Of a stretch of DNA of 64,000 nt, positions 1 through 64,000 are shown in pieces. The position numbers were made by a program, and so were the translations under genes. Each line of letters begins with the position of its first letter. Position 1 is the first letter of the stretch. Source of the stretch: Rebecca billardiae RCC1528 (Eukaryota; Protista; Haptophyta); the NCBI GenBank assembly GCA_965240325.2, contig OZ251222.1:4278001-4342000 (forward strand), in the 5' to 3' direction. The notes below the pieces were generated by a model that was given only the letters and a program-made list of their open reading frames with translations, ran no database searches and was not told the DNA's origin.

Positions 1-1298
1 CTCGCGTTGGCGCCGCCGAGCGGGGCGTCGTTGAGCAGCTCGCCCGCGTCCACCCACGCTTGCACCGCGCCGACGGAGACCGCCTCGACGCCGAGCGTGC
101 CCGTCGCGGCCGCGCCGTCGTCCGCGCCCGCCACCACGCCCGCGCTGTCTGAGAGGTACGCGTTGCTCGCAGCGTTCACGTACTGCACGACGCGGCACGA
201 GAGCGCGGCCGCGTGCGAGCCGGGCGGCGCGTCCGCGCGCACGGCGAGCGTGAGCGTGATGAGCGGCACCGCGGCGCCCGTCACGTCCGCCTCGGACGTG
301 CCGCCCGTCAGCCCGGACGCCACGACGCCGAGCGTGCCCACGCCGTCGTCGTTGAGCGTGGGCGAGTTGTACGTGCTCGCCACCGCGCTCGCGCTCACGC
401 CCAGCAGGCTCGCGTTGTACGACAGCTCGACCTGCCACGTGCTGAGCGCCGCGCCGCCCGTGTGCGCGTACAGCACGAGCTCGAACGAGTCGCCCGCGAA
501 GATGGGCGACTTGGCCATCTGCGCGAGCAGCCCGACGGAGGGCAGCGTGTACGCCGTCGGCGCCTTGGCAAGCGTGATCGCGCCCGCGGCCTCGCACGAG
601 CCCGCGTTGCCGCCGCCGTCGTACGAGAAGTCGACGCGCGCGCTGAGCGTGCGCGCGGCGCTGTCGCTGAACCACGCGGCGTCGAGCGTCGCGCTGCACT
701 CGCCCACGCCGCTGCTCGAGCCGGGCATCCCGCACGAGGACTGCGCGCTCTCCGAGCCGCCGTCGAGCGAGAGTGTGAGCAACACGCCCAGCCCGCTGCT
801 CGTCACCTGCGAGCGCTGCGCCTCGTCGCGCATCTGGTAGTTGACGCGCGCGTCGAGGCGGTCGACGTACAGCACGGCGGTGCGCGGCACGCAGCTCACG
901 CTCGCCGCCTGCTGCGCGACCAGCGTGAAGCCGGCGCTCGCCACGCCCAGGTCGATGCCGTGCGACGACGCGCGGACCGTGCCCGCGTCGCCCTTGGTCG
1001 CGCCCGCAAAGAAGCCCACGCTCACGTTGTGGAAGCTGCCCGCGCTGCTCGCCGAGCCGTGCAGCGGCAGGCCTGGGCTGCCCGCCGCCGGGTAGAGCGT
1101 CAGCAGCGCGCCCTCGACCAGGTCGGCCGCGTCGAAGGCGAACGGCGGCAGCGGCGGCGAGGGCGGCGAGGGCGGCGGGTGCGGCAGCGTGCGCGGCGGC
1201 GGCGGGCTCGGCGGCGACGGCGGCGGGGCCGGCGGCGGCGGGCTCGGCGGCGGCGACGGTGGCGGCGACGGCGGCGGCGACGGCGGCGGCTGCGGGAA

Positions 1299-1329
<31 letters not shown>

Positions 1330-4300
1330 GGCGGCGGGCTCGGCGGCGGGCTCGGCGGCGGGCGCGGCGGCGGGCTGGGCGGTGGAAGCGGCGGCGGCGG
1401 TGCCGGCGGTGGGGATGGCGGCGGCGAGGGCGGCGGGCTGGGCGGCGGCGAGGGCGGCGGCGAGGGTGGCGGGAACGGAGGCGGCGGCGAGGGCGGCGGC
1501 GAGGGCGGCGGCGAGGGCGGCAGCGTGGGAGGCGGGCTCGGCGGCGGGTGTGGTGGTGGCGGCGCCGGCGGTGGCGACGGTGGCGGCGATGGAGGCGGGC
1601 TGGGCGGCGGCGAGGGCGGCGGCGAGGGCGGCGGCGCGGGTGGCGGCGGCGAGGGCGGCGGCGAGGGCGGCGGCGAGGGCGGCGGCGAGGGCGGCGGCGA
1701 CGGCGGCGGCGGCGAGGGCGGCGGCGAGGGCGGTGGCGAGGGCGGCGGCGCAGGCGGCGGCGCAGGCGGCGGTGACGGCGGCGGCGACGGCGGCGGGCTC
1801 GGCGGAGGCGACGGCGGAGGGCTCGGCGGTGGCGGGCTTGGCGGCGGCGAGGGTGGTGGCGAGGGCGGCGGCGAGGGCGGCGGGCTCGGTGGGGGCGGGC
1901 TCGGCGGCGGAGCCGGTGGTGGCGAGGGCGGCGCCGCCGGCGGTGGCGACGGTGGCGGGCGTGGCGGCGGCGACGGCGGCGGGCTCGGAGGCGGCGACGG
2001 CGGTGGCGACGGCGGCGACGGCGGCGGGAAGGGCGCGGCCCTGGGCGGCGGCGGCGGCGCGGGCGGCGGAGACGGTGGCGGCGACGGCGGCTGGCTCGGC
2101 GGCGGCGAGGGCGGCGGCAAGGGCGGAGGCGGCGAGGGCGGCGGCGAGGGCGGCGGGCTCGGCGGCGGCGACGGCGGCGGCGAGGGCGGCGGCGGCGACG
2201 GCGGCGGCGAGGGCGGCGGCGATGGCGGCGGCTGGGGCAGAGGCGGCGGCGGCGACGGTGGCGGCGACGGCGGCGGTGAGGGCGGTGGCGATGGCGGTGG
2301 CGACGGCGGCAGGCGCGGCGGAGGGCTCGGCGGCGGCGATGGCGGCGGTGACGGTGGTGGCGACGGCGGCGGCGCGGGCGGCGGCGGCGAGGGCGGTGGC
2401 GACGGTGGCGGCAACGGCGGCGGGCGCGGCGGCGGGCTCGGCGGCGGCGAGGGCGGTGGTGACGGCGGTGGCGACGGCGGCGGTGCGGGTGGCGGCGGCG
2501 AGGGCGGTGGCGACGGCGGCGGCGACGGCGGCGGGCGCGGCGGCGGGCTCGGCGGCGGCGAGGGCGGTGGTGACGGTGGCGGCGACGGCGGCGGGCTCGG
2601 CGGCGGCAACGGCGGCGGCGATGGCGGTGGGGCGGGCGCGCCCGTGGGCGGCGGTGGCGACGGCGGAGGCGACGGCGGCGGGCTCGGCGGCGGGCTCGGC
2701 GGCGGCGGGCTCGGCGGCGGCGACGGCGGCGGCGACGGCGGCGGCGATGGCGGTGGGCTCGGCGGCGGAGGGCTCGGCGGCGGTGATGGCGGCGGCGAGG
2801 GCGGAGGGCTCGGCGGCGGGGTCGGCGGCGGCGGGCTCGGCGGCGGTGACGGCGGCGGTGAGGGTGGCGACGACGGCGGTGGCGAAGGTGGTGGCGCGGG
2901 CGGCGGGCTCGGCGGCGGGCTCGGCGGCGGCGACGGCGGTGGCGATGGCGGCGATGGCGGCGGGAACGGCGCAGCGCGCGGCGGCGGCGGCGGGTTTGGC
3001 GGTGGGCTCGGCGGTGGTGACGGCGGCGGGCTGGGTGGCGGCGACGGCGGTGGCAACGGCGGTGGCGGCGAGGGTGGCGGCGATGGCGGCGGGCTCGGTG
3101 GCGGCGACGGTGGCGGCGACGGTGGCGGCGACGGTGGCGGCGGAGACGGCGGCGGTGATGGCGGCGGCGAGGGCGGCGGGGACGGAGGCGGCTGGGGCGA
3201 GGGCGGCGGCGAGGGCGGCGGGGACGGCGGCGGCGACGGGGGCGGGCTCGGCACGCCCACCGGCGGTGGCGGCGAGGGCGGTGGCGACGGCGGCGGCGAC
3301 GGCGGCGGCGACGGCGGCGGCGACGGAGGCGGGCTGGGTGGCGGCGACGGTGGCGGCGACGGCGGCGGCGAGGGTGGTGGCGATGGCGGCGGGCTCGGCG
3401 GCGGCGGCGATGGCGGCGGCGAGGGTGGCGGCGACGGCGGTGGCGAGGGTGGTGGGCTTGGCGGCGGAGACGGCGGAGGCCGCGGCGGCGGCGATGGCGG
3501 CGGCGATGGCGGCGGCGACGGTGGCGGCGTTGGTAGGGACGGCGGCGGGCTCGGTGGCGGGCTCGGCGGCGGGCTCGGCGGCGGCGATGGCGGTGGTGCG
3601 GGCGGCGGGCTCGGCGGCGCGCGAGGCGGCGGGCTCGGTGGCGGGCTCGGTGGCGGGGACGGCGGCGGGGGCGAGGGCGGAGGCGAGGGCGGAGGCGAGG
3701 GTGGCGGCGACGGCGGCGCACGCGGCGGTGGGGATGGCGGCGGGCTCGGCGGTAGCGGGCTCGGCGGCGGTGATGGTGGCGGTGCCGGCGGTGGCGCCGG
3801 CGGCGGCGACGGCGGCGGCGGGCTCGGTGGCGGTGACGGCGGCGGCGAGGGTGGCGGGCTCGGCGGCGGTGACGGCGGCGGCGAGGGTGGCGGGCTCGGC
3901 GGCGGGCTTGGCGGCGGCGACGGCGGTGGCGACGGCGGCGACGGCGGCGGGAATGGCGCAGCGCGCGGCGGTGGTGGCGGGGTTGGCGGCGGGCTCGGCG
4001 GTGGTGACGGGGGTGGGCTCGGCGGCGGCGAGGGCGGCGGCGAGGGCGGCGGTGGCGAGGGCGGCGGCGAGGGCGGCGACGACGGTGGCGGCGACGGTGG
4101 CGGCGAGGGTGGCGGCGACGGTGGCGGAGGAGACGGCGGCGGCGACGGCGGCGGCGATGGTGGCGGGCTCGGTGGCGGCCGGGGCGACGGCGGCGGCGAC
4201 GGCGGCGGCGACGGCGGCGGCGACGGGGGCGGGCTCGGCACGCCCACCGGCGGCGGCGGCGAGGGCGGTGGCGAGGGCGGCGGCGACGGTGGCGGCGAGG

Positions 4301-7300
4301 GCGGCGGGCTTGGTGGCGCCGATGGTGGCGGCGATGGTGGTGGCGAGGGCGGCGGGCTCGGCGGCGGCGGCGACGGTGGCGGCGACGGCGGTGGCGACGG
4401 CGGTGGGCTCGGCGGCGGTGGGCTCGGCGGCGGGCTCGGCGGCGGCGAGGGCGGGGGCGCCGGTGGCAATGCTGGCGGGGGCGACGGCGGTGGCGATGGT
4501 AGGGACGGCGGAGGGCTCGGCGGCGGGCTCGGCGGCGGCGATGGTGGCGGGATCGGCGGTGGCGAGGGTGGCGGCGCAGGTGGCGGGCTTGGCGGCGGGG
4601 ACGGCGGTGGCGACGGTGGCGGCGACGGAGGCGGCGGGGAAGGCGGCGGGGAAGGCGGTGGGCTCGGCGGCGGCGAGGGCGGCGGCGGCGAGGGCGGCGG
4701 GCTTGGCGGCGGCGAGGGTGGCGGCGACGGCGGCGGCCGCGGCGGTGGCGGCGATGGCGGCGGGCTGGGCGGCGGGCTTGGCGGCGGCGTCGGCGGCGGT
4801 GACGGTGGCTCCTTGGGAGGCGACGGTGGCGGCAGGGGCAGCACTCGCGGCGGCGGTGGTGGCAGCGGTGGCGGGCTTGGCGGCGGCGACGGCGGCGGCG
4901 TCGGCGGCGGGCTCGGCGGTGGTAGCGGCGGCGGTGGGCTCGGCGGCGGCGAGGGGGGCGGTGACGGTGGTGGCGAAGGCGGTGGCAAGGGGGGCGGGCT
5001 GGGGGGCGGGCTGGGCGGCGGGCTCGGTGGCAGCCGCGGCGGTGGACTAGGCGGCGGGCTCGGCTCGCTCGGCGGCGGGCTCGGCGGCGGGCTCGGTGGC
5101 GGCTGCGGCGGCGGGCTAGGCGGCGGGCTGGGCGGCGGCGCGGGCGGCCGTGGCGGCGGCGACGGTGGCGGCCGCGGGGGCGGGCTCGGCGGTGGCGACG
5201 GCGGCGGGGATGGCTGCGGCGGCGGTGGGCTCGGCGGCGGCGAGGGCGGCGGGCTCGGCGGTGGGCTCGGGGGCGACGAGGGCGGCGGGCTCGGTGGCGG
5301 CCTCGGAGGGGGCGACGGCGGCGGTCTCGGCAGCGGCGGCGGAGGCGACGGCGGCGGAGAGGGCGGCGGCGACGGCGGCGGCGACGGCGGCGGCGACGGC
5401 GGCGGTGAGGGCGGCGGCGACGGCGGCGGCGACGGCGGTGGCGACGGCGGCGGCGGCGATGGCGGCGGCGACGGCGGCGGCGACGGTGGCGGGCTCGGCG
5501 GTGGCGATGGTGGCGGGCTCGGTGGCGGGCTCGGCGGCGGCGACGGCGGTGGCGTCGGCAACGGTGGCGGCGGCGACGGCGGCGGCGAGGGCGGTGGCGA
5601 CGGCGGGGGGCTCGGTGGCGGCGACGGTGGCGGCGACGGCGGCGGCGAGGGCGGTGGCGAAGGCGGCGGACTCGGCGGTGGTGAGGGCGGCGGCGTGGGA
5701 GGCGGCGGCGATGGTGGTGGCGACGGCGGTGGTGATGGTGGCGGCGAGGGTGGCGGCGGCGACGGCGGCGGCGACGGCGGCGGCGACGGCGGCGGCGACG
5801 GTGGGGGCGGCGACGGCGGTGGCGACGGCGGCGGCGACGGCGGCGGGCTCGGCGGTGGCGACGGCGGCGGGCTCGGTGGCGGGCTCGGTGGCGGCGACGG
5901 CGGTGGCGTCGGCAACGGTGGCGGCGGCGAGGGCGGCGGCGACGGCGGCGGCGACGGCGGCGGCGACGGTGGCGGGCTCGGTGGCGGTGACGGCGGCGGC
6001 GAGGGCGGCGGCGAGGGCGGCGAGCTGGGCGGCGGCGAGGGCGGCGGCGAGGGTGGCGGCGGCGAGGGTGGCGGCGATGGCGGCGGCGACGGCGGCGGGG
6101 CTGGCGGCGGCGATGGCGGCGGTGACGGCGGCGGCGACGGTGGCGGCGACGGTGGCGGTGAGGGCGGTGGCGAGGGCGGCGGCGAGGGTGGCGGCGAGGG
6201 CGGCGGCGAGGGTGGCGGCGGCGACGGCGGCGGAGAGGGCGGGGGCACGGGCGGCGGGCTCGGCGGCGACACCGGCGGCGGCGATGGTGGCGGGCTCGGC
6301 GGCGGCGACGGCGGTGGCGATGGTGGTGGGCTCGGCGGCGGGCGCGGCGGAGGGGACGGCGGTGGAGACGGCGGCGGCGGTGAGGGCGGCGGCGATGGTG
6401 GCGGTGAGGGCGGCGGGCTCGGTGGCGCCGCCGGCGGCGGGGAGGGCGGCGGGCTGGGCGGCGGCGAGGGCGGCGGCGACGGTGGCGGCGAGGGGGGCGG
6501 GCTGGGCGGCGGCGAGGGCGGCGGCGCGGGCGGCGGCGGCGAGGGCGGTGGCGAGGGCGGCGGCGAGGGCGGCGGGCTCGGCGGCGGCGAGGGCGGCGGG
6601 CTCGGCGGCGGACTGGGGGGCGGCGACGGTGGCGGCGAGGGCGGCGGCGAGGGCGGTGGCGAGGGCGGCGGGCTCGGCGGCGGCGACGGTGGCGGCGGCG
6701 ACGGTGGCGGTGAGGGCGGCGGCGAGGGCGGTGGGCTCGGCGGCGACACTGGAGGTGGCGAAGGTGGCGGGCTCGGGGGCGGTGACGGTGGCGGCGACGG
6801 TGGCGGCGACGGTGGCGGGCCCGGCGGCGGCGAGGGCGGGGGCGACGGCGGTGGCGGCGAGGGCGGCGGCGAGGGCGGCGGCGAGGGCGGCGGGCTCGGC
6901 GGCGGGCTTGGCGGCGGGGATGGCGGCGGGCTCGGCGGCGGCGAGGGTGGCGGCGCGGGCGGCGGCGGCGAGGGCGGTGGCGAGGGCGGCGGCGAGGGCG
7001 GCGGGCTCGGCGGCGGCGAGGGCGGCGGGCTCGGCGGCGGACTGGGCGGCGGCGACGGTGGCGGCGAGGGCGGCGGCGAGGGCGGCGGCGAGGGCGGCGG
7101 GCTCGGCGGCGGCGACGGTGGCGGCGGCGACGGTGGCGGTGAGGGCGGCGGCGAGGGCGGTGGGCTGGGCGGCGGCGACGGTGGTGGTGAGGGGGGCGGG
7201 CCCGGCGGAGGCGAGGGCGGGGGCAACGGCGGCGGCGGCGAGGGCGGCGGCGAGGGCGGCGGCGAGGGCGGCGGGCTCGGCGGCGGGCTCGGCGGCGGCG

Positions 7301-9302
7301 ACGGCGGCGGGCTCGGTGGCGGCGACGGGGGTTGCGAGGGCGGCGGCGAGGGCGGTGGCGAGGGCGGCGGGCTCGGGGGCGGCCGCGGTGGGGGTGGCGA
7401 CGGAGGCGGCGACGGCGGTGGCGAGGGCGGCGGGCTGGGCGGCGGTGGTGACGGTGGCGGCGACGGAGGCGGCGGGCTCGGCGGCGGCGAGGGCGGTGGG
7501 CTCGGCGGCGCGCCCGGCGGCGGGCTCGGCGGCGGGCGCGGCGAGGGCGGCGGGCTCGGCGGCGGGCGCGGCGGCGGCGGTGAGGGCGGTGGCAGTGGCG
7601 GCGCGGGCGGCGGCGGCGACGGCGCGGGCGGCGGTGGCGGTGCGGGCGGCTGTGAGGGTGGTGGCGGCTTGGGTGGGCTGGACGGGGGCGGCGGCGACGG
7701 CGGCGGTGACGGGATGGTGGGCGTGGGCGGCGGGGAAGGCGGTGGGCTCGGCGGCGGCGACGGCGGGGGCGAGGGCGGCGGGCTCGGCGGCGGCGACGGC
7801 GGCGATCCTGGTGGCGGCGGCCTCGGCGGCGGCGACGGCGGCGGGCGCGGCGGCGGCGGCGACGGCGGTGGCGACGGACGCGACGGCGGCGGCTGGCTCG
7901 GCGGGCGGGGCGGCGGCGGCGATGGCGTGGGCGGCGGCGGCGGGTTGGGCGGCGGGCGTGGCGGCGGCGGCGAAGGCGCGGGCGGCGGCGGCGGGAAGGG
8001 CGGGTTTGGCGGCGGGCTCGGCGGCGGCGATGGCGGCGGGCTCGGCGGCGGCGCCGGCGGCGAGGGCGGCGGGCTCGGCGGCGGCGAGGGCGGCGGCGAG
8101 GGCGGTGGTGACGGCGGCGGCCGAGGCGGCGGCAAGGGCGGCGGCGGGCTCGGCGGCGGGCTCGGCGGCGGGCTCGGCGGCGGGATCGGCGGCGGGCTCG
8201 GCGGCGGCGACGGCGGCGGGCCCGGCGGAGGGCTCGGCGGCGGGAAGGGGATGGGTGGCGGGCTCGGCGGCGGGCTCGGCGGCGGGCTCGGCGGCGGGCT
8301 CGGCGGCGGGCTCGGCGGCGGGCTCGGCGGCGGGCTTGGGGGCGGCCGCGGCGGTCGTGGTGGCGGCGGGCTCGGCGGCGGGCTCGGCGGCGGCGCCGGT
8401 GGCGACGGCGGCGGCGACGGCGGCGGGCTCGGCGGCGGGCTCGGCGGCGACATCGGCGGCGGCGGCGACGGCACGGGCGGCGGCGGCGGCGGGAACGGCA
8501 GCGTGCGCGGCGGCGGCGGCGGGCTCGGCGGCGGCGCCGGCGGCGGGCTCGGCGGCGGGCTCGGCGGCGGGCTCGGCGGCGGGCCGGGCGAGGGCGGCGG
8601 GCTCGGCGGCGGGCTCGGCGGCGGCGACGGCGGCGGGCTTGGCGGCGGGCGCGGCGGCGCGGGCGGTGGGCTCGGCGGCGGCGACGGCGGCGGGCTCGGC
8701 GGAGCGCCAGGCGGCGGGCTCGGCGGCGGGCGCGGCGACGGCGGCGGGCTCGGCGGCGGGCTCGGCGGCGGGCTCGGCGGCGGGCTCGGAGGCGGCGACG
8801 GCGGTGGGCGCGGCGGCGGGCGCGGCGGCGGGCTCGGTGGCGGGCTCGGCGGCGGGCCGGGCGGCGGCGGGCTCGGCGGCGGGCCCGGCGGCGGGCTCGG
8901 CGGCGGGCTCGGCGGCGGGCTCGGCGGATTGGGCGGGAGAGGCGGCGGCGGGCTCGGCGGCGGGCTCGGCGGTGGGCTCGGCGGCCGCGCCGGCGGTGAC
9001 GGCGGCGGCGGTGACGGAAGTGGCGGCGGCGGCAGCGGTGGCGGCTTCTCAGCCAGCCGTCGCCGGGCCGTCGCCGCCGCGTCGCCGCGCAGCGGCGTCG
9101 GCGCCGCCGGCGCGTCAACGGCGAGCAGCAGCGCGACCGCGGCCGCACACGCGAGCGCGCCCGCGGCAGGCCAGAGGCGCGTGCGCGCGCGCCTGCGCGC
9201 GCTCGAGCCGGCGGACGACGCGTCGCCGGGCGCGCGCCGCGCGGTCACCGCCGGCGCGGGCTCGCGCGTGGGTTCACTGGGCAGCAAGCAGCAGGTGGCC
9301 AT
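1..9302 (-). CDS. Giant extensin-like (SPPP/SPPPP) proline-rich surface protein with TMEM132-like/cohesin-like domains; 3' end outside window
   Basis: ATG at 9302-9300 (MATCCLLPSEPTREPAP...). Hydrophobic anchor LWPAAGALACAAAVALLLAV, then RRRL, then about 2,600 aa of PPSPPPPSPP repeats (~9045-1140). A globular region follows, with GVGECSATLDAAWFS, KSPIFAGDSFELVLYAHTGGAALSTWQVELSYNASLL and GELLNDAPLGG. The frame stays open to position 3 with no stop, so it is missing from the ORF track. Confidence 0.9.
1140..9045 (-). repeat. Low-complexity (CCG)n/Ser-Pro coding repeat with higher-order internal duplications
   Basis: Continuous ggcggcggcgac/gag/gggctc units on the + strand. Distinctive markers recur at ~990 bp (ggcacgcccaccggc ~3250 and ~4237; ggcgcagcgcgcggc ~2968 and ~3955), ~355 bp (ggcgtcggcaacggt ~5551 and ~5905) and ~430 bp (ggactgg ~6610 and ~7039). 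Confidence 0.9.
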
Positions 9303-9615
9303 TGCTCGGACCACCAGTGGCGTGTGTGTGTCCCCAGCCGGTGCCCCCTGCCCCAGTGCTGCTTCCCATCGCCACTGCAAGATCGCGCAAGGCCACCTTT
9401 ACCCGCGTTGACTATCGTAATCGTACACCCGCCTTGACTCTAAATAGAAAGCCGTTGCGTACTTTATAGGCACCGGCGCCGGCAAGTTGCGGCTCTTGAT
9501 CAGGTGGGGCCAACGGTGGGCAAGTCCCATCCGGACTACAGCCGGACACACTGCCTTGATTAGCGCCACCGCTTCGCCCGTGGCGCGCGAACACGCGGAG
9601 GGTGTCGGCCTTGGA

Positions 9616-11400
9616 ATGGCCCGCCACGCCGCGGCCCTCCTGCTCGCGGCGAGCGCGGCTGCGCCGGGCGCGGCGGCGCGCGGGCGCGGCTCCGCGTCCC
9701 AGCCGCCCAACGTCGTCATCCTCCTCGTCGACGACCTCGGCTACGGCGACATTGGCGCGTACGGCAACAGCACGATCAAGACGCCGCACATCGACCGGCT
9801 CGCGCGCGAGGGCGTGCTGCTCACGCAGCACCTGGTGGCCTCGCCGATGTGCACGCCGTCGCGCGCGGCGCTGCTCACCGGGCGCCACGCCATCCGCACC
9901 GGCATGTCGGGCGACAAGATCGCGCGCATCATGCCGTCGCCCGCGGTGCCGGGCGGCATCGACACGCGCGAGCGCACGATCGCGTCCATGCTCAAGGCGC
10001 GTGGGTTCGCGACGGCGATGGTCGGCAAGTGGCACGTGGGGATGGGGACGAACTGCTCGCTCTGCCCCCGCGCGCACGGCTTCGACTCGTACTGGGGCAT
10101 GCCCGTCACCAACGTGCAGGCGTGCGGGTACAAGGGCGAGTGGGTGACGCAGCGCTCGAGGCTCGAGTTCATCCTCAGCCGCTACCCGGCCGGGCTGGTC
10201 GCGCGCTCGGCGGTGGGGCTGCTGTGCGTCACGGCGCTGCTCTGCGGGCTCGGCCGCGCGCCGCGCTCCGCCTTCCTCCTCCACGCGCTGTGCACGCTGC
10301 TCCTCATCTACGTCATGCAGTGGGTGCCCTCCACCATCATGCTGCTCAACCCGAAGGCGTGCGTGCTCTTTGAGAACGACACGGTGGTCGAGCAGCCCGT
10401 GCAGCTCAAGTACCTCACGCACCGCGCGACGCTGCGCGCCGAGCGCTTCGTCCGCGCGGCCGCGGCGGAGAAGCGCCCGTTCTTCCTCTACCTCGCGTAC
10501 CACAAGGTGCACACCGCGCTCTTCTCCACCGACGAGTTCGCGGGCGTGTCCGCGCACGGCGAGTACGGCGACAACGTCGAGGAGATGGACGACTCGGTCG
10601 GACGCGTGCTCGCCGCGCTCGACAAGGCGGGCGTGGCGGAGAGCACGCTGGTGTACTTCTCCTCGGACAACGGGCCGTGGAAGGAGCAGGCCTCCGAGGG
10701 CGGCGCGTGCGGCTCCGCGCCCGCCGACCCCGCCCACCCGCTGCGCGGCGGCAAGGCGCAGACGTGGGAGTGCGGCATCCGCGTGCCCGGCATCGTGCGC
10801 TGGAAGGGGCGGCTCAAGCCGCGCGTCGAGCACGCGGCGACGACCAACATGGACCTGCTGCCCACCATCGCCGCGGCCGTCGGCGCGCCCGTCCCGCCGC
10901 ACGTCGCCGACACCGGCTACGCGCCCGCGCCCGCGGGCGAGGCGATCGACGGGCGCGACCTGCTGCCGCTGCTCAGCGGCGCCGCGCCCGCGCCGCCGCA
11001 CGACGTGATCTTCCACTACTGCGACCAGCTGATTGCCGCGGTGCGCGTGGGCCGGTACAAGGTGCACTTCGCCACGACCAAGTGGTCGGACGTCGAGCGC
11101 GAGGCGTGCCCCGACGAGATCATCTGCCCGTGCGCCGCGGTGCCGCATGAGCCGCCGCTCGTCTTCGACATCGAGGCCGACCCGGCCGAGCGGGTGCCGC
11201 TCCACCTCGCCGCGGACGAGGGCGCGCGCGCCGCGGCGGCGGCGGCGGCGGCGGCGAGGGAGAAGCAGCGCGCGTCCGTCGTGCCCGTACGCACGCAGAC
11301 CGAGCTCGCGCCCGTGCTCGACAACTTCCCGTGCTGCGGCTACCCGCACCCCGGGCTGGCGCGCACGCTCGCCATCATCACCGACAGCTGCGGCTGCTGA
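9616..11400 (+). CDS. Arylsulfatase, steryl-sulfatase (STS/ARSD-like) type with internal transmembrane hairpin
   Basis: Signal peptide MARHAAALLLAASAAA; PNVVILLVDDLGYGD; CTPSRAALLTGR (FGly motif); GKWHVG; two hydrophobic segments; SSDNG; LRGGKAQTWECGIRVPGI; C-terminal CC...CGC. Confidence 0.92.
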   Translation: MARHAAALLLAASAAAPGAAARGRGSASQPPNVVILLVDDLGYGDIGAYGNSTIKTPHIDRLAREGVLLTQHLVASPMCTPSRAALLTGRHAIRTGMSGDKIARIMPSPAVPGGIDTRERTIASMLKARGFATAMVGKWHVGMGTNCSLCPRAHGFDSYWGMPVTNVQACGYKGEWVTQRSRLEFILSRYPAGLVARSAVGLLCVTALLCGLGRAPRSAFLLHALCTLLLIYVMQWVPSTIMLLNPKACVLFENDTVVEQPVQLKYLTHRATLRAERFVRAAAAEKRPFFLYLAYHKVHTALFSTDEFAGVSAHGEYGDNVEEMDDSVGRVLAALDKAGVAESTLVYFSSDNGPWKEQASEGGACGSAPADPAHPLRGGKAQTWECGIRVPGIVRWKGRLKPRVEHAATTNMDLLPTIAAAVGAPVPPHVADTGYAPAPAGEAIDGRDLLPLLSGAAPAPPHDVIFHYCDQLIAAVRVGRYKVHFATTKWSDVEREACPDEIICPCAAVPHEPPLVFDIEADPAERVPLHLAADEGARAAAAAAAAAREKQRASVVPVRTQTELAPVLDNFPCCGYPHPGLARTLAIITDSCGC

Positions 11401-11802
11401 GCGCGCAGAGTCGACCGCACGGAGCGGGTGGCGTGGACGAGTCACGAGTGATGGATATTGGATTGCGTCTTCGGTCTTGGGAGCGCAGCCTCGTGTCCGC
11501 GTGACGGACACCGCACGGCTCCCCTGTGAGCTGACCGCCCGCCTGCCCGCGCCAGAAGCTGCAGGGGCTTGGTCAAGATTCTGCCTGACTTATCTGATAC
11601 TAGTTACTGATAACTGAAGCTGGATACGGCGACTCGCTGACTCGGCAGCCGCGGCCGCGCTGTGCCGGGCGCGTGACTTTTCACTTTTGTCAGTTATTCC
11701 AACCGAGTGACAGAGCCGCAGGCAGGAGCTGGAGCGGAGTAGCAGACGCTGAGCTTTGCGACTGTATAAGTACGCTGATTCTGCACATGCCCGTCGAGTC
11801 TC

Positions 11803-11885
11803 CCCCATATAGCTCAGTTGGTAGAGCGGAAGACTGTAGTTGTGCAGATATCTTTAGGTCATGTGTTCGACTCACATTGTGGGGA
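11803..11885 (+). tRNA. tRNA-Tyr(GTA) with 10-nt canonical intron (11840-11849)
   Basis: Acceptor stem CCCCATA/TGTGGGG; D-arm GCTC-AGTTGGTA-GAGC; anticodon stem GAAGA/TCTTT with CT-GTA-G; T-arm ATGTG-TTCGACT-CACAT; discriminator A; TTTT Pol III terminator just downstream. Confidence 0.95.
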
Positions 11886-12793
11886 CTCTTTTGAGCCCTT
11901 GCGCGACGAGCCTTTTCGCGCCCTCGCGGCTTGTGCTGAAGCGCGCGGGTGCGCGTTTGCGGCGCACGTGGGCGCGCTTCTCGCGCGGGAGCTGTCGCGC
12001 GGGTGCCCTCGACCCCCGCGCGGAGCCCTGATGCGCGTATGCGCACGAGTCCAAGCTCATGTTAGTCGCGAGGGCGCGGATTATATGTGGCGCACCAACC
12101 GCACCCGCCGCGGGCCGACGCCACGGGGCCCGCCACGCCGGCCCCGGGCACCACCCGGTGACGATCAGCTGGAACCAGCGCGTGCGCGCCCACCGCCCAT
12201 CATCGGCGCGCGTGCGATATGCAGGATATAACGGGCTAGTCACTAAGAGTCGGCGGCTGCGATCATCGCATCGGCCATGCGCGGCGACTCCGCAAAATGT
12301 ACGGTACCAGGTAGCTAGCCAACTACTAAATTCCAGCCGATGTTACAAGTAAGCTAGCTTATTCCGCCTTATAGCTATGTGTCCTGGCGCGGATCACGGC
12401 TTCCGAGCAGCCGCCCGCGGGCCAACTGTCATCAGTGTCAGCCCATATCCATTGTCAGGTGATATAGCCTTTCGTCGGCAGCTACTGTATGTCCTTGCCT
12501 GCCGCTGCTGCGGATGTAGACTGTAAGTGTAGTACGCGGCTATTCGTCCCGTGCTGAATGTCAGTCAGTGACCTGCGGCTGCGGCCCTGCCGGCCGCAGG
12601 CGGCCGCCGGTCACCCGGGCCCGCTGGCGACGCCGCGCGGCAGCATTATTGCCAGTTCATCAGCAGCAGTACTCCTCAGTGTCTCCTGTACTGGCGGCTC
12701 AGAAACTAGCCTGCTAGCTTACGCTTCAGTCTCAGACGACCGATATTCTCATCCGATATATATATATATACGATCAATATGCGCATGCTGATG

Positions 12794-13083
12794 TGATGTT
12801 TATTCCGCCATACCCGTTACCCGGTCACGCAGGGGCTTATCACAGTGTCCCTGCGGACGTCGTCAGCAGCGCCGTCCGTGCGGACGAGCGGGCGGTGCAG
12901 GTCCTCAGAAACGGATACAAAAGCGGTGAGCGGCAAACGGCCGCCATACGTAACTGGCAGCGCAGCTTTCGCCTGCAGCTCTGCAGGCAGTGCCGGATAC
13001 TTCGACCATCCGGACGGTTGGAGCCAACCGCCTGGAGAAGAAAAAGAAATCGTGCACGTAGGAAATTCGGGATTAATACAACA
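12794..13083 (-). repeat. 3' LTR of the copia element
   Basis: Direct repeat of 15718-16007; preceded on the minus strand by the polypurine tract AGGGGGGG. Confidence 0.95.
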
Positions 13084-13096
13084 CCCCCCCTCGACA

Positions 13097-15682
13097 TCAT
13101 GCCGAAGGCGGCGGAGGTGGTGGAACAGCATGCAGTATCGCCACGACGTGTTTGAGAAAAGTACTCGTCGCGGTAGCCTTGGTCATGATGTCGGACCGGT
13201 TGTCGTCGGTCGACACCTTCTGGATCAGCACGGCGCCGTCGGCTTGCGCGCGCCGCGTGAAATGGTACTTCACGTCAATGTGCTTGGTGCGCTTGTGGTG
13301 CACCGGGTTGTTCGTCAAATCGATCGTGCCCTGGTTATCCTCGTAGATCACCGTCGTGGGCTCCACGACCGGCTCGTTCAAAAACGTGACCAGGTCGCGC
13401 AGGTAGATCACCTCGCGGCAGCACTCGCTCAGCGCGATGTACTCCGCCTCGCACGTAGACAACGCGACCACGCTCTGCAGTCCGCTGTGCCACGAGATCG
13501 GGACCCCGTTGTACATAACAAGGTACCCCGTCGTAGAACGTCGATCTTCACGATCGTTCGCCCAGTCCGAGTCCGCGTACGCCACCAAATCAGGGTGTTG
13601 TGCGTGCGTCGCGTGCCGGAAGAGGATGCCGCGCCGACGCGTGCCGAGCAAGTATCGGAGCGTGCGCTTCGCGGCGGTCAAGTCGTAGAGCCGGGGATTG
13701 GACATCCGGCGTGCCAGCATGTTCACGGCGTGTGCGATGTCGGGGCGACACGTCGTCATGCAGTACATGAGGGCACCGGTCATCTCCTGGTAGTGCTGGC
13801 GGTCAGCGCGCAGCAGGAGGGCTTGCAGCGGGCGGGGGATCTCGCGCGTCTCGCTGCACTCGGGGGTCGGTGGGTGGCGCTCTCCACTCAGGTGGAAGCG
13901 CTCGCACACATCACCGATGTACTGATTCAGGTGGGTAAAAAGTCCGTCCACCGTGGTCTCAAAGTCGGCGCCAAGGAACTTGCTCAGGCAGTCCGCGCCC
14001 TGCATCTCGTAGTGCGTCAGCAACGCCGTCATCAGCGCGTCCAACGCGTTCTTGTCCTTCGAGATGTTCATCATCAGCAGATCGTCGACAAAGTGACCGA
14101 CGAACACGTAGCCGCCATCGACTGCCTTCGAGTAGATGCACGGCGCGCTCGGGCACGGCTCGAACCCATGTTCGAGCAAACACTTACGCAAGTGTAGGTA
14201 CCACACGCGCCCGGCCTGGCGCATGCCTGGGAGCGCCTTCACAAACTTCGCGACCACCTTCGAGCCGAGCGGCGTCGAGCTCTTCGGGGTGTAGCCAGGC
14301 GGGAGCGGTGTCATCGCCTCCTCGCCCTCCGGCAGGTCGCTGTTCAGGTATGCGTGCCGCACGTCGGCGGGTCGCATCTCCACGATCTTGGCGCTCGCCG
14401 CGTCCGTCATCGAGACGCCTTTGGCCTTGAGCGCGACCGCGAGCATCAGCCGCAGCTGTTCTGGTCGTATCGTCGGGGCGAACACCTCATTGAAGTCGAT
14501 GCCCTCGCGCTGGCGGAACCCCTGGGTTACCAGCCGCGCCTTGAACTTGATCACTTCGCCATCGGGAAGCGTCTTCACGTCGAACACCCACTTGACAGGA
14601 ATCGTCCGCGTGTTGTCCGGCACAATCACCTCGAAGAACGTGTGTCTCACGCCGTGCGCGTCGAGGTGGTCGTGGCAGGCCTGCATCCAGAGCTTGGCCT
14701 CGGGCGACTTCATCGCCTCGTCCCACGTCGTGGGGATGGTGATCGGCACACCATTCACCCGCGCGATCGTCGTCGCAGCGAATGCCTCGAAGCTGTCCTC
14801 CTCGGTACGTTCCTCGCCCGCGGCCTGGAACGCTGCCTCGGTCACAGCCTGCACCGTCTGCGCGGCGGGTCTGCTCCGCCTCGCTCGGTCTCGTCGCATC
14901 GGGTCGTAGTCGCGCGGCAGCTCGGGCGCCGCGGACTCACCAGCTCGTGCGTCGTCATCGCCTCCGGCGTCATCGCCGTCGGCGCTCGGTCGCGCAGCTT
15001 CGCTCGCCGCGCCACCGTCGTCATGAGCAGCAGCGCCGCCGTCATCGGCCGCGCCGTCCTCAATCTCAAAATGCTCGTCGCCCTCGCCGGTGAGCTCGCC
15101 GTCAGCGGCGTCTCCCAGCTCAGTCTCGGGCTCGGCACTGTCATCGCTGGCCGCGAATGGAGTGTGCCTCCCCTCGACCAGCGACTGCTCATCAATGATG
15201 TACACGTCCTTTGAGTGTATCACCTGCTGCTGCCCGTCGTCGAGCAGCACCTCGCGCCCAGTCCGGCTGTCCTCTCGTGAGGATGGTCGGGGCGCTCGCA
15301 GCATCGGCCTCAGCGGATGCCGTGAAGGGTATGGATCGTCTCCATTCCCATCATCATCGAGCTCGTGCTCGACGTTGTCGATCACGAGGACCATCCAGGC
15401 CCCCGCCGCGGTGTCGTCACCGCAAGTGCCACACGCGGGCACGTCAATGCTCGCGCGGTTCGTACCGCGCGCGCAGCCGCCCTGCAGGCGGAGGACATTC
15501 GAGGTTGCGTAACGGATGTCCTTCTGGTAGTCACCGAACTCGTACACCACGCCGTGCGTGGGCATCTGGTTCGTCTGCGCGCTTTCACTCGGCTGCTCGA
15601 TGCAGAGCGCGCTGCACGCGAGCATCATTGCCCGCGCGTTCGTCGCGACACCCGCGACGCTGCGACCGGTCGGGTGGGCCAT
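13097..15682 (-). CDS. Copia pol remnant: intact RT (RVT_2) + RNase H, no recognisable gag/protease/integrase core
   Basis: IPVKWVFDVK, KFKARLVTQGFRQREGIDFNEVFAP, DVRHAYLN, FVDDLL, YADSDWA...RRSTTGY, LSTCEAEY, YEDNQG, RTKHIDVKYHF. Only the integrase tail motif VIHSKDVYIIDE lies upstream. Confidence 0.93.
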   Translation of the reverse strand: MAHPTGRSVAGVATNARAMMLACSALCIEQPSESAQTNQMPTHGVVYEFGDYQKDIRYATSNVLRLQGGCARGTNRASIDVPACGTCGDDTAAGAWMVLVIDNVEHELDDDGNGDDPYPSRHPLRPMLRAPRPSSREDSRTGREVLLDDGQQQVIHSKDVYIIDEQSLVEGRHTPFAASDDSAEPETELGDAADGELTGEGDEHFEIEDGAADDGGAAAHDDGGAASEAARPSADGDDAGGDDDARAGESAAPELPRDYDPMRRDRARRSRPAAQTVQAVTEAAFQAAGEERTEEDSFEAFAATTIARVNGVPITIPTTWDEAMKSPEAKLWMQACHDHLDAHGVRHTFFEVIVPDNTRTIPVKWVFDVKTLPDGEVIKFKARLVTQGFRQREGIDFNEVFAPTIRPEQLRLMLAVALKAKGVSMTDAASAKIVEMRPADVRHAYLNSDLPEGEEAMTPLPPGYTPKSSTPLGSKVVAKFVKALPGMRQAGRVWYLHLRKCLLEHGFEPCPSAPCIYSKAVDGGYVFVGHFVDDLLMMNISKDKNALDALMTALLTHYEMQGADCLSKFLGADFETTVDGLFTHLNQYIGDVCERFHLSGERHPPTPECSETREIPRPLQALLLRADRQHYQEMTGALMYCMTTCRPDIAHAVNMLARRMSNPRLYDLTAAKRTLRYLLGTRRRGILFRHATHAQHPDLVAYADSDWANDREDRRSTTGYLVMYNGVPISWHSGLQSVVALSTCEAEYIALSECCREVIYLRDLVTFLNEPVVEPTTVIYEDNQGTIDLTNNPVHHKRTKHIDVKYHFTRRAQADGAVLIQKVSTDDNRSDIMTKATATSTFLKHVVAILHAVPPPPPPSA

Positions 15683-15717
15683 GCCCGGCGGTACGTGGGT
15701 TCACACGCGTGAGCTCA

Positions 15718-16007
15718 TGATGTTTATTCCGCCATACCCGTTACCCGGTCACGCAGGGGCTTATCACAGTGTCCCTGCGGACGTCGTCAGCAGCGCCGTC
15801 CGTGCGGACGAGCGGGCGGTGCAGGTCCTCAGAAACGGATACAAAAGCGGTGAGCGGCAAACGGCCGCCATACGTAACTGGCAGCGCAGCTTTCGCCTGC
15901 AGCTCTGCAGGCAGTGCCGGATACTTCGACCATCCGGACGGTTGGAGCCAACCGCCTGGAGAAGAAAAAGAAATCGTGCACGTAGGAAATTCGGGATTAA
16001 TACAACA
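15718..16007 (-). repeat. 5' LTR of the copia element
   Basis: Direct repeat of 12794-13083; TG...CA termini. Confidence 0.95.
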
Positions 16008-16032
16008 TGATGTATATATATATATATATAAG

Positions 16033-16690
16033 TTAACGACGTGGTATGCAACGGGCAGGCGTCAGAGTCAGCAAGCTGTAGCAGCAGATCGAGCAGCAGA
16101 GACAAACACCAGGATCAGCGCTCCTCGCCGTCGTCCCCCCCCCCCCCCCCCCCCCCCCCTCGTAGTCGCCCATCACTCCATCGCCGAGCGGAAGCTCGAC
16201 GGCACCGTCTGGCGTCGACGCGCGCGCCCCACCGCGGTGGTCGCGGTGCCACGCGTCGTCAGCCGTCGTCTCGAAGTAGTCGTCGTACGCAGCGCCCCCG
16301 CGGGCGCGTGCCCCCGGGCGCACGTGCGCCATGCGCGCGCGGGCGATGAGCATCTTGGCCTGGCCACGCAGGCAGCGCATGCCCAGCTCGCGCCGCATGG
16401 TGCCGAGCAGCGCGCGCAGACAGACGGCCGCGCTCGCGGCGGCGGGGCGCGAGGGCGCGCTGAGGCGCGCGCGCCACGTGTCCCGCCCCATCTTGGCGAT
16501 CTTCTTGAGGGTGAGGTCCACCTCCGCGCTCCACTCGCCGAACGCCCCCACGACAATCGGGACGATCGCGGGGAAGTAGGTGTCGAGCCGCGCCGCGTAT
16601 ATATATGGGCCCACCTGGCCCTCAAGCGTGCCATAGGCAGCCAGTAGACCTCGCGGTCGAGGAGCTGCAGCTGCTTGCGCCGCTCGCGCA
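16033..16690 (-). mobile_element. 5'-truncated 3' end of an RLE-type (CRE/NeSL-like) non-LTR retrotransposon, degenerate
   Basis: LLDREVY...GQVGP (frameshifted at a TA insertion ~16600), then ARLDTYFPAIVPIVVGAFGEWSAEVDLTLKKIA, resembling the C-terminal part of restriction-like endonuclease domains. The 3' UTR ends ...CCACGTCGTTAAC directly in a (TA)n tract. Confidence 0.6.
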
Positions 16691-16805
16691 TGTATATATG
16701 GGCTAGTTACTACCAGAGTTACGACTAATAACTTATACGCAGTCTTGTCGGATTCAACAGTAGTTATACGACATTATTATTGTCATTGTCACAGGCACGC
16801 GAGTT

Positions 16806-16806
<1 letters not shown>

Positions 16807-16895
<89 letters not shown>
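16807..16895. repeat. (AG)n microsatellite
   Basis: About 44 uninterrupted AG units. A poly-C run lies at ~16135-16159. Confidence 0.98.
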
Positions 16896-16898
<3 letters not shown>

Positions 16899-17951
16899 GA
16901 GAATTATATATACTGTATTATATACTGTATATTATTATATTATCATTAGGTGCACTGGTCGTAGACGGTCTACGACTACAGTATATATATACTCAGAACA
17001 CTGAAGAGACGCACACAGCTTAGGCAGGCGAGATTGCCGCCCGAACTGTCAGTAGTTAGATCTTTGCAGCACTGCCAGAGTCGAGAGATTGTAGTTATTA
17101 TTATATATAATATATATACGTATGATACGATTCGCAGACGACTTCATTCATCGGAGCTGTATAGACGACCCAGACTGAGTAGACAGTAGTCAGTCAGTCG
17201 ACGCCCTGCCAGAAAGTACCGCGCCACAGGCACGGTGTAGTCAGCACCGCCGTCACATCTGTTGCGGCGTGTTGCCGACTACTTGCCGCAGTGCGCTTCT
17301 CAGAAGCTGCGCGAACTCGTGCAGAGGCCGTTGTCAGCTCGGACAGTCGCGGGCCGACCTGAGCCTGCGAGTGCGAGGCCGTAGTGAGGCTAATAATCAG
17401 AATGCGCCGCGGCCGACGCCGATAGTCTAGGCGCCATCCCGCGGATTCCGGACTGAACCCGCGACGCCATTGGTCACCGCGCGTATTAGCTACGTGCCCC
17501 ACAGGCCACATCATCACGACTCGGCTGATCATCGCGAGTGAATCAGTGATTCGGTGGCGACGGGCGTCACACCGGTGACACGGTGTCAGTGACGTGACTC
17601 GGGCGGCCACTGCTTGTCGATTCACGGACTGAGACTCGTCGGCGGACCGCGCAGGCTGATTATACTCATCGGCGGTAGATAGAGTCTTCGTGAGTACCGA
17701 CTCATCCACGGTGCGTCTCCGCCGTCAGGCGTCATCAGTGACGGAGGCGCGGAGCAGTACTGTGATCCTATATGCATATTACAAATGTACGATTCGTCAC
17801 GGTACTGGCGAGCTCACGCGGTACGGGGCCTGAACGGCCGTCGCGCAACTGCAACTTGCAAGCAAGCCAACTAGTTCAGCAGCTGCAAAGCGGGCGCAGG
17901 CTTCGATCGTCGATAGTCCGCGATCTGCCCCGATAATCGAGGATGATGGCG

Positions 17952-18857
17952 GGCCTGTTTTATTTCTACCAGATTCCATTTACTATGTCACGGCGACAAA
18001 CCCGTGCTCGCCAGTGGGAATCGGTGTCACGCCCCGTTGGGTGTACCTCTCACGGCCGATGGCGGCCCCCACGTGCGCAAGGAATGCGATTCGTGCACTC
18101 CTCGGTGACCGGTGAGTGCACGAATCCAGTTGCGGCGCTCGTCCGCCTCGTCGTTGTCGCACACGAGGTACACCCAACACCATGGGTCGGATCCCAGAAC
18201 TCTCCGCGCGCTCGCGCCAGCGCGGCACTGGCAGGCTTGTTCTCATCCTCTTGGCCAAGACTGCAGCCTGAAAGATGCGCGAGGACGCGTGTGCACGCCT
18301 TTCCGCGCGACAAGGGTGCGCGTGGCACGCACCTTGTCGTCATCTACGCCGAGGAGGCCTGAACACCCGGCCCACCAACCTGCCGTGACCACGTTCAAAT
18401 GCAGGCGGCAAGCTGCATGCGAGCGCACGCAACGGACACATCTCACGCTCGACAAGGAAGTGGCGGCGGAGCGAGTAGAGCTGGTATCGTTTGCAGTCCA
18501 TCTGTCGTTCAACAATCCTGGTTCACCAACTGACACGGGCGCGACGCAGCCAAGGCAGAGTGCTTGCAGCTTGCAGCGCGCCCGCAACTGCGGTTTGGGT
18601 GCCGCGGCGCGCGGCGATCGTCTCACTCGCGCGCTGCGAGTGACCTCTGTGTCATGGCGAAGCATCATGGCAAGGCTTAGCAGCAAACCTTGGCATCGTC
18701 TTTCAGTACAGCTCAGCGCCCTAGCACGAACATGCGCCAACGACGTGCCGTCACTACTCCGCATTCGCGCCGGTACCCACCACCAGCGGGCAAGCCCGCC
18801 ATTGTACCGCGTTTCGGCGAATGTCGCCTTTGGGCTCTCGTAGAAATAAAACAGGCC
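17952..18857. mobile_element. Non-autonomous TIR element (~906 bp)
   Basis: TIR GGCCTGTTTTATTTCTAC(c/g)AGA(tt/gc)CCA at 17952-17978 and inverted at 18831-18857. Identical 4-bp flanks GGCG (17948-17951, 18858-18861). No recognisable transposase. Confidence 0.65.
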
Positions 18858-19364
18858 GGCGATGTCACGTGACCGATCTATAATTAAATTGATGCCAGAA
18901 TATAATAATAATATGGCTGGCCGGGCGTGGCCGCACCAACTAGTTACTGCATGCTGCATGCGACTGCTAATCATTGACTGACTGCTGACAGGTGGATTCC
19001 CGTGTGTGAAGTAAGTCCGACGGTGCCAGGTCACCGCCCGATTCCGCTTATTTCGACGCGGTCGGGCTCGCCAACTTCGCGACGATGGCGCTGAGCAGCA
19101 ATCAGTCGCCTCGCTGCGAGGGGTGGAAGCCGAAGACTCACACCTGCAGGTGCCGCCAGCTCGTGGGCCAATGAATGGGCACGCATGATCACGACAATGA
19201 GGCCGCGGAGATGCCACTCGGCAGTCACTTCAGGCCGCGGTCACGTCGACCACAGGGAAGGTGGTGCCGTCCAGAGGGTAGACGAGTGGCGCGAGAAAGG
19301 TAGCAGGTGGTCTAAGACCACGCTCCAAGCGCCGCATACAGGGAAGCTGGTGGATGGACTGAGA

Positions 19365-19757
19365 TCAGAAGACGAGGACCGTGACAAGCGTGCCGACTGC
19401 TGTGAGAAGCCCGACAACGCCGATGCCGACCAATGCGACAGCCTTGAGCGGCGGGACGCCTCGCCGCCGTGGCGTCGGCTGCTCGAAGAGATCGTCAAGC
19501 CTCTCCTGCTCGAGCTCGTCGATTCTATCGCTGAGCTCGACGAAGGCTTGCGTCGCGAGCATGCGGCACCCGGGGTTGCGGTCAGGGTGGAGCGTGAGGG
19601 CGGCGGACCGGCGCACCCTCCTCAGGTCGGCGCGGGTCATGTGCGGGCCGATGGAGAGCCGTTTCGCGCGTGCGATCTGGCACGCTGCTGCCGAAGCGCC
19701 GGGGGCGCCGAGAGCCACGACGATGCCGAGGGCGACCAGGGCGCGCATGGTTCGCAT
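19365..19757 (-). CDS. Small DnaJ (J-domain) protein with signal peptide and C-terminal TM helix
   Basis: MRALVALGIVVALGAPGASA; DLRRVRRSAALTLHPDRNPG...ATQAFVEL (HPD motif); C-terminal AVALVGIGVVGLLTAVGTLVTVLVF. Confidence 0.8.
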   Translation of the reverse strand: MRTMRALVALGIVVALGAPGASAAACQIARAKRLSIGPHMTRADLRRVRRSAALTLHPDRNPGCRMLATQAFVELSDRIDELEQERLDDLFEQPTPRRRGVPPLKAVALVGIGVVGLLTAVGTLVTVLVF

Positions 19758-20050
19758 GCGTGATGAGCTGCGACGACGTTGACCGAGACGGCCTTCGGGT
19801 CAGTGTCAAACTGCGGTTTGACCGGCCGAAAAAACTCTGTTACACGGAGACTGTTTCGCTTGTCTTTGCTTAGGAAACGGAGGAAACCGTATTGAATCTG
19901 TTCGAACGACTTCCGGTTCTGATGAACAGCGGCGGAAGGATCGAGTCGTCGTCGTCAGATCGAACCAAACCCTGAAAGGACTGTCTGCATTTTGCGACAA
20001 GCGAGCCGGATTCTCACCAAGGTCCGACGACGACGCCCGACCGGGTGTCG

Positions 20051-21406
20051 ATGGCGCCGACCGCCGCGCCACGCACGGCGTGCGTCATCGGCGCGGGCGC
20101 CGCGGGGCTGGCGGCGGCGGAGCGGCTGGCGGTCGCCGGTTGGGATGTGACCATTCTTGAGGCGCGCGACCGCATCGGCGGCCGCTGCTCGCGCGCCACC
20201 CTCGCCGGCGCGCAGGTCGACCTCGGCGCGGAGTTTGCCCACGGCCGCAACATCGTCGTCGACCTGTGCGAGCTCGCGGGCATCGAGGCGCGACCAATGT
20301 ACTCGCACGACGACGAGGCGGAGGCGCACATGCGCACGTACGCCCACGTCGGCGGCGCGCTGCACCCGTGCGCCCCGGGCGCGCACCCGGCCATCGACGC
20401 CCAGCGCGTGCTCTTTGACGAGCTGTGCTCCGACGACCGCTGGGACGCGCCGCCCGGCCCGGTGGCGGGACGCAGCGACTCGTTCGCCGAGCTCGCGCGC
20501 GAGCGCGGGCTCTCAGCCGAGCTCGTCGGCCTGCTCGACGCCACCGAGGCCGTCGAGTACGCCACCTCCCTCGAGGGCCTCGGCGTGCGCGAGTGGCGGC
20601 GGCGTGAGCTCTTCTTCTCATCGGCCGAGTGCTCCACCGACTTCTCGCTGCAGGGGCGGTACGTGGACGTGCTCGACGGCGTGTGCGCGCGCGCGGTGCG
20701 CGCGGGCGCGCGGCTGCGCCTCAGCCACCCCGTCTCGCGCGTCGTCGGCGGCGACGCCACCGCCACCGTCGACGGCGAGCCGTTCTCGCGCGTGGTGCTC
20801 ACGGTGCCGCTCGGCGTGCTGCGCGCGCGCGCGCTCGAGCTGCGCGGCGTGAGCGACGCGTTCCACGACGCCGTGCGCGCCGTCGGCTTCCACGGCGCGT
20901 CCAAGGTCATCCTTGCCTTCGCGGCCGCCGAGTGGGACGCGCGCACCGCGCGGTGCGCCGCCGTACGCGCGGGCTGCTCGATGCTCTTCTTCGGGGCGCC
21001 CAGCAGCTTTGCCAAGCAGGTGTGGCTGCGGCGCGCAGAGCCTGGACTCGTGCTCGCCACCGCCTTCCTCGCCGGCCCGCGCGACGCGGCGCTCGCCGAG
21101 GGCCTCTCGCAGGGCGAGGCGATCGCGCGCTTCGCCGCGCAGCTCTCGGACGCGCTCGCAGGCGGCGAGCCCCTCGTGCCCCTCGATGGGCTCAAGGTGG
21201 ACTGGGGGCAGGACGCGTGGGCGCGCGGCGGCTACTCGAGCCCCACGCGCGCGCAGTGCGGCGCGTGGCGCCGGCTGCGCGACACGGGCTCACGCACGGT
21301 GCTGTACGCCGGCGAGGCGGCGCACGAGCGCGGCTCGACGGTGGACAGCGCGATCGAGTCCGGCCAGTGGGCCGCGGATGCGCTCCTCTCGCAGTCGTGC
21401 AGTTAG
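20051..21406 (+). CDS. FAD-dependent amine oxidase (polyamine oxidase/MAO family)
   Basis: VIGAGAAGLAAA, ILEARDRIGGR, DLGAEFAHG, VLTVPLGVL, WGQDAWARGGYS, YAGEA, TVDSAIESG. Confidence 0.9.
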   Translation: MAPTAAPRTACVIGAGAAGLAAAERLAVAGWDVTILEARDRIGGRCSRATLAGAQVDLGAEFAHGRNIVVDLCELAGIEARPMYSHDDEAEAHMRTYAHVGGALHPCAPGAHPAIDAQRVLFDELCSDDRWDAPPGPVAGRSDSFAELARERGLSAELVGLLDATEAVEYATSLEGLGVREWRRRELFFSSAECSTDFSLQGRYVDVLDGVCARAVRAGARLRLSHPVSRVVGGDATATVDGEPFSRVVLTVPLGVLRARALELRGVSDAFHDAVRAVGFHGASKVILAFAAAEWDARTARCAAVRAGCSMLFFGAPSSFAKQVWLRRAEPGLVLATAFLAGPRDAALAEGLSQGEAIARFAAQLSDALAGGEPLVPLDGLKVDWGQDAWARGGYSSPTRAQCGAWRRLRDTGSRTVLYAGEAAHERGSTVDSAIESGQWAADALLSQSCS

Positions 21407-21801
21407 CGGCAGGCGGCGCGCCGCCAATTTCTTATTGCGACGTACAATAATATTGTCGTCGTGATATGATGACGACGACCGTTCCGCCCGGACCCGCAGG
21501 GGGGCCAAAGTGGCACTGTGGCGTGACTGACGGCCACGAGCGCGGGTCCGCCTATAGCGAGTGTTTAGCGCTGATTTCGGCCGGGGCTGGCCATCATTTG
21601 CCCTCTGGAGGGCTCGGGCGGCGCGGACTGCGGAGCCTGTGCGCCAGCACGCCTCGTCACTCGCTCGGCCATGCCCGGAGGCGCGCCCCACTGCCGAAGG
21701 GCGCGCGCCACTCGCCCGACGTGCGCAGGCCGTCTGTCAGCTGCGCCAGCGGCACGCGCACCGCCGCCATCCTGCAGTCGTTCACACCGCGTCCCCCAGC
21801 A

Positions 21802-22968
21802 TCAGCTCGGGTGCCGCGGTGGGCGCCGACGTGGGCGTATGGCCGGCGCCGGCACTACTACTGCCGTCGGTGGGGCCGCGGGCCGCCGTCTTGCCGACCG
21901 GCCTCGCGCGTGCCTGCCCCGCGAGCGCCGTTTCGAGGCGCCGCCGGCCTGGGTCGTGTTCGCCGTGGCGTTCACCGTGCCGCCGTGCGCCTTTTCCTTG
22001 TGACGCGCCGCCGCCTGGTCCCACGGCGGCGTGCAGTGGTGGTCGATCAGGCACGTGCTGCCGGTCCACGCCTGCAGCATCGGCGTGCAGCAGTCCTCCG
22101 GGAACGGGGAGCCGTACCACGCCTCGAACGCCCGCTCCTGCTTTGCGGTTTTGGGCCGCATCTCCTTGCAGTTGAACGCGCCGCCCAGCGCGAGCACGCG
22201 CGTGCCCGTCGCGCGGAGCGAGCGCCACAGCGGCGGCTGGTCCATCACCTCGATGGCGGACGAGGTCGGGCCGCACCGGCTCCTGACATGCGGCCAGCTC
22301 AGCCCCTCCTTGCACGGCGCGCTCGCAAGCGAGCGCACCGCGCCCTCGTACTCCTCCGCCCAACGCGCCCACAGCCGGTCGGTCCTGGGCGTTCGCCGCC
22401 AGAACAGCACACCGCCATTCACGCGCAGTTCGGCGAGGCAGCCGGCAATGGAGGGCTTTCCGCCGAGGGGTGGTTCGCAGCGGAAGCCGTAGGCCGCAAG
22501 GTCGTACGCGCCGTCGAGCATCGCCTCGACCGCGAGCAGCATCGCGCGCGCGTTGCCGCAGAAGTGCGTGTCCGTGTCCACAAAGAGCGTGAAGTCGTAC
22601 GGCGAGCGCATGATCGCAGCGATCTTGTGCCGGCGCTCGCCGACGAGCGTGAGGTTGGGCAGCAGCGACATGGGCTCGGAGACGTGGCCCGTCAGCACGG
22701 CGAACTCCACGCCGCGCCGCGCCGCTGTCGGGCTCATGCGGTTGAGCACGTCCACGCCCTCGGCCGACGTGAAGAGCGTCACGGCCACGCCCGCCTGGCG
22801 CGCTGCGAGCGCGGCGGCTAGCGCCCTGCGCACGTAGCCCTCTTCGCCGAACGCCGCAAAGACGATTCCGTGCGACGTGTTCCGCGTCAGCGCGATCGGG
22901 CTCGCGCCGCCCCGCAGCCCGCACAGCCCGAGTAGCAGCAGCGCCCCGCGCGAGAGGTGGGCCCGCAT
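21802..22968 (-). CDS. Putative GT-A fold glycosyltransferase (nucleotide-diphospho-sugar transferase-like)
   Basis: N-terminal hydrophobic segment (ALLLLGLCGL); KIAAIMRSPYDFTLFVDTDT (DXD motif); VNGGVLFWR; MDQPPLWRSL; FN. Confidence 0.72.
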   Translation of the reverse strand: MRAHLSRGALLLLGLCGLRGGASPIALTRNTSHGIVFAAFGEEGYVRRALAAALAARQAGVAVTLFTSAEGVDVLNRMSPTAARRGVEFAVLTGHVSEPMSLLPNLTLVGERRHKIAAIMRSPYDFTLFVDTDTHFCGNARAMLLAVEAMLDGAYDLAAYGFRCEPPLGGKPSIAGCLAELRVNGGVLFWRRTPRTDRLWARWAEEYEGAVRSLASAPCKEGLSWPHVRSRCGPTSSAIEVMDQPPLWRSLRATGTRVLALGGAFNCKEMRPKTAKQERAFEAWYGSPFPEDCCTPMLQAWTGSTCLIDHHCTPPWDQAAARHKEKAHGGTVNATANTTQAGGASKRRSRGRHARGRSARRRPAAPPTAVVVPAPAIRPRRRPPRHPS

Positions 22969-23081
22969 CGCGGGGCCTCCTCTTCCGCGCGAGGCAAGCG
23001 ACGCACTGAAGGCATGCGCGTCGGAAGCATGCATTCAGCATGCACAATGCATGCTGAATGCATTGTGCATGCGTGTTAGTA

Positions 23082-23190
23082 CAGTTTACTATGTTTTAAC
23101 GTGCACACTTGGTTAAGGCGTGATTGACGCCATCCAACACTGCACAAAGACACCGCCACAATACAGACCGGCGCAGGCAGGTGAGGGGCG
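23082..23190 (+). mobile_element. Tc1/mariner-like element end fragment (copy 1)
   Basis: TA|CAGTTTACTATGTTTTAACGTGCACACTT...GGTTAAGGCGTGATTGACGCC...CACTGCACAAAGACACCGCCACAA matches the reverse complement of 33655-33796. Confidence 0.6.
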
Positions 23191-23790
23191 CGTTGCCGCA
23201 CCTCATCGAGGCGGCCATTGCAGCAAGCGGCCGCCCCGCGCTCGGAGGCACGCGCTCGGGAGCGCGCTCTGACACCACACGGGGAGGGTGCTGCACCTGG
23301 ATGTTGTATCCCAGCCACCTCGAGAGTGCAGCCGCGCCAAACACCTGCCTGCGCTGTGAGCGACGCCACGTCGACTGATCGAGCCCCAGCCGAAGGGAAG
23401 AACTGGAAGATGAAGGGTGGGCAGGTCCACATGCCCGGCGTAAACTGCGCGCTGCTCGCCTGCGGAGGCAAGCAGCGCACCCCCGCCGCCTTCGCAGCAG
23501 CGGGGGCGGGGGAAAGCGGCCCCTCTCGGCTGCCGCCAGCCCCTGTCTGCCCACCTACCCCGGTTGTGGCACAGAGCCTTCGCCTGCCCCGAACACAAAC
23601 ACCTTGTGAACAGGGCCAGGCGCGGCCCCACGCCCCATCGGGACGAGTGGGCCCGCGAAGAGCGCGCCCACGACCTCGTCGGTCGTCGCCGACGCCGCGC
23701 CCTCATGCCCAGACGCCGCAGCCACAGTATTGTACTACTACTACCCCCATACTACCAAGTTTCGGATCTAGCATCTTCGAGCAGTTCCGC

Positions 23791-24172
23791 CGGACCCGGC
23801 GATGGCGACAGTGGCTCGCTCAGCGGCGGGCGCGCCGCGGGCGCGCTGCGGCAGGGCTGAGCAGCCTGTCGGCGCATCGGGTGACGTTCCCGTCAGTATA
23901 CGTCACTAATCGGGTCGCGGTGCCTGCTGGCATCCTCCTCGGCCACTCGCAGCTCGGGCGCTGCGCTGATCGGTACATCCTGCTCGCTTACCCGGTCAGT
24001 GCGCGGCACCGACCCGGGCCCAGCGCAAGCGCCTCGATGAAGGCGGCCAAGGGCTTCAAGCCGTACTCGATTGAGGCGAAGGCGGAGACCTACGCGATAT
24101 AGCGCGCGGTAGTTGCGCAGACGGCGGCTGCCATGCGGTGATGTTGGGGTGCGCGGCTGCGTCAGCTCGGCC
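23791..24172 (+). mobile_element. Truncated copy of the 52007-53495 transposon family
   Basis: Clearly alignable over ~380 bp to 52045-52416 (gatggcgacagtggctcgctca...gcaagcgcctcgatgaaggcggc...gatatagcgcgcggtagttgc). Confidence 0.85.
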
Positions 24173-24550
24173 GCGGCGCCGTCGCGCCGTGCCTCGAGGC
24201 TCGACCGGCCGCCAGCCCGCCACGCCAATTTCAAAAGCAAATATATAAATTATTATGCTTGCGTGCAGCAGGCTTCATCATCATCATCATCCCTGGTGCT
24301 GATACGGTGACGACCGTAGTGCGTCATTATTTGCACCTTGCTGTGTAGACGCCTGCCGCCGTAAGTACGTATACTGTAGAGTGAAGGTGCTACCACCGGG
24401 CAGGCACGGTGACGACGCGCACGTGTGACGTGAGCCGACGTGACCAGTCACCAGTGTAGTGTGAGTGTAGCTCACGGGGCACGGGTTGGTCGGCCTGCGG
24501 TCGCGGCGCGCATGCCTCGCGGCGCGCGGTGCGAGGCGCGAGCCCGCCGC

Positions 24551-25928
24551 TCAGAGCAGGAAGGGCGGCTCGTCGGGCGCCTTGGCGAGGTATGCCGCCT
24601 CGCGGCGCGCTGCGAGCGAGGCCGCCGGAAAGCCGGCGGCGCCGGGGCGCGCGAGCGGCGAGGCGCCGGCCGCGGCCTCGGCGCTCAGCTCGGCGAGCAC
24701 GCTCGGGTCGTTGGCGGCGGCGAGCGCGAGCTCGCGGCCGGCGGCGCGCACGAGCCGCCGCCACGCCCAGCCGCCGAGCCCGCCGCCCCCGCCCGCCGCG
24801 CCGCCCCCGAGCGCCCCGCCGAGCAGCCCGCGCGCCTCGCCCTCGCCGTCGAGCAGGCGCGTGAGCACGCCCGCCCCTCCGGTCGGCTCGTACCGGATGG
24901 CGTACACGCGCTCCGCGCCCGCGTCCTTGAGCTGCAGGATGACGTCGTCCGAGGTGACGAGCGCGTCGCACAGCTTGCGCTCGAGCGCGTCCTGCCCGAA
25001 CCACGTCTCCCCCGTCGCCACCTCCTCGATCTCGAGCTGCGGCCGGTTGCGCTGCACGAAGGCCTTGAAGAGGTCGAGGATCTGCCCGATGTCCTCCCTC
25101 TGCTTGTCGAAGTCCGCCTTGGTCGGCTTCTTGAACGGGGTGAGCGTGCGCTTGAACTTGCCCGCGGTGACGGTGAGGAAGGTGATCCCCTCGTCCTTCA
25201 GCCGGCGGTACACGTTGGGCTGCTCGCTGATCACGCCGATCGAGCCGAGCACGGCGAACGGCGAGGCGAAGAGCCGTCCCTCCGAGGCGACGCACGCCAT
25301 CATGTAACCGCCCGACGCGGCGACCTGGTCGACGCAGACGGTGAGCGTGAGGCCGGCGGACTTGAGCCGCTCGAGCTGCGCGGCGGCGAGGCCGTAGCCC
25401 GTCACCGTGCCGCCCCCCGAGTTCAGCTTGAGCACCACCTCGTCCCCCGGCTGCGCCTGCCGGATCACCGCCGTCACCTCCTCGCGCAGCGCGCCCACCT
25501 GGTTGGCCTGGACGTCGCCGTCGAACGTGAGCACGTACACCGACGCGGGGGCGGGGAGGGGCGCGGGCGCGGCGGCGTCGGGGGCGGCGCCGTCGGGCGG
25601 GGCGTACCCGAGGCCGGAGAGCTGCGCCGCGCGGCGCTGCGCCGAGTACAGCGGCGAGAGCGCGTCGAGCGTGCCGTCGACCCACGAGGGGAGCGCGCCG
25701 TTGCCGTTGCGCGCGCGGGACAGGGGCCCGCGCTCGCGCAGCGCGCCCGGCGCCGGCGCGAGCGCCGCCTTGAGCTTGCGGCGCTGCGTGGAGGTGAGCG
25801 CCGCGCTCACCTCCGCCACGTAGTCCAGCTCGTGCTGCACCGCCTCCACCGACAGCCGGCTCAGCTCCACCTCCAGCTCCGCCATCTGCTTCGCCTTCGG
25901 GTTGAGCATGGCCGCCAGGGGGTTGAGC

Positions 25929-25962
<34 letters not shown>

Positions 25963-26827
25963 GCGACGCGGCGCGCGCGCGCTCGGCGTCGAGGGCGCCC
26001 TCCGCCTCGTCGGCGCCCGCGTGCGCGCCCCCCGCCTCCTCACCGCCCGCGTGCGCGCCCTCCGCCGCCTCCGCCTCCCCCTCCGCGCCCTCCTCCTCCG
26101 CCGCCATCTCGTCGAGGCCATCGATCATGTCGAGCGTGCCCGCCACGCCGCCCGTGTCGACGGCGATCTGGCGCAGCATGGGCAGCAGGCGCGCGACGCG
26201 CCGCCCCGTCTTGTACGTGCGCGCACGCAGCCGGTCGTCCGCGCGGCGCAGCGCCTTGAGCTGCTCGCCGTCCAGCTCGCCCAGCTCCCCAAACTTGCGA
26301 GTCAGCTCGGCGAGCTGCTTGCGCCGCAGCGCCTCGGGCTTGGAGACGGAGGCCTTGGTGAAGGAGTAGGCGTAGCTCGCGAGCTTGTTGTCCAGCACGT
26401 CCACCTTGATCAGCTCCTTCGGCTCCGAGCGCCTGCCGATCAGCTGGCGCAGCAGCTCCGCCATCTCCTCGTCGTCCTCGCGCTTGCCGCCGCGCACCGC
26501 CGCGGCCGTGAGCCCAAAGATGACGGCCGGGACGACCCAGTCGATGGCGACGGTGGCGAGGTGGGCAAGCACCGAGCCGACCGCCTGCCGCTCGTCCGGC
26601 TGCAGCGCCGAGAGGTCGGGCAGCGCGGGCAGCGCGGGCAGCGCCGGGACCCAGCTGCTGTCCGCCTGCTGCGCCGCCTGGCCCGCCGCGTCTGCGAGCG
26701 TGAGGAGCACGTCCGGCGGCGGGGCGAGCGAGGCGCCGAGCGAGGCGCGCGGGTGCAGGGCGCGCGCGCGCAGCCCCGCCGCGCTCCCGCCCAGCGCGAT
26801 GGCAAGCAGCGGCACGCACGCGAGCAT
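24551..26827 (-). CDS. sohB: SohB-like S49 serine peptidase with probable plastid-targeting presequence
   Basis: YVLTFDGDVQANQVGALREEVTAV, DEVVLKLNSGGGTVTGYGLAAAQLERL, VDQVAASGGYMMAC, GSIGV, TAGKFKRTLT, VATGETWFG. N-terminus MLACVPLLAIALGGSAAGLRARALHPRASL. Confidence 0.88.
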
Positions 26828-27148
26828 GGCGTCCCAGCGCGAGGTTCGCGAACGGCCACGGGCTCTCGCTCGAGTGCGCTGCGCGGAATGAGCCTGCTGC
26901 ACACGTGCGCGCGCGTGTGCAGCACACCGCTGCACACGCACCAAGGTCGACGGCCGCGAAGGCCACGGAAGCTTCCGTTCGCGTCTGGAGTTCTCAGAAG
27001 ATTTCCACCGTCGGCTTCAGGTGCTCACCACTGCCGGTCGGGCAGCATGAGCAATGGCTGCGGCTGCCCGCCGGGACAGGCTTGGATGAACGACTCTAGC
27101 TACTCGCAAGCCAATGCGGTGCGCCCCCAGTGACGCTCTCTGCGCGTG

Positions 27149-30100
27149 TCATGGAGGCGCCACGGCGTGCAGCTCGCCCGCGCGCTTCCTCTCGACGAGC
27201 AGCTCGTACGCGGCGCTGAGGTGCGTCTTCTCGTGCGCGCGCAGCTCGCGGCCGAGCAGCTCGATGCGCTCCGCCGGGCAGCCGCGCGCTGACAGCCACT
27301 CGACGACCTCGTGGTCGAGCTCGGCGGGCGGGCGCCCCCGGATCGGGAACGAGTCCGGGAACGACGGGCACGCCGGCCGGAACCACGCGCAGCGCATCAC
27401 CTCCTCGAGCGGCGCGCGCCGGTTCGGGTCGACGGTGAGCATGCGCCGCACCATCTCGTTGGCCTCCTTGGACGCGAGCAGCGGCCGGTCCCAGCGGCCG
27501 GCGAGCACCTTGCGCCGCAGCCCGGACATGTCGTTCGCGTCGAAGGGGAACGCGCCCATCAGCATGGTGTACGCGAGCACGCCGAGGCTCCACACGTCCG
27601 CCGCGCGCCCCGAGTACTCCTGCTGCGCAAAGATCTGCGGCACGGCGCGCGCCGCACAGCGGCGCAGCGCGGCGCGGAGCGGCGCAGTGCCGCGGGGCGG
27701 AGAGGGGGGGCGGCGCGCGGAGTGAGCGCGCGCGCGGCGCGGCGCAGCGCGGAGGCGCGCGGCGCGGGAGCGTCGCGCGCGGCCGCGGCGCGGCGCGCAC
27801 CTCGGGCGCCGAGTAGTGCGGCGAGCCGCACAGCAGCTTGAGCTTGCGCCCCCGCGGCGCGCCCACTGCGAAGCCAAAGTCTGCAAGCTGCGCGGCGCGC
27901 GCGGCGCGCGCGCGGTGAGCGAGGCGGCGCGTGCGGGGCGTGCGGCGCGCGCGGGTGCGCGTGCCGCGCGCACCTTGACGCGCCCCTCCGCGTCGAGCAG
28001 CACGTTGTCCAGCTTGATGTCGCGGTGCACCACCTCCTGCCCCTCGTGGCAGTAGAGCAGTGCGCCGCACAGCTGGCTCAGCAGCGCGCGCGCCTGCCCC
28101 TCGCCAAACTTGCGGCTGCGGTCGAGCGCGTCGCGCAGGGAGCCGCCCGGGGCGTACTCGAGGACGAGGTGGAGGCGGGTGGGCTCGTCGAGCGTCTCGA
28201 GCAGCCGCACGACGTGCGCGTGCTCCAGCCGCGCGTGCACGCGCACCTCCTCCTTCGCCCGCGTCCTCAGCTTGGGGTCGGTGAGCCGCGCCTTGTCGAT
28301 GGTCTTGACCGCCACGCGCGCGCCGCTCAGCCGATGCGTGCCCAGGCGCACCTCGCCGTACGAGCCCTTGCCCAGCAGCTTGCGCGAGACGTCGTACAGC
28401 TCGGAGAGGCCGCTCGCCTCGTCCAGCGTGGGCGCGAGCGCGCGCGAGAGCGCCGGCGCCGCGCGCCGAGCCGCGGGCGCGGCGGGCGGCGGCGCGGCGG
28501 CGCGCGCCGCGTCCGCGTCCGCGGCGGCACCGGCGAGCGCGCCGGCGACGCTCGCCGCGGCGGCGGCCGCGGCGCCCGCGCGCGGCGGCTGCGCGAGCGG
28601 CGGCGGCGGCGGCGGCTTCGCGGCGGCGGCGGCCGGCGGCTGCGCCGGCTGCGCCGCCGCCTCGCCGGCCGTCGGCCTCTGCGCCGGCCGCGCCGCCGCC
28701 TCGCCCCCCGCCTCGCCGCCGCCGCCGCCGCCGCCGTCGGCGGCCGCGGCGGCGCGGCGCACCGCCGCGTCGGCGGCGGCGACGGCCGCGGCGGCCGCGT
28801 CCGCGCTCTGGCCCGCGCGCGCCGCCGCCGCCTCCTGCTGCTGCAGCTCGGCGCGCGCGGCGCGGAGCTCGGCCTCCTTCGCGCGCCGCCGCTCCTCCAG
28901 CTCCGCCTCGCGCTGCGCCAGCGCCTCCGCCTCCGCCGCGCGCCGCGCCTTCGCCTCCGCCACGTGAGCCTGCAGCGCCGCGGCCGCCTCCCGCGCGCGC
29001 GCTCGCTGCTCTGCGACGCTCAGCGGCGGCCCTTCCGCCGAGCTGCGGACGGAGGGCGGGTGCGAGGAGCCGCGGGCGAGCGCGCGCGCGCGCGCCGCCG
29101 CGCGCTCCGCCGCGGCGTCGCGCTCCGCCTCGTCGTCGCTCGCCGCGCCCACCGCCGCCGCCGCCGCCTCGGCGGCCGCGGCCGCGGCGGCGCCGCGCGC
29201 GCCGGCGCCGCGCTCGGCGCGGCGCGCGGACTGCGGCCGGCGCGTGCGCTCCGCAGCCGCAGCGGCGCGGCGCTCGCGCTCGAGCGCGTCGAGCTTGGCG
29301 GCGCGCTCGGCGAGCGCCTCGCGCGCCGCCGCCTCCGCCGCGCGCCGCGCCTCCACCGCGCGCCCCGCCGCCTCGCGCGCCACCCTGTCCCGCTCGGCCT
29401 GGCGCGCGGCCGCGCGCGCGTCGGCCGCGCGCCGCTCCGCTAGCCACGCGCGCGCCGCCTCGCGCGCGCGCGCGGCCGCCGCGGCGCCCTCGGCGTCGGC
29501 GGGCGCGGAGCGGCGCACCGCGTCGGCGGGCGGCGCCCTCGGCGGGCGGGCCGCCCTCGCCTCGCCCGCGCCCGCCGGGCTCGGCCGCCTGCCGCCCTCG
29601 CCGCCGCCGGCCGCGGCGGCGTCCGCGGCCGCGCGCTCGGCGGCAATCGCTGCGGCGCGCTGCCGCTGCTGCTGCGCTGCGGCGCGCTCCTCGTGCGCGC
29701 GGCGCGCTCGCTCGTCGGCGCGCCGCCGCGCGAGCTCCTCCGCGCGGCGCGACGCGTCCACCTGCGCGGACGCCGCCTCCGCCGCGCGCGCGCCCGGCGA
29801 GGCGCGCTCGGCGGCGGCGGCGGCGGCGGCGCCGCCGTCCGCGTCCGCGGCCGCGGCCGCGCGCGGCGCGCGCGGCGTCTGCGCGCGCGCCGCGGGCGCG
29901 GGCGCGGCGGGCGCGGCGGGCGGCGTCGGCCTCGCGGGCGCGGCGGAGCGCGGGCGCGCGGCCGGCCTCGCCGCGCCGCCCTCCGCCGCGGCCGCCGCCT
30001 CGACCGACGCGCGCAGCATCGCCTCCTGCTGCGCCGCCCAGCGCTCCACGGAGCGGCGGCGGCGCGCCGCCTCGGCCGCGGCCGCCTCCGCCGCGTCCGC

Positions 30101-30842
30101 GCGCGCGATCGCCGCCTCGGCCTCGGCCTCCTCGGCGCGCGTGAGCTCGCGCGCCTGCGCGAGCAGCGCCGCCGCGTCCTCCCCCTGCGCCTCCGCCACC
30201 AGCCGCGCCTCGATCTGCCGCCGCCAGCGCGCGGCGGCGGCCGCGTGCGCGCGCTCGCGCTCGGCCGCGGCCGCGGCGCTCGCGTGCGCGACGCGCGCGC
30301 GCTCCGCCTCCTCCGCCTCCGCCGCGGCCTTGGCGCTCGCCTCCGCGTCGGCGAGGCGCTTGGCCGCCTGCGCGCGCGCGCGCTGCGCGCGCGCGCGCGC
30401 GAGCTGCTCCGCCTCCAGCCGCGCCAGCGCCTCCGCGCGCGCCTCCTCCGCCGCGCGCAGCGCTTGGCGGCGCGCCGCCTCGGCCGCGCGCGCCTCGGCG
30501 GCCGCGCGCTCGGCGAGCGATCGCTCGGCGGCGGCGGCGGCCTCGGCCTCGGCGTCGGCCTCGGCGCGCCTCTCCGCCGCCTCGCGCGCGCGCCGCCGCG
30601 CCGCCTCGTTCTGCCGCCGCGCACCCTCCTCCGCCTCCGCCCGCCGCCGCGCCCCCTCCTCCTCCGCCGCGCGCCGCGCCGCCAGCTCCCTGCGCACGCG
30701 CGCCGTCGCCGCCTCCTCACGCTCGCGCTGACGCGCGCGCGCCTGCTCGTGCGCGGCGCGCGTCGCGTCGGCGAGCTGCTCGGCCTGCCGCTCGGCGAGC
30801 GCGCGCCGCCGCACAAAGTCGTCCGCGCCGTCGAGCTCGGCC

Positions 30843-30874
<32 letters not shown>

Positions 30875-31861
30875 CGCCGCTCCGTGCGCGCGCGTGCCGC
30901 CGTGCGCGTGCTCGCCGTCCGCTCGCAGCGCGGGCTCGAGCTCGAGGCCCGCGGCGAGCGCGGCGCTGAGCGCGGCGGCGGGGTCGTCCGCCCCGCGCTC
31001 CGCCCCGCCCAGCGCCTCGGGCACGAGCACCACGTTCTCGCGCAGCGCGGGCGGCACCAGCTCGCGCGCGGCCGCGGCCGGCAGCTGATACAGCGGCTCG
31101 CCTCGGCCGTGGTCAAACAGCAGCGCGGTGCTCAGCGAGAGCGGGGCGAGGCTCACGATGGTGTTGCACTCCTCGGACGGGCGGCCCGGGTTGAGCACGA
31201 CCACGCCGCCCAGCCGGAAGCCGCGCGCCCGCGCCACGCTCAGCTCGCGCGCGCCCGCGCCCGCGGCCGCGCTCAGCTGCGTGCGCGCGCTCGCGGACGC
31301 GACAAGCTTCCGGCGGTTGCGCAGCTGGCCGCCGGGCGCGGCGCGGGGCTGGTCCCACGCGGAGGGCGCCGCGCGGCCCGTGGCGCCGCTCGGCGGGCGC
31401 AGCAGCGAGACCCAGCCGCTCGGCGCGCCCGCGCCCTTCGCGCCCGCGCCCGGCGCCTCGCCCAGCACGGAGCTCACGAACGAGGGCGAGTGCAGCGAGC
31501 CAATCGTGCCCTCGCGGTGCTGCTGCAAGAAGTCGGCGAGGTTGAGCGCGGGCGCGTCGTCGGGGCCGGGACCCAGAGGGGCGAGCTCGTCACCCGCCTC
31601 CGCATCCGTCTCCGCCGCCGCGCCGTCGCCCGCCTCGTCGGCAGGGTGCGCGCCGGCGGCAGTTGGCGCGCTCGCGTCCGCCCCGGCCTCCGCCTCCGCG
31701 CCGACGCCCTGGTCGAACAAGAGGGCGTACACCTGCCGCGGCGCGAGCGCAAGGGGGGCGCCGCGCAGCGCCTCAGCCGTGGGCGCGCGCGCCCCACCCC
31801 GCGCGCGCGCGTCGCGCGCCGCCGCGGGCCTCACCTCATCCGCCGTCGTGGCCGCCACCAT
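27149..31861 (-). CDS. SNF1/AMPK/MARK-like Ser/Thr kinase with long Ala/Glu/Arg coiled-coil N-terminus and UBA-like tail; introns 27635-27800, 27888-27973, probable 31733-31834
   Basis: LGKGSYGEV, VAVK, HRDIKLDN, VK|LADFGF, CGSPHYSAPE|IF, ADVWSLGV. GT-AG introns restore the frame. Confidence 0.9.
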
Positions 31862-31995
31862 CTTCTGCCGCCATCCAACGGTTGCTCGAAGTGAACAAGA
31901 ATGATGGGCGCCAGCCGGTGCGCCGTGCCGCGTGCGGCAAAATCCTCCGGCCTCCCCGGTCCACTGCTGCTCGCCCCTCGCACGCGCGCATCACG

Positions 31996-32330
31996 ATGGC
32001 GGACGCGTTGGGACTACGCGAGGCAATCGCAACGTACCTGGACAGGCCGATCCGTGTTACGCTAAGCGACGGGCGTACGATCAGCGGTGCGCTACCGCAC
32101 GTTGCGTGCGTGCGTACAGCGCATCCTCGACAGCCGACGCATCCACCTCCCCCCCGCGCGCGCGGCTCACAGGCGTGTTCATCTGCCTTGACAAGCAGCG
32201 CAACGTGCTCATCCGCGACGCCGGCGAGATGAGGCCAGACAACGAGCACTCGGAGCGCCACATTGGCCTCGTGCTCGTGCCGTTCGAGCACATCCGCACG
32301 TGCGAGGCGATGTGCGTGCCTAGCAGGTGA
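31996..32330 (+). CDS. NAA38: LSm-domain protein, NatC auxiliary subunit-like (NAA38/LSMD1/Mak31); intron 32087-32172
   Basis: YLDRPIRVTLSDGRTISG|VFICLDKQRNVLIRDAGE...RHIGLVLVPFEHI; Sm1/Sm2 motifs. Confidence 0.78.
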
Positions 32331-33654
32331 ACACGGTCTGACCTCGCATCTCGTAACGCCACGCCCACACGCTCGTGCCATTAGGACCGCTCGTGCCATG
32401 AGGACAACATTGGATCACCGACGGATTGGAGCCCGCCTGAAGGGGGTGCCTGTGAACCCCGCGTTCGCCTGGCGATCGCCGAGGCGGACGACTGCTACGA
32501 CGGCCATCGCGCTGAGAAGGCGGTGATACAATCACGGCGGCGGTTCTGGTGCCCCTTTGTCAGGCAGGCTCGGCGGCGGCTGGGCCGCGCCGCCGCGCCG
32601 CGCCGCCGCCGTCACGCGCCAGTCGCGCCACGACGCCGCACCGCTGTCGCTGACGCTGTCACAGTCGCTGACGCGGCGTGCGGCTCGGTGTCGGGCTGTC
32701 GGTGCGGGTGATCCACGTCGTACTGTACTACTATATATACTGTCCGTGTCGCCGTCGGGCTCAGATCGCGCCCAGATTCCAGAACGAAGATTTCGCGCGG
32801 GGCGGTCCGATTCGCCATTCGGACTTACACAAGTAGGCCGCCCTTACTAGCTTATACGGGCTAGTCGTACTCGTAACTCGTAGTTATAAGTCTAGTTATA
32901 CCGATCGAGACTTTACGGACCTCACGGACACGGTCGCGGGCTCCCGACTGGCGACCCGCGAGTCACTCACTCAGTCAGCCCGGAGGCCGGACCCGCCGGG
33001 CCGGCGGGCGGCCGCCCGCGGACCGCCGGATCGGACTCAAGCAGCAAGAATGCGCGCCACAGCTGCGTATATATATATATATATATGTCTAGCCGTCCTC
33101 GTGAACGCCGACGCCAACTGCTGGCCGAAGGTGGGCACGCCGCCTGGCATGTCGATGCCGAGGCGGCTGCGTGTGTTCCTACTCAGTGGGATTTACGTGT
33201 CCTCATGCCTTGGCGAGCGGCAGCAGATGCGGTGGGCATGCCGCTCGCCGTCGACGAGACGCGGTGCTTGCCGAAAGATGTTGGTCGGTGCACGCGACGC
33301 GCCACCCGCGTGCGAGCCGCCGCCGCCGGCGACGCAGGGCCACGAGCCCGGCTGCAGCCATCTCGCGCGCCCGCGCCTGGCGAAGCAGCCAGGGGGCGCC
33401 GGAAACAGCAGATCTCCGCGGCGACAAATCCGGACAGACTGTTTGTCCGGGAGCAGCGCTTTGAGGCGATGGTCTGGTAGAGGGCGATGTGGCTGATGAG
33501 CGGCGCTGGCGCCCGGCGTTCTTGTCGTCCTCTTAAGACAATCAGTTATTGTACCAATAACCCCACATATATATATAGCTAGCAGCATGTGCATGTATAG
33601 CCGCTGCTCAACGGTACTGTCAACGTGGCACGCGCCAATCTGCACTCACCTTCG

Positions 33655-33796
33655 TCCTCACTTTCCTGCGCCGGCGGTCTGTTTTGTGGCGGTGTCTTTG
33701 TGCAGTGCATGAGTTGCCGGAGCTGACGGTGCCGAGTCGGGCGGCGTCAATCACGCCTTAACCTAGAAAGTGTGCACGTCAAATCATAGTGAATTG
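33655..33796 (-). mobile_element. Tc1/mariner-like element end fragment (copy 2)
   Basis: Reverse complement of 23082-23190 plus a ~35-bp insertion; ends ...CATAGTGAATTG|TA. Confidence 0.6.
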
Positions 33797-33829
33797 TAGC
33801 GCCTCCGTGAAGCGTGGCCACAGATCCGC

Positions 33830-34295
33830 TTAGCCTCCACTCACTGGTGGAATAATGGCCACCTCGTCTCCGGCACTCAGCTCAGCCTGTTCAGCAGCGT
33901 GATGCGCGGGGATGTGGCGGACAGTCACGCGCTGGGCACGCTGGCACAACGCCACTCCCGGCCGCCGGCCGAGGGTGCAGCGAGCGCGCACCACATCGTT
34001 CGTGAGGTACTGCCGGTTCACGCTGACCGCACAGCTCGGGAGCAGAGCAGCGAGCGGAGGGTGGTCCCGCTGCAGCGCGGAGACCAGCTCGGCCGTTGTG
34101 GCGCCGCGACTGAGACGCACCTCGACCTGCGACGTGTTCACTGAAAGGCGCGGGTGTGGCGGGCGCAGGCGATGAGGACGCGTCGGGGGAGGGGGGCGCG
34201 ACTGTGGCGCATGCGCGCTGATTGCCCTTACGCTTTTCTCTCAGCGCGGCGAAGAGAAGGACTTTCACCGCGATCTCACTCTCATCCGCCACCAT
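33830..34295 (-). CDS. MOCS2A: Molybdopterin synthase sulfur-carrier subunit (MoaD/MOCS2A/CNX7); introns 34141-34231 and 33887-33991
   Basis: VKVLLFAALREK...AVSVNRQY...LSAGDEVAIIPPVSGG-stop (ubiquitin-like fold, terminal GG). Confidence 0.92.
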
Positions 34296-34396
34296 CGATC
34301 CTGGCTGGCGCGGGCGTGGCGACAGCCCCCGCTTCGTCAGCCGACTGAAAAAGTGAAAAGTCCGCGCGCGACCACGGCCTTCGGCCTGATTCGGGC

Positions 34397-35206
34397 ATGT
34401 CGAACGCCGTCTCGATGAGGAGAGCTCTCATCGCCACCAGCGCGGCGGCGGCCACTGGCCTGTATGCGTCGGGCTGGGGGCGCCGACGCGACCGCCCGCT
34501 CACCTCGACGTCGTCTTGGGACTACGACTGGGACCGTCGCGCCGACCGCGGCGGGGACGGCCCGATCCGACACATCATCCTCGTGCGGCACGGCCAGTAC
34601 GAAACATCCACGCGCGAGCAAGGCCTCACGGCCCTCGGGCGGGAGCAGGCGAGACTGGTGGGGCAGCGGCTGGCATCGTGGGGCGTGCCGTTCAAGGCTG
34701 TCCACCAGAGCAACCTGCTCCGCGCACGCCAGACCGCCGAGATCATCTCGTCCTGCCTCGGCGCGAGCACGCCGCTGCTGCCCCCGGACGAAGCGCTCAA
34801 CGAGGGCTGCCCGATCGAGCCCGTGCCCGCCATCCCGGACTACTCGCCGCCGGCGGCCAGGATCACGGCGGACCAAAGGCGCATCGAGGGCGCGTTTGCG
34901 ACCTACTTTGGCCGAAAGCCGCCTCCACTGCAGGACACCGCAACGCCGGGGAAGGCGCCGCAGCCGCCCGCGCCGGCGCTCGCGCATGCCAACGCGCGCG
35001 GCGAGTGGGAGGTGGTCGTGTGCCACTCGAACGTGATCCGCTTCTTCTTCATGCGCGTACTGCAGCTCCCGCCGGACGCGTGGAACCGTTTGCTGACCAT
35101 ACACACGGGCATCACCCACGTCGTGATCCATCCCGACGGCAGGTGCTCGTGCTTCGGCTTTGGCGACTGCGGGCACCTGGCACCGGCGCAGATGACCTAC
35201 GCATGA
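34397..35206 (+). CDS. PGAM5: PGAM5-like mitochondrial Ser/Thr protein phosphatase
   Basis: N-terminal anchor; WDYDWDRR (WDxNWD-type motif); RHIILVRHGQY; LTALGREQA; RARQTA; VVCHSNVIRFF; FGDCGHL. Confidence 0.92.
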   Translation: MSNAVSMRRALIATSAAAATGLYASGWGRRRDRPLTSTSSWDYDWDRRADRGGDGPIRHIILVRHGQYETSTREQGLTALGREQARLVGQRLASWGVPFKAVHQSNLLRARQTAEIISSCLGASTPLLPPDEALNEGCPIEPVPAIPDYSPPAARITADQRRIEGAFATYFGRKPPPLQDTATPGKAPQPPAPALAHANARGEWEVVVCHSNVIRFFFMRVLQLPPDAWNRLLTIHTGITHVVIHPDGRCSCFGFGDCGHLAPAQMTYA

Positions 35207-35940
35207 CGACCACGGACTCGACTGAACATCGCCGGGCAGCTGGCTCCTGCTCGGACGGCTGCTCCGCGACCGCAGCCGCGATGATGAAGCCTCTGCTTCT
35301 GACAGAGAACTTCTGTGATGATCATGAACGCCTCGAGCAGGGCGGCGTTCTGCCCACCGTGACCGGTTCCGCCTCATCACGTGCCAAAATCATTAAATCG
35401 CGAAATAATCGGATTCGCCCGGCCGGTAGGCCGGAATAAATGACATCGTCGATCGGTCACGCGCAATCAACGGCGCACTAACTTGTGTCTTGTTCAGCAC
35501 TGTCTCAGTGTGACAGTGTGAACAGTGTCTGCCCGGGGGCGGGATACCAGTAACCATAGTCCATAGCTACCGCGGGCGCGGCCGCCGCAATGCAGCATCC
35601 CACACATGGTCCGGTGAGCAGTCTGACGGCGTGGCTCACTTCATCCAGTCAGTCCGCGACGGCATCATCGCAGGCCGCAGCACACTCGAGGCTGAGGGCG
35701 AGTTCCCGCCATGCTGATGCACGCGCGGGCCCGGCGACTGGCGCAGTCCACGGCGGGCTGAGTCACTCGGGCACGGCCGAGTCCGGCATGGCAAAGCTGC
35801 TGGACGCCAAGGCCCTGATGGACCGTGCCCGGGTCACTCCGGCGATGCGAGATCGCACGATGCGCGTGGGGTGCCAGCAGCGGCCAAAGCCGACGCGCCA
35901 CCCGCGCCCCCACGCAGCCTCGCGGAAAGGAACCCCGAGC

Positions 35941-36747
35941 TCACTCGAAGCTGGCCTTCGTCGACATGATGATGGCGACGATGATGGCAAAGATGCCCAG
36001 CGCTGATGCGAAGATCTCAATCACGAGGATCTTCACGAACAGGTTGCCATCCTGCGCGTCGGCGAGGGCGCATCCGCTTCCGCACACGCCGACGCAGACC
36101 CTGCTCGCGCATTGGGCCACCGCGTTTCGTTTTGGGAGGGGACACGCATGAGCGGCAGGGAGTCCTCACGGAGAGCTCGGCAGCGCCGCATCGGCGCGCG
36201 CGGCGAGTGGCACGCACCCGCAGGAGAGGTTGCCCAGGCCGGCCGTCAGCCCTGACCAGAAGATGGCATACCCGGCGTACTTCATCTTGGGGGTGACCTC
36301 TGTGAACTTGAGCGGATCTACAGGATCCAAGTGCGTTTGCAGGATGATGGCGACAATGACACCATAGATTGCGACGGCCTCGCAGAAGATGACACTGCAC
36401 GCGCGGGAGGGCATGCGCGCGCGCCACCCGCATGAGCACGGCCCTCAGGCGCACCTGGCGCGGAGCACGGCGAGCCAGCCGCATGCTGCCTGTCATCGCC
36501 ACCAAGCGCCCCACCTGATCAAATTCTTCGAGCGGATCCGCGGCGCCTTGATGGCCGCACCCACGAGGCTGGAGCCGGTGATGAAGATGCCCCACGCTGC
36601 GCCGAGCACGGACAGCCCGATCGCCAGGCCGGTGCCGATGAAAGCCCAGGCGTAAGGTGAGATACCGTTCAGCAGCTCGCCCCAGCCGAAGAAGATCTGC
36701 TCGGCGAGGACCTCATTCGCGACAATCGCGGTGGTCGCCGCAGCCAT
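35941..36747 (-). CDS. VMA16: V-type ATPase 21-kDa proteolipid subunit c'' (VMA16/ATP6V0B); introns 36395-36514 and 36101-36217
   Basis: [49 protein letters not shown]|[11 protein letters not shown]...NLSCG|[35 protein letters not shown]. Confidence 0.96.
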
Positions 36748-37884
36748 GATGGCCTCGCCCTCGCTCTTCGGGGAACCCCAGAGAGCACACCTGCGCCCGA
36801 TGTGCAGAGCTCGGGCTCAATCGGGGGCCGAATTGCTGGCCAGGACGCGTCCGGACGAAGAAAATCCGGATATATTGAGTCCGGTGCCAAACTTCGTCGC
36901 TCCTCGATCTCCCGGATTATGGCCAAGGCGCCGCCCGCACGATGGCGCGGCCGCGCTGCCGTCCCCCTTGCTTGGTAGGTAGTTGCTGGACCCTCGTCCC
37001 TCGGTGAGCCCGGCCAGGCATCACAAGTACGCTCTCGCGTCGATCTTTGCGTTGGCCTCGTCAGCACGGCGCCGTGGCAGCGGTTGTGCTTGTCGGCGCC
37101 GCTGGGATGCGCCGCGCGCGCCGGCCGTGGCCGACGCGAGAGGCTCGGTACGGTCAGGACTCAGGCAGCTGCGGGTATGAGTCTCAGCCTTGCAGTTTCA
37201 ATGACGAAGTCACCGACTCCCGAGAACGTCACTCGTTAGAATGCTGCGGCAGGGCGCCGTAGTCGTTCAGGTGACCGGAACTGAACTGGTAGATCCGAAT
37301 GGCTGAATCAACGCTCAGCGGCGCTGGACTCGGCCGCCCCTGACGCGGCCTCGCCGCGGAGCCTAGATATCCGCGCTGCGACTTGGATGATCATGATGTC
37401 GCGACTTAAGTGGCATCGCGTCAATGTTACTCACTTTATTTGAATGAGTGTGCGTAGCCAGCGTCTCAGCAGTCCGGGCTGAACCGAGACTCATGGCCGG
37501 TCAAAATGAGTGCGGCGCGGCGGTCGCCGTGGGCGTGAGTCACTAGCTAGCAGACTATTAACGGATTACAGCCGCAGTCTAACACACGTCGACGATCCGC
37601 GGAATTCTGATCAGTAACTAATTAATACTATAGTAGTCACGGGCACCACGGCGGCCTGTACCGCTAGGCGCTACGCGCTCCGAGTCCGGAGACGCGGAGT
37701 CGACTAGTCGACGAGGGCGTGACGACCTGCGCTGAGTGCCGTCATCGACCGTATATATATACGTTGCGCCAGTCTGTATAGTCATCGAATTTATTGACTT
37801 CGTGTCTCGTGAGGCTAGTTTTTTACGATACTGTTAGCAACTTCGTCTTCGATTGAGGCCGCTCGGCCGCGTTCAAAAACTGCC

Positions 37885-38000
37885 TTTAAGTTTATAAATA
37901 ACTAATATAAATATTTTAAGTATATATATATATAAATAATATATATATATAACGACGTGGCAGCATCCGACAAGCGTCAGGCTCAGAGTGCATATATATT
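37885..38000. repeat. AT/(TA)n tract containing a ~40-bp LINE 3'-end fragment
   Basis: AACGACGTGGCAGCATCCGACAAGCGTCAG (37951-37980) aligns to 16035-16070 and is flanked by TA runs. Confidence 0.55.
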
Positions 38001-38325
38001 TAATACAGTAGTACCGCCGGCCCGGTGACACTGACGGGTGAGCAGGTGAGCTCTTGCCTGAAGCCTCAGTTGTCCGTGTCGACGCGGTCCTGCCGTCACC
38101 TGCTCCGTCGCTCCGCCGACGCGACACGCCGCTTTGCTGCGCGCCGATTCAGGTCAACCGCCCGCGCGCCCCGGGCGCGGGGTGCGGGCGTGACGGGAGC
38201 GGAGGGCCCAGAGGTGGTACTCACGGGCGAACGCAATTCGACGACTCAACGGACTGGAGCAGATGGGAGCGCCCCGGTCGTCGGGCACGTTGTCCGGCCT
38301 ACTGTGCGGGCGTGGCCTGCCCGCC

Positions 38326-40305
38326 TCAGTGCCCCTTCTGCAGCATCCTGGCCAGGTCCTCCTCGGGGTGCTTGAGGTCTGCGGGCGTGAGGTTGTACGC
38401 GTCCACCAGCACCTGCACCGCAGCGGGCGTGAGGAACGCGGGCAGCGCCGGGCCCAGCCGGATGTCGCGCACGCCTAGGTGGAGCAGGGTGAGCAGCACG
38501 GCCACTGCCTTCTGCTCGAACCACGACAGGTCGAGCGAGAGCGGCAGGTCGTTGACGGACGCGCTGCCCGTCGCCTCGGCGAGGGCGATGGCCACCTGCA
38601 CGGCCGCGTAGGCGTCGTTGCCTGCGGCCGCGGGCGTGGGCGCGCGCGGGCGGCCGCGCGCGCGCCGGGGCGTGAGCGCGACGATCGCGGGCGTGCGCGC
38701 GCACAGAGCAGCAGCCCGAGCTGCGCGCGCACATTGCCCCATGTCCAGCAGCCTCGGCAGCTCGGTGCCGGGCACGGTGCCAAAGTCTTGGCCGATCACG
38801 CGGAACTTTGCGCAGCCGAGCGTGAGCACCATCGACGAGTCCGGCAGCGCCTCGCCCACCTTCTTGTAGTACTTGCGCGCGCCCTCCGCGCCGTCGCACC
38901 CGCCGATCAGGAAGATGTGCTTCACCTTGCCCTCGCCGATGGCCTCGAGCAGCGCGGGCGCCGCGCCGAGCGTGGCCTCGCGCCCAAAGCCGACGGTGTG
39001 CGTGCGCAGCGCGTCGGCCGCGGCCTCGTCCTGCGCCGTGAAGCCGTCGAGCTCGAGCGCGCGCGCGATCACCGCGCCGAACTCGCGGTTGGGCACGTGG
39101 CGCACGCCGGCCACGCCCGTCTCGCCCGTGGTGAACAGATTGGGCGCGTACGAGCCCTCGGGCGGCTCGAGCACGCAGTTGGTCGTCATGAGGATCGCTC
39201 CGGGAAAAGTGGCAAAGTCGAACTTCTGCCGGTACCACGCGCCGCCGTAGTGCCCGGCGAGGTGCGCGAACTTGCGGAGCTCGGGGTAGCCGTGCGCCGG
39301 GAGCATCTCGCCGTGCGTGTACACGTTGATCCCCAAGCCCGCCGTCTGCTCCAGCAGCGCCTTCAGGTCGGGCAGGTCGTGCCCGCTCACGAGGATCGCG
39401 CGCCCGCGCACCGGGCCCATGCGCACCGCCGCCGGGCTGGGCACGCCAAACGCGTCGGTGTGCGCCTTCTCGAGCGAGCCCATGATGGCGAGGTTGGCCG
39501 CGCCCACGCCGAGCGCGCGCTCGAGCACGGCGGGCACCTCCCCCGCCTCGGGCGCGCAGAGGAACGCGAACGCGCGCATCACCTCCTCCGTGGCCGCGAG
39601 GTCGTCGATGCCGGCGAGCGCGGCGTGGTGCGCGTACGCGGCCGCTCCCTTGGCGCCGTACGCGACGAGCTCCTGCAAGCCGACGAGCGTGGCGTCGCAC
39701 GCGCTGCGCCGCGCCGCGATCCCCACCGCGTGCCCCGCCGCCGCGAGCGCCTCCGCCGTGCGCGGCACCCCCGACGCGTCCCACTCGTGCGGGTGGAGCG
39801 CGCGCGGGAACCACGGCACGTCTGCGCCGCGCAGCGGCGGCGCGCCCGCGGCGGCCACCGCGCGCTTGAGCTGCGCCAGGCGGTCGTCGGCCTCGCTGAT
39901 GTACCCGACGAAGCGCTGCGCGTCAAAGTTGACGTTGGTGAGCGTGGAGAAGAGCGCCGCGCGGAAAAAGCTCGCGGAGGGGCCGAGCGGCACGCTGGCG
40001 GTCTCCTTGGCGTGCAGCGCCCACGCGGCGAGGCCCTTGAGCTGGTGCACGAGGAGGTCCTGCAGGGCGGCGGTCTCGGCCGACTTGCCGCACACGCCCA
40101 CCGACGTGCACCCCTCGCCGTGCTCCGTCTGCTCGCACTGGTAGCAGAACATCTCGCCCGCGCCGCGCGCCTTTGGCGGCGCCGCGACCATGCGCGCCGC
40201 GCTGCGCACGGCCGAGCGCGACAGCGGGCGGCCGGAAGACCGCAGCCCGTGGGACGCTCCGACGCACGCAGTGGCGACGGCGAGCACGAGCGTGAGGCGC
40301 GTCAT
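38326..40305 (-). CDS. hcp: Hybrid cluster protein (hydroxylamine/NO reductase, prismane) with bipartite plastid presequence; intron 38622-38732
   Basis: MFCYQCEQT...GCTSVGVCGK; ILVSGHDL; VYTHGEMLPAHGYP; MTTNC; IGGCDG; LGCAK; DMGQ|CND; SWFEQKAVAVLLTLL. Signal peptide MTRLTLVLAVATACVGASHG followed by an R/S-rich transit-like segment. Confidence 0.95.
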   Translation of the reverse strand: MTRLTLVLAVATACVGASHGLRSSGRPLSRSAVRSAARMVAAPPKARGAGEMFCYQCEQTEHGEGCTSVGVCGKSAETAALQDLLVHQLKGLAAWALHAKETASVPLGPSASFFRAALFSTLTNVNFDAQRFVGYISEADDRLAQLKRAVAAAGAPPLRGADVPWFPRALHPHEWDASGVPRTAEALAAAGHAVGIAARRSACDATLVGLQELVAYGAKGAAAYAHHAALAGIDDLAATEEVMRAFAFLCAPEAGEVPAVLERALGVGAANLAIMGSLEKAHTDAFGVPSPAAVRMGPVRGRAILVSGHDLPDLKALLEQTAGLGINVYTHGEMLPAHGYPELRKFAHLAGHYGGAWYRQKFDFATFPGAILMTTNCVLEPPEGSYAPNLFTTGETGVAGVRHVPNREFGAVIARALELDGFTAQDEAAADALRTHTVGFGREATLGAAPALLEAIGEGKVKHIFLIGGCDGAEGARKYYKKVGEALPDSSMVLTLGCAKFRVIGQDFGTVPGTELPRLLDMGQCARAARAAALCARTPAIVALTPRRARGRPRAPTPAAAGNDAYAAVQVAIALAEATGSASVNDLPLSLDLSWFEQKAVAVLLTLLHLGVRDIRLGPALPAFLTPAAVQVLVDAYNLTPADLKHPEEDLARMLQKGH

Positions 40306-40789
40306 CGCCCTCGTCGAGCAGGTACGCGAGGGCGGGAGTCGGGGACGGGCGAACTCTCGACTCGCCGCGACGAAAGTGGCCGGCGGCGTGCGCGAGGACG
40401 GACGCACTACAACGGGCGTTGCGGCAAAAAGTAATAGGGTGAGAGCCTGAAAGTTCCCTGAAGACGACGCGCGCTGATTGGTCAATCGCTCATCGCCGGT
40501 ATTACACAAGCCGTCGTTCGGCCAGTCGCCAGTCGAAGCAAAGTCGGCACCGACATGACGACACTGGCCGATCGCCCGCCCCGCCGATCGGGCTGCCACG
40601 CACGGCCAGCGGGGCCGTAAGTCGGCATTGAGAGGCACTCGGCTCCAGAGCACCGGCTGGCGGCCGCCTACCTGCGACACCACTCACCAATCAGACCGTC
40701 GTCACATATTACTATTCGCCCGTCTGCACTTGCAGTCGCCGTGAGCCCGCGCCCTTCGCGGTCGGACGGCGCCGCGTTGTCGGGGGCCG

Positions 40790-42294
40790 TCAGCAATGCT
40801 GACGGCGCTTGACTGCGAGCTCCGACGGCGCTTTCGCGCTGTGCGGCACGTGGGCACTGCTCGCGTGGGCGCTGTTCTCCTTGTTGCCACGCAGCGGCGT
40901 GGCCGTCGACGGCGCGGCGCGGCGCCGGCCGGCGCCGGCCGGCGTCTTGCCCGCCGCCGGCCCGCACGGCGCGTGGCTCGACCGCCGCGCGCGCTCGGCG
41001 TCGGACGTCTCCGGCGCGCGCGCGCTCGCGTTGGCGCCGAGCGCGCCCCTCGCCGGCTTCTCCGCCTGCGCAGTGTGGCCGCCGGCCTCCTGCACGCCGC
41101 GCGCCCCCTCGAGCTCGGCGCCGCCGTCGCGCGCCGCGCTGCCGCCGTCAGACGCGGTGCGCACGGCGAGGGGCGGCGGCGCGCTGCCCGAGGGTGGCGG
41201 CGCGTCGGCGGCGGGCGCGGCGCGCGCCAGCCCGCGCTGCTGCGCCAGCCTGAGCTGCGCGCTCAGCTTGAAGATGGTGCGCTCCTGCTCCTTGCGCTCG
41301 CTCAGCTGCTGCTGCAGCGTCGCGCGCAGCTCGGCGAGCAGCCTGCCGCCCTCCTTGATGGACGGGCTGGCGGGGCTGCTCGGAGGGGCGCGCGAGGGGC
41401 AGGGGCGGGCGGAGGGCGCGGCGGGCGGAGGGCGGGTGGGCCGGGGGCGGCGCGCCGGGCGGCGCGCCGTCCGCAGCGCGCGCGCGCAGCAGCAGCACAC
41501 GCCGCGCACACACACCGGTGGTAGCCGAGCAGTTGGTGCAGCGTGCCCAGCATCGAGCCCAGCTGCGCCTCGAGCGAGCTCGAGCGCGCGCGCACGGCGC
41601 TGAGCTCGTGTGTGAGCATGGCCTCGTGCTGCAGCGCCACGCGCACGTCCGCGTCCACGTCCGCCACCGACTGCTGCCGCGCGCGCGCCAGCTCGCACCG
41701 CAGCCGTGCTGCGTGTGCGCGCGCGCCCTCGAGTTCCTCGCGCAGCTCCGACGCCTCCTGCGCGGCCGTGGGGGCGGGCGGGGGGCGGGGGCGGGGGCGG
41801 AGGCGGAGGGCGCGCGGCGGTGAGCGCTGGCCGCCGCACGCGCACTGCGGTGCGCTGCGCTGCGGTGCGCTGCCCGCCTTGCACGCGCGCACACGCGCAC
41901 ACACACACGCACACGCGCGCACACGCGCACACGCGCGCGCGTGCCTTGTGCAGCTCGTCGTTCTCGTGCTTGATCTTGAGGTGGTGCTGGATCTTCTGCC
42001 GGTGGTTGGCGTGGCCCACCAGCCGCGCGTTCTCCTCGCGCAGCGCGCACAGCGACGCGTCGTGCGCGGCGGCGGCGGAGAGGAGGGCGGCGGCGCGCGC
42101 GGAGGCGGACTGGAGCTCGGCCGCGTGCTGCGCGGCGAGCGCCCTCGCCGCGCCCTCCGCCGCCTCCGCCTCGCCCAGCCGGTGCAGCAGCGCCTCGCGC
42201 TCGTCCGCGCTCGCCTCGAGCTGCGCGGCCAGCGCGGCCAGCTGCTGCTGCTGCTGCCCCTGCGGCCCCGGCGCGCCGGCCGTGGCGCCGCCGG

Positions 42295-42333
<39 letters not shown>

Positions 42334-45300
42334 CGAGCTGCGCGGCCGCGCGCTCGCGCTCGGCGTGGAGCGCGGCGGCGTGGAGCGCGGCGGCCTCGGC
42401 GAGCGCGGCCTCGCGCTCGGCCGCCGCGTGCGCGAGCGCGCGCTCCAGCCGCGCCTCCGCCTCCGCCTCGGCCGCGGCGCGCGCGTGCGCGCCCGCTTCC
42501 TCCGCGCGGCCGCGCGCGTCTTCGAGCTCCTCCGCCGCCGCCTGCTGCCGCTGCACCAGGCCGACGAGCTCGGCGGCGGCCGAGGCCTGTGCGCGCGCGT
42601 GCGCGTCCGCGGCCTCGCGCAGCGCCGCCGCGCCCGCCGCCGCGAGCTGCTCGAGCTGCGCCTCGGCGTCGGCGAGCGCGGCCGTGGCGATGCCCGCGGC
42701 CGCGCGCGCCTCCGCGCATGCCGCCGCGTGCGCGCGCGCCGCGGCGTCGGCGGCGCGCAGGGCTCGGCGGTGCGCGTGGCCGCGCGCGGCGGCCTGCACG
42801 CGGCACGCCGCCGCAGCGCGCGTCGCGCGCGCGCGCGTGCCCGCCGCGAGCGCGCGCGCCGCGTTGCGCGCGGCCGCGGCGTCGGCCGCCGCGGCGCGCG
42901 CGCTCGCCAGCTCGGCACCGAGCCGCGCAACGTCGGCGGCGGCGCGCTCGGCGTCGGCGTTGCGCGCGGCGTCGGTGGCTTCGGCGGCGGCGCGGGCGTC
43001 GGCGAGGCTCGCCTCGGCGCGCGAGGCGCGCGCCTCCGCCGCGCGCGCGCGCTCGGCGTCACGCGCCGCCTCCGCCGCCGCGGCCGCCGCCTCGGCGCGC
43101 GCCGCCGCCTCCGCCTCGGCCGCGGCCGCGGCGCGCTCGGCGACCGACGCCGCGTCCGCGCGCGCGGCGGCGACGTGCTGCTCGGCGCGCGAGACGACGG
43201 CGGAGGCGTCGGCCTCGGCGGCCTCAGCGCGCGCGGCAGCGGCGCGCCCCGCCTCCTCCGCCGCCGCCATCGCGCCATGTGCCGACTCCACCGCCGCGCC
43301 CGCCGCCGCCTTCACCGCCGCCGCGTCCGCGTCCGCCGCGCCGCGCGCCGCCACCGCCTCGGCCGCGCGCGCCTCGGCCGCCTCCGCGTCGGCGCGGGCG
43401 CGATCGGCGCGGGCCTCAGCCTCCGCGGCGGCCGCGTGCGCGCCGCTCGCCGACGCCTCAGCCGCGCCCACCCTCTCAGCAGCGGCGCGCTCGGCCTGGC
43501 TCAGCTGCGCCGCGTGCGCCGCGTGCGCAGCGCCGAGCGCGGCCGCGCGCTCGGCCGCGGCGCGCGCCGAGGCGTCGGCGAGCGCCGCTTCGACGGCCGC
43601 CTGCTGGCGCGCGGCGGCGGCCGTTGCGGCGGCGGTGGCGGCCGCGTCAGCGTCGGCGCGTAGCTGCGCCAGCGCGCGCGCGTGCGCCTTGGCCGCCGCC
43701 TTGCCCTCCGCCCGCGCCACCTCCGCGGCCGCCTCGGCCGCCTCGGCGCGCGCCGCCTGCGCGTCCGAGCGCGCGCGCAGCGCGTCCACGCGCGCGCCCA
43801 GCTCGGCGCGGAGCGTGTCCGTGCGCGCGCCCGCCTCGTCCGCCGCGCCTGCGGCGGCTGCGGCGGTGCGCAGCGCGTCTTCGAGCTCGGCGGCGGCGTC
43901 GGCTGCGGCCGCCTCGGCCTCGGCGAGCTCGGAGGCCGCCGTTGCGGCCGCAGCGGCCGCCGCCTCCGCCGCGCGCGCCGCAGCCGCCTCCGCCGCGTCC
44001 GCGCGCGCGCGCTGCGCCGCCTCGCGCTCGGCGGTGGCCGCGTGCTGCGCGGCCGCGGCCTCGAGCTTGGCAGCGGCGTCGAGCTCGAGTGCCTCGCGCT
44101 GTGCATTGGCTGAGGCCAGCTCATCCGCCGCCGTTGCGGCCGCGGCGGCCGCCGCCTCCGCCGCGCGCGCCGCAGCCGCCTCCGCCGCGTCCGCGCGCGC
44201 GCGCTGCGCCGCCTCGCGCTCGGCGGTGGCCGCGTGCTGCGCGGCCGCGGCCTCGAGCTTGGCAGCGGCGTCGAGCTCGAGTGCCTCGCGCTGTGCATTG
44301 GCTGAGGCCAGCTCATCCGCCGCCGTTGCGGCCGCGGCGGCCGCCGCCTCCGCCGCGCGCGCCGCAGCCGCCTCCGCCGCGTCCGCGCGCGCGCGCTGCG
44401 CCGCCTCGCGCTCGGCGGTGGCCGCGTGCTGCGCGGCCGCGGCCTCGAGCTTGGCAGCGGCGTCGAGCTCGAGTGCCTCGCGCTGTGCAGTGGCTGAGGC
44501 CAGCTCGGAGGCAGCCGTTGCGGCCGCAGCGGCTGCCGCCTCCGCGGCGCGCGCCGCAGCCGCCTCCGCCGCGTCCGCGCGCGCGCGCTGCGCCGCCTCG
44601 CGCTCGGCGGTGGCCGCGTGCTGCGCGGCCGCGGCCTCGAGCTTGGCAGCGGCGTCCAGCTCGAGTGCCTCGCGCTGTGCAGTGGCTGAGGCCAGCTCAT
44701 CCGCCGCCGTTGCGGCCGCAGCGGCCGCCGCCTCCGCCGCGCGCGCCTCCGCCGCCTCCGCCGCGTCCGCGCGCGCGCGCTGCGCCGCCTCGCGCTCGGC
44801 GGTGGCCGCGTGCTGCGCGGCCGCGGCCTCGAGCTTGGCAGCGGCGTCCAGCTCGAGTGCCTCGCGCTGTGCAGTGGCTGAGGCCAGCTCATCCGCCGCC
44901 GTTGCGGCCGCGGCGGCCGCCGCCTCCGCCGCGCGCGCCGCAGCCGCCTCCGCCGCGTCCGCGCGCGCGCGCTGCGCCGCCTCGCGCTCGGCGGCAGCCT
45001 CGGCCTCGGCGGCTGCGTCAGCCACCGCTTGCGCAGCCGCCGCGCGCGCCTCGCTGAGCGCCGCCAGCGCGCGCTGAGCGTCGGCTTCGCGCGCCGCGTG
45101 CGCCGCCGCCGCCTCCTCGGAGCGCGCGGAGCGCTCGACCTCGAGCGCCGCGGCCGTCTCCGCCGCCCGCGCGTCCGCGCCGCGCTTCGCGCCCGACTCC
45201 TGCGCGAGCGCGTCGGTGAGGAAGGCGTTGTGCGCCGCGGCCTCGCTCAGCTGGTCCGCCAGCCGCGCCACCTCGCCCGCGGCGGCGCCGCCGTCCGCCT

Positions 45301-45892
45301 CGAGCCGCGCGACGGCGGCGCGCAGCTCATCGCGCTCGGTTGCGGCGGCGCGCTGCGCGGCGGCCGCGTCGGCGCGCGCCGCGTCGAGCTGCGCCGCGAG
45401 CGCGTCGCGCTCGCGCGAGAGCCGGTCCGCGTCCGCCGCCGCCTTCTGCGCGCGCTCGCGCGCCGCCTGCGCCCGCCCCAGGTCGCGCGTGAGCGCGCTC
45501 GTTTTCTTCTCCTCCGCGTCGAGGGCCTTGCGCGCGGCGCTGAGCTTGGCGCGCGCGTCGCTCAGCTCGGCGGCCTCCTTGTCCGCGCGCGCGAGCTGGG
45601 CGCTCTGCGCGCGCGCGCGGCGGAGCTCCTCGTCCAGCGCGCGCCGCGCCTGATCCCGCTCCGCCTCCGCCGCGCGCGAGCCCTTTACCGCCTCGGCCGC
45701 GCGCGCGGTGGCCGCGGCCGCGCGCGCCCCCAGCTCCTCAGACTGCCGCAGCGCAAGGCCGAGCTGCTCGGCGAGCCGGCGGGCCTCGTGCTCCTCGGAG
45801 CGCGCGGCGGCGCCCGACGAGTGCGCGCGCTCCAGCGCGGGGCACTCGTCGCCCGCCTCGGAGGGCGCGCGGCTGCCCGGCGCGCTGCGGCA

Positions 45893-45943
<51 letters not shown>

Positions 45944-46435
45944 CGCTGCTGCCTCTGTGTCAAGTCGCTCGACGATGGCCGCGGCGGTGGCGCCGAGGCC
46001 GGCGGCGAGGGCGTGCAGCTCGCGCCGTGCAGCGCGCATGCACTCGCGCGCGGGGCTCGGCAGCCCCGCCTCCGCGCCGCCGGACGCCTCCGGCTCAGCG
46101 GCCGCCTGCGCCGCGGCGGCCGCGGTGCGCAGCTCTGCGAGCAGCGGCGCCAGCCGGGACCTGCAGCGCGGCTGCACGGTGAGACGGCGCGCGCCGTTCG
46201 GCGGCGCGCGCGACTTGGTCGAGGCGCTCGCGTCCGCGCCCGACGGCTCGTACGACCCCGGCCCCGGCGTCACGTCCGCGTGCTGCGCGGCGCCGAATCG
46301 GTCGGCGGTCGCACGCGGCACGGCCGCCGCGCGCGGCAGCACGATCTCGAGCGACGGGTTGTAACGGCCGGGCGAGGGCGCGCCCTCCTTGCCCGACGTG
46401 GAGAAGCGCGGGGCACGTGACTTACCCCAGTCCAT
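40790..46435 (-). CDS. HMMR/RHAMM-like giant coiled-coil protein (N-terminal PGPG/SPG-Y motifs, IQ motif, C-terminal HMMR_C/KIF15-type bZIP-like tail); GC-AG intron 41758-41944, second intron ~41375-41515
   Basis: MDWGKSRAPRFSTSGKEGAPSPGRYNPSLE and TPGPGSYEP; AACRVQAAARGHAHRR; LREENARLVGHANHRQKIQHHLKIKHENDELHK; KEN box near the C-terminus. Confidence 0.78.
43925..44993 (-). repeat. 192-bp (64-aa) near-identical coding tandem repeat, ~5.5 copies
   Basis: GTTGCGGCCGC marker at 43941, 44133, 44325, 44517, 44709, 44901. Unit: AEREAAQRARADAAEAAAARAAEAAAAAAATAADELASATAQREALELDAAAKLEAAAAQHAAT. Confidence 0.95.
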
Positions 46436-46559
46436 CGTCCGGCGCTCCGCTGGCTCAGTGGCTCTGCTGCTCCTCGCGCGATGCGCGCGTGCTCGTCCGC
46501 TCAAACGACCGCGGTCGAGAGTGTCAGCGTTTGCGGCAAGTTCCTCCGCGGAGCGGCCG

Positions 46560-46571
46560 TTTCGCGCGAAA
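46560..46571. promoter_or_regulatory. Palindromic E2F-like site TTTCGCGCGAAA in the HMMR-like/PPR divergent promoter
   Basis: Two overlapping TTTCGCGC matches, ~125 bp upstream of the HMMR-like ATG. Confidence 0.35.
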
Positions 46572-46828
46572 GTGACTGCTATCAAGAGTCGTTTCACGAA
46601 GAATACAGCAGTAACGGCCACAGCGCGGGAACCAACCGAGCCGGAGGGGGCCGCCGCAGGCACCGAGGACCGGCCTGGCGGGGGGGGGCAGGGTCGTCCG
46701 CCCAAGCAGCCCAAGATCTCCCTTCGGCTTGGTCCGCCGAGCTTTTCGAAGGGCGTGCGCGGCGGCAGCTTCTCGACTCGACGGCGCGGAGTCTGAAGTC
46801 ATCGCTCGTCATCGCGGGCGGGACCACC

Positions 46829-47777
46829 ATGCGCCGGGACGCGCGCGCACGCCCGCGCGCGCTGCGGCGCGCGCTCGCCGCGCTGGCGCTGGCCGCGGCG
46901 GCCGCGGCGGCCGGCGGCGGCGCCACCGCCCGGCTGCCCGCCGCGCCGCGCGTCTCGCGCGCGCCGCTGCGCGCGCCGCGCGCGCGCGTCGGTCTGGCGG
47001 TGCTGCCGCCGCCCGCGCCCCTCGGCTCGCCGGGCGAGTACCAGCGGCGCATCGAGGCGACGATGCGGCGCGGCGAGTGGCGCGTGGGCATGGACCTGTA
47101 CGACCAGTGCCAGACCGTCTTCGGCGCGTGCATGTCCACCGTCGCGCACGCGTCGATCGTCGCGACCGCGGTGAGCGGGCTGGCACGCGCGGGCCGCGTG
47201 GGCGACGCGACGTCGCTGCTGCTCGAGCGGCTGGACGGCGGCGGGAGCGGTCCGCGCGGCGCGGGCGCGCTCGCAGCCGCCGCCCCCGCCGCCGCCGCGC
47301 CGCCGCCGCCCGCCCCGCCGCCCGGCGCGGGCGCGCCGCTCGCGCGCGCCCTGGACATGCGGCGCACGAACGCGCTGCTGGACGCGTGCGCGAGCTCGCC
47401 GCGGCACGTGCGCGCCGCGCAGGCGATCGTGCAGCGGCTGCGCGCGGCGAACGCGACGCTGGGCGCGAAGACGTACTGCATCCTCATCAAGGGCCTCGGC
47501 CGCGCGCGCGACGCCTCCGCCGTCTCGCGCACCCTCGCCGCGATGGCGGAGTGCGGCGTCCCCGCGGACGTGGTGACCTGCAACGCCGCCCTCGATGCGT
47601 ACGCGCGCGCGGCCGAGCCGCAGCTGGCGCGCGCGCTGCTCGCGTCGATGGAGGCGCGCGCGGACGGGCTGCCCCGGCCGAACACGCGCTCGTACAACAC
47701 CGTGCTCAAGGCGTACGCGCGCGCGCGCAGGCTGGACGACGCGCGCGCGCTCGGCGCAGCCATGCTCGCGGGCGCGC

Positions 47778-47814
<37 letters not shown>

Positions 47815-49480
47815 GGCGGCGGCGCCCGCGGCGCTGCCATCGGCCGGCGAGTTGGGCGCGGCGGCGGCGGCGGCGGCGGAGGGCGGCGGCGGCGGCGGCG
47901 TCGGGCCTGAGCCCGCGTTCGACGAGGTCTCGCTCAACACGCTCGTCGACGCGCACGCGCGCGCCGGCGCCCTCGACGGCGCGCTCGCGCTGCTGCGCGC
48001 GCGCACGCTGGGCGCAGTGGCGGCCGAGCTGCGCGCGCCCGCGCCGGCCTCGCGCGCGCGCGCGAGGCGCGCGCCGCCGCTGCCCGCGCGCGCGGCGGCG
48101 CTCGAGCCCGCCGCCGCCGGTGCCGCCGGCGCGGCGGCGGCGCGCCCCCTCGCCGCCGCGCCGCCGCCCGACCCCGCCGCCGCCCTCGCCGCCGCCGCCG
48201 CCGCGCGCCCCGTGGCCGCGGGCGGGCACGCCTACACCTCGTTGATCGACGCACTCGCGCGCCGCGGCCGGCTGGCGGCCGCGCTGCTTCTCTTCGAGGG
48301 GATGCGCGAGGAGGGGCTGAGGCCGGGGGTGGTGACGTGGAACTGCGTGATCGGCGCGTGCGCGCGCGCGGGCCACGCGCAGCGCGCCCTCGCCCTCCGC
48401 GACGCGATGCGCGCCGAGGGCGGCGCCGTCGCACCCGACGCGCACACGTACAATGCACTCATCGCCGGGCTGTGCAGAGCGGCGGACGCGCGGCCGAGCG
48501 CGCTCGACGGCGTGAGCGGCCTGCTGCAGGAGATGAGCGAGGCGGGCGTGCGCCGCACCGCGCGGACGTACAACGCGGTGCTCGGCGCGCTCGCGCGCCG
48601 CGGCGACACCGCGGGCGCCGAGGCCGTTGCCGCGCGCATGCTGTCGGACGGACTCGAGCACACCGCGCACTCCCTGACCGCCCTCATGCACGCGCGCGCC
48701 GCCTCGGCCGACCTGGGCGGCGTGCGCGCGGCGTGGGACGAGCTGCGCGGCTCCGGGCTGCGCGTCGACCGCGTGGCCGTGCACGCCTTCATGCGCGCGT
48801 GCCTCGAGTGCGACCGCCGCGCGCGCCCCGCGCACGCGCCCCCCTCGCGCGCCGACGCGCCCGCCGCCGCCGCCGCTGACGCTCTCGGCCCGGGCGCGCG
48901 CGCCGCGCTCGCGCTGTGGGAAGGCGAGATGGTGGGCGGGCGCGCGCTCGCGCTCCGGCCGGACGCGACGACGTGCACGGTGCTGGTGCACGGGCTGTCG
49001 ACGGCGAGCGGCACGCGCGCGGGCGCCGAGGCGGCGTGGCGCGTGTACGAGGCCGCGCGCGCGCTCGGCGTCCAACCTGACGAGCCGTGCGCGCGCGCCG
49101 TGATGCTTGCGTGCAAGCGCGCGCTCGGCGTCGAGCGCGCGGCGGCGCTGCTCGCAGACCTGCGCCGGCTCGGCTGGAGCGCGCCCGCGCTGCGCCCGCT
49201 CGAGCTCGAGCTGCGCGCCATGGAGCGCACCGAGAGCTTCACGCTCTCCGAGCGCTGGAAGGGCGCGGGGCCAGCGCACACGGGCGCAGAGCGCGCCGAG
49301 CGCGCGCGGCTGCGCGGCCGCGGCGGCACGGGCGCGCGCCGGCTCGACAGCAGGCGCGGCGGCGGCGCGCGCCGACCGCGCGCGCCCGACGGCGCCGCGC
49401 CGGCCGACGGCGCCGAGCGCGACGAGCTCTTCGAGCGGCGCGGCTGGAACGAGTTCGACTCGGGCTTCCGCGTGCTATGA
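46829..49480 (+). CDS. Pentatricopeptide repeat (PPR) protein, probably organelle (plastid)-targeted
   Basis: Repeated PPR motifs: TYCILIKGLGR, DVVTCNAALDAYAR, PNTRSYNTVLKAYAR, AYTSLIDALAR, PGVVTWNCVIGACAR, PDAHTYNALIAGLCR, TYNAVLGALAR. Hydrophobic/Arg-rich N-terminus. Confidence 0.9.
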
Positions 49481-50358
49481 CGCGCGCGCCTCGCTCGCCC
49501 TTCGGCCCGTACGCAGTCTTTGTCACTGTACAGTGATAACTGATTATGATATGGCAGTCTCCGGCCCCGGTTGACCCCTGCCTGGGCTGCCAGTCCGGTC
49601 ATAGAAGCCGGGCGTACCGCGCGCATCAAAAATGACGATCGATATGCGTCTTCGTCGCGCGCAGTTCCTGCGCGCGACGAGCGCCTGCGCCCGCCCTGCT
49701 ACCCCGGGCGCCCGGTCGGCGCCGCGCTAGCTGCCGTCTGCCGGCGGGCTCCGGCCTGGCGGACACAGGCGGTAAGCGCCAGTAACGGACAGCACGGCGC
49801 GGTCACGACTCCCGCCCGGCCTCACGCCGTCTGCGCGCCGGGGAGACTTAGCAGCAGGGTGAGTCAGGGGAGACGGGAGCAGTGCTGTGTCGGTCAGCCG
49901 ATGAGAGTGCCGGTGCTCCGCCGGGGCCGGGCGTCGCGGGCTCATCAGATGAGTGATGATGAGTGCATCAGAGCATGATGACAGATCGATTGACGCGCGC
50001 GCCTTGCTTGGTTGGCTCTGTGCGCCAACTGTGCCGTGTGCGCCGCAGCAGCAGTGTTGAGTGCGCCTGCTCCGCAGCCTGTGGCACTGTGCCCGCGCGG
50101 CTGTCTCACGCGACCGAGCGACGAGCCGAAAGGGCGAAGGCGCCACGATCACGTGGACCCTCCGATCAGCAGGAGACCCGGACCCTGAGTGCGCGCCTCG
50201 GCGCTCGCCTGGGCCGCGACTCGTGAGCGCACGCCGTGTCACTGGCAGTGCCGAGCGCTGCGCACGGGCAGACGCGGCCGCCAGTGTCACAGCTGCTCTG
50301 ACGAGCACGAGCATCGGTGCGGATGGCATCGACGGGGCCGGGCGCCCGCGCTCGGCGA

Positions 50359-51670
50359 TCACAACTTGCCTGCGCGCGCGCGGGGTGGCGCGCAGCGCAG
50401 CGGTGCGCGCGTGCGCACGCGGGACGCCCCGGCCGTGAGCGCGCCGTCAAACCCAACGCGACCGCCGCGCCGCGCCGCGCCGCGCCGCGCCGCGCCGCGC
50501 CCCGCGCGCACCCGTGTCGAGCACGTGCACAATGTTGAGCGGGTTGATGCCGTCCCAGCCGCCGAACACGACCACCTTGTTCGACACGAGCACGGTGCGA
50601 TGGCCGTACATCCCCGCGGGCGCCTCGCCCGGCACGCGCGTGCGGTGCCAGATGCCAGTCGTCATGTCGAGCGCGGCCAGCTCGTCGGACGGCACCAGCT
50701 CTCCCCTCCACCCGCCCACCACCAGCAGCTGGCCGGCGGCGGTGAGCTCGGCGGCGTGGTACGCGCAGCCGTCCGCCGTGACGCCGCGCTGCCGCAGGCG
50801 CTCCCACTTCATCGTGAGCGAGTCGAGCGACCACACGTCGTTCGAGTAGGACAGCGAGGTCTGCCCCGCGTCGTCTGCGCGAGAGCCGCGCGCGCGCCGC
50901 GGGGCGTCAGGCCACACGCGCGTGCGAGTCCGCGCGCGCGCGCGCTCGCGCGCTCGCACGTACCCTGGCGCACGTGCATCCCGCCAAAGATGTACAGCTG
51001 GCCGTCGACCACGTGGCACGTGTGGCACGCGAGCGGCGGCGGGCACCGCTCCGAGACGCGCGGCTGGCTCCACACGGTCGCGTCGACGTCGAGCACGTGC
51101 AGGTCATCGAGCGACACCTTGCCGTTGTGCCCGCCCCAGATGAGGAGCTTGCGCTCGACGAGCGCGGCGCTGTGCCAGTAGCGCGGCGAGGGTAGCCGGC
51201 CCTTCGCCTCGCGCATCTCCCACGTCATCTGCGTGAGGTCGAAGCACGGCAAGTCGTTGAAGATGAAGCGCGCGGTCGGCGTCTTCTGCCCGCGGCCGCC
51301 AAACACGATCAGGAACTCGTCCACGTGCGTGGTGGTGTGCCAGCTGCGCGGGGTCGGGCCCTTGCCCAGCGCGACGCGTGGCTTCGTCCACGTCAGCGTC
51401 TCTGCGCGCGCGCGCGCGAGGCGGCGGGCGGCCAGGTCACGCGCGGGATGCGCGTCGGCGCGCGAGCGACGAGCGGCCGGCTGCCGGCCGCTCGCTCCGC
51501 GCCGCACCTGTGTCCAGCACGTACGGATCGAGCGGGAAGTACTCGAACTTGTCGCCAGCGGTGTGCTGCTGCCCACCGCACACGATGATATTCCGCTCGA
51601 CGAGCGTCATCGTGTGCCCGCCGCGCGCCTTGGGCGGCGTGCCGTTCGTCTTCAGCAACGACCACGCCAT
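50359..51670 (-). CDS. Kelch-repeat beta-propeller protein (RABEPK/KLHDC-like); introns 51402-51507, 50875-50963, 50370-50511
   Basis: Six kelch blades (PKARGGH...VCGG; PTPRSWH...VFGG; PSPRYWH...IWGG; PLACH...IFGG; CAYH...VVGG; MYGH...VFGG). Splicing gives a continuous frame ending LDTGKL-stop. Confidence 0.9.
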
Positions 51671-52006
51671 GCTGCCCTCGAAACGGATGGCTGCACTGTT
51701 GTTACAAGTATGCGGATACAACACGATCGATCGGTACCCCTTAGGCCCTAGTTGCAAACTGTACCCGCTTATTACATATATTCCTTACTCACTTTGTAGC
51801 TTTCATTATATCAGTGGAGAGTCAGTTGGCGGTCTTCATTCTGAATCTGATGTAGTCTGCCGACCGTCACTCGCCGTCAGTCGTCACCGTGGTGACGCGG
51901 CGTCGGAGATCAGACTCCGCAAGAGTTTCAGACTCTGTTCGTCGGCATGAGCCGCAGTGATGCCATGGGGATCATGCTGCGGGCATGGCTTCATGCTGGT
52001 GTACTA

Positions 52007-53495
52007 CAGGTCGCTGCTTCGTTTTTCGGACTGCTTCGTTTTTCGGACCCGGGCGATGGCGACAGTGGCTCGCTCATCGGCGGGTGCGTGGCGGGCGCGC
52101 CGCGGCAGGGCTGAGCAGCCTGTCGGCGCGTGGGGTGACGTGCCCGTCACTATACGTTACCAGTCGGGTCGCGGTGCCTGCTGGCATCGTCCTCGGCCGC
52201 TCGCAGCTCAGGCGCTGCGCTGATCGGTACGCCCGCGCTAACGCTGTGTGCGCCGGCCGGGCCCAGCGCAAGCGCCTCGATGAAGGCGGCTAAGGGCGTC
52301 AAGCCGTACTCGGTTGAGGCGCGAAAGCGGAGACCTACAAGATATAGCGCGCGGTAGTTGCCCAGAAGGCGGCTGCCATGCGGTGGTGTTGGGGCGCGCG
52401 GCTGCGTGCTCGGCCGACGACAACGAGCCCTCTGGCACGCTCTCATCATCGAAGTTGAGTGTGTTCACAGCCACGCCGGCGGGGATGCGCTGGAAGACTG
52501 CTCCAGCCTTCCGCGCCAACGTTGAGCTTGCCAAGCAGTAGTCGGCACGCCAGGCCGCCAAGCTCGCGCGCCTTCGTGAGCAGCACGAGGCCGAACCTGA
52601 TGACGTGCGCTAGGCTGAGGCGGTGAGGTTCGACGCGGCTGAGCTCGCCGACCAGCTCGGTATCCTTCCTGTACACGCCGTAGAGGTCGCCGCGCCGAAG
52701 CCGGACAACATGCGGCTCAATGATGGCCAGAATGACTCGTGGTCGTTGCGGGGATTCAACCAGAAGAAGGCCGCGCGAACTGCGCAGAAGGAGGCGGAGG
52801 CGGCGCGTGCGCGTGCTGGCCGGCGGTCCGAAAGTTCACCAGGTCGACGTCGACGGCGAACGCCGGACGGTGCCCGCGGCGCAGGGTCTGGAGCTGACAT
52901 CGACAGTCGCCTGGTGAGCATGCTTACCTGCCCCTGGGGTTGGCTGCTACACGCACGTGATGTCTGGAATGTATGATGCCGTCAGCCCGACTCAAATGGC
53001 CTACCAGGCCGCAGCTGCTAGCAGACTCCGCGTGCATGCTGAGAGCATGCGGTCCGAAAGTGGTCGACGGTGCCCGCGGCGGCGCAGCCGCAGCTGCCGT
53101 CTGGGCGGCTAGCGCGGAAGCTGAGTGAGCATGTTCGTCCGTTCCTGAGGTGGTCTACTGCATGTATGTTATGTCTAGAATGCATGATGCCGTTAGCCCG
53201 ACTCACACGGCTCACCAGGCAGCGGCTCTGACTCGGCGCGCGCGCTGAGAGCCCGCGGGTCCGAAAGTTGAAGCATGCCGTCGGCGGCCCCGTCGTGGAC
53301 CTCGTGGCGTCCGTGGGGCACATGGTAGTGGAACAAAGTCGTCTAAATGGTACATAGCCGCTGGGTTGTACCTCAGGCACACCCTGGGGGTGCCGCCAGA
53401 CGCGATCTCGAGCGCCGCAGACCCCCGGGGGCGCCGCCGCCATCGTGCACAAAAAGTGAACAGCAATCGGGTCCGAAAGTTGAAGCAGCGACCTG
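52007..53495 (+). mobile_element. Non-autonomous Tc1/mariner-pogo superfamily DNA transposon (1,489 bp) with degenerate coding remnant
   Basis: TA TSD (52005-52006, 53496-53497). TIRs CAGGTCGCTGCTTCGTTTTTCGGAC and reverse complement CAGGTCGCTGCTTCAACTTTCGGAC. Internal GGTCCGAAAGT repeats. Stop-interrupted protein-like remnant ~52280-52820. Partial second copy at 23791-24172. Confidence 0.85.
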
Positions 53496-53655
53496 TACAC
53501 TGTCATGGCATGCATTGGTGCGCCGGGCGCCGGGGCCGGACGAAGACGGAAGAGCAGCGTGAGCGGTGCCGGCGCGAATGCGCGACAGGTGCGCGCCGTT
53601 TCGCGGTTTCGCCTGCGCAGCTCCGGAGTTAAAACTAGCTCGCCAGCACGGTCCA

Positions 53656-56600
53656 TCAGCAGCGCATGGGGCCTCCGCCCTGTGCGCGCGGCGGCCGTGC
53701 CTGTGGCGCCGCCGCTGCGGGCGCCGAGGCCGAGTCCGGTGCGGTCGCGGCCTCGGGCTCGGCGTGCGCGCCGGCAGGCGTGTGCCTCAGCGGCGGCAGA
53801 CTGTGCATCCGAGCGCGGTGTGGCGATGCTCCGAGGCTGCGCTCGGATGGTACTAGAAGGCTGTGCAGTCGAGCGCGGGGTGGCGAGTCGCCCAGGCTGC
53901 GCTCGGCTGCGCTCGCTGCCACGGACTCGGCCGAGGGCGGCGCGGGCACGCCCGCCGCCCCGCCGCCGGCCTCCGCCTCGCTCGGCTCGGCCGGAGGTGC
54001 GGGCTGCGAGCTCGCGCTCAGCATGCTCTGCACGGAGAGCGCGTCGGACGTGCACGGCGACAGCCGGCGCGAGGGCGGCGAGTCGCCGCCGGGCGCGCCG
54101 CCGTGCGGCTCTGACCCGTTGTGCTGCGTGCTGGCGAGCGAGAGCCTCGACGAGTCGAGCCGCTCGCCCAGGGCTTTGCTGCTGGCGGGGGTGCCCGCGC
54201 ACGCGGCAGTCGCGGCTTTGCGCGAGAGCGCTGCGTTATGTGCGCCCTTGGCATCGGCCTCGGCCTCGGCCTTGGCCTCGGCCTCGGCGGTCTGCGCGGC
54301 GTGTGCGGAGCTGGGCGTCGGCCGGATGTCGTCGCCGCCTCCCGCCAGCTCCGCCTGCTGCCGCAAGGCGTGGCCACCGCCGGGCGCACGCGCGGGCGCC
54401 TCCGCCGGCGGCGCCTCCGCCGCGCCCTCCGCGCCGCCGCCGCCCACCTGCCGCGGCAGCGCGTACCCGCTGAGCAGCTCCTTGATCCGGTTGATGCCGG
54501 GCGTGTCCTTGTTCACGCACTCGTCCAGCCCGGCGGCTTCGAACGCGTGCCGGTCCGCCGAGCCGACCGGGTCGCCCGTCATGCCGACGATGCGCCCGCT
54601 GAACCCGGCGGCGCGCAGCGCGCGCACCGCCTCGTCGCCGCGCATGCGCGGCATCTGGTTGTCCGTGATCACCAGCGCGTATCGCTGTGCGTGCGCTGCC
54701 TCGAAGGCCTGCAGCGCGTGCTGCCCGTCCTCCGCCTCGTCGTACGGCACGCCCAGCTTGCCGAACACGCGCAGCCGCATCGAGCGGCGCAGGATGGCGT
54801 CGTCCTGGGCCGCGGCGGGAGGGCGGGGCGCGCGCGAGGGGGCGGTGAGCGGCCGCGCTGGGCGCGCGAAGAGGCGCGCCGCGCCCGTCGCTCGCGCGCG
54901 AGCGCTCGCGCGGCGGGCTGCGGCGCCGCGCGGTGCCGGGTGCGGTGCGGTGGCGCCGCGCGCACCTCGACGTAGAGGAGGCGGAACGACGGCGGGAAGG
55001 TGAGCTGCGAGGCCTTGGCGGGCGAGGCCCTTGGCTGCGCGGGCGGCGTGCTCTCCGCGGACGCGGGCTGCGCCACGGCCAGCGCGGCCGCCGCCCCCGT
55101 CTTGGGCTGGCCGGCCGGCGCGTCCGCCGCGGGCGCGCCGGCCGGCCCGCTCGCGCCGGCCGTGCGCTGCAGCTCCTGCTCGTCGGCCGGGGGTGCGGCG
55201 GGGAGGAGCAGGCGCAGCGTGAAGGTCGCGCCCTTGCCCAGCCCGTCCGAGCTCAGCTCGAGCCCGCAGCCCGGCCCGTGCAGCTTGAGCAGCTGGCGCG
55301 TGATCATCAGCCCCAGCCCAGTCCCGCCGTTGCCCTGCAGCTGCCCCTGCCCCACCTGCGTGAACGCCTCGCCGTGCAGCAGCGTGCGCATCTCCGCGGC
55401 GGTGAGGCCCGGGCCCTGGTCGACGACGTCGACGCGCATCGCCCACGCCTGCTCGGCGCCGTCGGCGGCGCCTCGCCCGCGGACGCCCGCGGCGGCGGGC
55501 GCCGCGTCAGCCGCGGCGCTCTCCGCGGCCGCGGGCGCGGCCGCCGGCAGCGTGGCGGGCTCGACGGCGACGCCGATCGTGACGGCGGCGCCGGCCGGGG
55601 AGAACTTGAGCGCGTTGGACACGCCGTTGTTGAGGCACTGCTGCAGCCGGCGCATGTCGCCGTAGACGCGCGCGCTGCGCGCCGAGCCGCTCGGCACCGC
55701 CGCCTGCAGCCGCACGCCGCGCGCGCGCGCCTGCCCCGCGAACGTGTGCAGCGCGCCCGTGACGAGCGCGCACACGCCAAACCGCTCGGGCACGAGGCTG
55801 AGCCGGCCCGAGTCGATGCGCTCAAAGTCGAGCATGTCCGAGACGATGGTCTCCATCAGCGTGGCGCACGTCGCGAGCGATTCGACGCAGTCCGACACCG
55901 CGGGGTGCGCGAGCGTCGTGGAGGGCGCCATCTCCTTCAGCTCGGTCATCATGTTGGTGATCGTGAGCAGCGGGCTGCGCAGGTCGTGCATCACGATGCG
56001 GATCAGCCGGCCGCGCGCGGTCGTGGCGGACTCGGCGGCGGAGGTGCGCACGGCCATGGCCGTCCGCTCCTTCTCCTCGTGGCGCCACCGCCGCGTCGCC
56101 GCCACCACCTCGCGCCCGAAGAACCACTGCGAGCGCATCGCCACCACGCGGCGCAGCACCGCGTACGACAGGATGATGAACGCGGCCACAAACGCCGCGA
56201 GCTGGTCAAAGTCGAGCGGATTGCCGGGCGCGGGCAGGATGAACTCGGCGAAGAGCAGCTGGCTCACCGTCCACAGCAGGATGAGCGCGTACCACCCGAG
56301 GTTGAGCGGCAGCACCAGCCCGGCCGCCATCGTCGAGACGAGCGCGGCCATCACGGACGTGGCTGCGGGCTCGTTTGACGACGCGCCGCCGCCGATTGCG
56401 CCGAGGAAGTACTCCACGCGGTGGTTGGCGAGCATCACCACCGTCGTCACGAGCATGCACTGCCACGCCGTCGCGAGCGCCTGCCCGAGCGCAAGCGAGA
56501 CCGTCCGCTGGCTCTGCGCCGTGACGGCGAACAGCAGGAAGCACGAGTTCAGCAGCCCCGCGACCGCGCTGCGGATGATGATCGCGAGGAGCGCGCGCGA

Positions 56601-56927
56601 CGACTGCACGCCAAATGTGAGGACGAGCACGATCATGCCGAGCTCGAGGCACGCGAGCCGCGCGGCCTGGCGAAAAAAGCTCTCCCGGTGCGACGTGTGC
56701 CGGTACTCGCACTCGACCGCGCGGTCGAGAAACGTGCCGCCCCACGAGAAGAGCGGCGGCGTCACGTCGAGCTCGGGCTCGTCGTCCTCCGCGTCCGGCG
56801 GCGAAGCGGGGAGGGAGGCCGGCAGGGGGTCGACGGGCGAGCGCGTGTCGCGCTCGCCGCCGGACGACACCCGCGCTAGCGAGGCCGCCGGGCGATGTGT
56901 GGAGTGCACGCGCCTGGGCGATCCCAT
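53656..56927 (-). CDS. Membrane-bound hybrid histidine kinase (multi-TM sensor, HisKA, HATPase_c, receiver); intron 54805-54965
   Basis: About 6 hydrophobic helices; RIVMHDLRSPL (H box); GDMRRLQQCLNNGVSNALKFS (N box); DQGPGL; GGTGLGL; receiver LLYVE|DD...LVITDNQMPRMRG...IVGMTG...CVNK. Confidence 0.92.
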
Positions 56928-57715
56928 CGGGGGAGCTGGTGGTGGGCCGCGCACGGGGCGGGCTAGCCGAGGTGCTCAGTTCGTCCACCTCCACCACAAC
57001 CACGAACGGCGAATGTCACACTATGTTCGACGCGATTCGCGCATCCTATGACGTAACACGCAAGGTACCGGTAGGTCCTTTGGGTAGGTACTGTAGTGCC
57101 AAAGGACCATCAAATACGATGGTCCTTTGGTAGTGCTGATGACGATGACTATTTTTCAACATCGATACAAATCGCACGGCGGCAGTTGATTATGATTTTG
57201 GTGTTCATCATGCGACGAGTGTATCAGTCAAAACTGCAAACGACGAAATTGTATGTGTAGTGGATTGGATGCGTGACTCCGATGACATATTGGATCGAAA
57301 TGTAATGGTGTGAATCTTTGAGATATCGATCACGGGTACAGTTTGGGTGCTTCACGGTCATGACTGGGTAATAAGTCTTGATTTTAGGCTAACCGATTGC
57401 ATGATTATCTATTATTGATGTCGCCCCCGCCATCAAGTCTGAACCGGCACCTATCCGAATCACCAGTGCGTGACAGTACCGGCAAAACGGTCTTGCATCA
57501 GTAAGCACGTCAATTATGGTGGGCGCTGGGCGGAGGGTAATTTGTTCCTAGAGACTTCGAGATTCTTCCAGTAGTCCGGTCCGGTAGACCGCCAAGAAAA
57601 AGCAATATTATACAATAACGGTAAAAACATCGCGCAGCATTATTCGAATAAAAAAGACAGGTCGCGAAAAAAGTAAAAAACGCGCGCCCGCCATCGCCCA
57701 ACGCCGCCCGCGACC

Positions 57716-60208
57716 ATGCAGCCCCGCGGCGGGCGCCGGCAGACCGGGCAGAAGCAGGGCTCGTGGGTGCGCACCGCCATCTGCTTGTCGACGGCTGCGC
57801 TCCTCAGCCTCATCACCTACTGGAATGTGAGCTTTGTCTACGCGCGCTCGCGCGCGAGCGCGCTGCAGCCGCAGGAGGGCGACGAGCAAATCGCGTACGA
57901 TCGCAGCTCCCGGCACGGGAGGCGCAGCGAGGCCAGCCTCATGGTCGGCCACGACGCGAACGACGGTGGCGACGACGACGGGTTCGGCTCGGACAGCGAC
58001 GACGACCTCGCGCACGCCGTGCACGCCGCGGGCGGCGCGGGCGAGGCCGAGGACGACGAGGAGGTCGACAGCGAGGCGTTCGGGCTCGAGGAGGGCGAGG
58101 TGGACCCGGTGTCCAAGCCGCCCGCCGGGGAGGGCGGCGCGCGCGGCGTCGCGGGCGAGGGCGGCGGCGGCGGCGCGGCCAAGCCCGCGCTCACGGGCAA
58201 GGCGGCGTTCGGGCTGGCGCCGCCGCTGCCGTCGCACTGCCCGAGCACGCTGCGGCCGTACCACACGCTGCTCACCGCGCAGTCGACCACGTACCAGAAC
58301 TGGCAGTCGCGCATCATGTACTACCACTTCACCAAGCAGCAGAAGGCGAGCCAGCCGTGCACCGAGATGGGCGGCTTCACGCGCCTCGTCGCGCACAAGA
58401 AGGGTGCGCGCGCGCGGCCGCGCGGCCGCCGCGCGGCCGCGCGCGCGCGCGGCGCCGCCCCCGTCCGAGCGCCGCGCTCGCCCCGGCTGCCGCTCGCGCC
58501 ACGCGCCGCGCGCCGCGCGCCCCGCAGGCGAGCCCGACGGCCTGGAGGACGAGATCCCCTCCGTCTTCGTCACCGAGTACACGGCGGAGGAGCTCGCGCG
58601 CTTCAAGCACTTTGCCGTGATGAACCGGCCGTTCAGCGTGCTGCAGATGCTCGCCAACCCGGGTGCGCGCGCGCGGCGTCAGCACGCGCGCGCCGCGCGC
58701 CGCGCCTCGGCCCACGCGCCTTGCTTGGCACGTGGCGGCCGCCCCTGCCCCGCTGCGCGCGCGAGCGCAGCCATGATGGCGCGCATCACGGAGGAGTACC
58801 TGATGATCGCCGAGACCGACCACGTGCTCATGCGCCCGCTGCCGAACCTCGCCACGCGCGAGCAGCCCGCCGCGTACAACTTTGGGTACATGCACGCCAA
58901 CGCGGGGCAGCAGCCGGTGCGCGGCGCGCGGAGGCGGCGCGCGGAGGCGGCGCGGCGGCGGCGCCGCGGCGGCGCGGCGCGGCGCGGCGCGGTGGCGCGC
59001 GCCGAGGGGTCGGCGCGCTGAGCGCGGCGCCGGCGCGCGCCGCTGCTGCTGCTGCGCAGATTATCTCGCACATCGCGCCCAAGGTGCGCTGGCAGGACGT
59101 GCAGCCCATCGGCCCGTCGCCGTGCATCCTGCACCTGAGCTCGCTCCAGAAGTTTGCGCAGAAGTGGAACGACTACTCGATCGCGCTCAAGCTGTACGAG
59201 CCCGCGGACAAGATGTGCGCGCACGGGCGCGCGCGCGCGCGCCGCGCGCCGCGCGCGGGCGCGCGCGCGCCCACCTCGCCCCGCCCCGCCTGCTTGCGCC
59301 GCAGGTTCGGCTGGGTGCTCGAGATGTGGGGCTACGCGATCGCGGCCGCGGACGAGGGCGTGGTGCACAAGGTGCTGCCCAACATGCAGTGCGAGCCCGG
59401 CGCGCAGTCGCGCATGGCGGAGGAGTACACGGACAAGTACTACATCCACCACTACACGTACGGCTCCGAGTACAAGCTGAACGGCGAGCCGCAGGGCGTC
59501 AACCAGATCGGCGAGTGGTCGCTCGACAAGCGGCACTACGGCGGCGCGTACCCGCCGCGCGACCTGCAGCCGCCGCCCGCCACAGGCCACTCGGCCAAAA
59601 ACCACGCGCCACGGTGCGCGCGCCGCGCGCACCGCGCGCGCGCGCGCTCGGCGCGCGGACGCCCACCGCGCCCCTGCCCCTCCCCCGCGCGCGCGGCGCA
59701 GCTGGCTGACGATGGCGTGGAACGAGGCGTCGGCCAACATCCCGACCTGGCCCGACACAAAAGCCCTCGGCACACTCGGCTGGCGGCGCGAGCCCGCGAC
59801 AGACGCGCAGATCAGGTGCCGCGCGCGCGCGCGGCTGGGCTGCGCGCGCCATCGCCGCGCGCGCGCTCACGCCCTCGCCCCGCGACCGCGCGTGCCCCGG
59901 CCCTGCCGCGTCGCAGCGCCTCGCCCCTCGCGTCGAGCATCGCGGGGAGCAAGTGGAAGTGGGGGGGCGTGCCGGGCCTGGTGTTCGGGCCTGCAGGCAA
60001 GCTCACGACGCCGTGGGGTGAGGGCAAGTGGGGGCTGGTGCCGACGACCGGCGCGGAGGGCGGCGCCGCCGCGCCCGGGGAAACGATCTTCGTGGACTTC
60101 GCCTCCGCGCTGCACAACCTGCAGTTCGATCTCGCGGCGGGCACCTTCATGTCCACGCGCGTGGGCGACGGCGAGCACGTGAGCGGCGTGCGCGACGTGA
60201 CAGAGTGA
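57716..60208 (+). CDS. HPAT: Hydroxyproline O-arabinosyltransferase (HPAT/RDN1-like, GT95) with extra C-terminal Trp/Gly-rich domain; introns 58404-58527, 58663-58770, 58917-59059, 59215-59304, 59614-59701, 59816-59916
   Basis: Type II TM anchor; YHTLLTAQSTTYQNWQSRIMYYHF, MGGFTRL, DGLEDEIPSVFV, VMNRPFSV, EEYLMIAETDHV, IGPSP, FGWVLEMWGYAIAAA, IHHYTYG, IGEWSLDKRHY. All six GT-AG introns restore one frame. Confidence 0.9.
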   Translation: MQPRGGRRQTGQKQGSWVRTAICLSTAALLSLITYWNVSFVYARSRASALQPQEGDEQIAYDRSSRHGRRSEASLMVGHDANDGGDDDGFGSDSDDDLAHAVHAAGGAGEAEDDEEVDSEAFGLEEGEVDPVSKPPAGEGGARGVAGEGGGGGAAKPALTGKAAFGLAPPLPSHCPSTLRPYHTLLTAQSTTYQNWQSRIMYYHFTKQQKASQPCTEMGGFTRLVAHKKGARARPRGRRAAARARGAAPVRAPRSPRLPLAPRAARRAPRRRARRPGGRDPLRLRHRVHGGGARALQALCRDEPAVQRAADARQPGCARAASARARRAPRLGPRALLGTWRPPLPRCARERSHDGAHHGGVPDDRRDRPRAHAPAAEPRHARAARRVQLWVHARQRGAAAGARRAEAARGGGAAAAPRRRGAARRGGARRGVGALSAAPARAAAAAAQIISHIAPKVRWQDVQPIGPSPCILHLSSLQKFAQKWNDYSIALKLYEPADKMCAHGRARARRAPRAGARAPTSPRPACLRRRFGWVLEMWGYAIAAADEGVVHKVLPNMQCEPGAQSRMAEEYTDKYYIHHYTYGSEYKLNGEPQGVNQIGEWSLDKRHYGGAYPPRDLQPPPATGHSAKNHAPRCARRAHRARARSARGRPPRPCPSPARAAQLADDGVERGVGQHPDLARHKSPRHTRLAARARDRRADQVPRARAAGLRAPSPRARSRPRPATARAPALPRRSASPLASSIAGSKWKWGGVPGLVFGPAGKLTTPWGEGKWGLVPTTGAEGGAAAPGETIFVDFASALHNLQFDLAAGTFMSTRVGDGEHVSGVRDVTE

Positions 60209-60826
60209 GCCGCTCTGGACCGCCGGGCGAGCGAGCGAGGCGGGCGGTGCTCGACGGCGGGCGCTTCCGGCGAGCGGCGCGCATGGCGGCGGGTCTTTTG
60301 GCTGCGCGCCCACTCCGCTGCGGCCCCTGGGACGGTGGCTTTTCGCTTGGGCCTGGCTCGGCCGCCGCGTGGACGCACGGCTGCGCGCGCCGGCCGCGCG
60401 TCAGGCGGCGCAGCGCCTGGGCTGATCAGCCGCTGATGCCCGCCGTTGTCGTGTCAGCACTCTACTGTCGATCAGCACGCCGTACGACGGCGGACGGGCG
60501 GCGCGGTCGCTGCTGAGTGCTGTCGCGACTCGGCCCAAGGCCAAACCCTGGGCCTGTGCTTTATTATTCGGTCGACGATACTAAGGCAGGACCACTACTG
60601 TGATTGCCTCGCGTAACACACATACACGCTAATAACGGCCGCGCGCATTCTGATTCACATCAGGTGTATCGTCTGCATCCGCTTGGCATCGTCATCGCGC
60701 GTCGTCAGCACTTATAATCCGCCGCGTGTCATGAGTCGTGGCCCGCCCGCAGTCGCAACGCCAACTGGTGCTGTGATCGACAGTGATGCGCCATGCTTGT
60801 AATCCCACGCCGACTTGCCGCCCCTA

Positions 60827-60902
60827 TTGGCCGGGCGTTCGACCAACTCGGCTAATAAGGAGCCGGGTCCCCAGCTGAGTTGGTCGTCGAACGCTCGGTC
60901 AA
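60827..60902. other. Intergenic ~27-bp-stem hairpin (foldback/MITE-like or structured RNA)
   Basis: TTGGCCGGGCGTTCGACCAACTCGGCT ... AGCTGAGTTGGTCGTCGAACGCTCGGTCAA. Apart from a 3-nt bulge, the mismatches are G-U pairs on the + strand. Confidence 0.6.
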
Positions 60903-61235
60903 CGAGGCTGCCAAAAGCTCGCACCAGCGTCGTCGCGCACGTGCGTGCGATGGCAGCGAGCGGTCGAGGAGCGAGCCTGGCGTGCGTCGGCCGAGCGTGT
61001 GCGGTGTGGCAAGCCACGAGTGGCGGGGCCGTGCGGATCCCCGTCGCCACCTGCATCAGCCCGGGCCGCGGCACTGCTGATCGAGGCGCACGGTCGATCG
61101 ATGCAGCGCGTGCGCCCCCCACGCCTGCCGGAAAGCACGTCGAGAGGCGCCGTGACGAGCAAGGACGGCAGACGACGCACACGTCGCGCGCGCGGACACG
61201 CCGCAGCGAATCGGGAAGTGACGCCAGGAGCGGGT

Positions 61236-61514
61236 TTACTTCTTCTCCGCGGCCGCCTTCTCCATCTCGGCGGTCTTTTTGGCCAGTCGCCGCGCCTCCA
61301 CCTCCTCCTTCTGCTTCTTCAACCGCTCGCGCTCCTCCTTTTCCGCCTTCAGCCGCGCGCGGTCCTCGGCCGCCTTGGCGAACGTGTCCGCGTCCGCCTT
61401 GCGCGCCTGAATGCCCGATGCGCCGCCGCCGGCGTTCTTCGCCGCCGCCGCCGCGCGCTTGGCGGCGTCCTCGCGCGCGCGGTTGTTCTTGCTGGCGTTC
61501 GAGCCCTTGCCCAT
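61236..61514 (-). CDS. Small basic EDRK-rich protein (SERF/4F5-like N-terminus), 92 aa
   Basis: MGKGSNASKNNRAREDAAKR...LKAEKEERERLKKQKEEVEARRLAKK; typical coding-like codon usage. Confidence 0.6.
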   Translation of the reverse strand: MGKGSNASKNNRAREDAAKRAAAAAKNAGGGASGIQARKADADTFAKAAEDRARLKAEKEERERLKKQKEEVEARRLAKKTAEMEKAAAEKK

Positions 61515-61848
61515 CGACAGTGTCGCGTCTGGCCGCGCGCCGCTGCACAGCCGCCCAGCAGGGGCCCCAGATGCACCGGTGTCCACCGTGTCCACGCGTG
61601 ACGCGAGCTGTGCCGGTGGCCAGCGCGTGGCACACCGGCAGCGGTCCGGGGCCGACACGGGGAATCTGAGCCACGACAATGGCGGCCCCAACCCAAACAG
61701 TTGCCCCGAAGAAGGCCTCTTGGGGCTCTCGGCCGGCCTACACACTAGGACTGCGGCGTCTGACGAGAGTGCCTCGCCCGCTCCGCCGCGCCGATACGCG
61801 CCACACCACGCGCACGCCCGGCGGCCGGCGCGCCACGCGGCCGTGCGA

Positions 61849-64000
61849 TCACGCGCGCGCGTGCGGCACGCGCGCGTATCGCAGCAGCACGTTGGGCTCG
61901 GCCGCGACGAGCAGCTCGGCGCCGTCCGGCGAGAGCGCGACGCCCTCGGGCTGCTCGGCGTGCACGGCCGCCATACTCACCACCGTGCCGTTCAGCGTGA
62001 GCCGCACCGCCACCCTCGCCTCCTGCGACAGCAGCACCAGCGTGCGCGACGCGTCGTCAAACGTGAGGCCGGCGATGTCGGTCACGTTGAGCGGCCGCAG
62101 CACCGCCTCCGCGTCGAAGAGGTCGTCGACGTGCACGGCGAGCTCGTCGTCCCCGGGCTCGGCGCCGCCGCCGCGCGCGTCCGCCGCGGGCAGCGCCACG
62201 CGCAGCACGCGCATCGGCCCCTTCTCCACCGCCGCGTACGCGACGCCAGTCGCGCGGTCGAACGCGAGGCCCTCGATGCCCGCGTTGGGCGAGGCCGTGC
62301 GCACGCCGGTGCGCAGCACGCGCACGGCGGCGCGGTCGGCGTAGTCGATGGTGGCGCGCTGCACGCCCGCGGCGTCGGCGAGCGAGGCGTTCGGCGCGGG
62401 CAGCCGCACGAGCGCGAGCGCGCGCCGCCGCTCCTCCGCCACCGCCAGGCTGCCGCCTCCCAGCCACGCCACGCCCTCCGTGTCCTCGAAGCCGCTCAGG
62501 GAGATCACGCGCAGCAGCACAGGCCCCGCGCTGCCGCACTCGGCGCCGTCGACGGAGCCGTCGGAGCCGCCGCCGCCGCCGACGGCCGCGCCGTCGAGCC
62601 ACGCCGACGGCAGCGCGGGCGCGCGCGCGCGCGGCGGGCAGCGCGGCAGCGCGTACTCGCGTAGTTGCGGCGGGGCGTTGGTCACAGCGAGCACGGACCC
62701 GCGCGCGCGCCACAGCGCCTCCGGGCCGCGGAGCACGCCCGCGCCCGGCGGCAGCAGGAGCAGCCCGGACAGGTTCTCCTCGACGCCCGGCAGCGCCCAC
62801 GAGTGCGTGAGCGCGAAGCTGGACAGCGCGGCGCTCGCCTCCGCCTCGGACGCGCCCGGCTGCGTCGAGTCGGCGCCGTGCGAGCGCGCGGCCGAGCCGG
62901 CGGCGGCGCGTGCGCGCACGCCTGCCGCGACCGCCGCCTCGGCCGTGCCCGGCGCAAACGAGCTCGGCGGCAGCGCGCCCGTCGGCCGCTCGAGCTCGGC
63001 GAGGTAGCTCCAGCCGCCGGCGTACTCGAGGAACTGCACGCGCATCCGCTCGGCGCTGATCGAGACGAGGCCGAAGCCGGGCACGCCGCCCTGCGCCAGC
63101 CTCGCGCCGGGCGCGGGCACGCCGAGCGAGGGCGGCGCCTTGGAGCCCGCGGCCGAGACGAACTGTTGCAGCCGCGCGCCGGGCGGCTTGAGGTGCTGCA
63201 GCCCGCCGTCGTGCCCGCTCAGGTACGCGGCGACGCCGCCCGCCTCGAGGATGGGCAGCAGCCGCTGCGCCAGCCAGCCCCCGTCCTCGAGCGCGCGCGC
63301 GCCCGAGCTCCAGATCGGGTGGTGACCCACCGCGAGCCGCCAGCGCGCGCTCGACGCGCCCAGCGTGCGGTTGAGCCAGTCGAGCTGCGCGAGCGCGTAC
63401 GCGCGCGCGCTGCCCGCCGCGCCGTCGCGCGCGAAGCCGGCCTCCACCTGCGCCGCGGCGGAGGGCAGCATGGGCGCCGTGTCGAGCACCACAAAGTGCA
63501 CGCTGCTCTGCGCGTGCACAAAGTCGTAGTACGGCGCGGGCTGCGCCCACTGGCCGCGCGTGCGCGCCGCCAGCCTCACCTGCGCGGCCGCGGAGCCCAT
63601 GTAGTCGCGCTCCCCCAGCGAGGAGTACCAGCGCAGCCGGTCGAGAGGCGGGTACCGGTTGTAGACGTCAGCCCAGCTGCTGCCCACCTGCGGGGCGCCC
63701 TCGGACGCGAGGCCGCTCGGGTAGAAGTTGTCGCCGGTGGAGAGCACGAACGCGGCGGCGGAGGCGCGCGCGGCCTTCGCCATCTCGATCGCCACGTCGC
63801 GCTGGCAGCACAGCCCGTCCCGCCCCCAGCCGCCCACCACCACGAACGCCAGCTCGGACGGCTCGAGAGGCAGCGCGCGCGACGCGCCGTCGTGCGAGGC
63901 GCACAGCGCGGAGTGGTTGGTGTGCCCGCGCTCGAGCTCGGCGTCGCACAGCTCGGAGGTGACCTGCGCGGCGTGGCGCACCGCGCCGGCCAGCGCGCCG
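61849..64000 (-). CDS. Purple-acid-phosphatase (ACP5/TRAP)-like domain with degenerate metal ligands, fused to a YjiK/SdiA-regulated beta-propeller; 5' part outside window
   Basis: FVVVGGWG, STGDNFY, SLGERDY, VGHHP, YLSGHDG; then ENLSGL...AVTN, GFEDTEGVAWLG, NAGIEGLAFD, DIAGLTFD, EQPEGVAL, VAAEPNVLLRY. Confidence 0.85.
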   Translation of the reverse strand, partial: GALAGAVRHAAQVTSELCDAELERGHTNHSALCASHDGASRALPLEPSELAFVVVGGWGRDGLCCQRDVAIEMAKAARASAAAFVLSTGDNFYPSGLASEGAPQVGSSWADVYNRYPPLDRLRWYSSLGERDYMGSAAAQVRLAARTRGQWAQPAPYYDFVHAQSSVHFVVLDTAPMLPSAAAQVEAGFARDGAAGSARAYALAQLDWLNRTLGASSARWRLAVGHHPIWSSGARALEDGGWLAQRLLPILEAGGVAAYLSGHDGGLQHLKPPGARLQQFVSAAGSKAPPSLGVPAPGARLAQGGVPGFGLVSISAERMRVQFLEYAGGWSYLAELERPTGALPPSSFAPGTAEAAVAAGVRARAAAGSAARSHGADSTQPGASEAEASAALSSFALTHSWALPGVEENLSGLLLLPPGAGVLRGPEALWRARGSVLAVTNAPPQLREYALPRCPPRARAPALPSAWLDGAAVGGGGGSDGSVDGAECGSAGPVLLRVISLSGFEDTEGVAWLGGGSLAVAEERRRALALVRLPAPNASLADAAGVQRATIDYADRAAVRVLRTGVRTASPNAGIEGLAFDRATGVAYAAVEKGPMRVLRVALPAADARGGGAEPGDDELAVHVDDLFDAEAVLRPLNVTDIAGLTFDDASRTLVLLSQEARVAVRLTLNGTVVSMAAVHAEQPEGVALSPDGAELLVAAEPNVLLRYARVPHARA

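Follow-up and report, generated by a model that had tools for sequence, protein, structure and literature searches.

Does a single stretch of haptophyte DNA hold, side by side, the substrate and the enzymes for a plant-like glycoprotein coat? The window, meaning the whole stretch of 64,000 nt that was analysed, had been described in a sequence-only reading as carrying a giant Ser-Pro3-5 protein, a GT95/HPAT enzyme, a DXD glycosyltransferase and a sulfatase, which together might build an arabinosylated and possibly sulfated hydroxyproline-rich glycoprotein (HRGP) coat in a non-green alga. All four of these parts were found at the positions claimed for them (Table 1). The host was also correctly placed, as proteins of Diacronema lutheri were the closest relatives with a name (75% identity for a paralog), and the genome is that of a pavlovophyte haptophyte. 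The overall interpretation holds in part: the window does have a protein of the substrate class and an enzyme of the GT95 family, but the cluster and the sulfated coat are not upheld, and the case for arabinosylation is weakened.

Table 1. Features of the window, with strand and the basis of each assignment.
Feature	Position	Strand	Basis
Ser-Pro3 rod gene, 5' third	1..9302	-	Met at 9302; frame runs on beyond window start
Non-repetitive (globular) region of rod protein, start	1..1193	-	~1,430 aa in all, continuing outside window
First (SPPP)n stalk, ~2,675 aa	1089..9113	-	Composition; tandem repeat of period 6/27
Hydrophobic stretch LWPAAGALACAAAVALLLAV of rod protein, residues ~43-62 from Met	9117..9176	-	Translation read by eye
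Steryl-sulfatase-like sulfatase	9616..11400	+	PF00884 E 1.3e-60, Sulfatase_C, CTPSR formylglycine motif
'DXD' GT-A glycosyltransferase, secretory	21802..22968	-	FVDTDTHF motif, signal-like N-terminus
HPAT-like (GT95 family) glycosyltransferase gene	57716..60208	+	Pfam profile, motifs, exon structure
HPAT exons	57716-58403, 58528-58662, 58771-58916, 59060-59214, 59305-59613, 59702-59815, 59917-60208	+	Seven exons

The HPAT-like gene and its relatives

The presence of a GT95/HPAT enzyme was confirmed with the raw ORF, which scored 215 bits against Pfam PF23452 (cut-off 23.9), and the exon blocks (70.7 + 93.1 + 153.6 bits) span positions 1-284 of the 307 in the profile. The six introns are 88-143 nt long and all run GT...GCAG, with the start GTGCGCG in five and GTGCCGC in one; all six are phase-consistent, and the coding sequence is 1,839 nt, or about 612 aa. 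As read from the translation, the N-terminus has a basic tail, a 22-residue hydrophobic segment, TAICLSTAALLSLITYWNVSFV, and then an acidic stem, so that the predicted layout is that of a type II membrane protein of the Golgi type. The family motifs (FTRL, NRP, ETDH, GPSP, GWVxEMW, HYTY and DKRH) were all kept in an alignment with 105 relatives. The three main blocks matched a plant RDN2-like HPAT with E values of 2e-11 to 4e-20 and 28-51% identity, values that are lowered where introns were read through, and matched a prasinophyte protein with 32-65% identity. Judged by its exons, profile match and motifs, the gene is predicted to be an intact member of the GT95 family. It is one of seven strong HPAT loci in the genome.

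Comparison with the plant enzymes was made in a quick ML tree of 106 rows, built from one exon (42% of columns), with long branches and no outgroup. A starred (95) branch in this tree parts the plant HPATs, together with two paralogs from the same genome (C37 and C5), from the window enzyme, and the window exon groups with prasinophyte and haptophyte proteins, a grouping based on the one exon and not rooted by an outgroup. The sequence-only reading had proposed a phylogenetic comparison of this enzyme with plant HPATs, and in this tree it falls outside the plant group.

The glycosylation toolkit and the sugar donor

RRA/XEG113-like GT77s, for which a genome search had been proposed, were detected: there are at least 40 GT77 matches in the genome, including one full-length XEG113-like protein (C11) that in a one-way comparison shares 39% identity with Nicotiana XEG113 across 77% of its length (E 9e-101). 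The prolyl-hydroxylase family PF13640 has 54 matches, and two of the four best, when compared with solved structures, were nearest to EGLN/PHD-type or bacterial PHD-type enzymes; neither of the two is recognised as a collagen- or plant-type prolyl 4-hydroxylase. Together with the seven HPAT loci, these family matches support a predicted gene set that includes much of a plant-like Hyp-glycosylation toolkit.

The UDP-Ara mutase expected alongside them was not seen. Pfam searches of the 72 Mb returned no candidate for UDP-arabinopyranose mutase (PF03214, RGP/UAM, GT75) and none for UDP-galactopyranose mutase (PF03275, GLF), and the first of these results agrees with a survey in which UAM was found in streptophytes, chlorophytes and Euglena only (PMC12507850). 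Because both families are without candidates, the word 'arabinosylated' is less secure, and with no mutase detected the donor for arabinofuranosyl transfer is therefore unexplained. What stands of the proposed arabinosylated HRGP coat is its substrate class, the GT95 enzyme and the XEG113-like GT77; against it are the missing mutase and the position of the enzyme outside the plant HPAT group.

On another reading, which we consider unlikely, the lineage would lack a mutase making UDP-arabinofuranose, and its HPAT-like enzymes would not make Hyp-arabinofuranosides but would transfer another sugar (for example galactose, arabinopyranose or xylose) to the Hyp or Ser of the rods, or would use other acceptors. 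Both mutase searches were null although other families were found exon by exon from pieces of only 35 aa, but a divergent or non-homologous mutase would be missed by a Pfam search. The limited distribution of UAM in the survey also speaks for another sugar, whereas prasinophyte green algae fall in the same clade as the window enzyme, and green algae are listed with the mutase (PMC12507850). The window enzyme lies across the starred branch from plant HPATs, and GT95 has a relative in GT96, a family of serine galactosyltransferases (PMC8012813); exon by exon, however, the 34-51% identity of the domain to plant HPAT and the full set of family motifs argue against this reading. An XEG113-like enzyme is present, and plant XEG113 also uses UDP-arabinofuranose. 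Finally, arabinose is abundant in pavlovophyte exopolysaccharide (EPS), at 17% in that of Diacronema ennorea (PMC10498797). The rod sugar may be arabinose, with a furanose donor that has no recognisable source in the genome.

Linkage of the rod and HPAT genes

The window rod gene is one of many such genes in the genome. The DNA pattern for PPPxPPPxPPP had 64,758 matches genome-wide compared to 115 for the control, PPPx-repeat DNA makes up about 1% of genome bases, and a rare-codon subsample of 42 PPPx matches fell at 10 loci on 9 contigs. Based on the matches in the first 1.58 Mb of contig C1, rod arrays were estimated to occur in 15-33% of 64-kb windows, which gives an expectation of one to two such windows among seven HPAT loci. 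Four of the seven neighbourhoods were compared (60-64 kb each), and giant rod arrays were present in two, the window and C37, and absent from C8 and C5.

The rod and HPAT genes of the window are 48 kb apart, and the genes between them (about ten) are unrelated; they include a copia RT, an amine oxidase, an S49 peptidase, a kinase, a hybrid-cluster protein, an HMMR-like coiled coil, a PPR protein and a histidine kinase. The linkage therefore fits chance, and since the rod and HPAT genes are each drawn from large genome-wide sets, their closeness also looks like chance. With unrelated genes in between, and arrays in two of four neighbourhoods set against the base rate, the gene-cluster idea was not sustained, and a linkage claim specific to the window does not hold. 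In C37, only 1.1-1.2 kb separates the HPAT paralog from a rod gene downstream of it, which has the same orientation and codes for at least 8,986 aa, an adjacency mildly above chance expectation that leaves some room for local coupling.

The sulfatase is divergently paired with the Pro-rich gene, as had been described, with the two ATGs 313 bp apart on opposite strands in a head-to-head arrangement. Its residues 26-535 align in one stretch to human steryl-sulfatase 8eg3 (E 2.9e-107), and it has the sulfatase domain and C-x-P-x-R motif (CTPSR) of a type I sulfatase. The N-terminus, from Met 9616, is signal-like. A hydrophobic insert sits at approximately the position where, we presume, steryl-sulfatase has its membrane hairpin. 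There are about 20 sulfatase loci in the genome, and the one in the window is a steryl-sulfatase-like hydrolase, which removes sulfate; it is therefore uninformative on a sulfated coat, and that part of the original proposal is left without its support. The DXD glycosyltransferase was borne out as a generic GT-A enzyme with nucleotide-diphospho-sugar transferase features, and no PDB relative was found for it by sequence. It was rejected as an RRA/XEG113-type GT77, as its score against the GT77 profile (16.5 bits, E 0.0084) is below the cut-off of 22.

It is very improbable that the rod, HPAT, sulfatase and DXD genes form a loose co-regulated neighbourhood that builds one arabinosylated, sulfate-edited coat. 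Four genes inside 60 kb, the short spacer between the sulfatase and rod genes and the second HPAT paralog close to another rod gene are what such a neighbourhood might look like, but unrelated genes and a retroelement separate the rod and HPAT genes, and half of the HPAT neighbourhoods compared have no rod array. Furthermore, rod arrays, sulfatases and GT-A enzymes are all frequent in the genome, the sulfatase is like steryl-sulfatase and unlike carbohydrate sulfatases, and takes sulfate off, and the DXD enzyme is no recognisable GT77. Coincidence is the best reading of the 48-kb linkage, of the head-to-head placing of the sulfatase and of the DXD transferase, and we consider it probable that the rod and HPAT genes of the window are unlinked and that each belongs to a genome-wide system of its own.

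The Ser-Pro3 rod gene

The giant Ser-Pro3-5 protein is present, and is far larger than had been reported. From the Met to the window start the frame has 479 SPPP motifs, and adding 30 kb of upstream DNA extended the open frame to 8,341 codons, from window position 9398 to -15624, and the SPPP count to 1,085, so that the gene reaches 15.6 kb past the window edge in a single frame. The hydrophobic stretch near its N-terminus is likely to be a signal anchor. The protein has stalks of about 2,700 and 4,000 aa, and the first of these (2,675 aa) is 72% Pro and 19% Ser, with one Tyr and no YxY. Its Pro runs have a length of three in 495 of 656 cases, four in 70 and five in eight. No Pfam family was found in the within-window part of the globular region, and a weak match to Dockerin_1 (E 0.022) is present farther along it.

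The repeat is 85% GC, and each of the six reading frames stays open through the array, including a Gly frame of 2,740 aa and an Arg frame of 2,682 aa, and for this reason an open frame by itself is weak evidence for a gene. Codon usage is more informative: Ser in the stalk is encoded by TCN (348) as well as by AGY (168) codons, the residue opposite the Ser position in the plus-strand mirror Gly frame is D, L or E, and the Pro codons differ at the third base only. This pattern indicates that the Pro frame is the conserved frame of the array, although it shifts register near window -14.1 to -14.8 kb. That the Ser-Pro 'gene' is non-functional, being either a GC-rich hexamer repeat that has expanded or a pseudogene in decay that stays open by chance, is barely credible: the six open frames and the register change would fit it, but Ser is retained through two unrelated classes of codon against a changing residue on the opposite strand, Pro codon variation is confined to the third base, the 1,430-aa non-repetitive region is read through without a stop, the 5' end has a Met followed by a hydrophobic anchor, and a Ser-(Pro)3-4 protein has been detected in E. 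huxleyi proteomics (PMC10290126). We conclude that the rod gene is real and very large.

Proposed mechanism and its context

The rod protein would be a membrane-anchored surface protein with polyproline-type Ser-Pro3 rods and globular modules between them, of which the window holds the N-terminal third. The second system would be represented by the intron-containing gene of the GT95/HPAT glycosyltransferase, a type II membrane enzyme of the Golgi type and one of the seven strong paralogs. Hydroxylation of the rod prolines would take place in the ER or Golgi; HPAT-like enzymes would then add the first sugar to hydroxyproline, and GT77 enzymes, one of them XEG113-like, would extend it. The sugars would make the rods stiffer and protect them, as in the HRGPs of green algae. 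Hyp glycosylation would probably serve the rod proteins of the genome in general and would not be a locus-specific unit.

HPATs have been called plant-specific (PMC4738400), and reviews list them in green algae only (PMC7773692). HPAT-domain proteins are found in public annotations of Diacronema, Emiliania, Chrysochromulina and Prymnesium, haptophytes carry ExAD-like GT47 proteins (PMC5371791), and a resemblance to extensins has been pointed out for the Ser-(Pro)3-4 protein of E. huxleyi (PMC10290126). The idea of haptophyte Hyp-glycosylation is already implicit in such annotations and papers (PMC5371791, PMC10290126, PMC11347835), and as a genome-wide inference plant-like glycosylation of Ser-Pro rods is plausible and not new in kind. 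It is put forward only tentatively that haptophytes carry out full Hyp-glycosylation of a huge Ser-Pro3 rod repertoire via expanded GT95, XEG113-like GT77 and ExAD-like GT47 enzymes without the known furanose mutases. If this is true, either there is an undiscovered UDP-arabinofuranose-making enzyme in the lineage or GT95 and GT77 there use a different donor, and, given that the window paralog falls among prasinophyte proteins in the tree, the age or the mobility of the 'plant-specific' machinery would be greater than has been assumed. With its seven HPAT-like genes, XEG113-like gene and abundant rod DNA, the genome would extend this chemistry to a major marine phytoplankton group, and provide a concrete hypothesis for the covering of haptophyte cells. 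The missing mutase is a useful new lead, as which sugar is on haptophyte hydroxyproline, and how its donor is made, is a testable question.

Comparison with known systems

The window enzyme is like plant HPAT1-3/RDN1-2 (GT95) in its Pfam family with near-full domain coverage, type II Golgi-enzyme layout, conserved motifs and 28-51% block identity. It differs in length (about 612 aa, compared to about 360-370 aa in plants), with a long acidic stem and additional sequence at the C-terminus, in its algal clade with prasinophyte and haptophyte proteins, and in its host genome, where the PF03214 search found no UDP-arabinopyranose mutase of the kind that feeds the plant enzymes. The C37 HPAT-rod pair is alike in enzyme family and substrate class, whereas in the window the two genes are 48 kb apart and separated by unrelated genes; in the tree, the starred branch puts the C37 paralog with the plant HPATs and the window paralog on the other side. 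The sulfatase shares a single-stretch alignment and the CTPSR motif with human steryl-sulfatase (PDB 8eg3, 1p49), but is an algal protein with nothing linking it to glycoprotein sulfate.

Land-plant extensins have repeated Ser-Pro3-5 in common with the rod protein, which is however about 100-fold longer and predicted to be membrane-anchored, whereas an extensin is a small secreted wall monomer. The rod protein was rejected as an extensin in the strict sense, as the Tyr cross-linking motifs (YxY, VYK) are lacking from its stalk (one Tyr and no YxY in 2,675 aa).

Green-algal rod HRGPs, such as the Chlamydomonas sexual agglutinins, GP1 and the volvocine pherophorins (Ferris 2001, as cited in PMC10290126), have long Ser/Pro polyproline-II shafts with globular domains and are found at the cell surface of unicellular algae. 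Long Ser/Pro shafts with globular domains are shared with the rod protein, whose glycosylation is putative. The rod protein greatly exceeds them in length (one frame gives at least 8,341 aa), is built of an almost pure SPPP unit and belongs to a haptophyte host.

The rod gene

The DNA between 1.1 and 9.1 kb of the window is open in six of six frames: the plus strand of the repeat array reads as GGGD/GGGE/GGGL over 2,740 aa; on the minus strand one frame is Arg-rich (2,682 aa), another is Ala-rich and the third reads (SPPP)n, the SPPP motif occurring 479 times in the window. The Pro frame is the one under selection, since Ser is kept with both TCN (348) and AGY (168) codons, Pro codons vary at the third base only, and the opposite-strand residue at the Ser sites is D 171 times, L 148 times and E 121 times.

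At the 5' end of this giant Ser-Pro3 gene (the rod gene), a Met at 9302 precedes a basic stretch, after which comes a hydrophobic segment, LWPAAGALACAAAVALLLAV. With 30 kb of upstream DNA added, the frame is open over 8,341 codons (window 9398 to -15624, negative positions lying before the window start) and holds 1,085 SPPP motifs; the giant Ser-Pro3-5 gene proposed in the sequence-only reading is thus confirmed, and is larger than stated. The predicted protein consists, in order, of an anchor, a stalk (~2,675 aa), a non-repetitive region (~1,430 aa) and a second stalk (~3,960 aa), and a Pfam search of the globular parts returned nothing but a weak match to Dockerin_1 (E 0.022). Within the second array the Pro frame shifts register (window ~-14,800 to -14,066; C1:4263200-4263935), beyond which it runs for at least 5,311 aa more, to the edge of the DNA examined, and one row of the genome protein search near the shift is an open frame of 20,497 aa. 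The shift could reflect a short intron or an assembly indel within one gene of ~28,000 aa, or the region could comprise two genes.

Features in the window and on other contigs of the assembly
Feature	Position	Strand	Remarks
Rod gene	Met at window 9302	-	Ser-Pro3 repeats
Sulfatase	window 9616-11400 (Met 9616)	+	signal-like N-terminus, CTPSR motif
DXD enzyme	window 21802-22968	-	GT-A glycosyltransferase ORF
Hybrid-cluster (prismane) protein	window 38326-40683	-	annotation
Hybrid histidine kinase with receiver domain	window 53656-56954	-	annotation
HPAT gene	window 57716-60208	+	GT95/HPAT family
Metallophosphoesterase fused to SdiA-regulated propeller	window 61849-63981	-	annotation
XEG113-like GT77 protein	C11:58847-62533		~800 aa, TM anchor and C-terminal extension; best named match plant XEG113
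HPAT paralog and rod ORF	C37:70003-101251	
Ser-Pro array	C30:166125-199190		33 kb

The HPAT gene and its place in the family

The 830-aa ORF matches Pfam HPAT (E 1.9e-63), and both the six-frame genome search and tblastn with a paralog divide the domain between two frames. The gene model predicted from the junctions has seven exons, six introns of 88-143 nt and a CDS of 1,839 nt; the introns are 87-94% GC, start with GT (GTGCGCG in five, GTGCCGC in one) and end in GCAG, and the splice phases are all consistent with the frame that bears the homology. We infer that the gene is spliced and expressed. Searches were run on separate exons, of which three blocks scored 70.7, 93.1 and 153.6 bits and together cover profile positions 1-284 of 307. 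The exon translations retain the full set of family-wide motifs, which upholds the assignment to GT95/HPAT. The N-terminus would have the usual Golgi type II layout, in which a hydrophobic anchor of 22 residues separates a short basic tail from an acidic stem.

Across window 58404-59916 the ORF stays open through composition, and the gene nonetheless appears to be spliced. Window GC ranges from 58% to 88%, and ORFs in this genome run through introns because the introns are so GC-rich; long ORFs consequently exaggerate exon length and add Arg/Ala-rich filler.

Among 5.8 billion clustered proteins, the largest exon had no relative above ~50% identity, its best matches being marine metagenome proteins, two prasinophytes (Cymbomonas and Pyramimonas) and haptophytes. 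The three main exon blocks matched a plant RDN2-like HPAT at E 2e-11 to 4e-20, and similarity to plant HPAT appears to be at the level of GT95. GT95 is a relative of GT96, which comprises serine galactosyltransferases (PMC8012813); membership of GT96 was set aside given the plant HPAT matches, which reach E 4e-20 in a comparison that covered a plant HPAT and no GT96 reference.

The placement was examined in a quick ML tree with 106 rows, also run on separate exons with the read-through intron masked with X in the alignment; its branches are long, it lacks an outgroup, and a single exon stands for the window. Its two sides are parted by a starred branch: one holds the plant HPATs, the C37 and C5 paralogs (named by contig) and proteins of Emiliania and Prymnesium parvum, and the other, larger side holds the prasinophytes, the window exon and the C8 and C34 paralogs. 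Orthology of the window enzyme to HPAT1-3 was thus not shown, as its exon falls on the opposite side of the starred branch from the plant HPATs in this one-exon, unrooted comparison.

Candidate Hyp-glycosylation genes in the genome

The host assembly comprises 72 Mb in 41 contigs, with the window at C1:4278001-4342000. The nearest named proteins are those of the pavlovophyte haptophyte Diacronema lutheri (one HPAT paralog is 75% identical), which agrees with the suggestion that the DNA is from a non-green, complex-plastid alga. Seven strong HPAT-like loci and at least 40 GT77 matches were found; the GT77 protein on C11 has plant XEG113 arabinosyltransferases as its best named match, with 77% of the query aligned at 39% identity (E 9e-101). 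PF13640 has 54 matches, and the two compared are EGLN/PHD-like. With HPAT, GT77 and XEG113-like genes present, the idea of plant-like Hyp-glycosylation stands in its general form but not as a specific local system, and the alga probably glycosylates its Ser-Pro rods with plant-like enzymes.

Profile searches of the 72 Mb yielded no candidates for UDP-arabinopyranose mutase (PF03214) or UDP-galactopyranose mutase (PF03275), although exon fragments of 35-45 aa were enough for the same search to recover other families. In a 2025 survey UDP-arabinopyranose mutase was confined to streptophytes, chlorophytes and Euglena (PMC12507850). The genome nonetheless carries the seven HPAT-like loci and the XEG113-like gene, and with neither mutase detected these enzymes may use arabinofuranose or a different donor sugar.

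Linkage of the rod and HPAT genes

Between the rod and HPAT genes lie a copia reverse transcriptase, an amine oxidase, an S49 peptidase, a protein kinase, the hybrid-cluster protein, an HMMR-like coiled coil, a PPR protein and the hybrid histidine kinase. Genome-wide, the PPPxPPPxPPP pattern (33 nt) gave 64,758 matches, compared with 115 for the control, and counting 12 bases for each step puts rod DNA at ~0.78 Mb, or ~1% of the genome. In a rare-codon subsample, 42 matches alone resolved into 10 loci on 9 contigs, and a protein search for rod loci returned 7,144 candidates, 150 of which were scored. One of the 10 loci is the array on C30, where one rare-codon 33-mer repeats mostly every 519 or 543 bases, a spacing that points to a young higher-order repeat.

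From the first 1.58 Mb of C1, the share of 64-kb stretches that touch an array is estimated at 15-33%, and at this base rate one or two chance co-occurrences with an array are expected over the seven strong HPAT loci. Of the four HPAT neighbourhoods examined, the window and C37 have giant arrays and C8 and C5 have none. The C37 paralog, which falls on the same side of the starred branch as the plant HPATs, has a rod ORF ~1.1 kb downstream of it that is read in the same direction and spans at least 8,986 aa, with 970 SPPP motifs. Their closeness is suggestive but, having been noticed post hoc, not significant. With unrelated genes in between and a linkage that fits chance, the proposed local system of enzyme, substrate and sulfatase does not hold.

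The sulfatase and the DXD enzyme

The sulfatase gives a single end-to-end alignment with human steryl-sulfatase (E 2.9e-107) and has a hydrophobic insert at ORF residues ~230-290, at about the same place as the membrane hairpin of the human enzyme; this would make it an algal arylsulfatase C of the ER-membrane type. It stands head-to-head with the rod gene, 313 bp apart, and is one of ~20 sulfatase loci in the genome; nothing beyond this position ties the two genes together. The gene had been read as a sign of a sulfated coat, which was rejected because the enzyme is a hydrolase that removes sulfate and is nearest to steryl-sulfatase. The DXD enzyme has a signal-like start, an FVDTDTHF motif and features of nucleotide-diphospho-sugar transferases; its GT77 score is under the cut-off, and a sequence search of the PDB returned no relative.

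Comparison with Hyp-rich glycoprotein systems

Pro makes up 72% and Ser 19% of the rod stalk, in which runs of three Pro prevail; the stalk differs from extensins in the strict sense in having no YxY motif and a single Tyr; the protein is therefore best described, from its predicted composition, as an HRGP-like rod. A Ser-(Pro)3-4 protein of E. huxleyi has been compared to extensins (PMC10290126), and ExAD-like GT47 proteins occur in haptophytes (PMC5371791). In the Phaeocystis globosa genome the KEGG O-glycan map is reported to be expanded, with Hyp and Araf drawn in a figure of that paper (PMC11347835), and arabinose makes up 17% of the EPS of Diacronema ennorea (PMC10498797).
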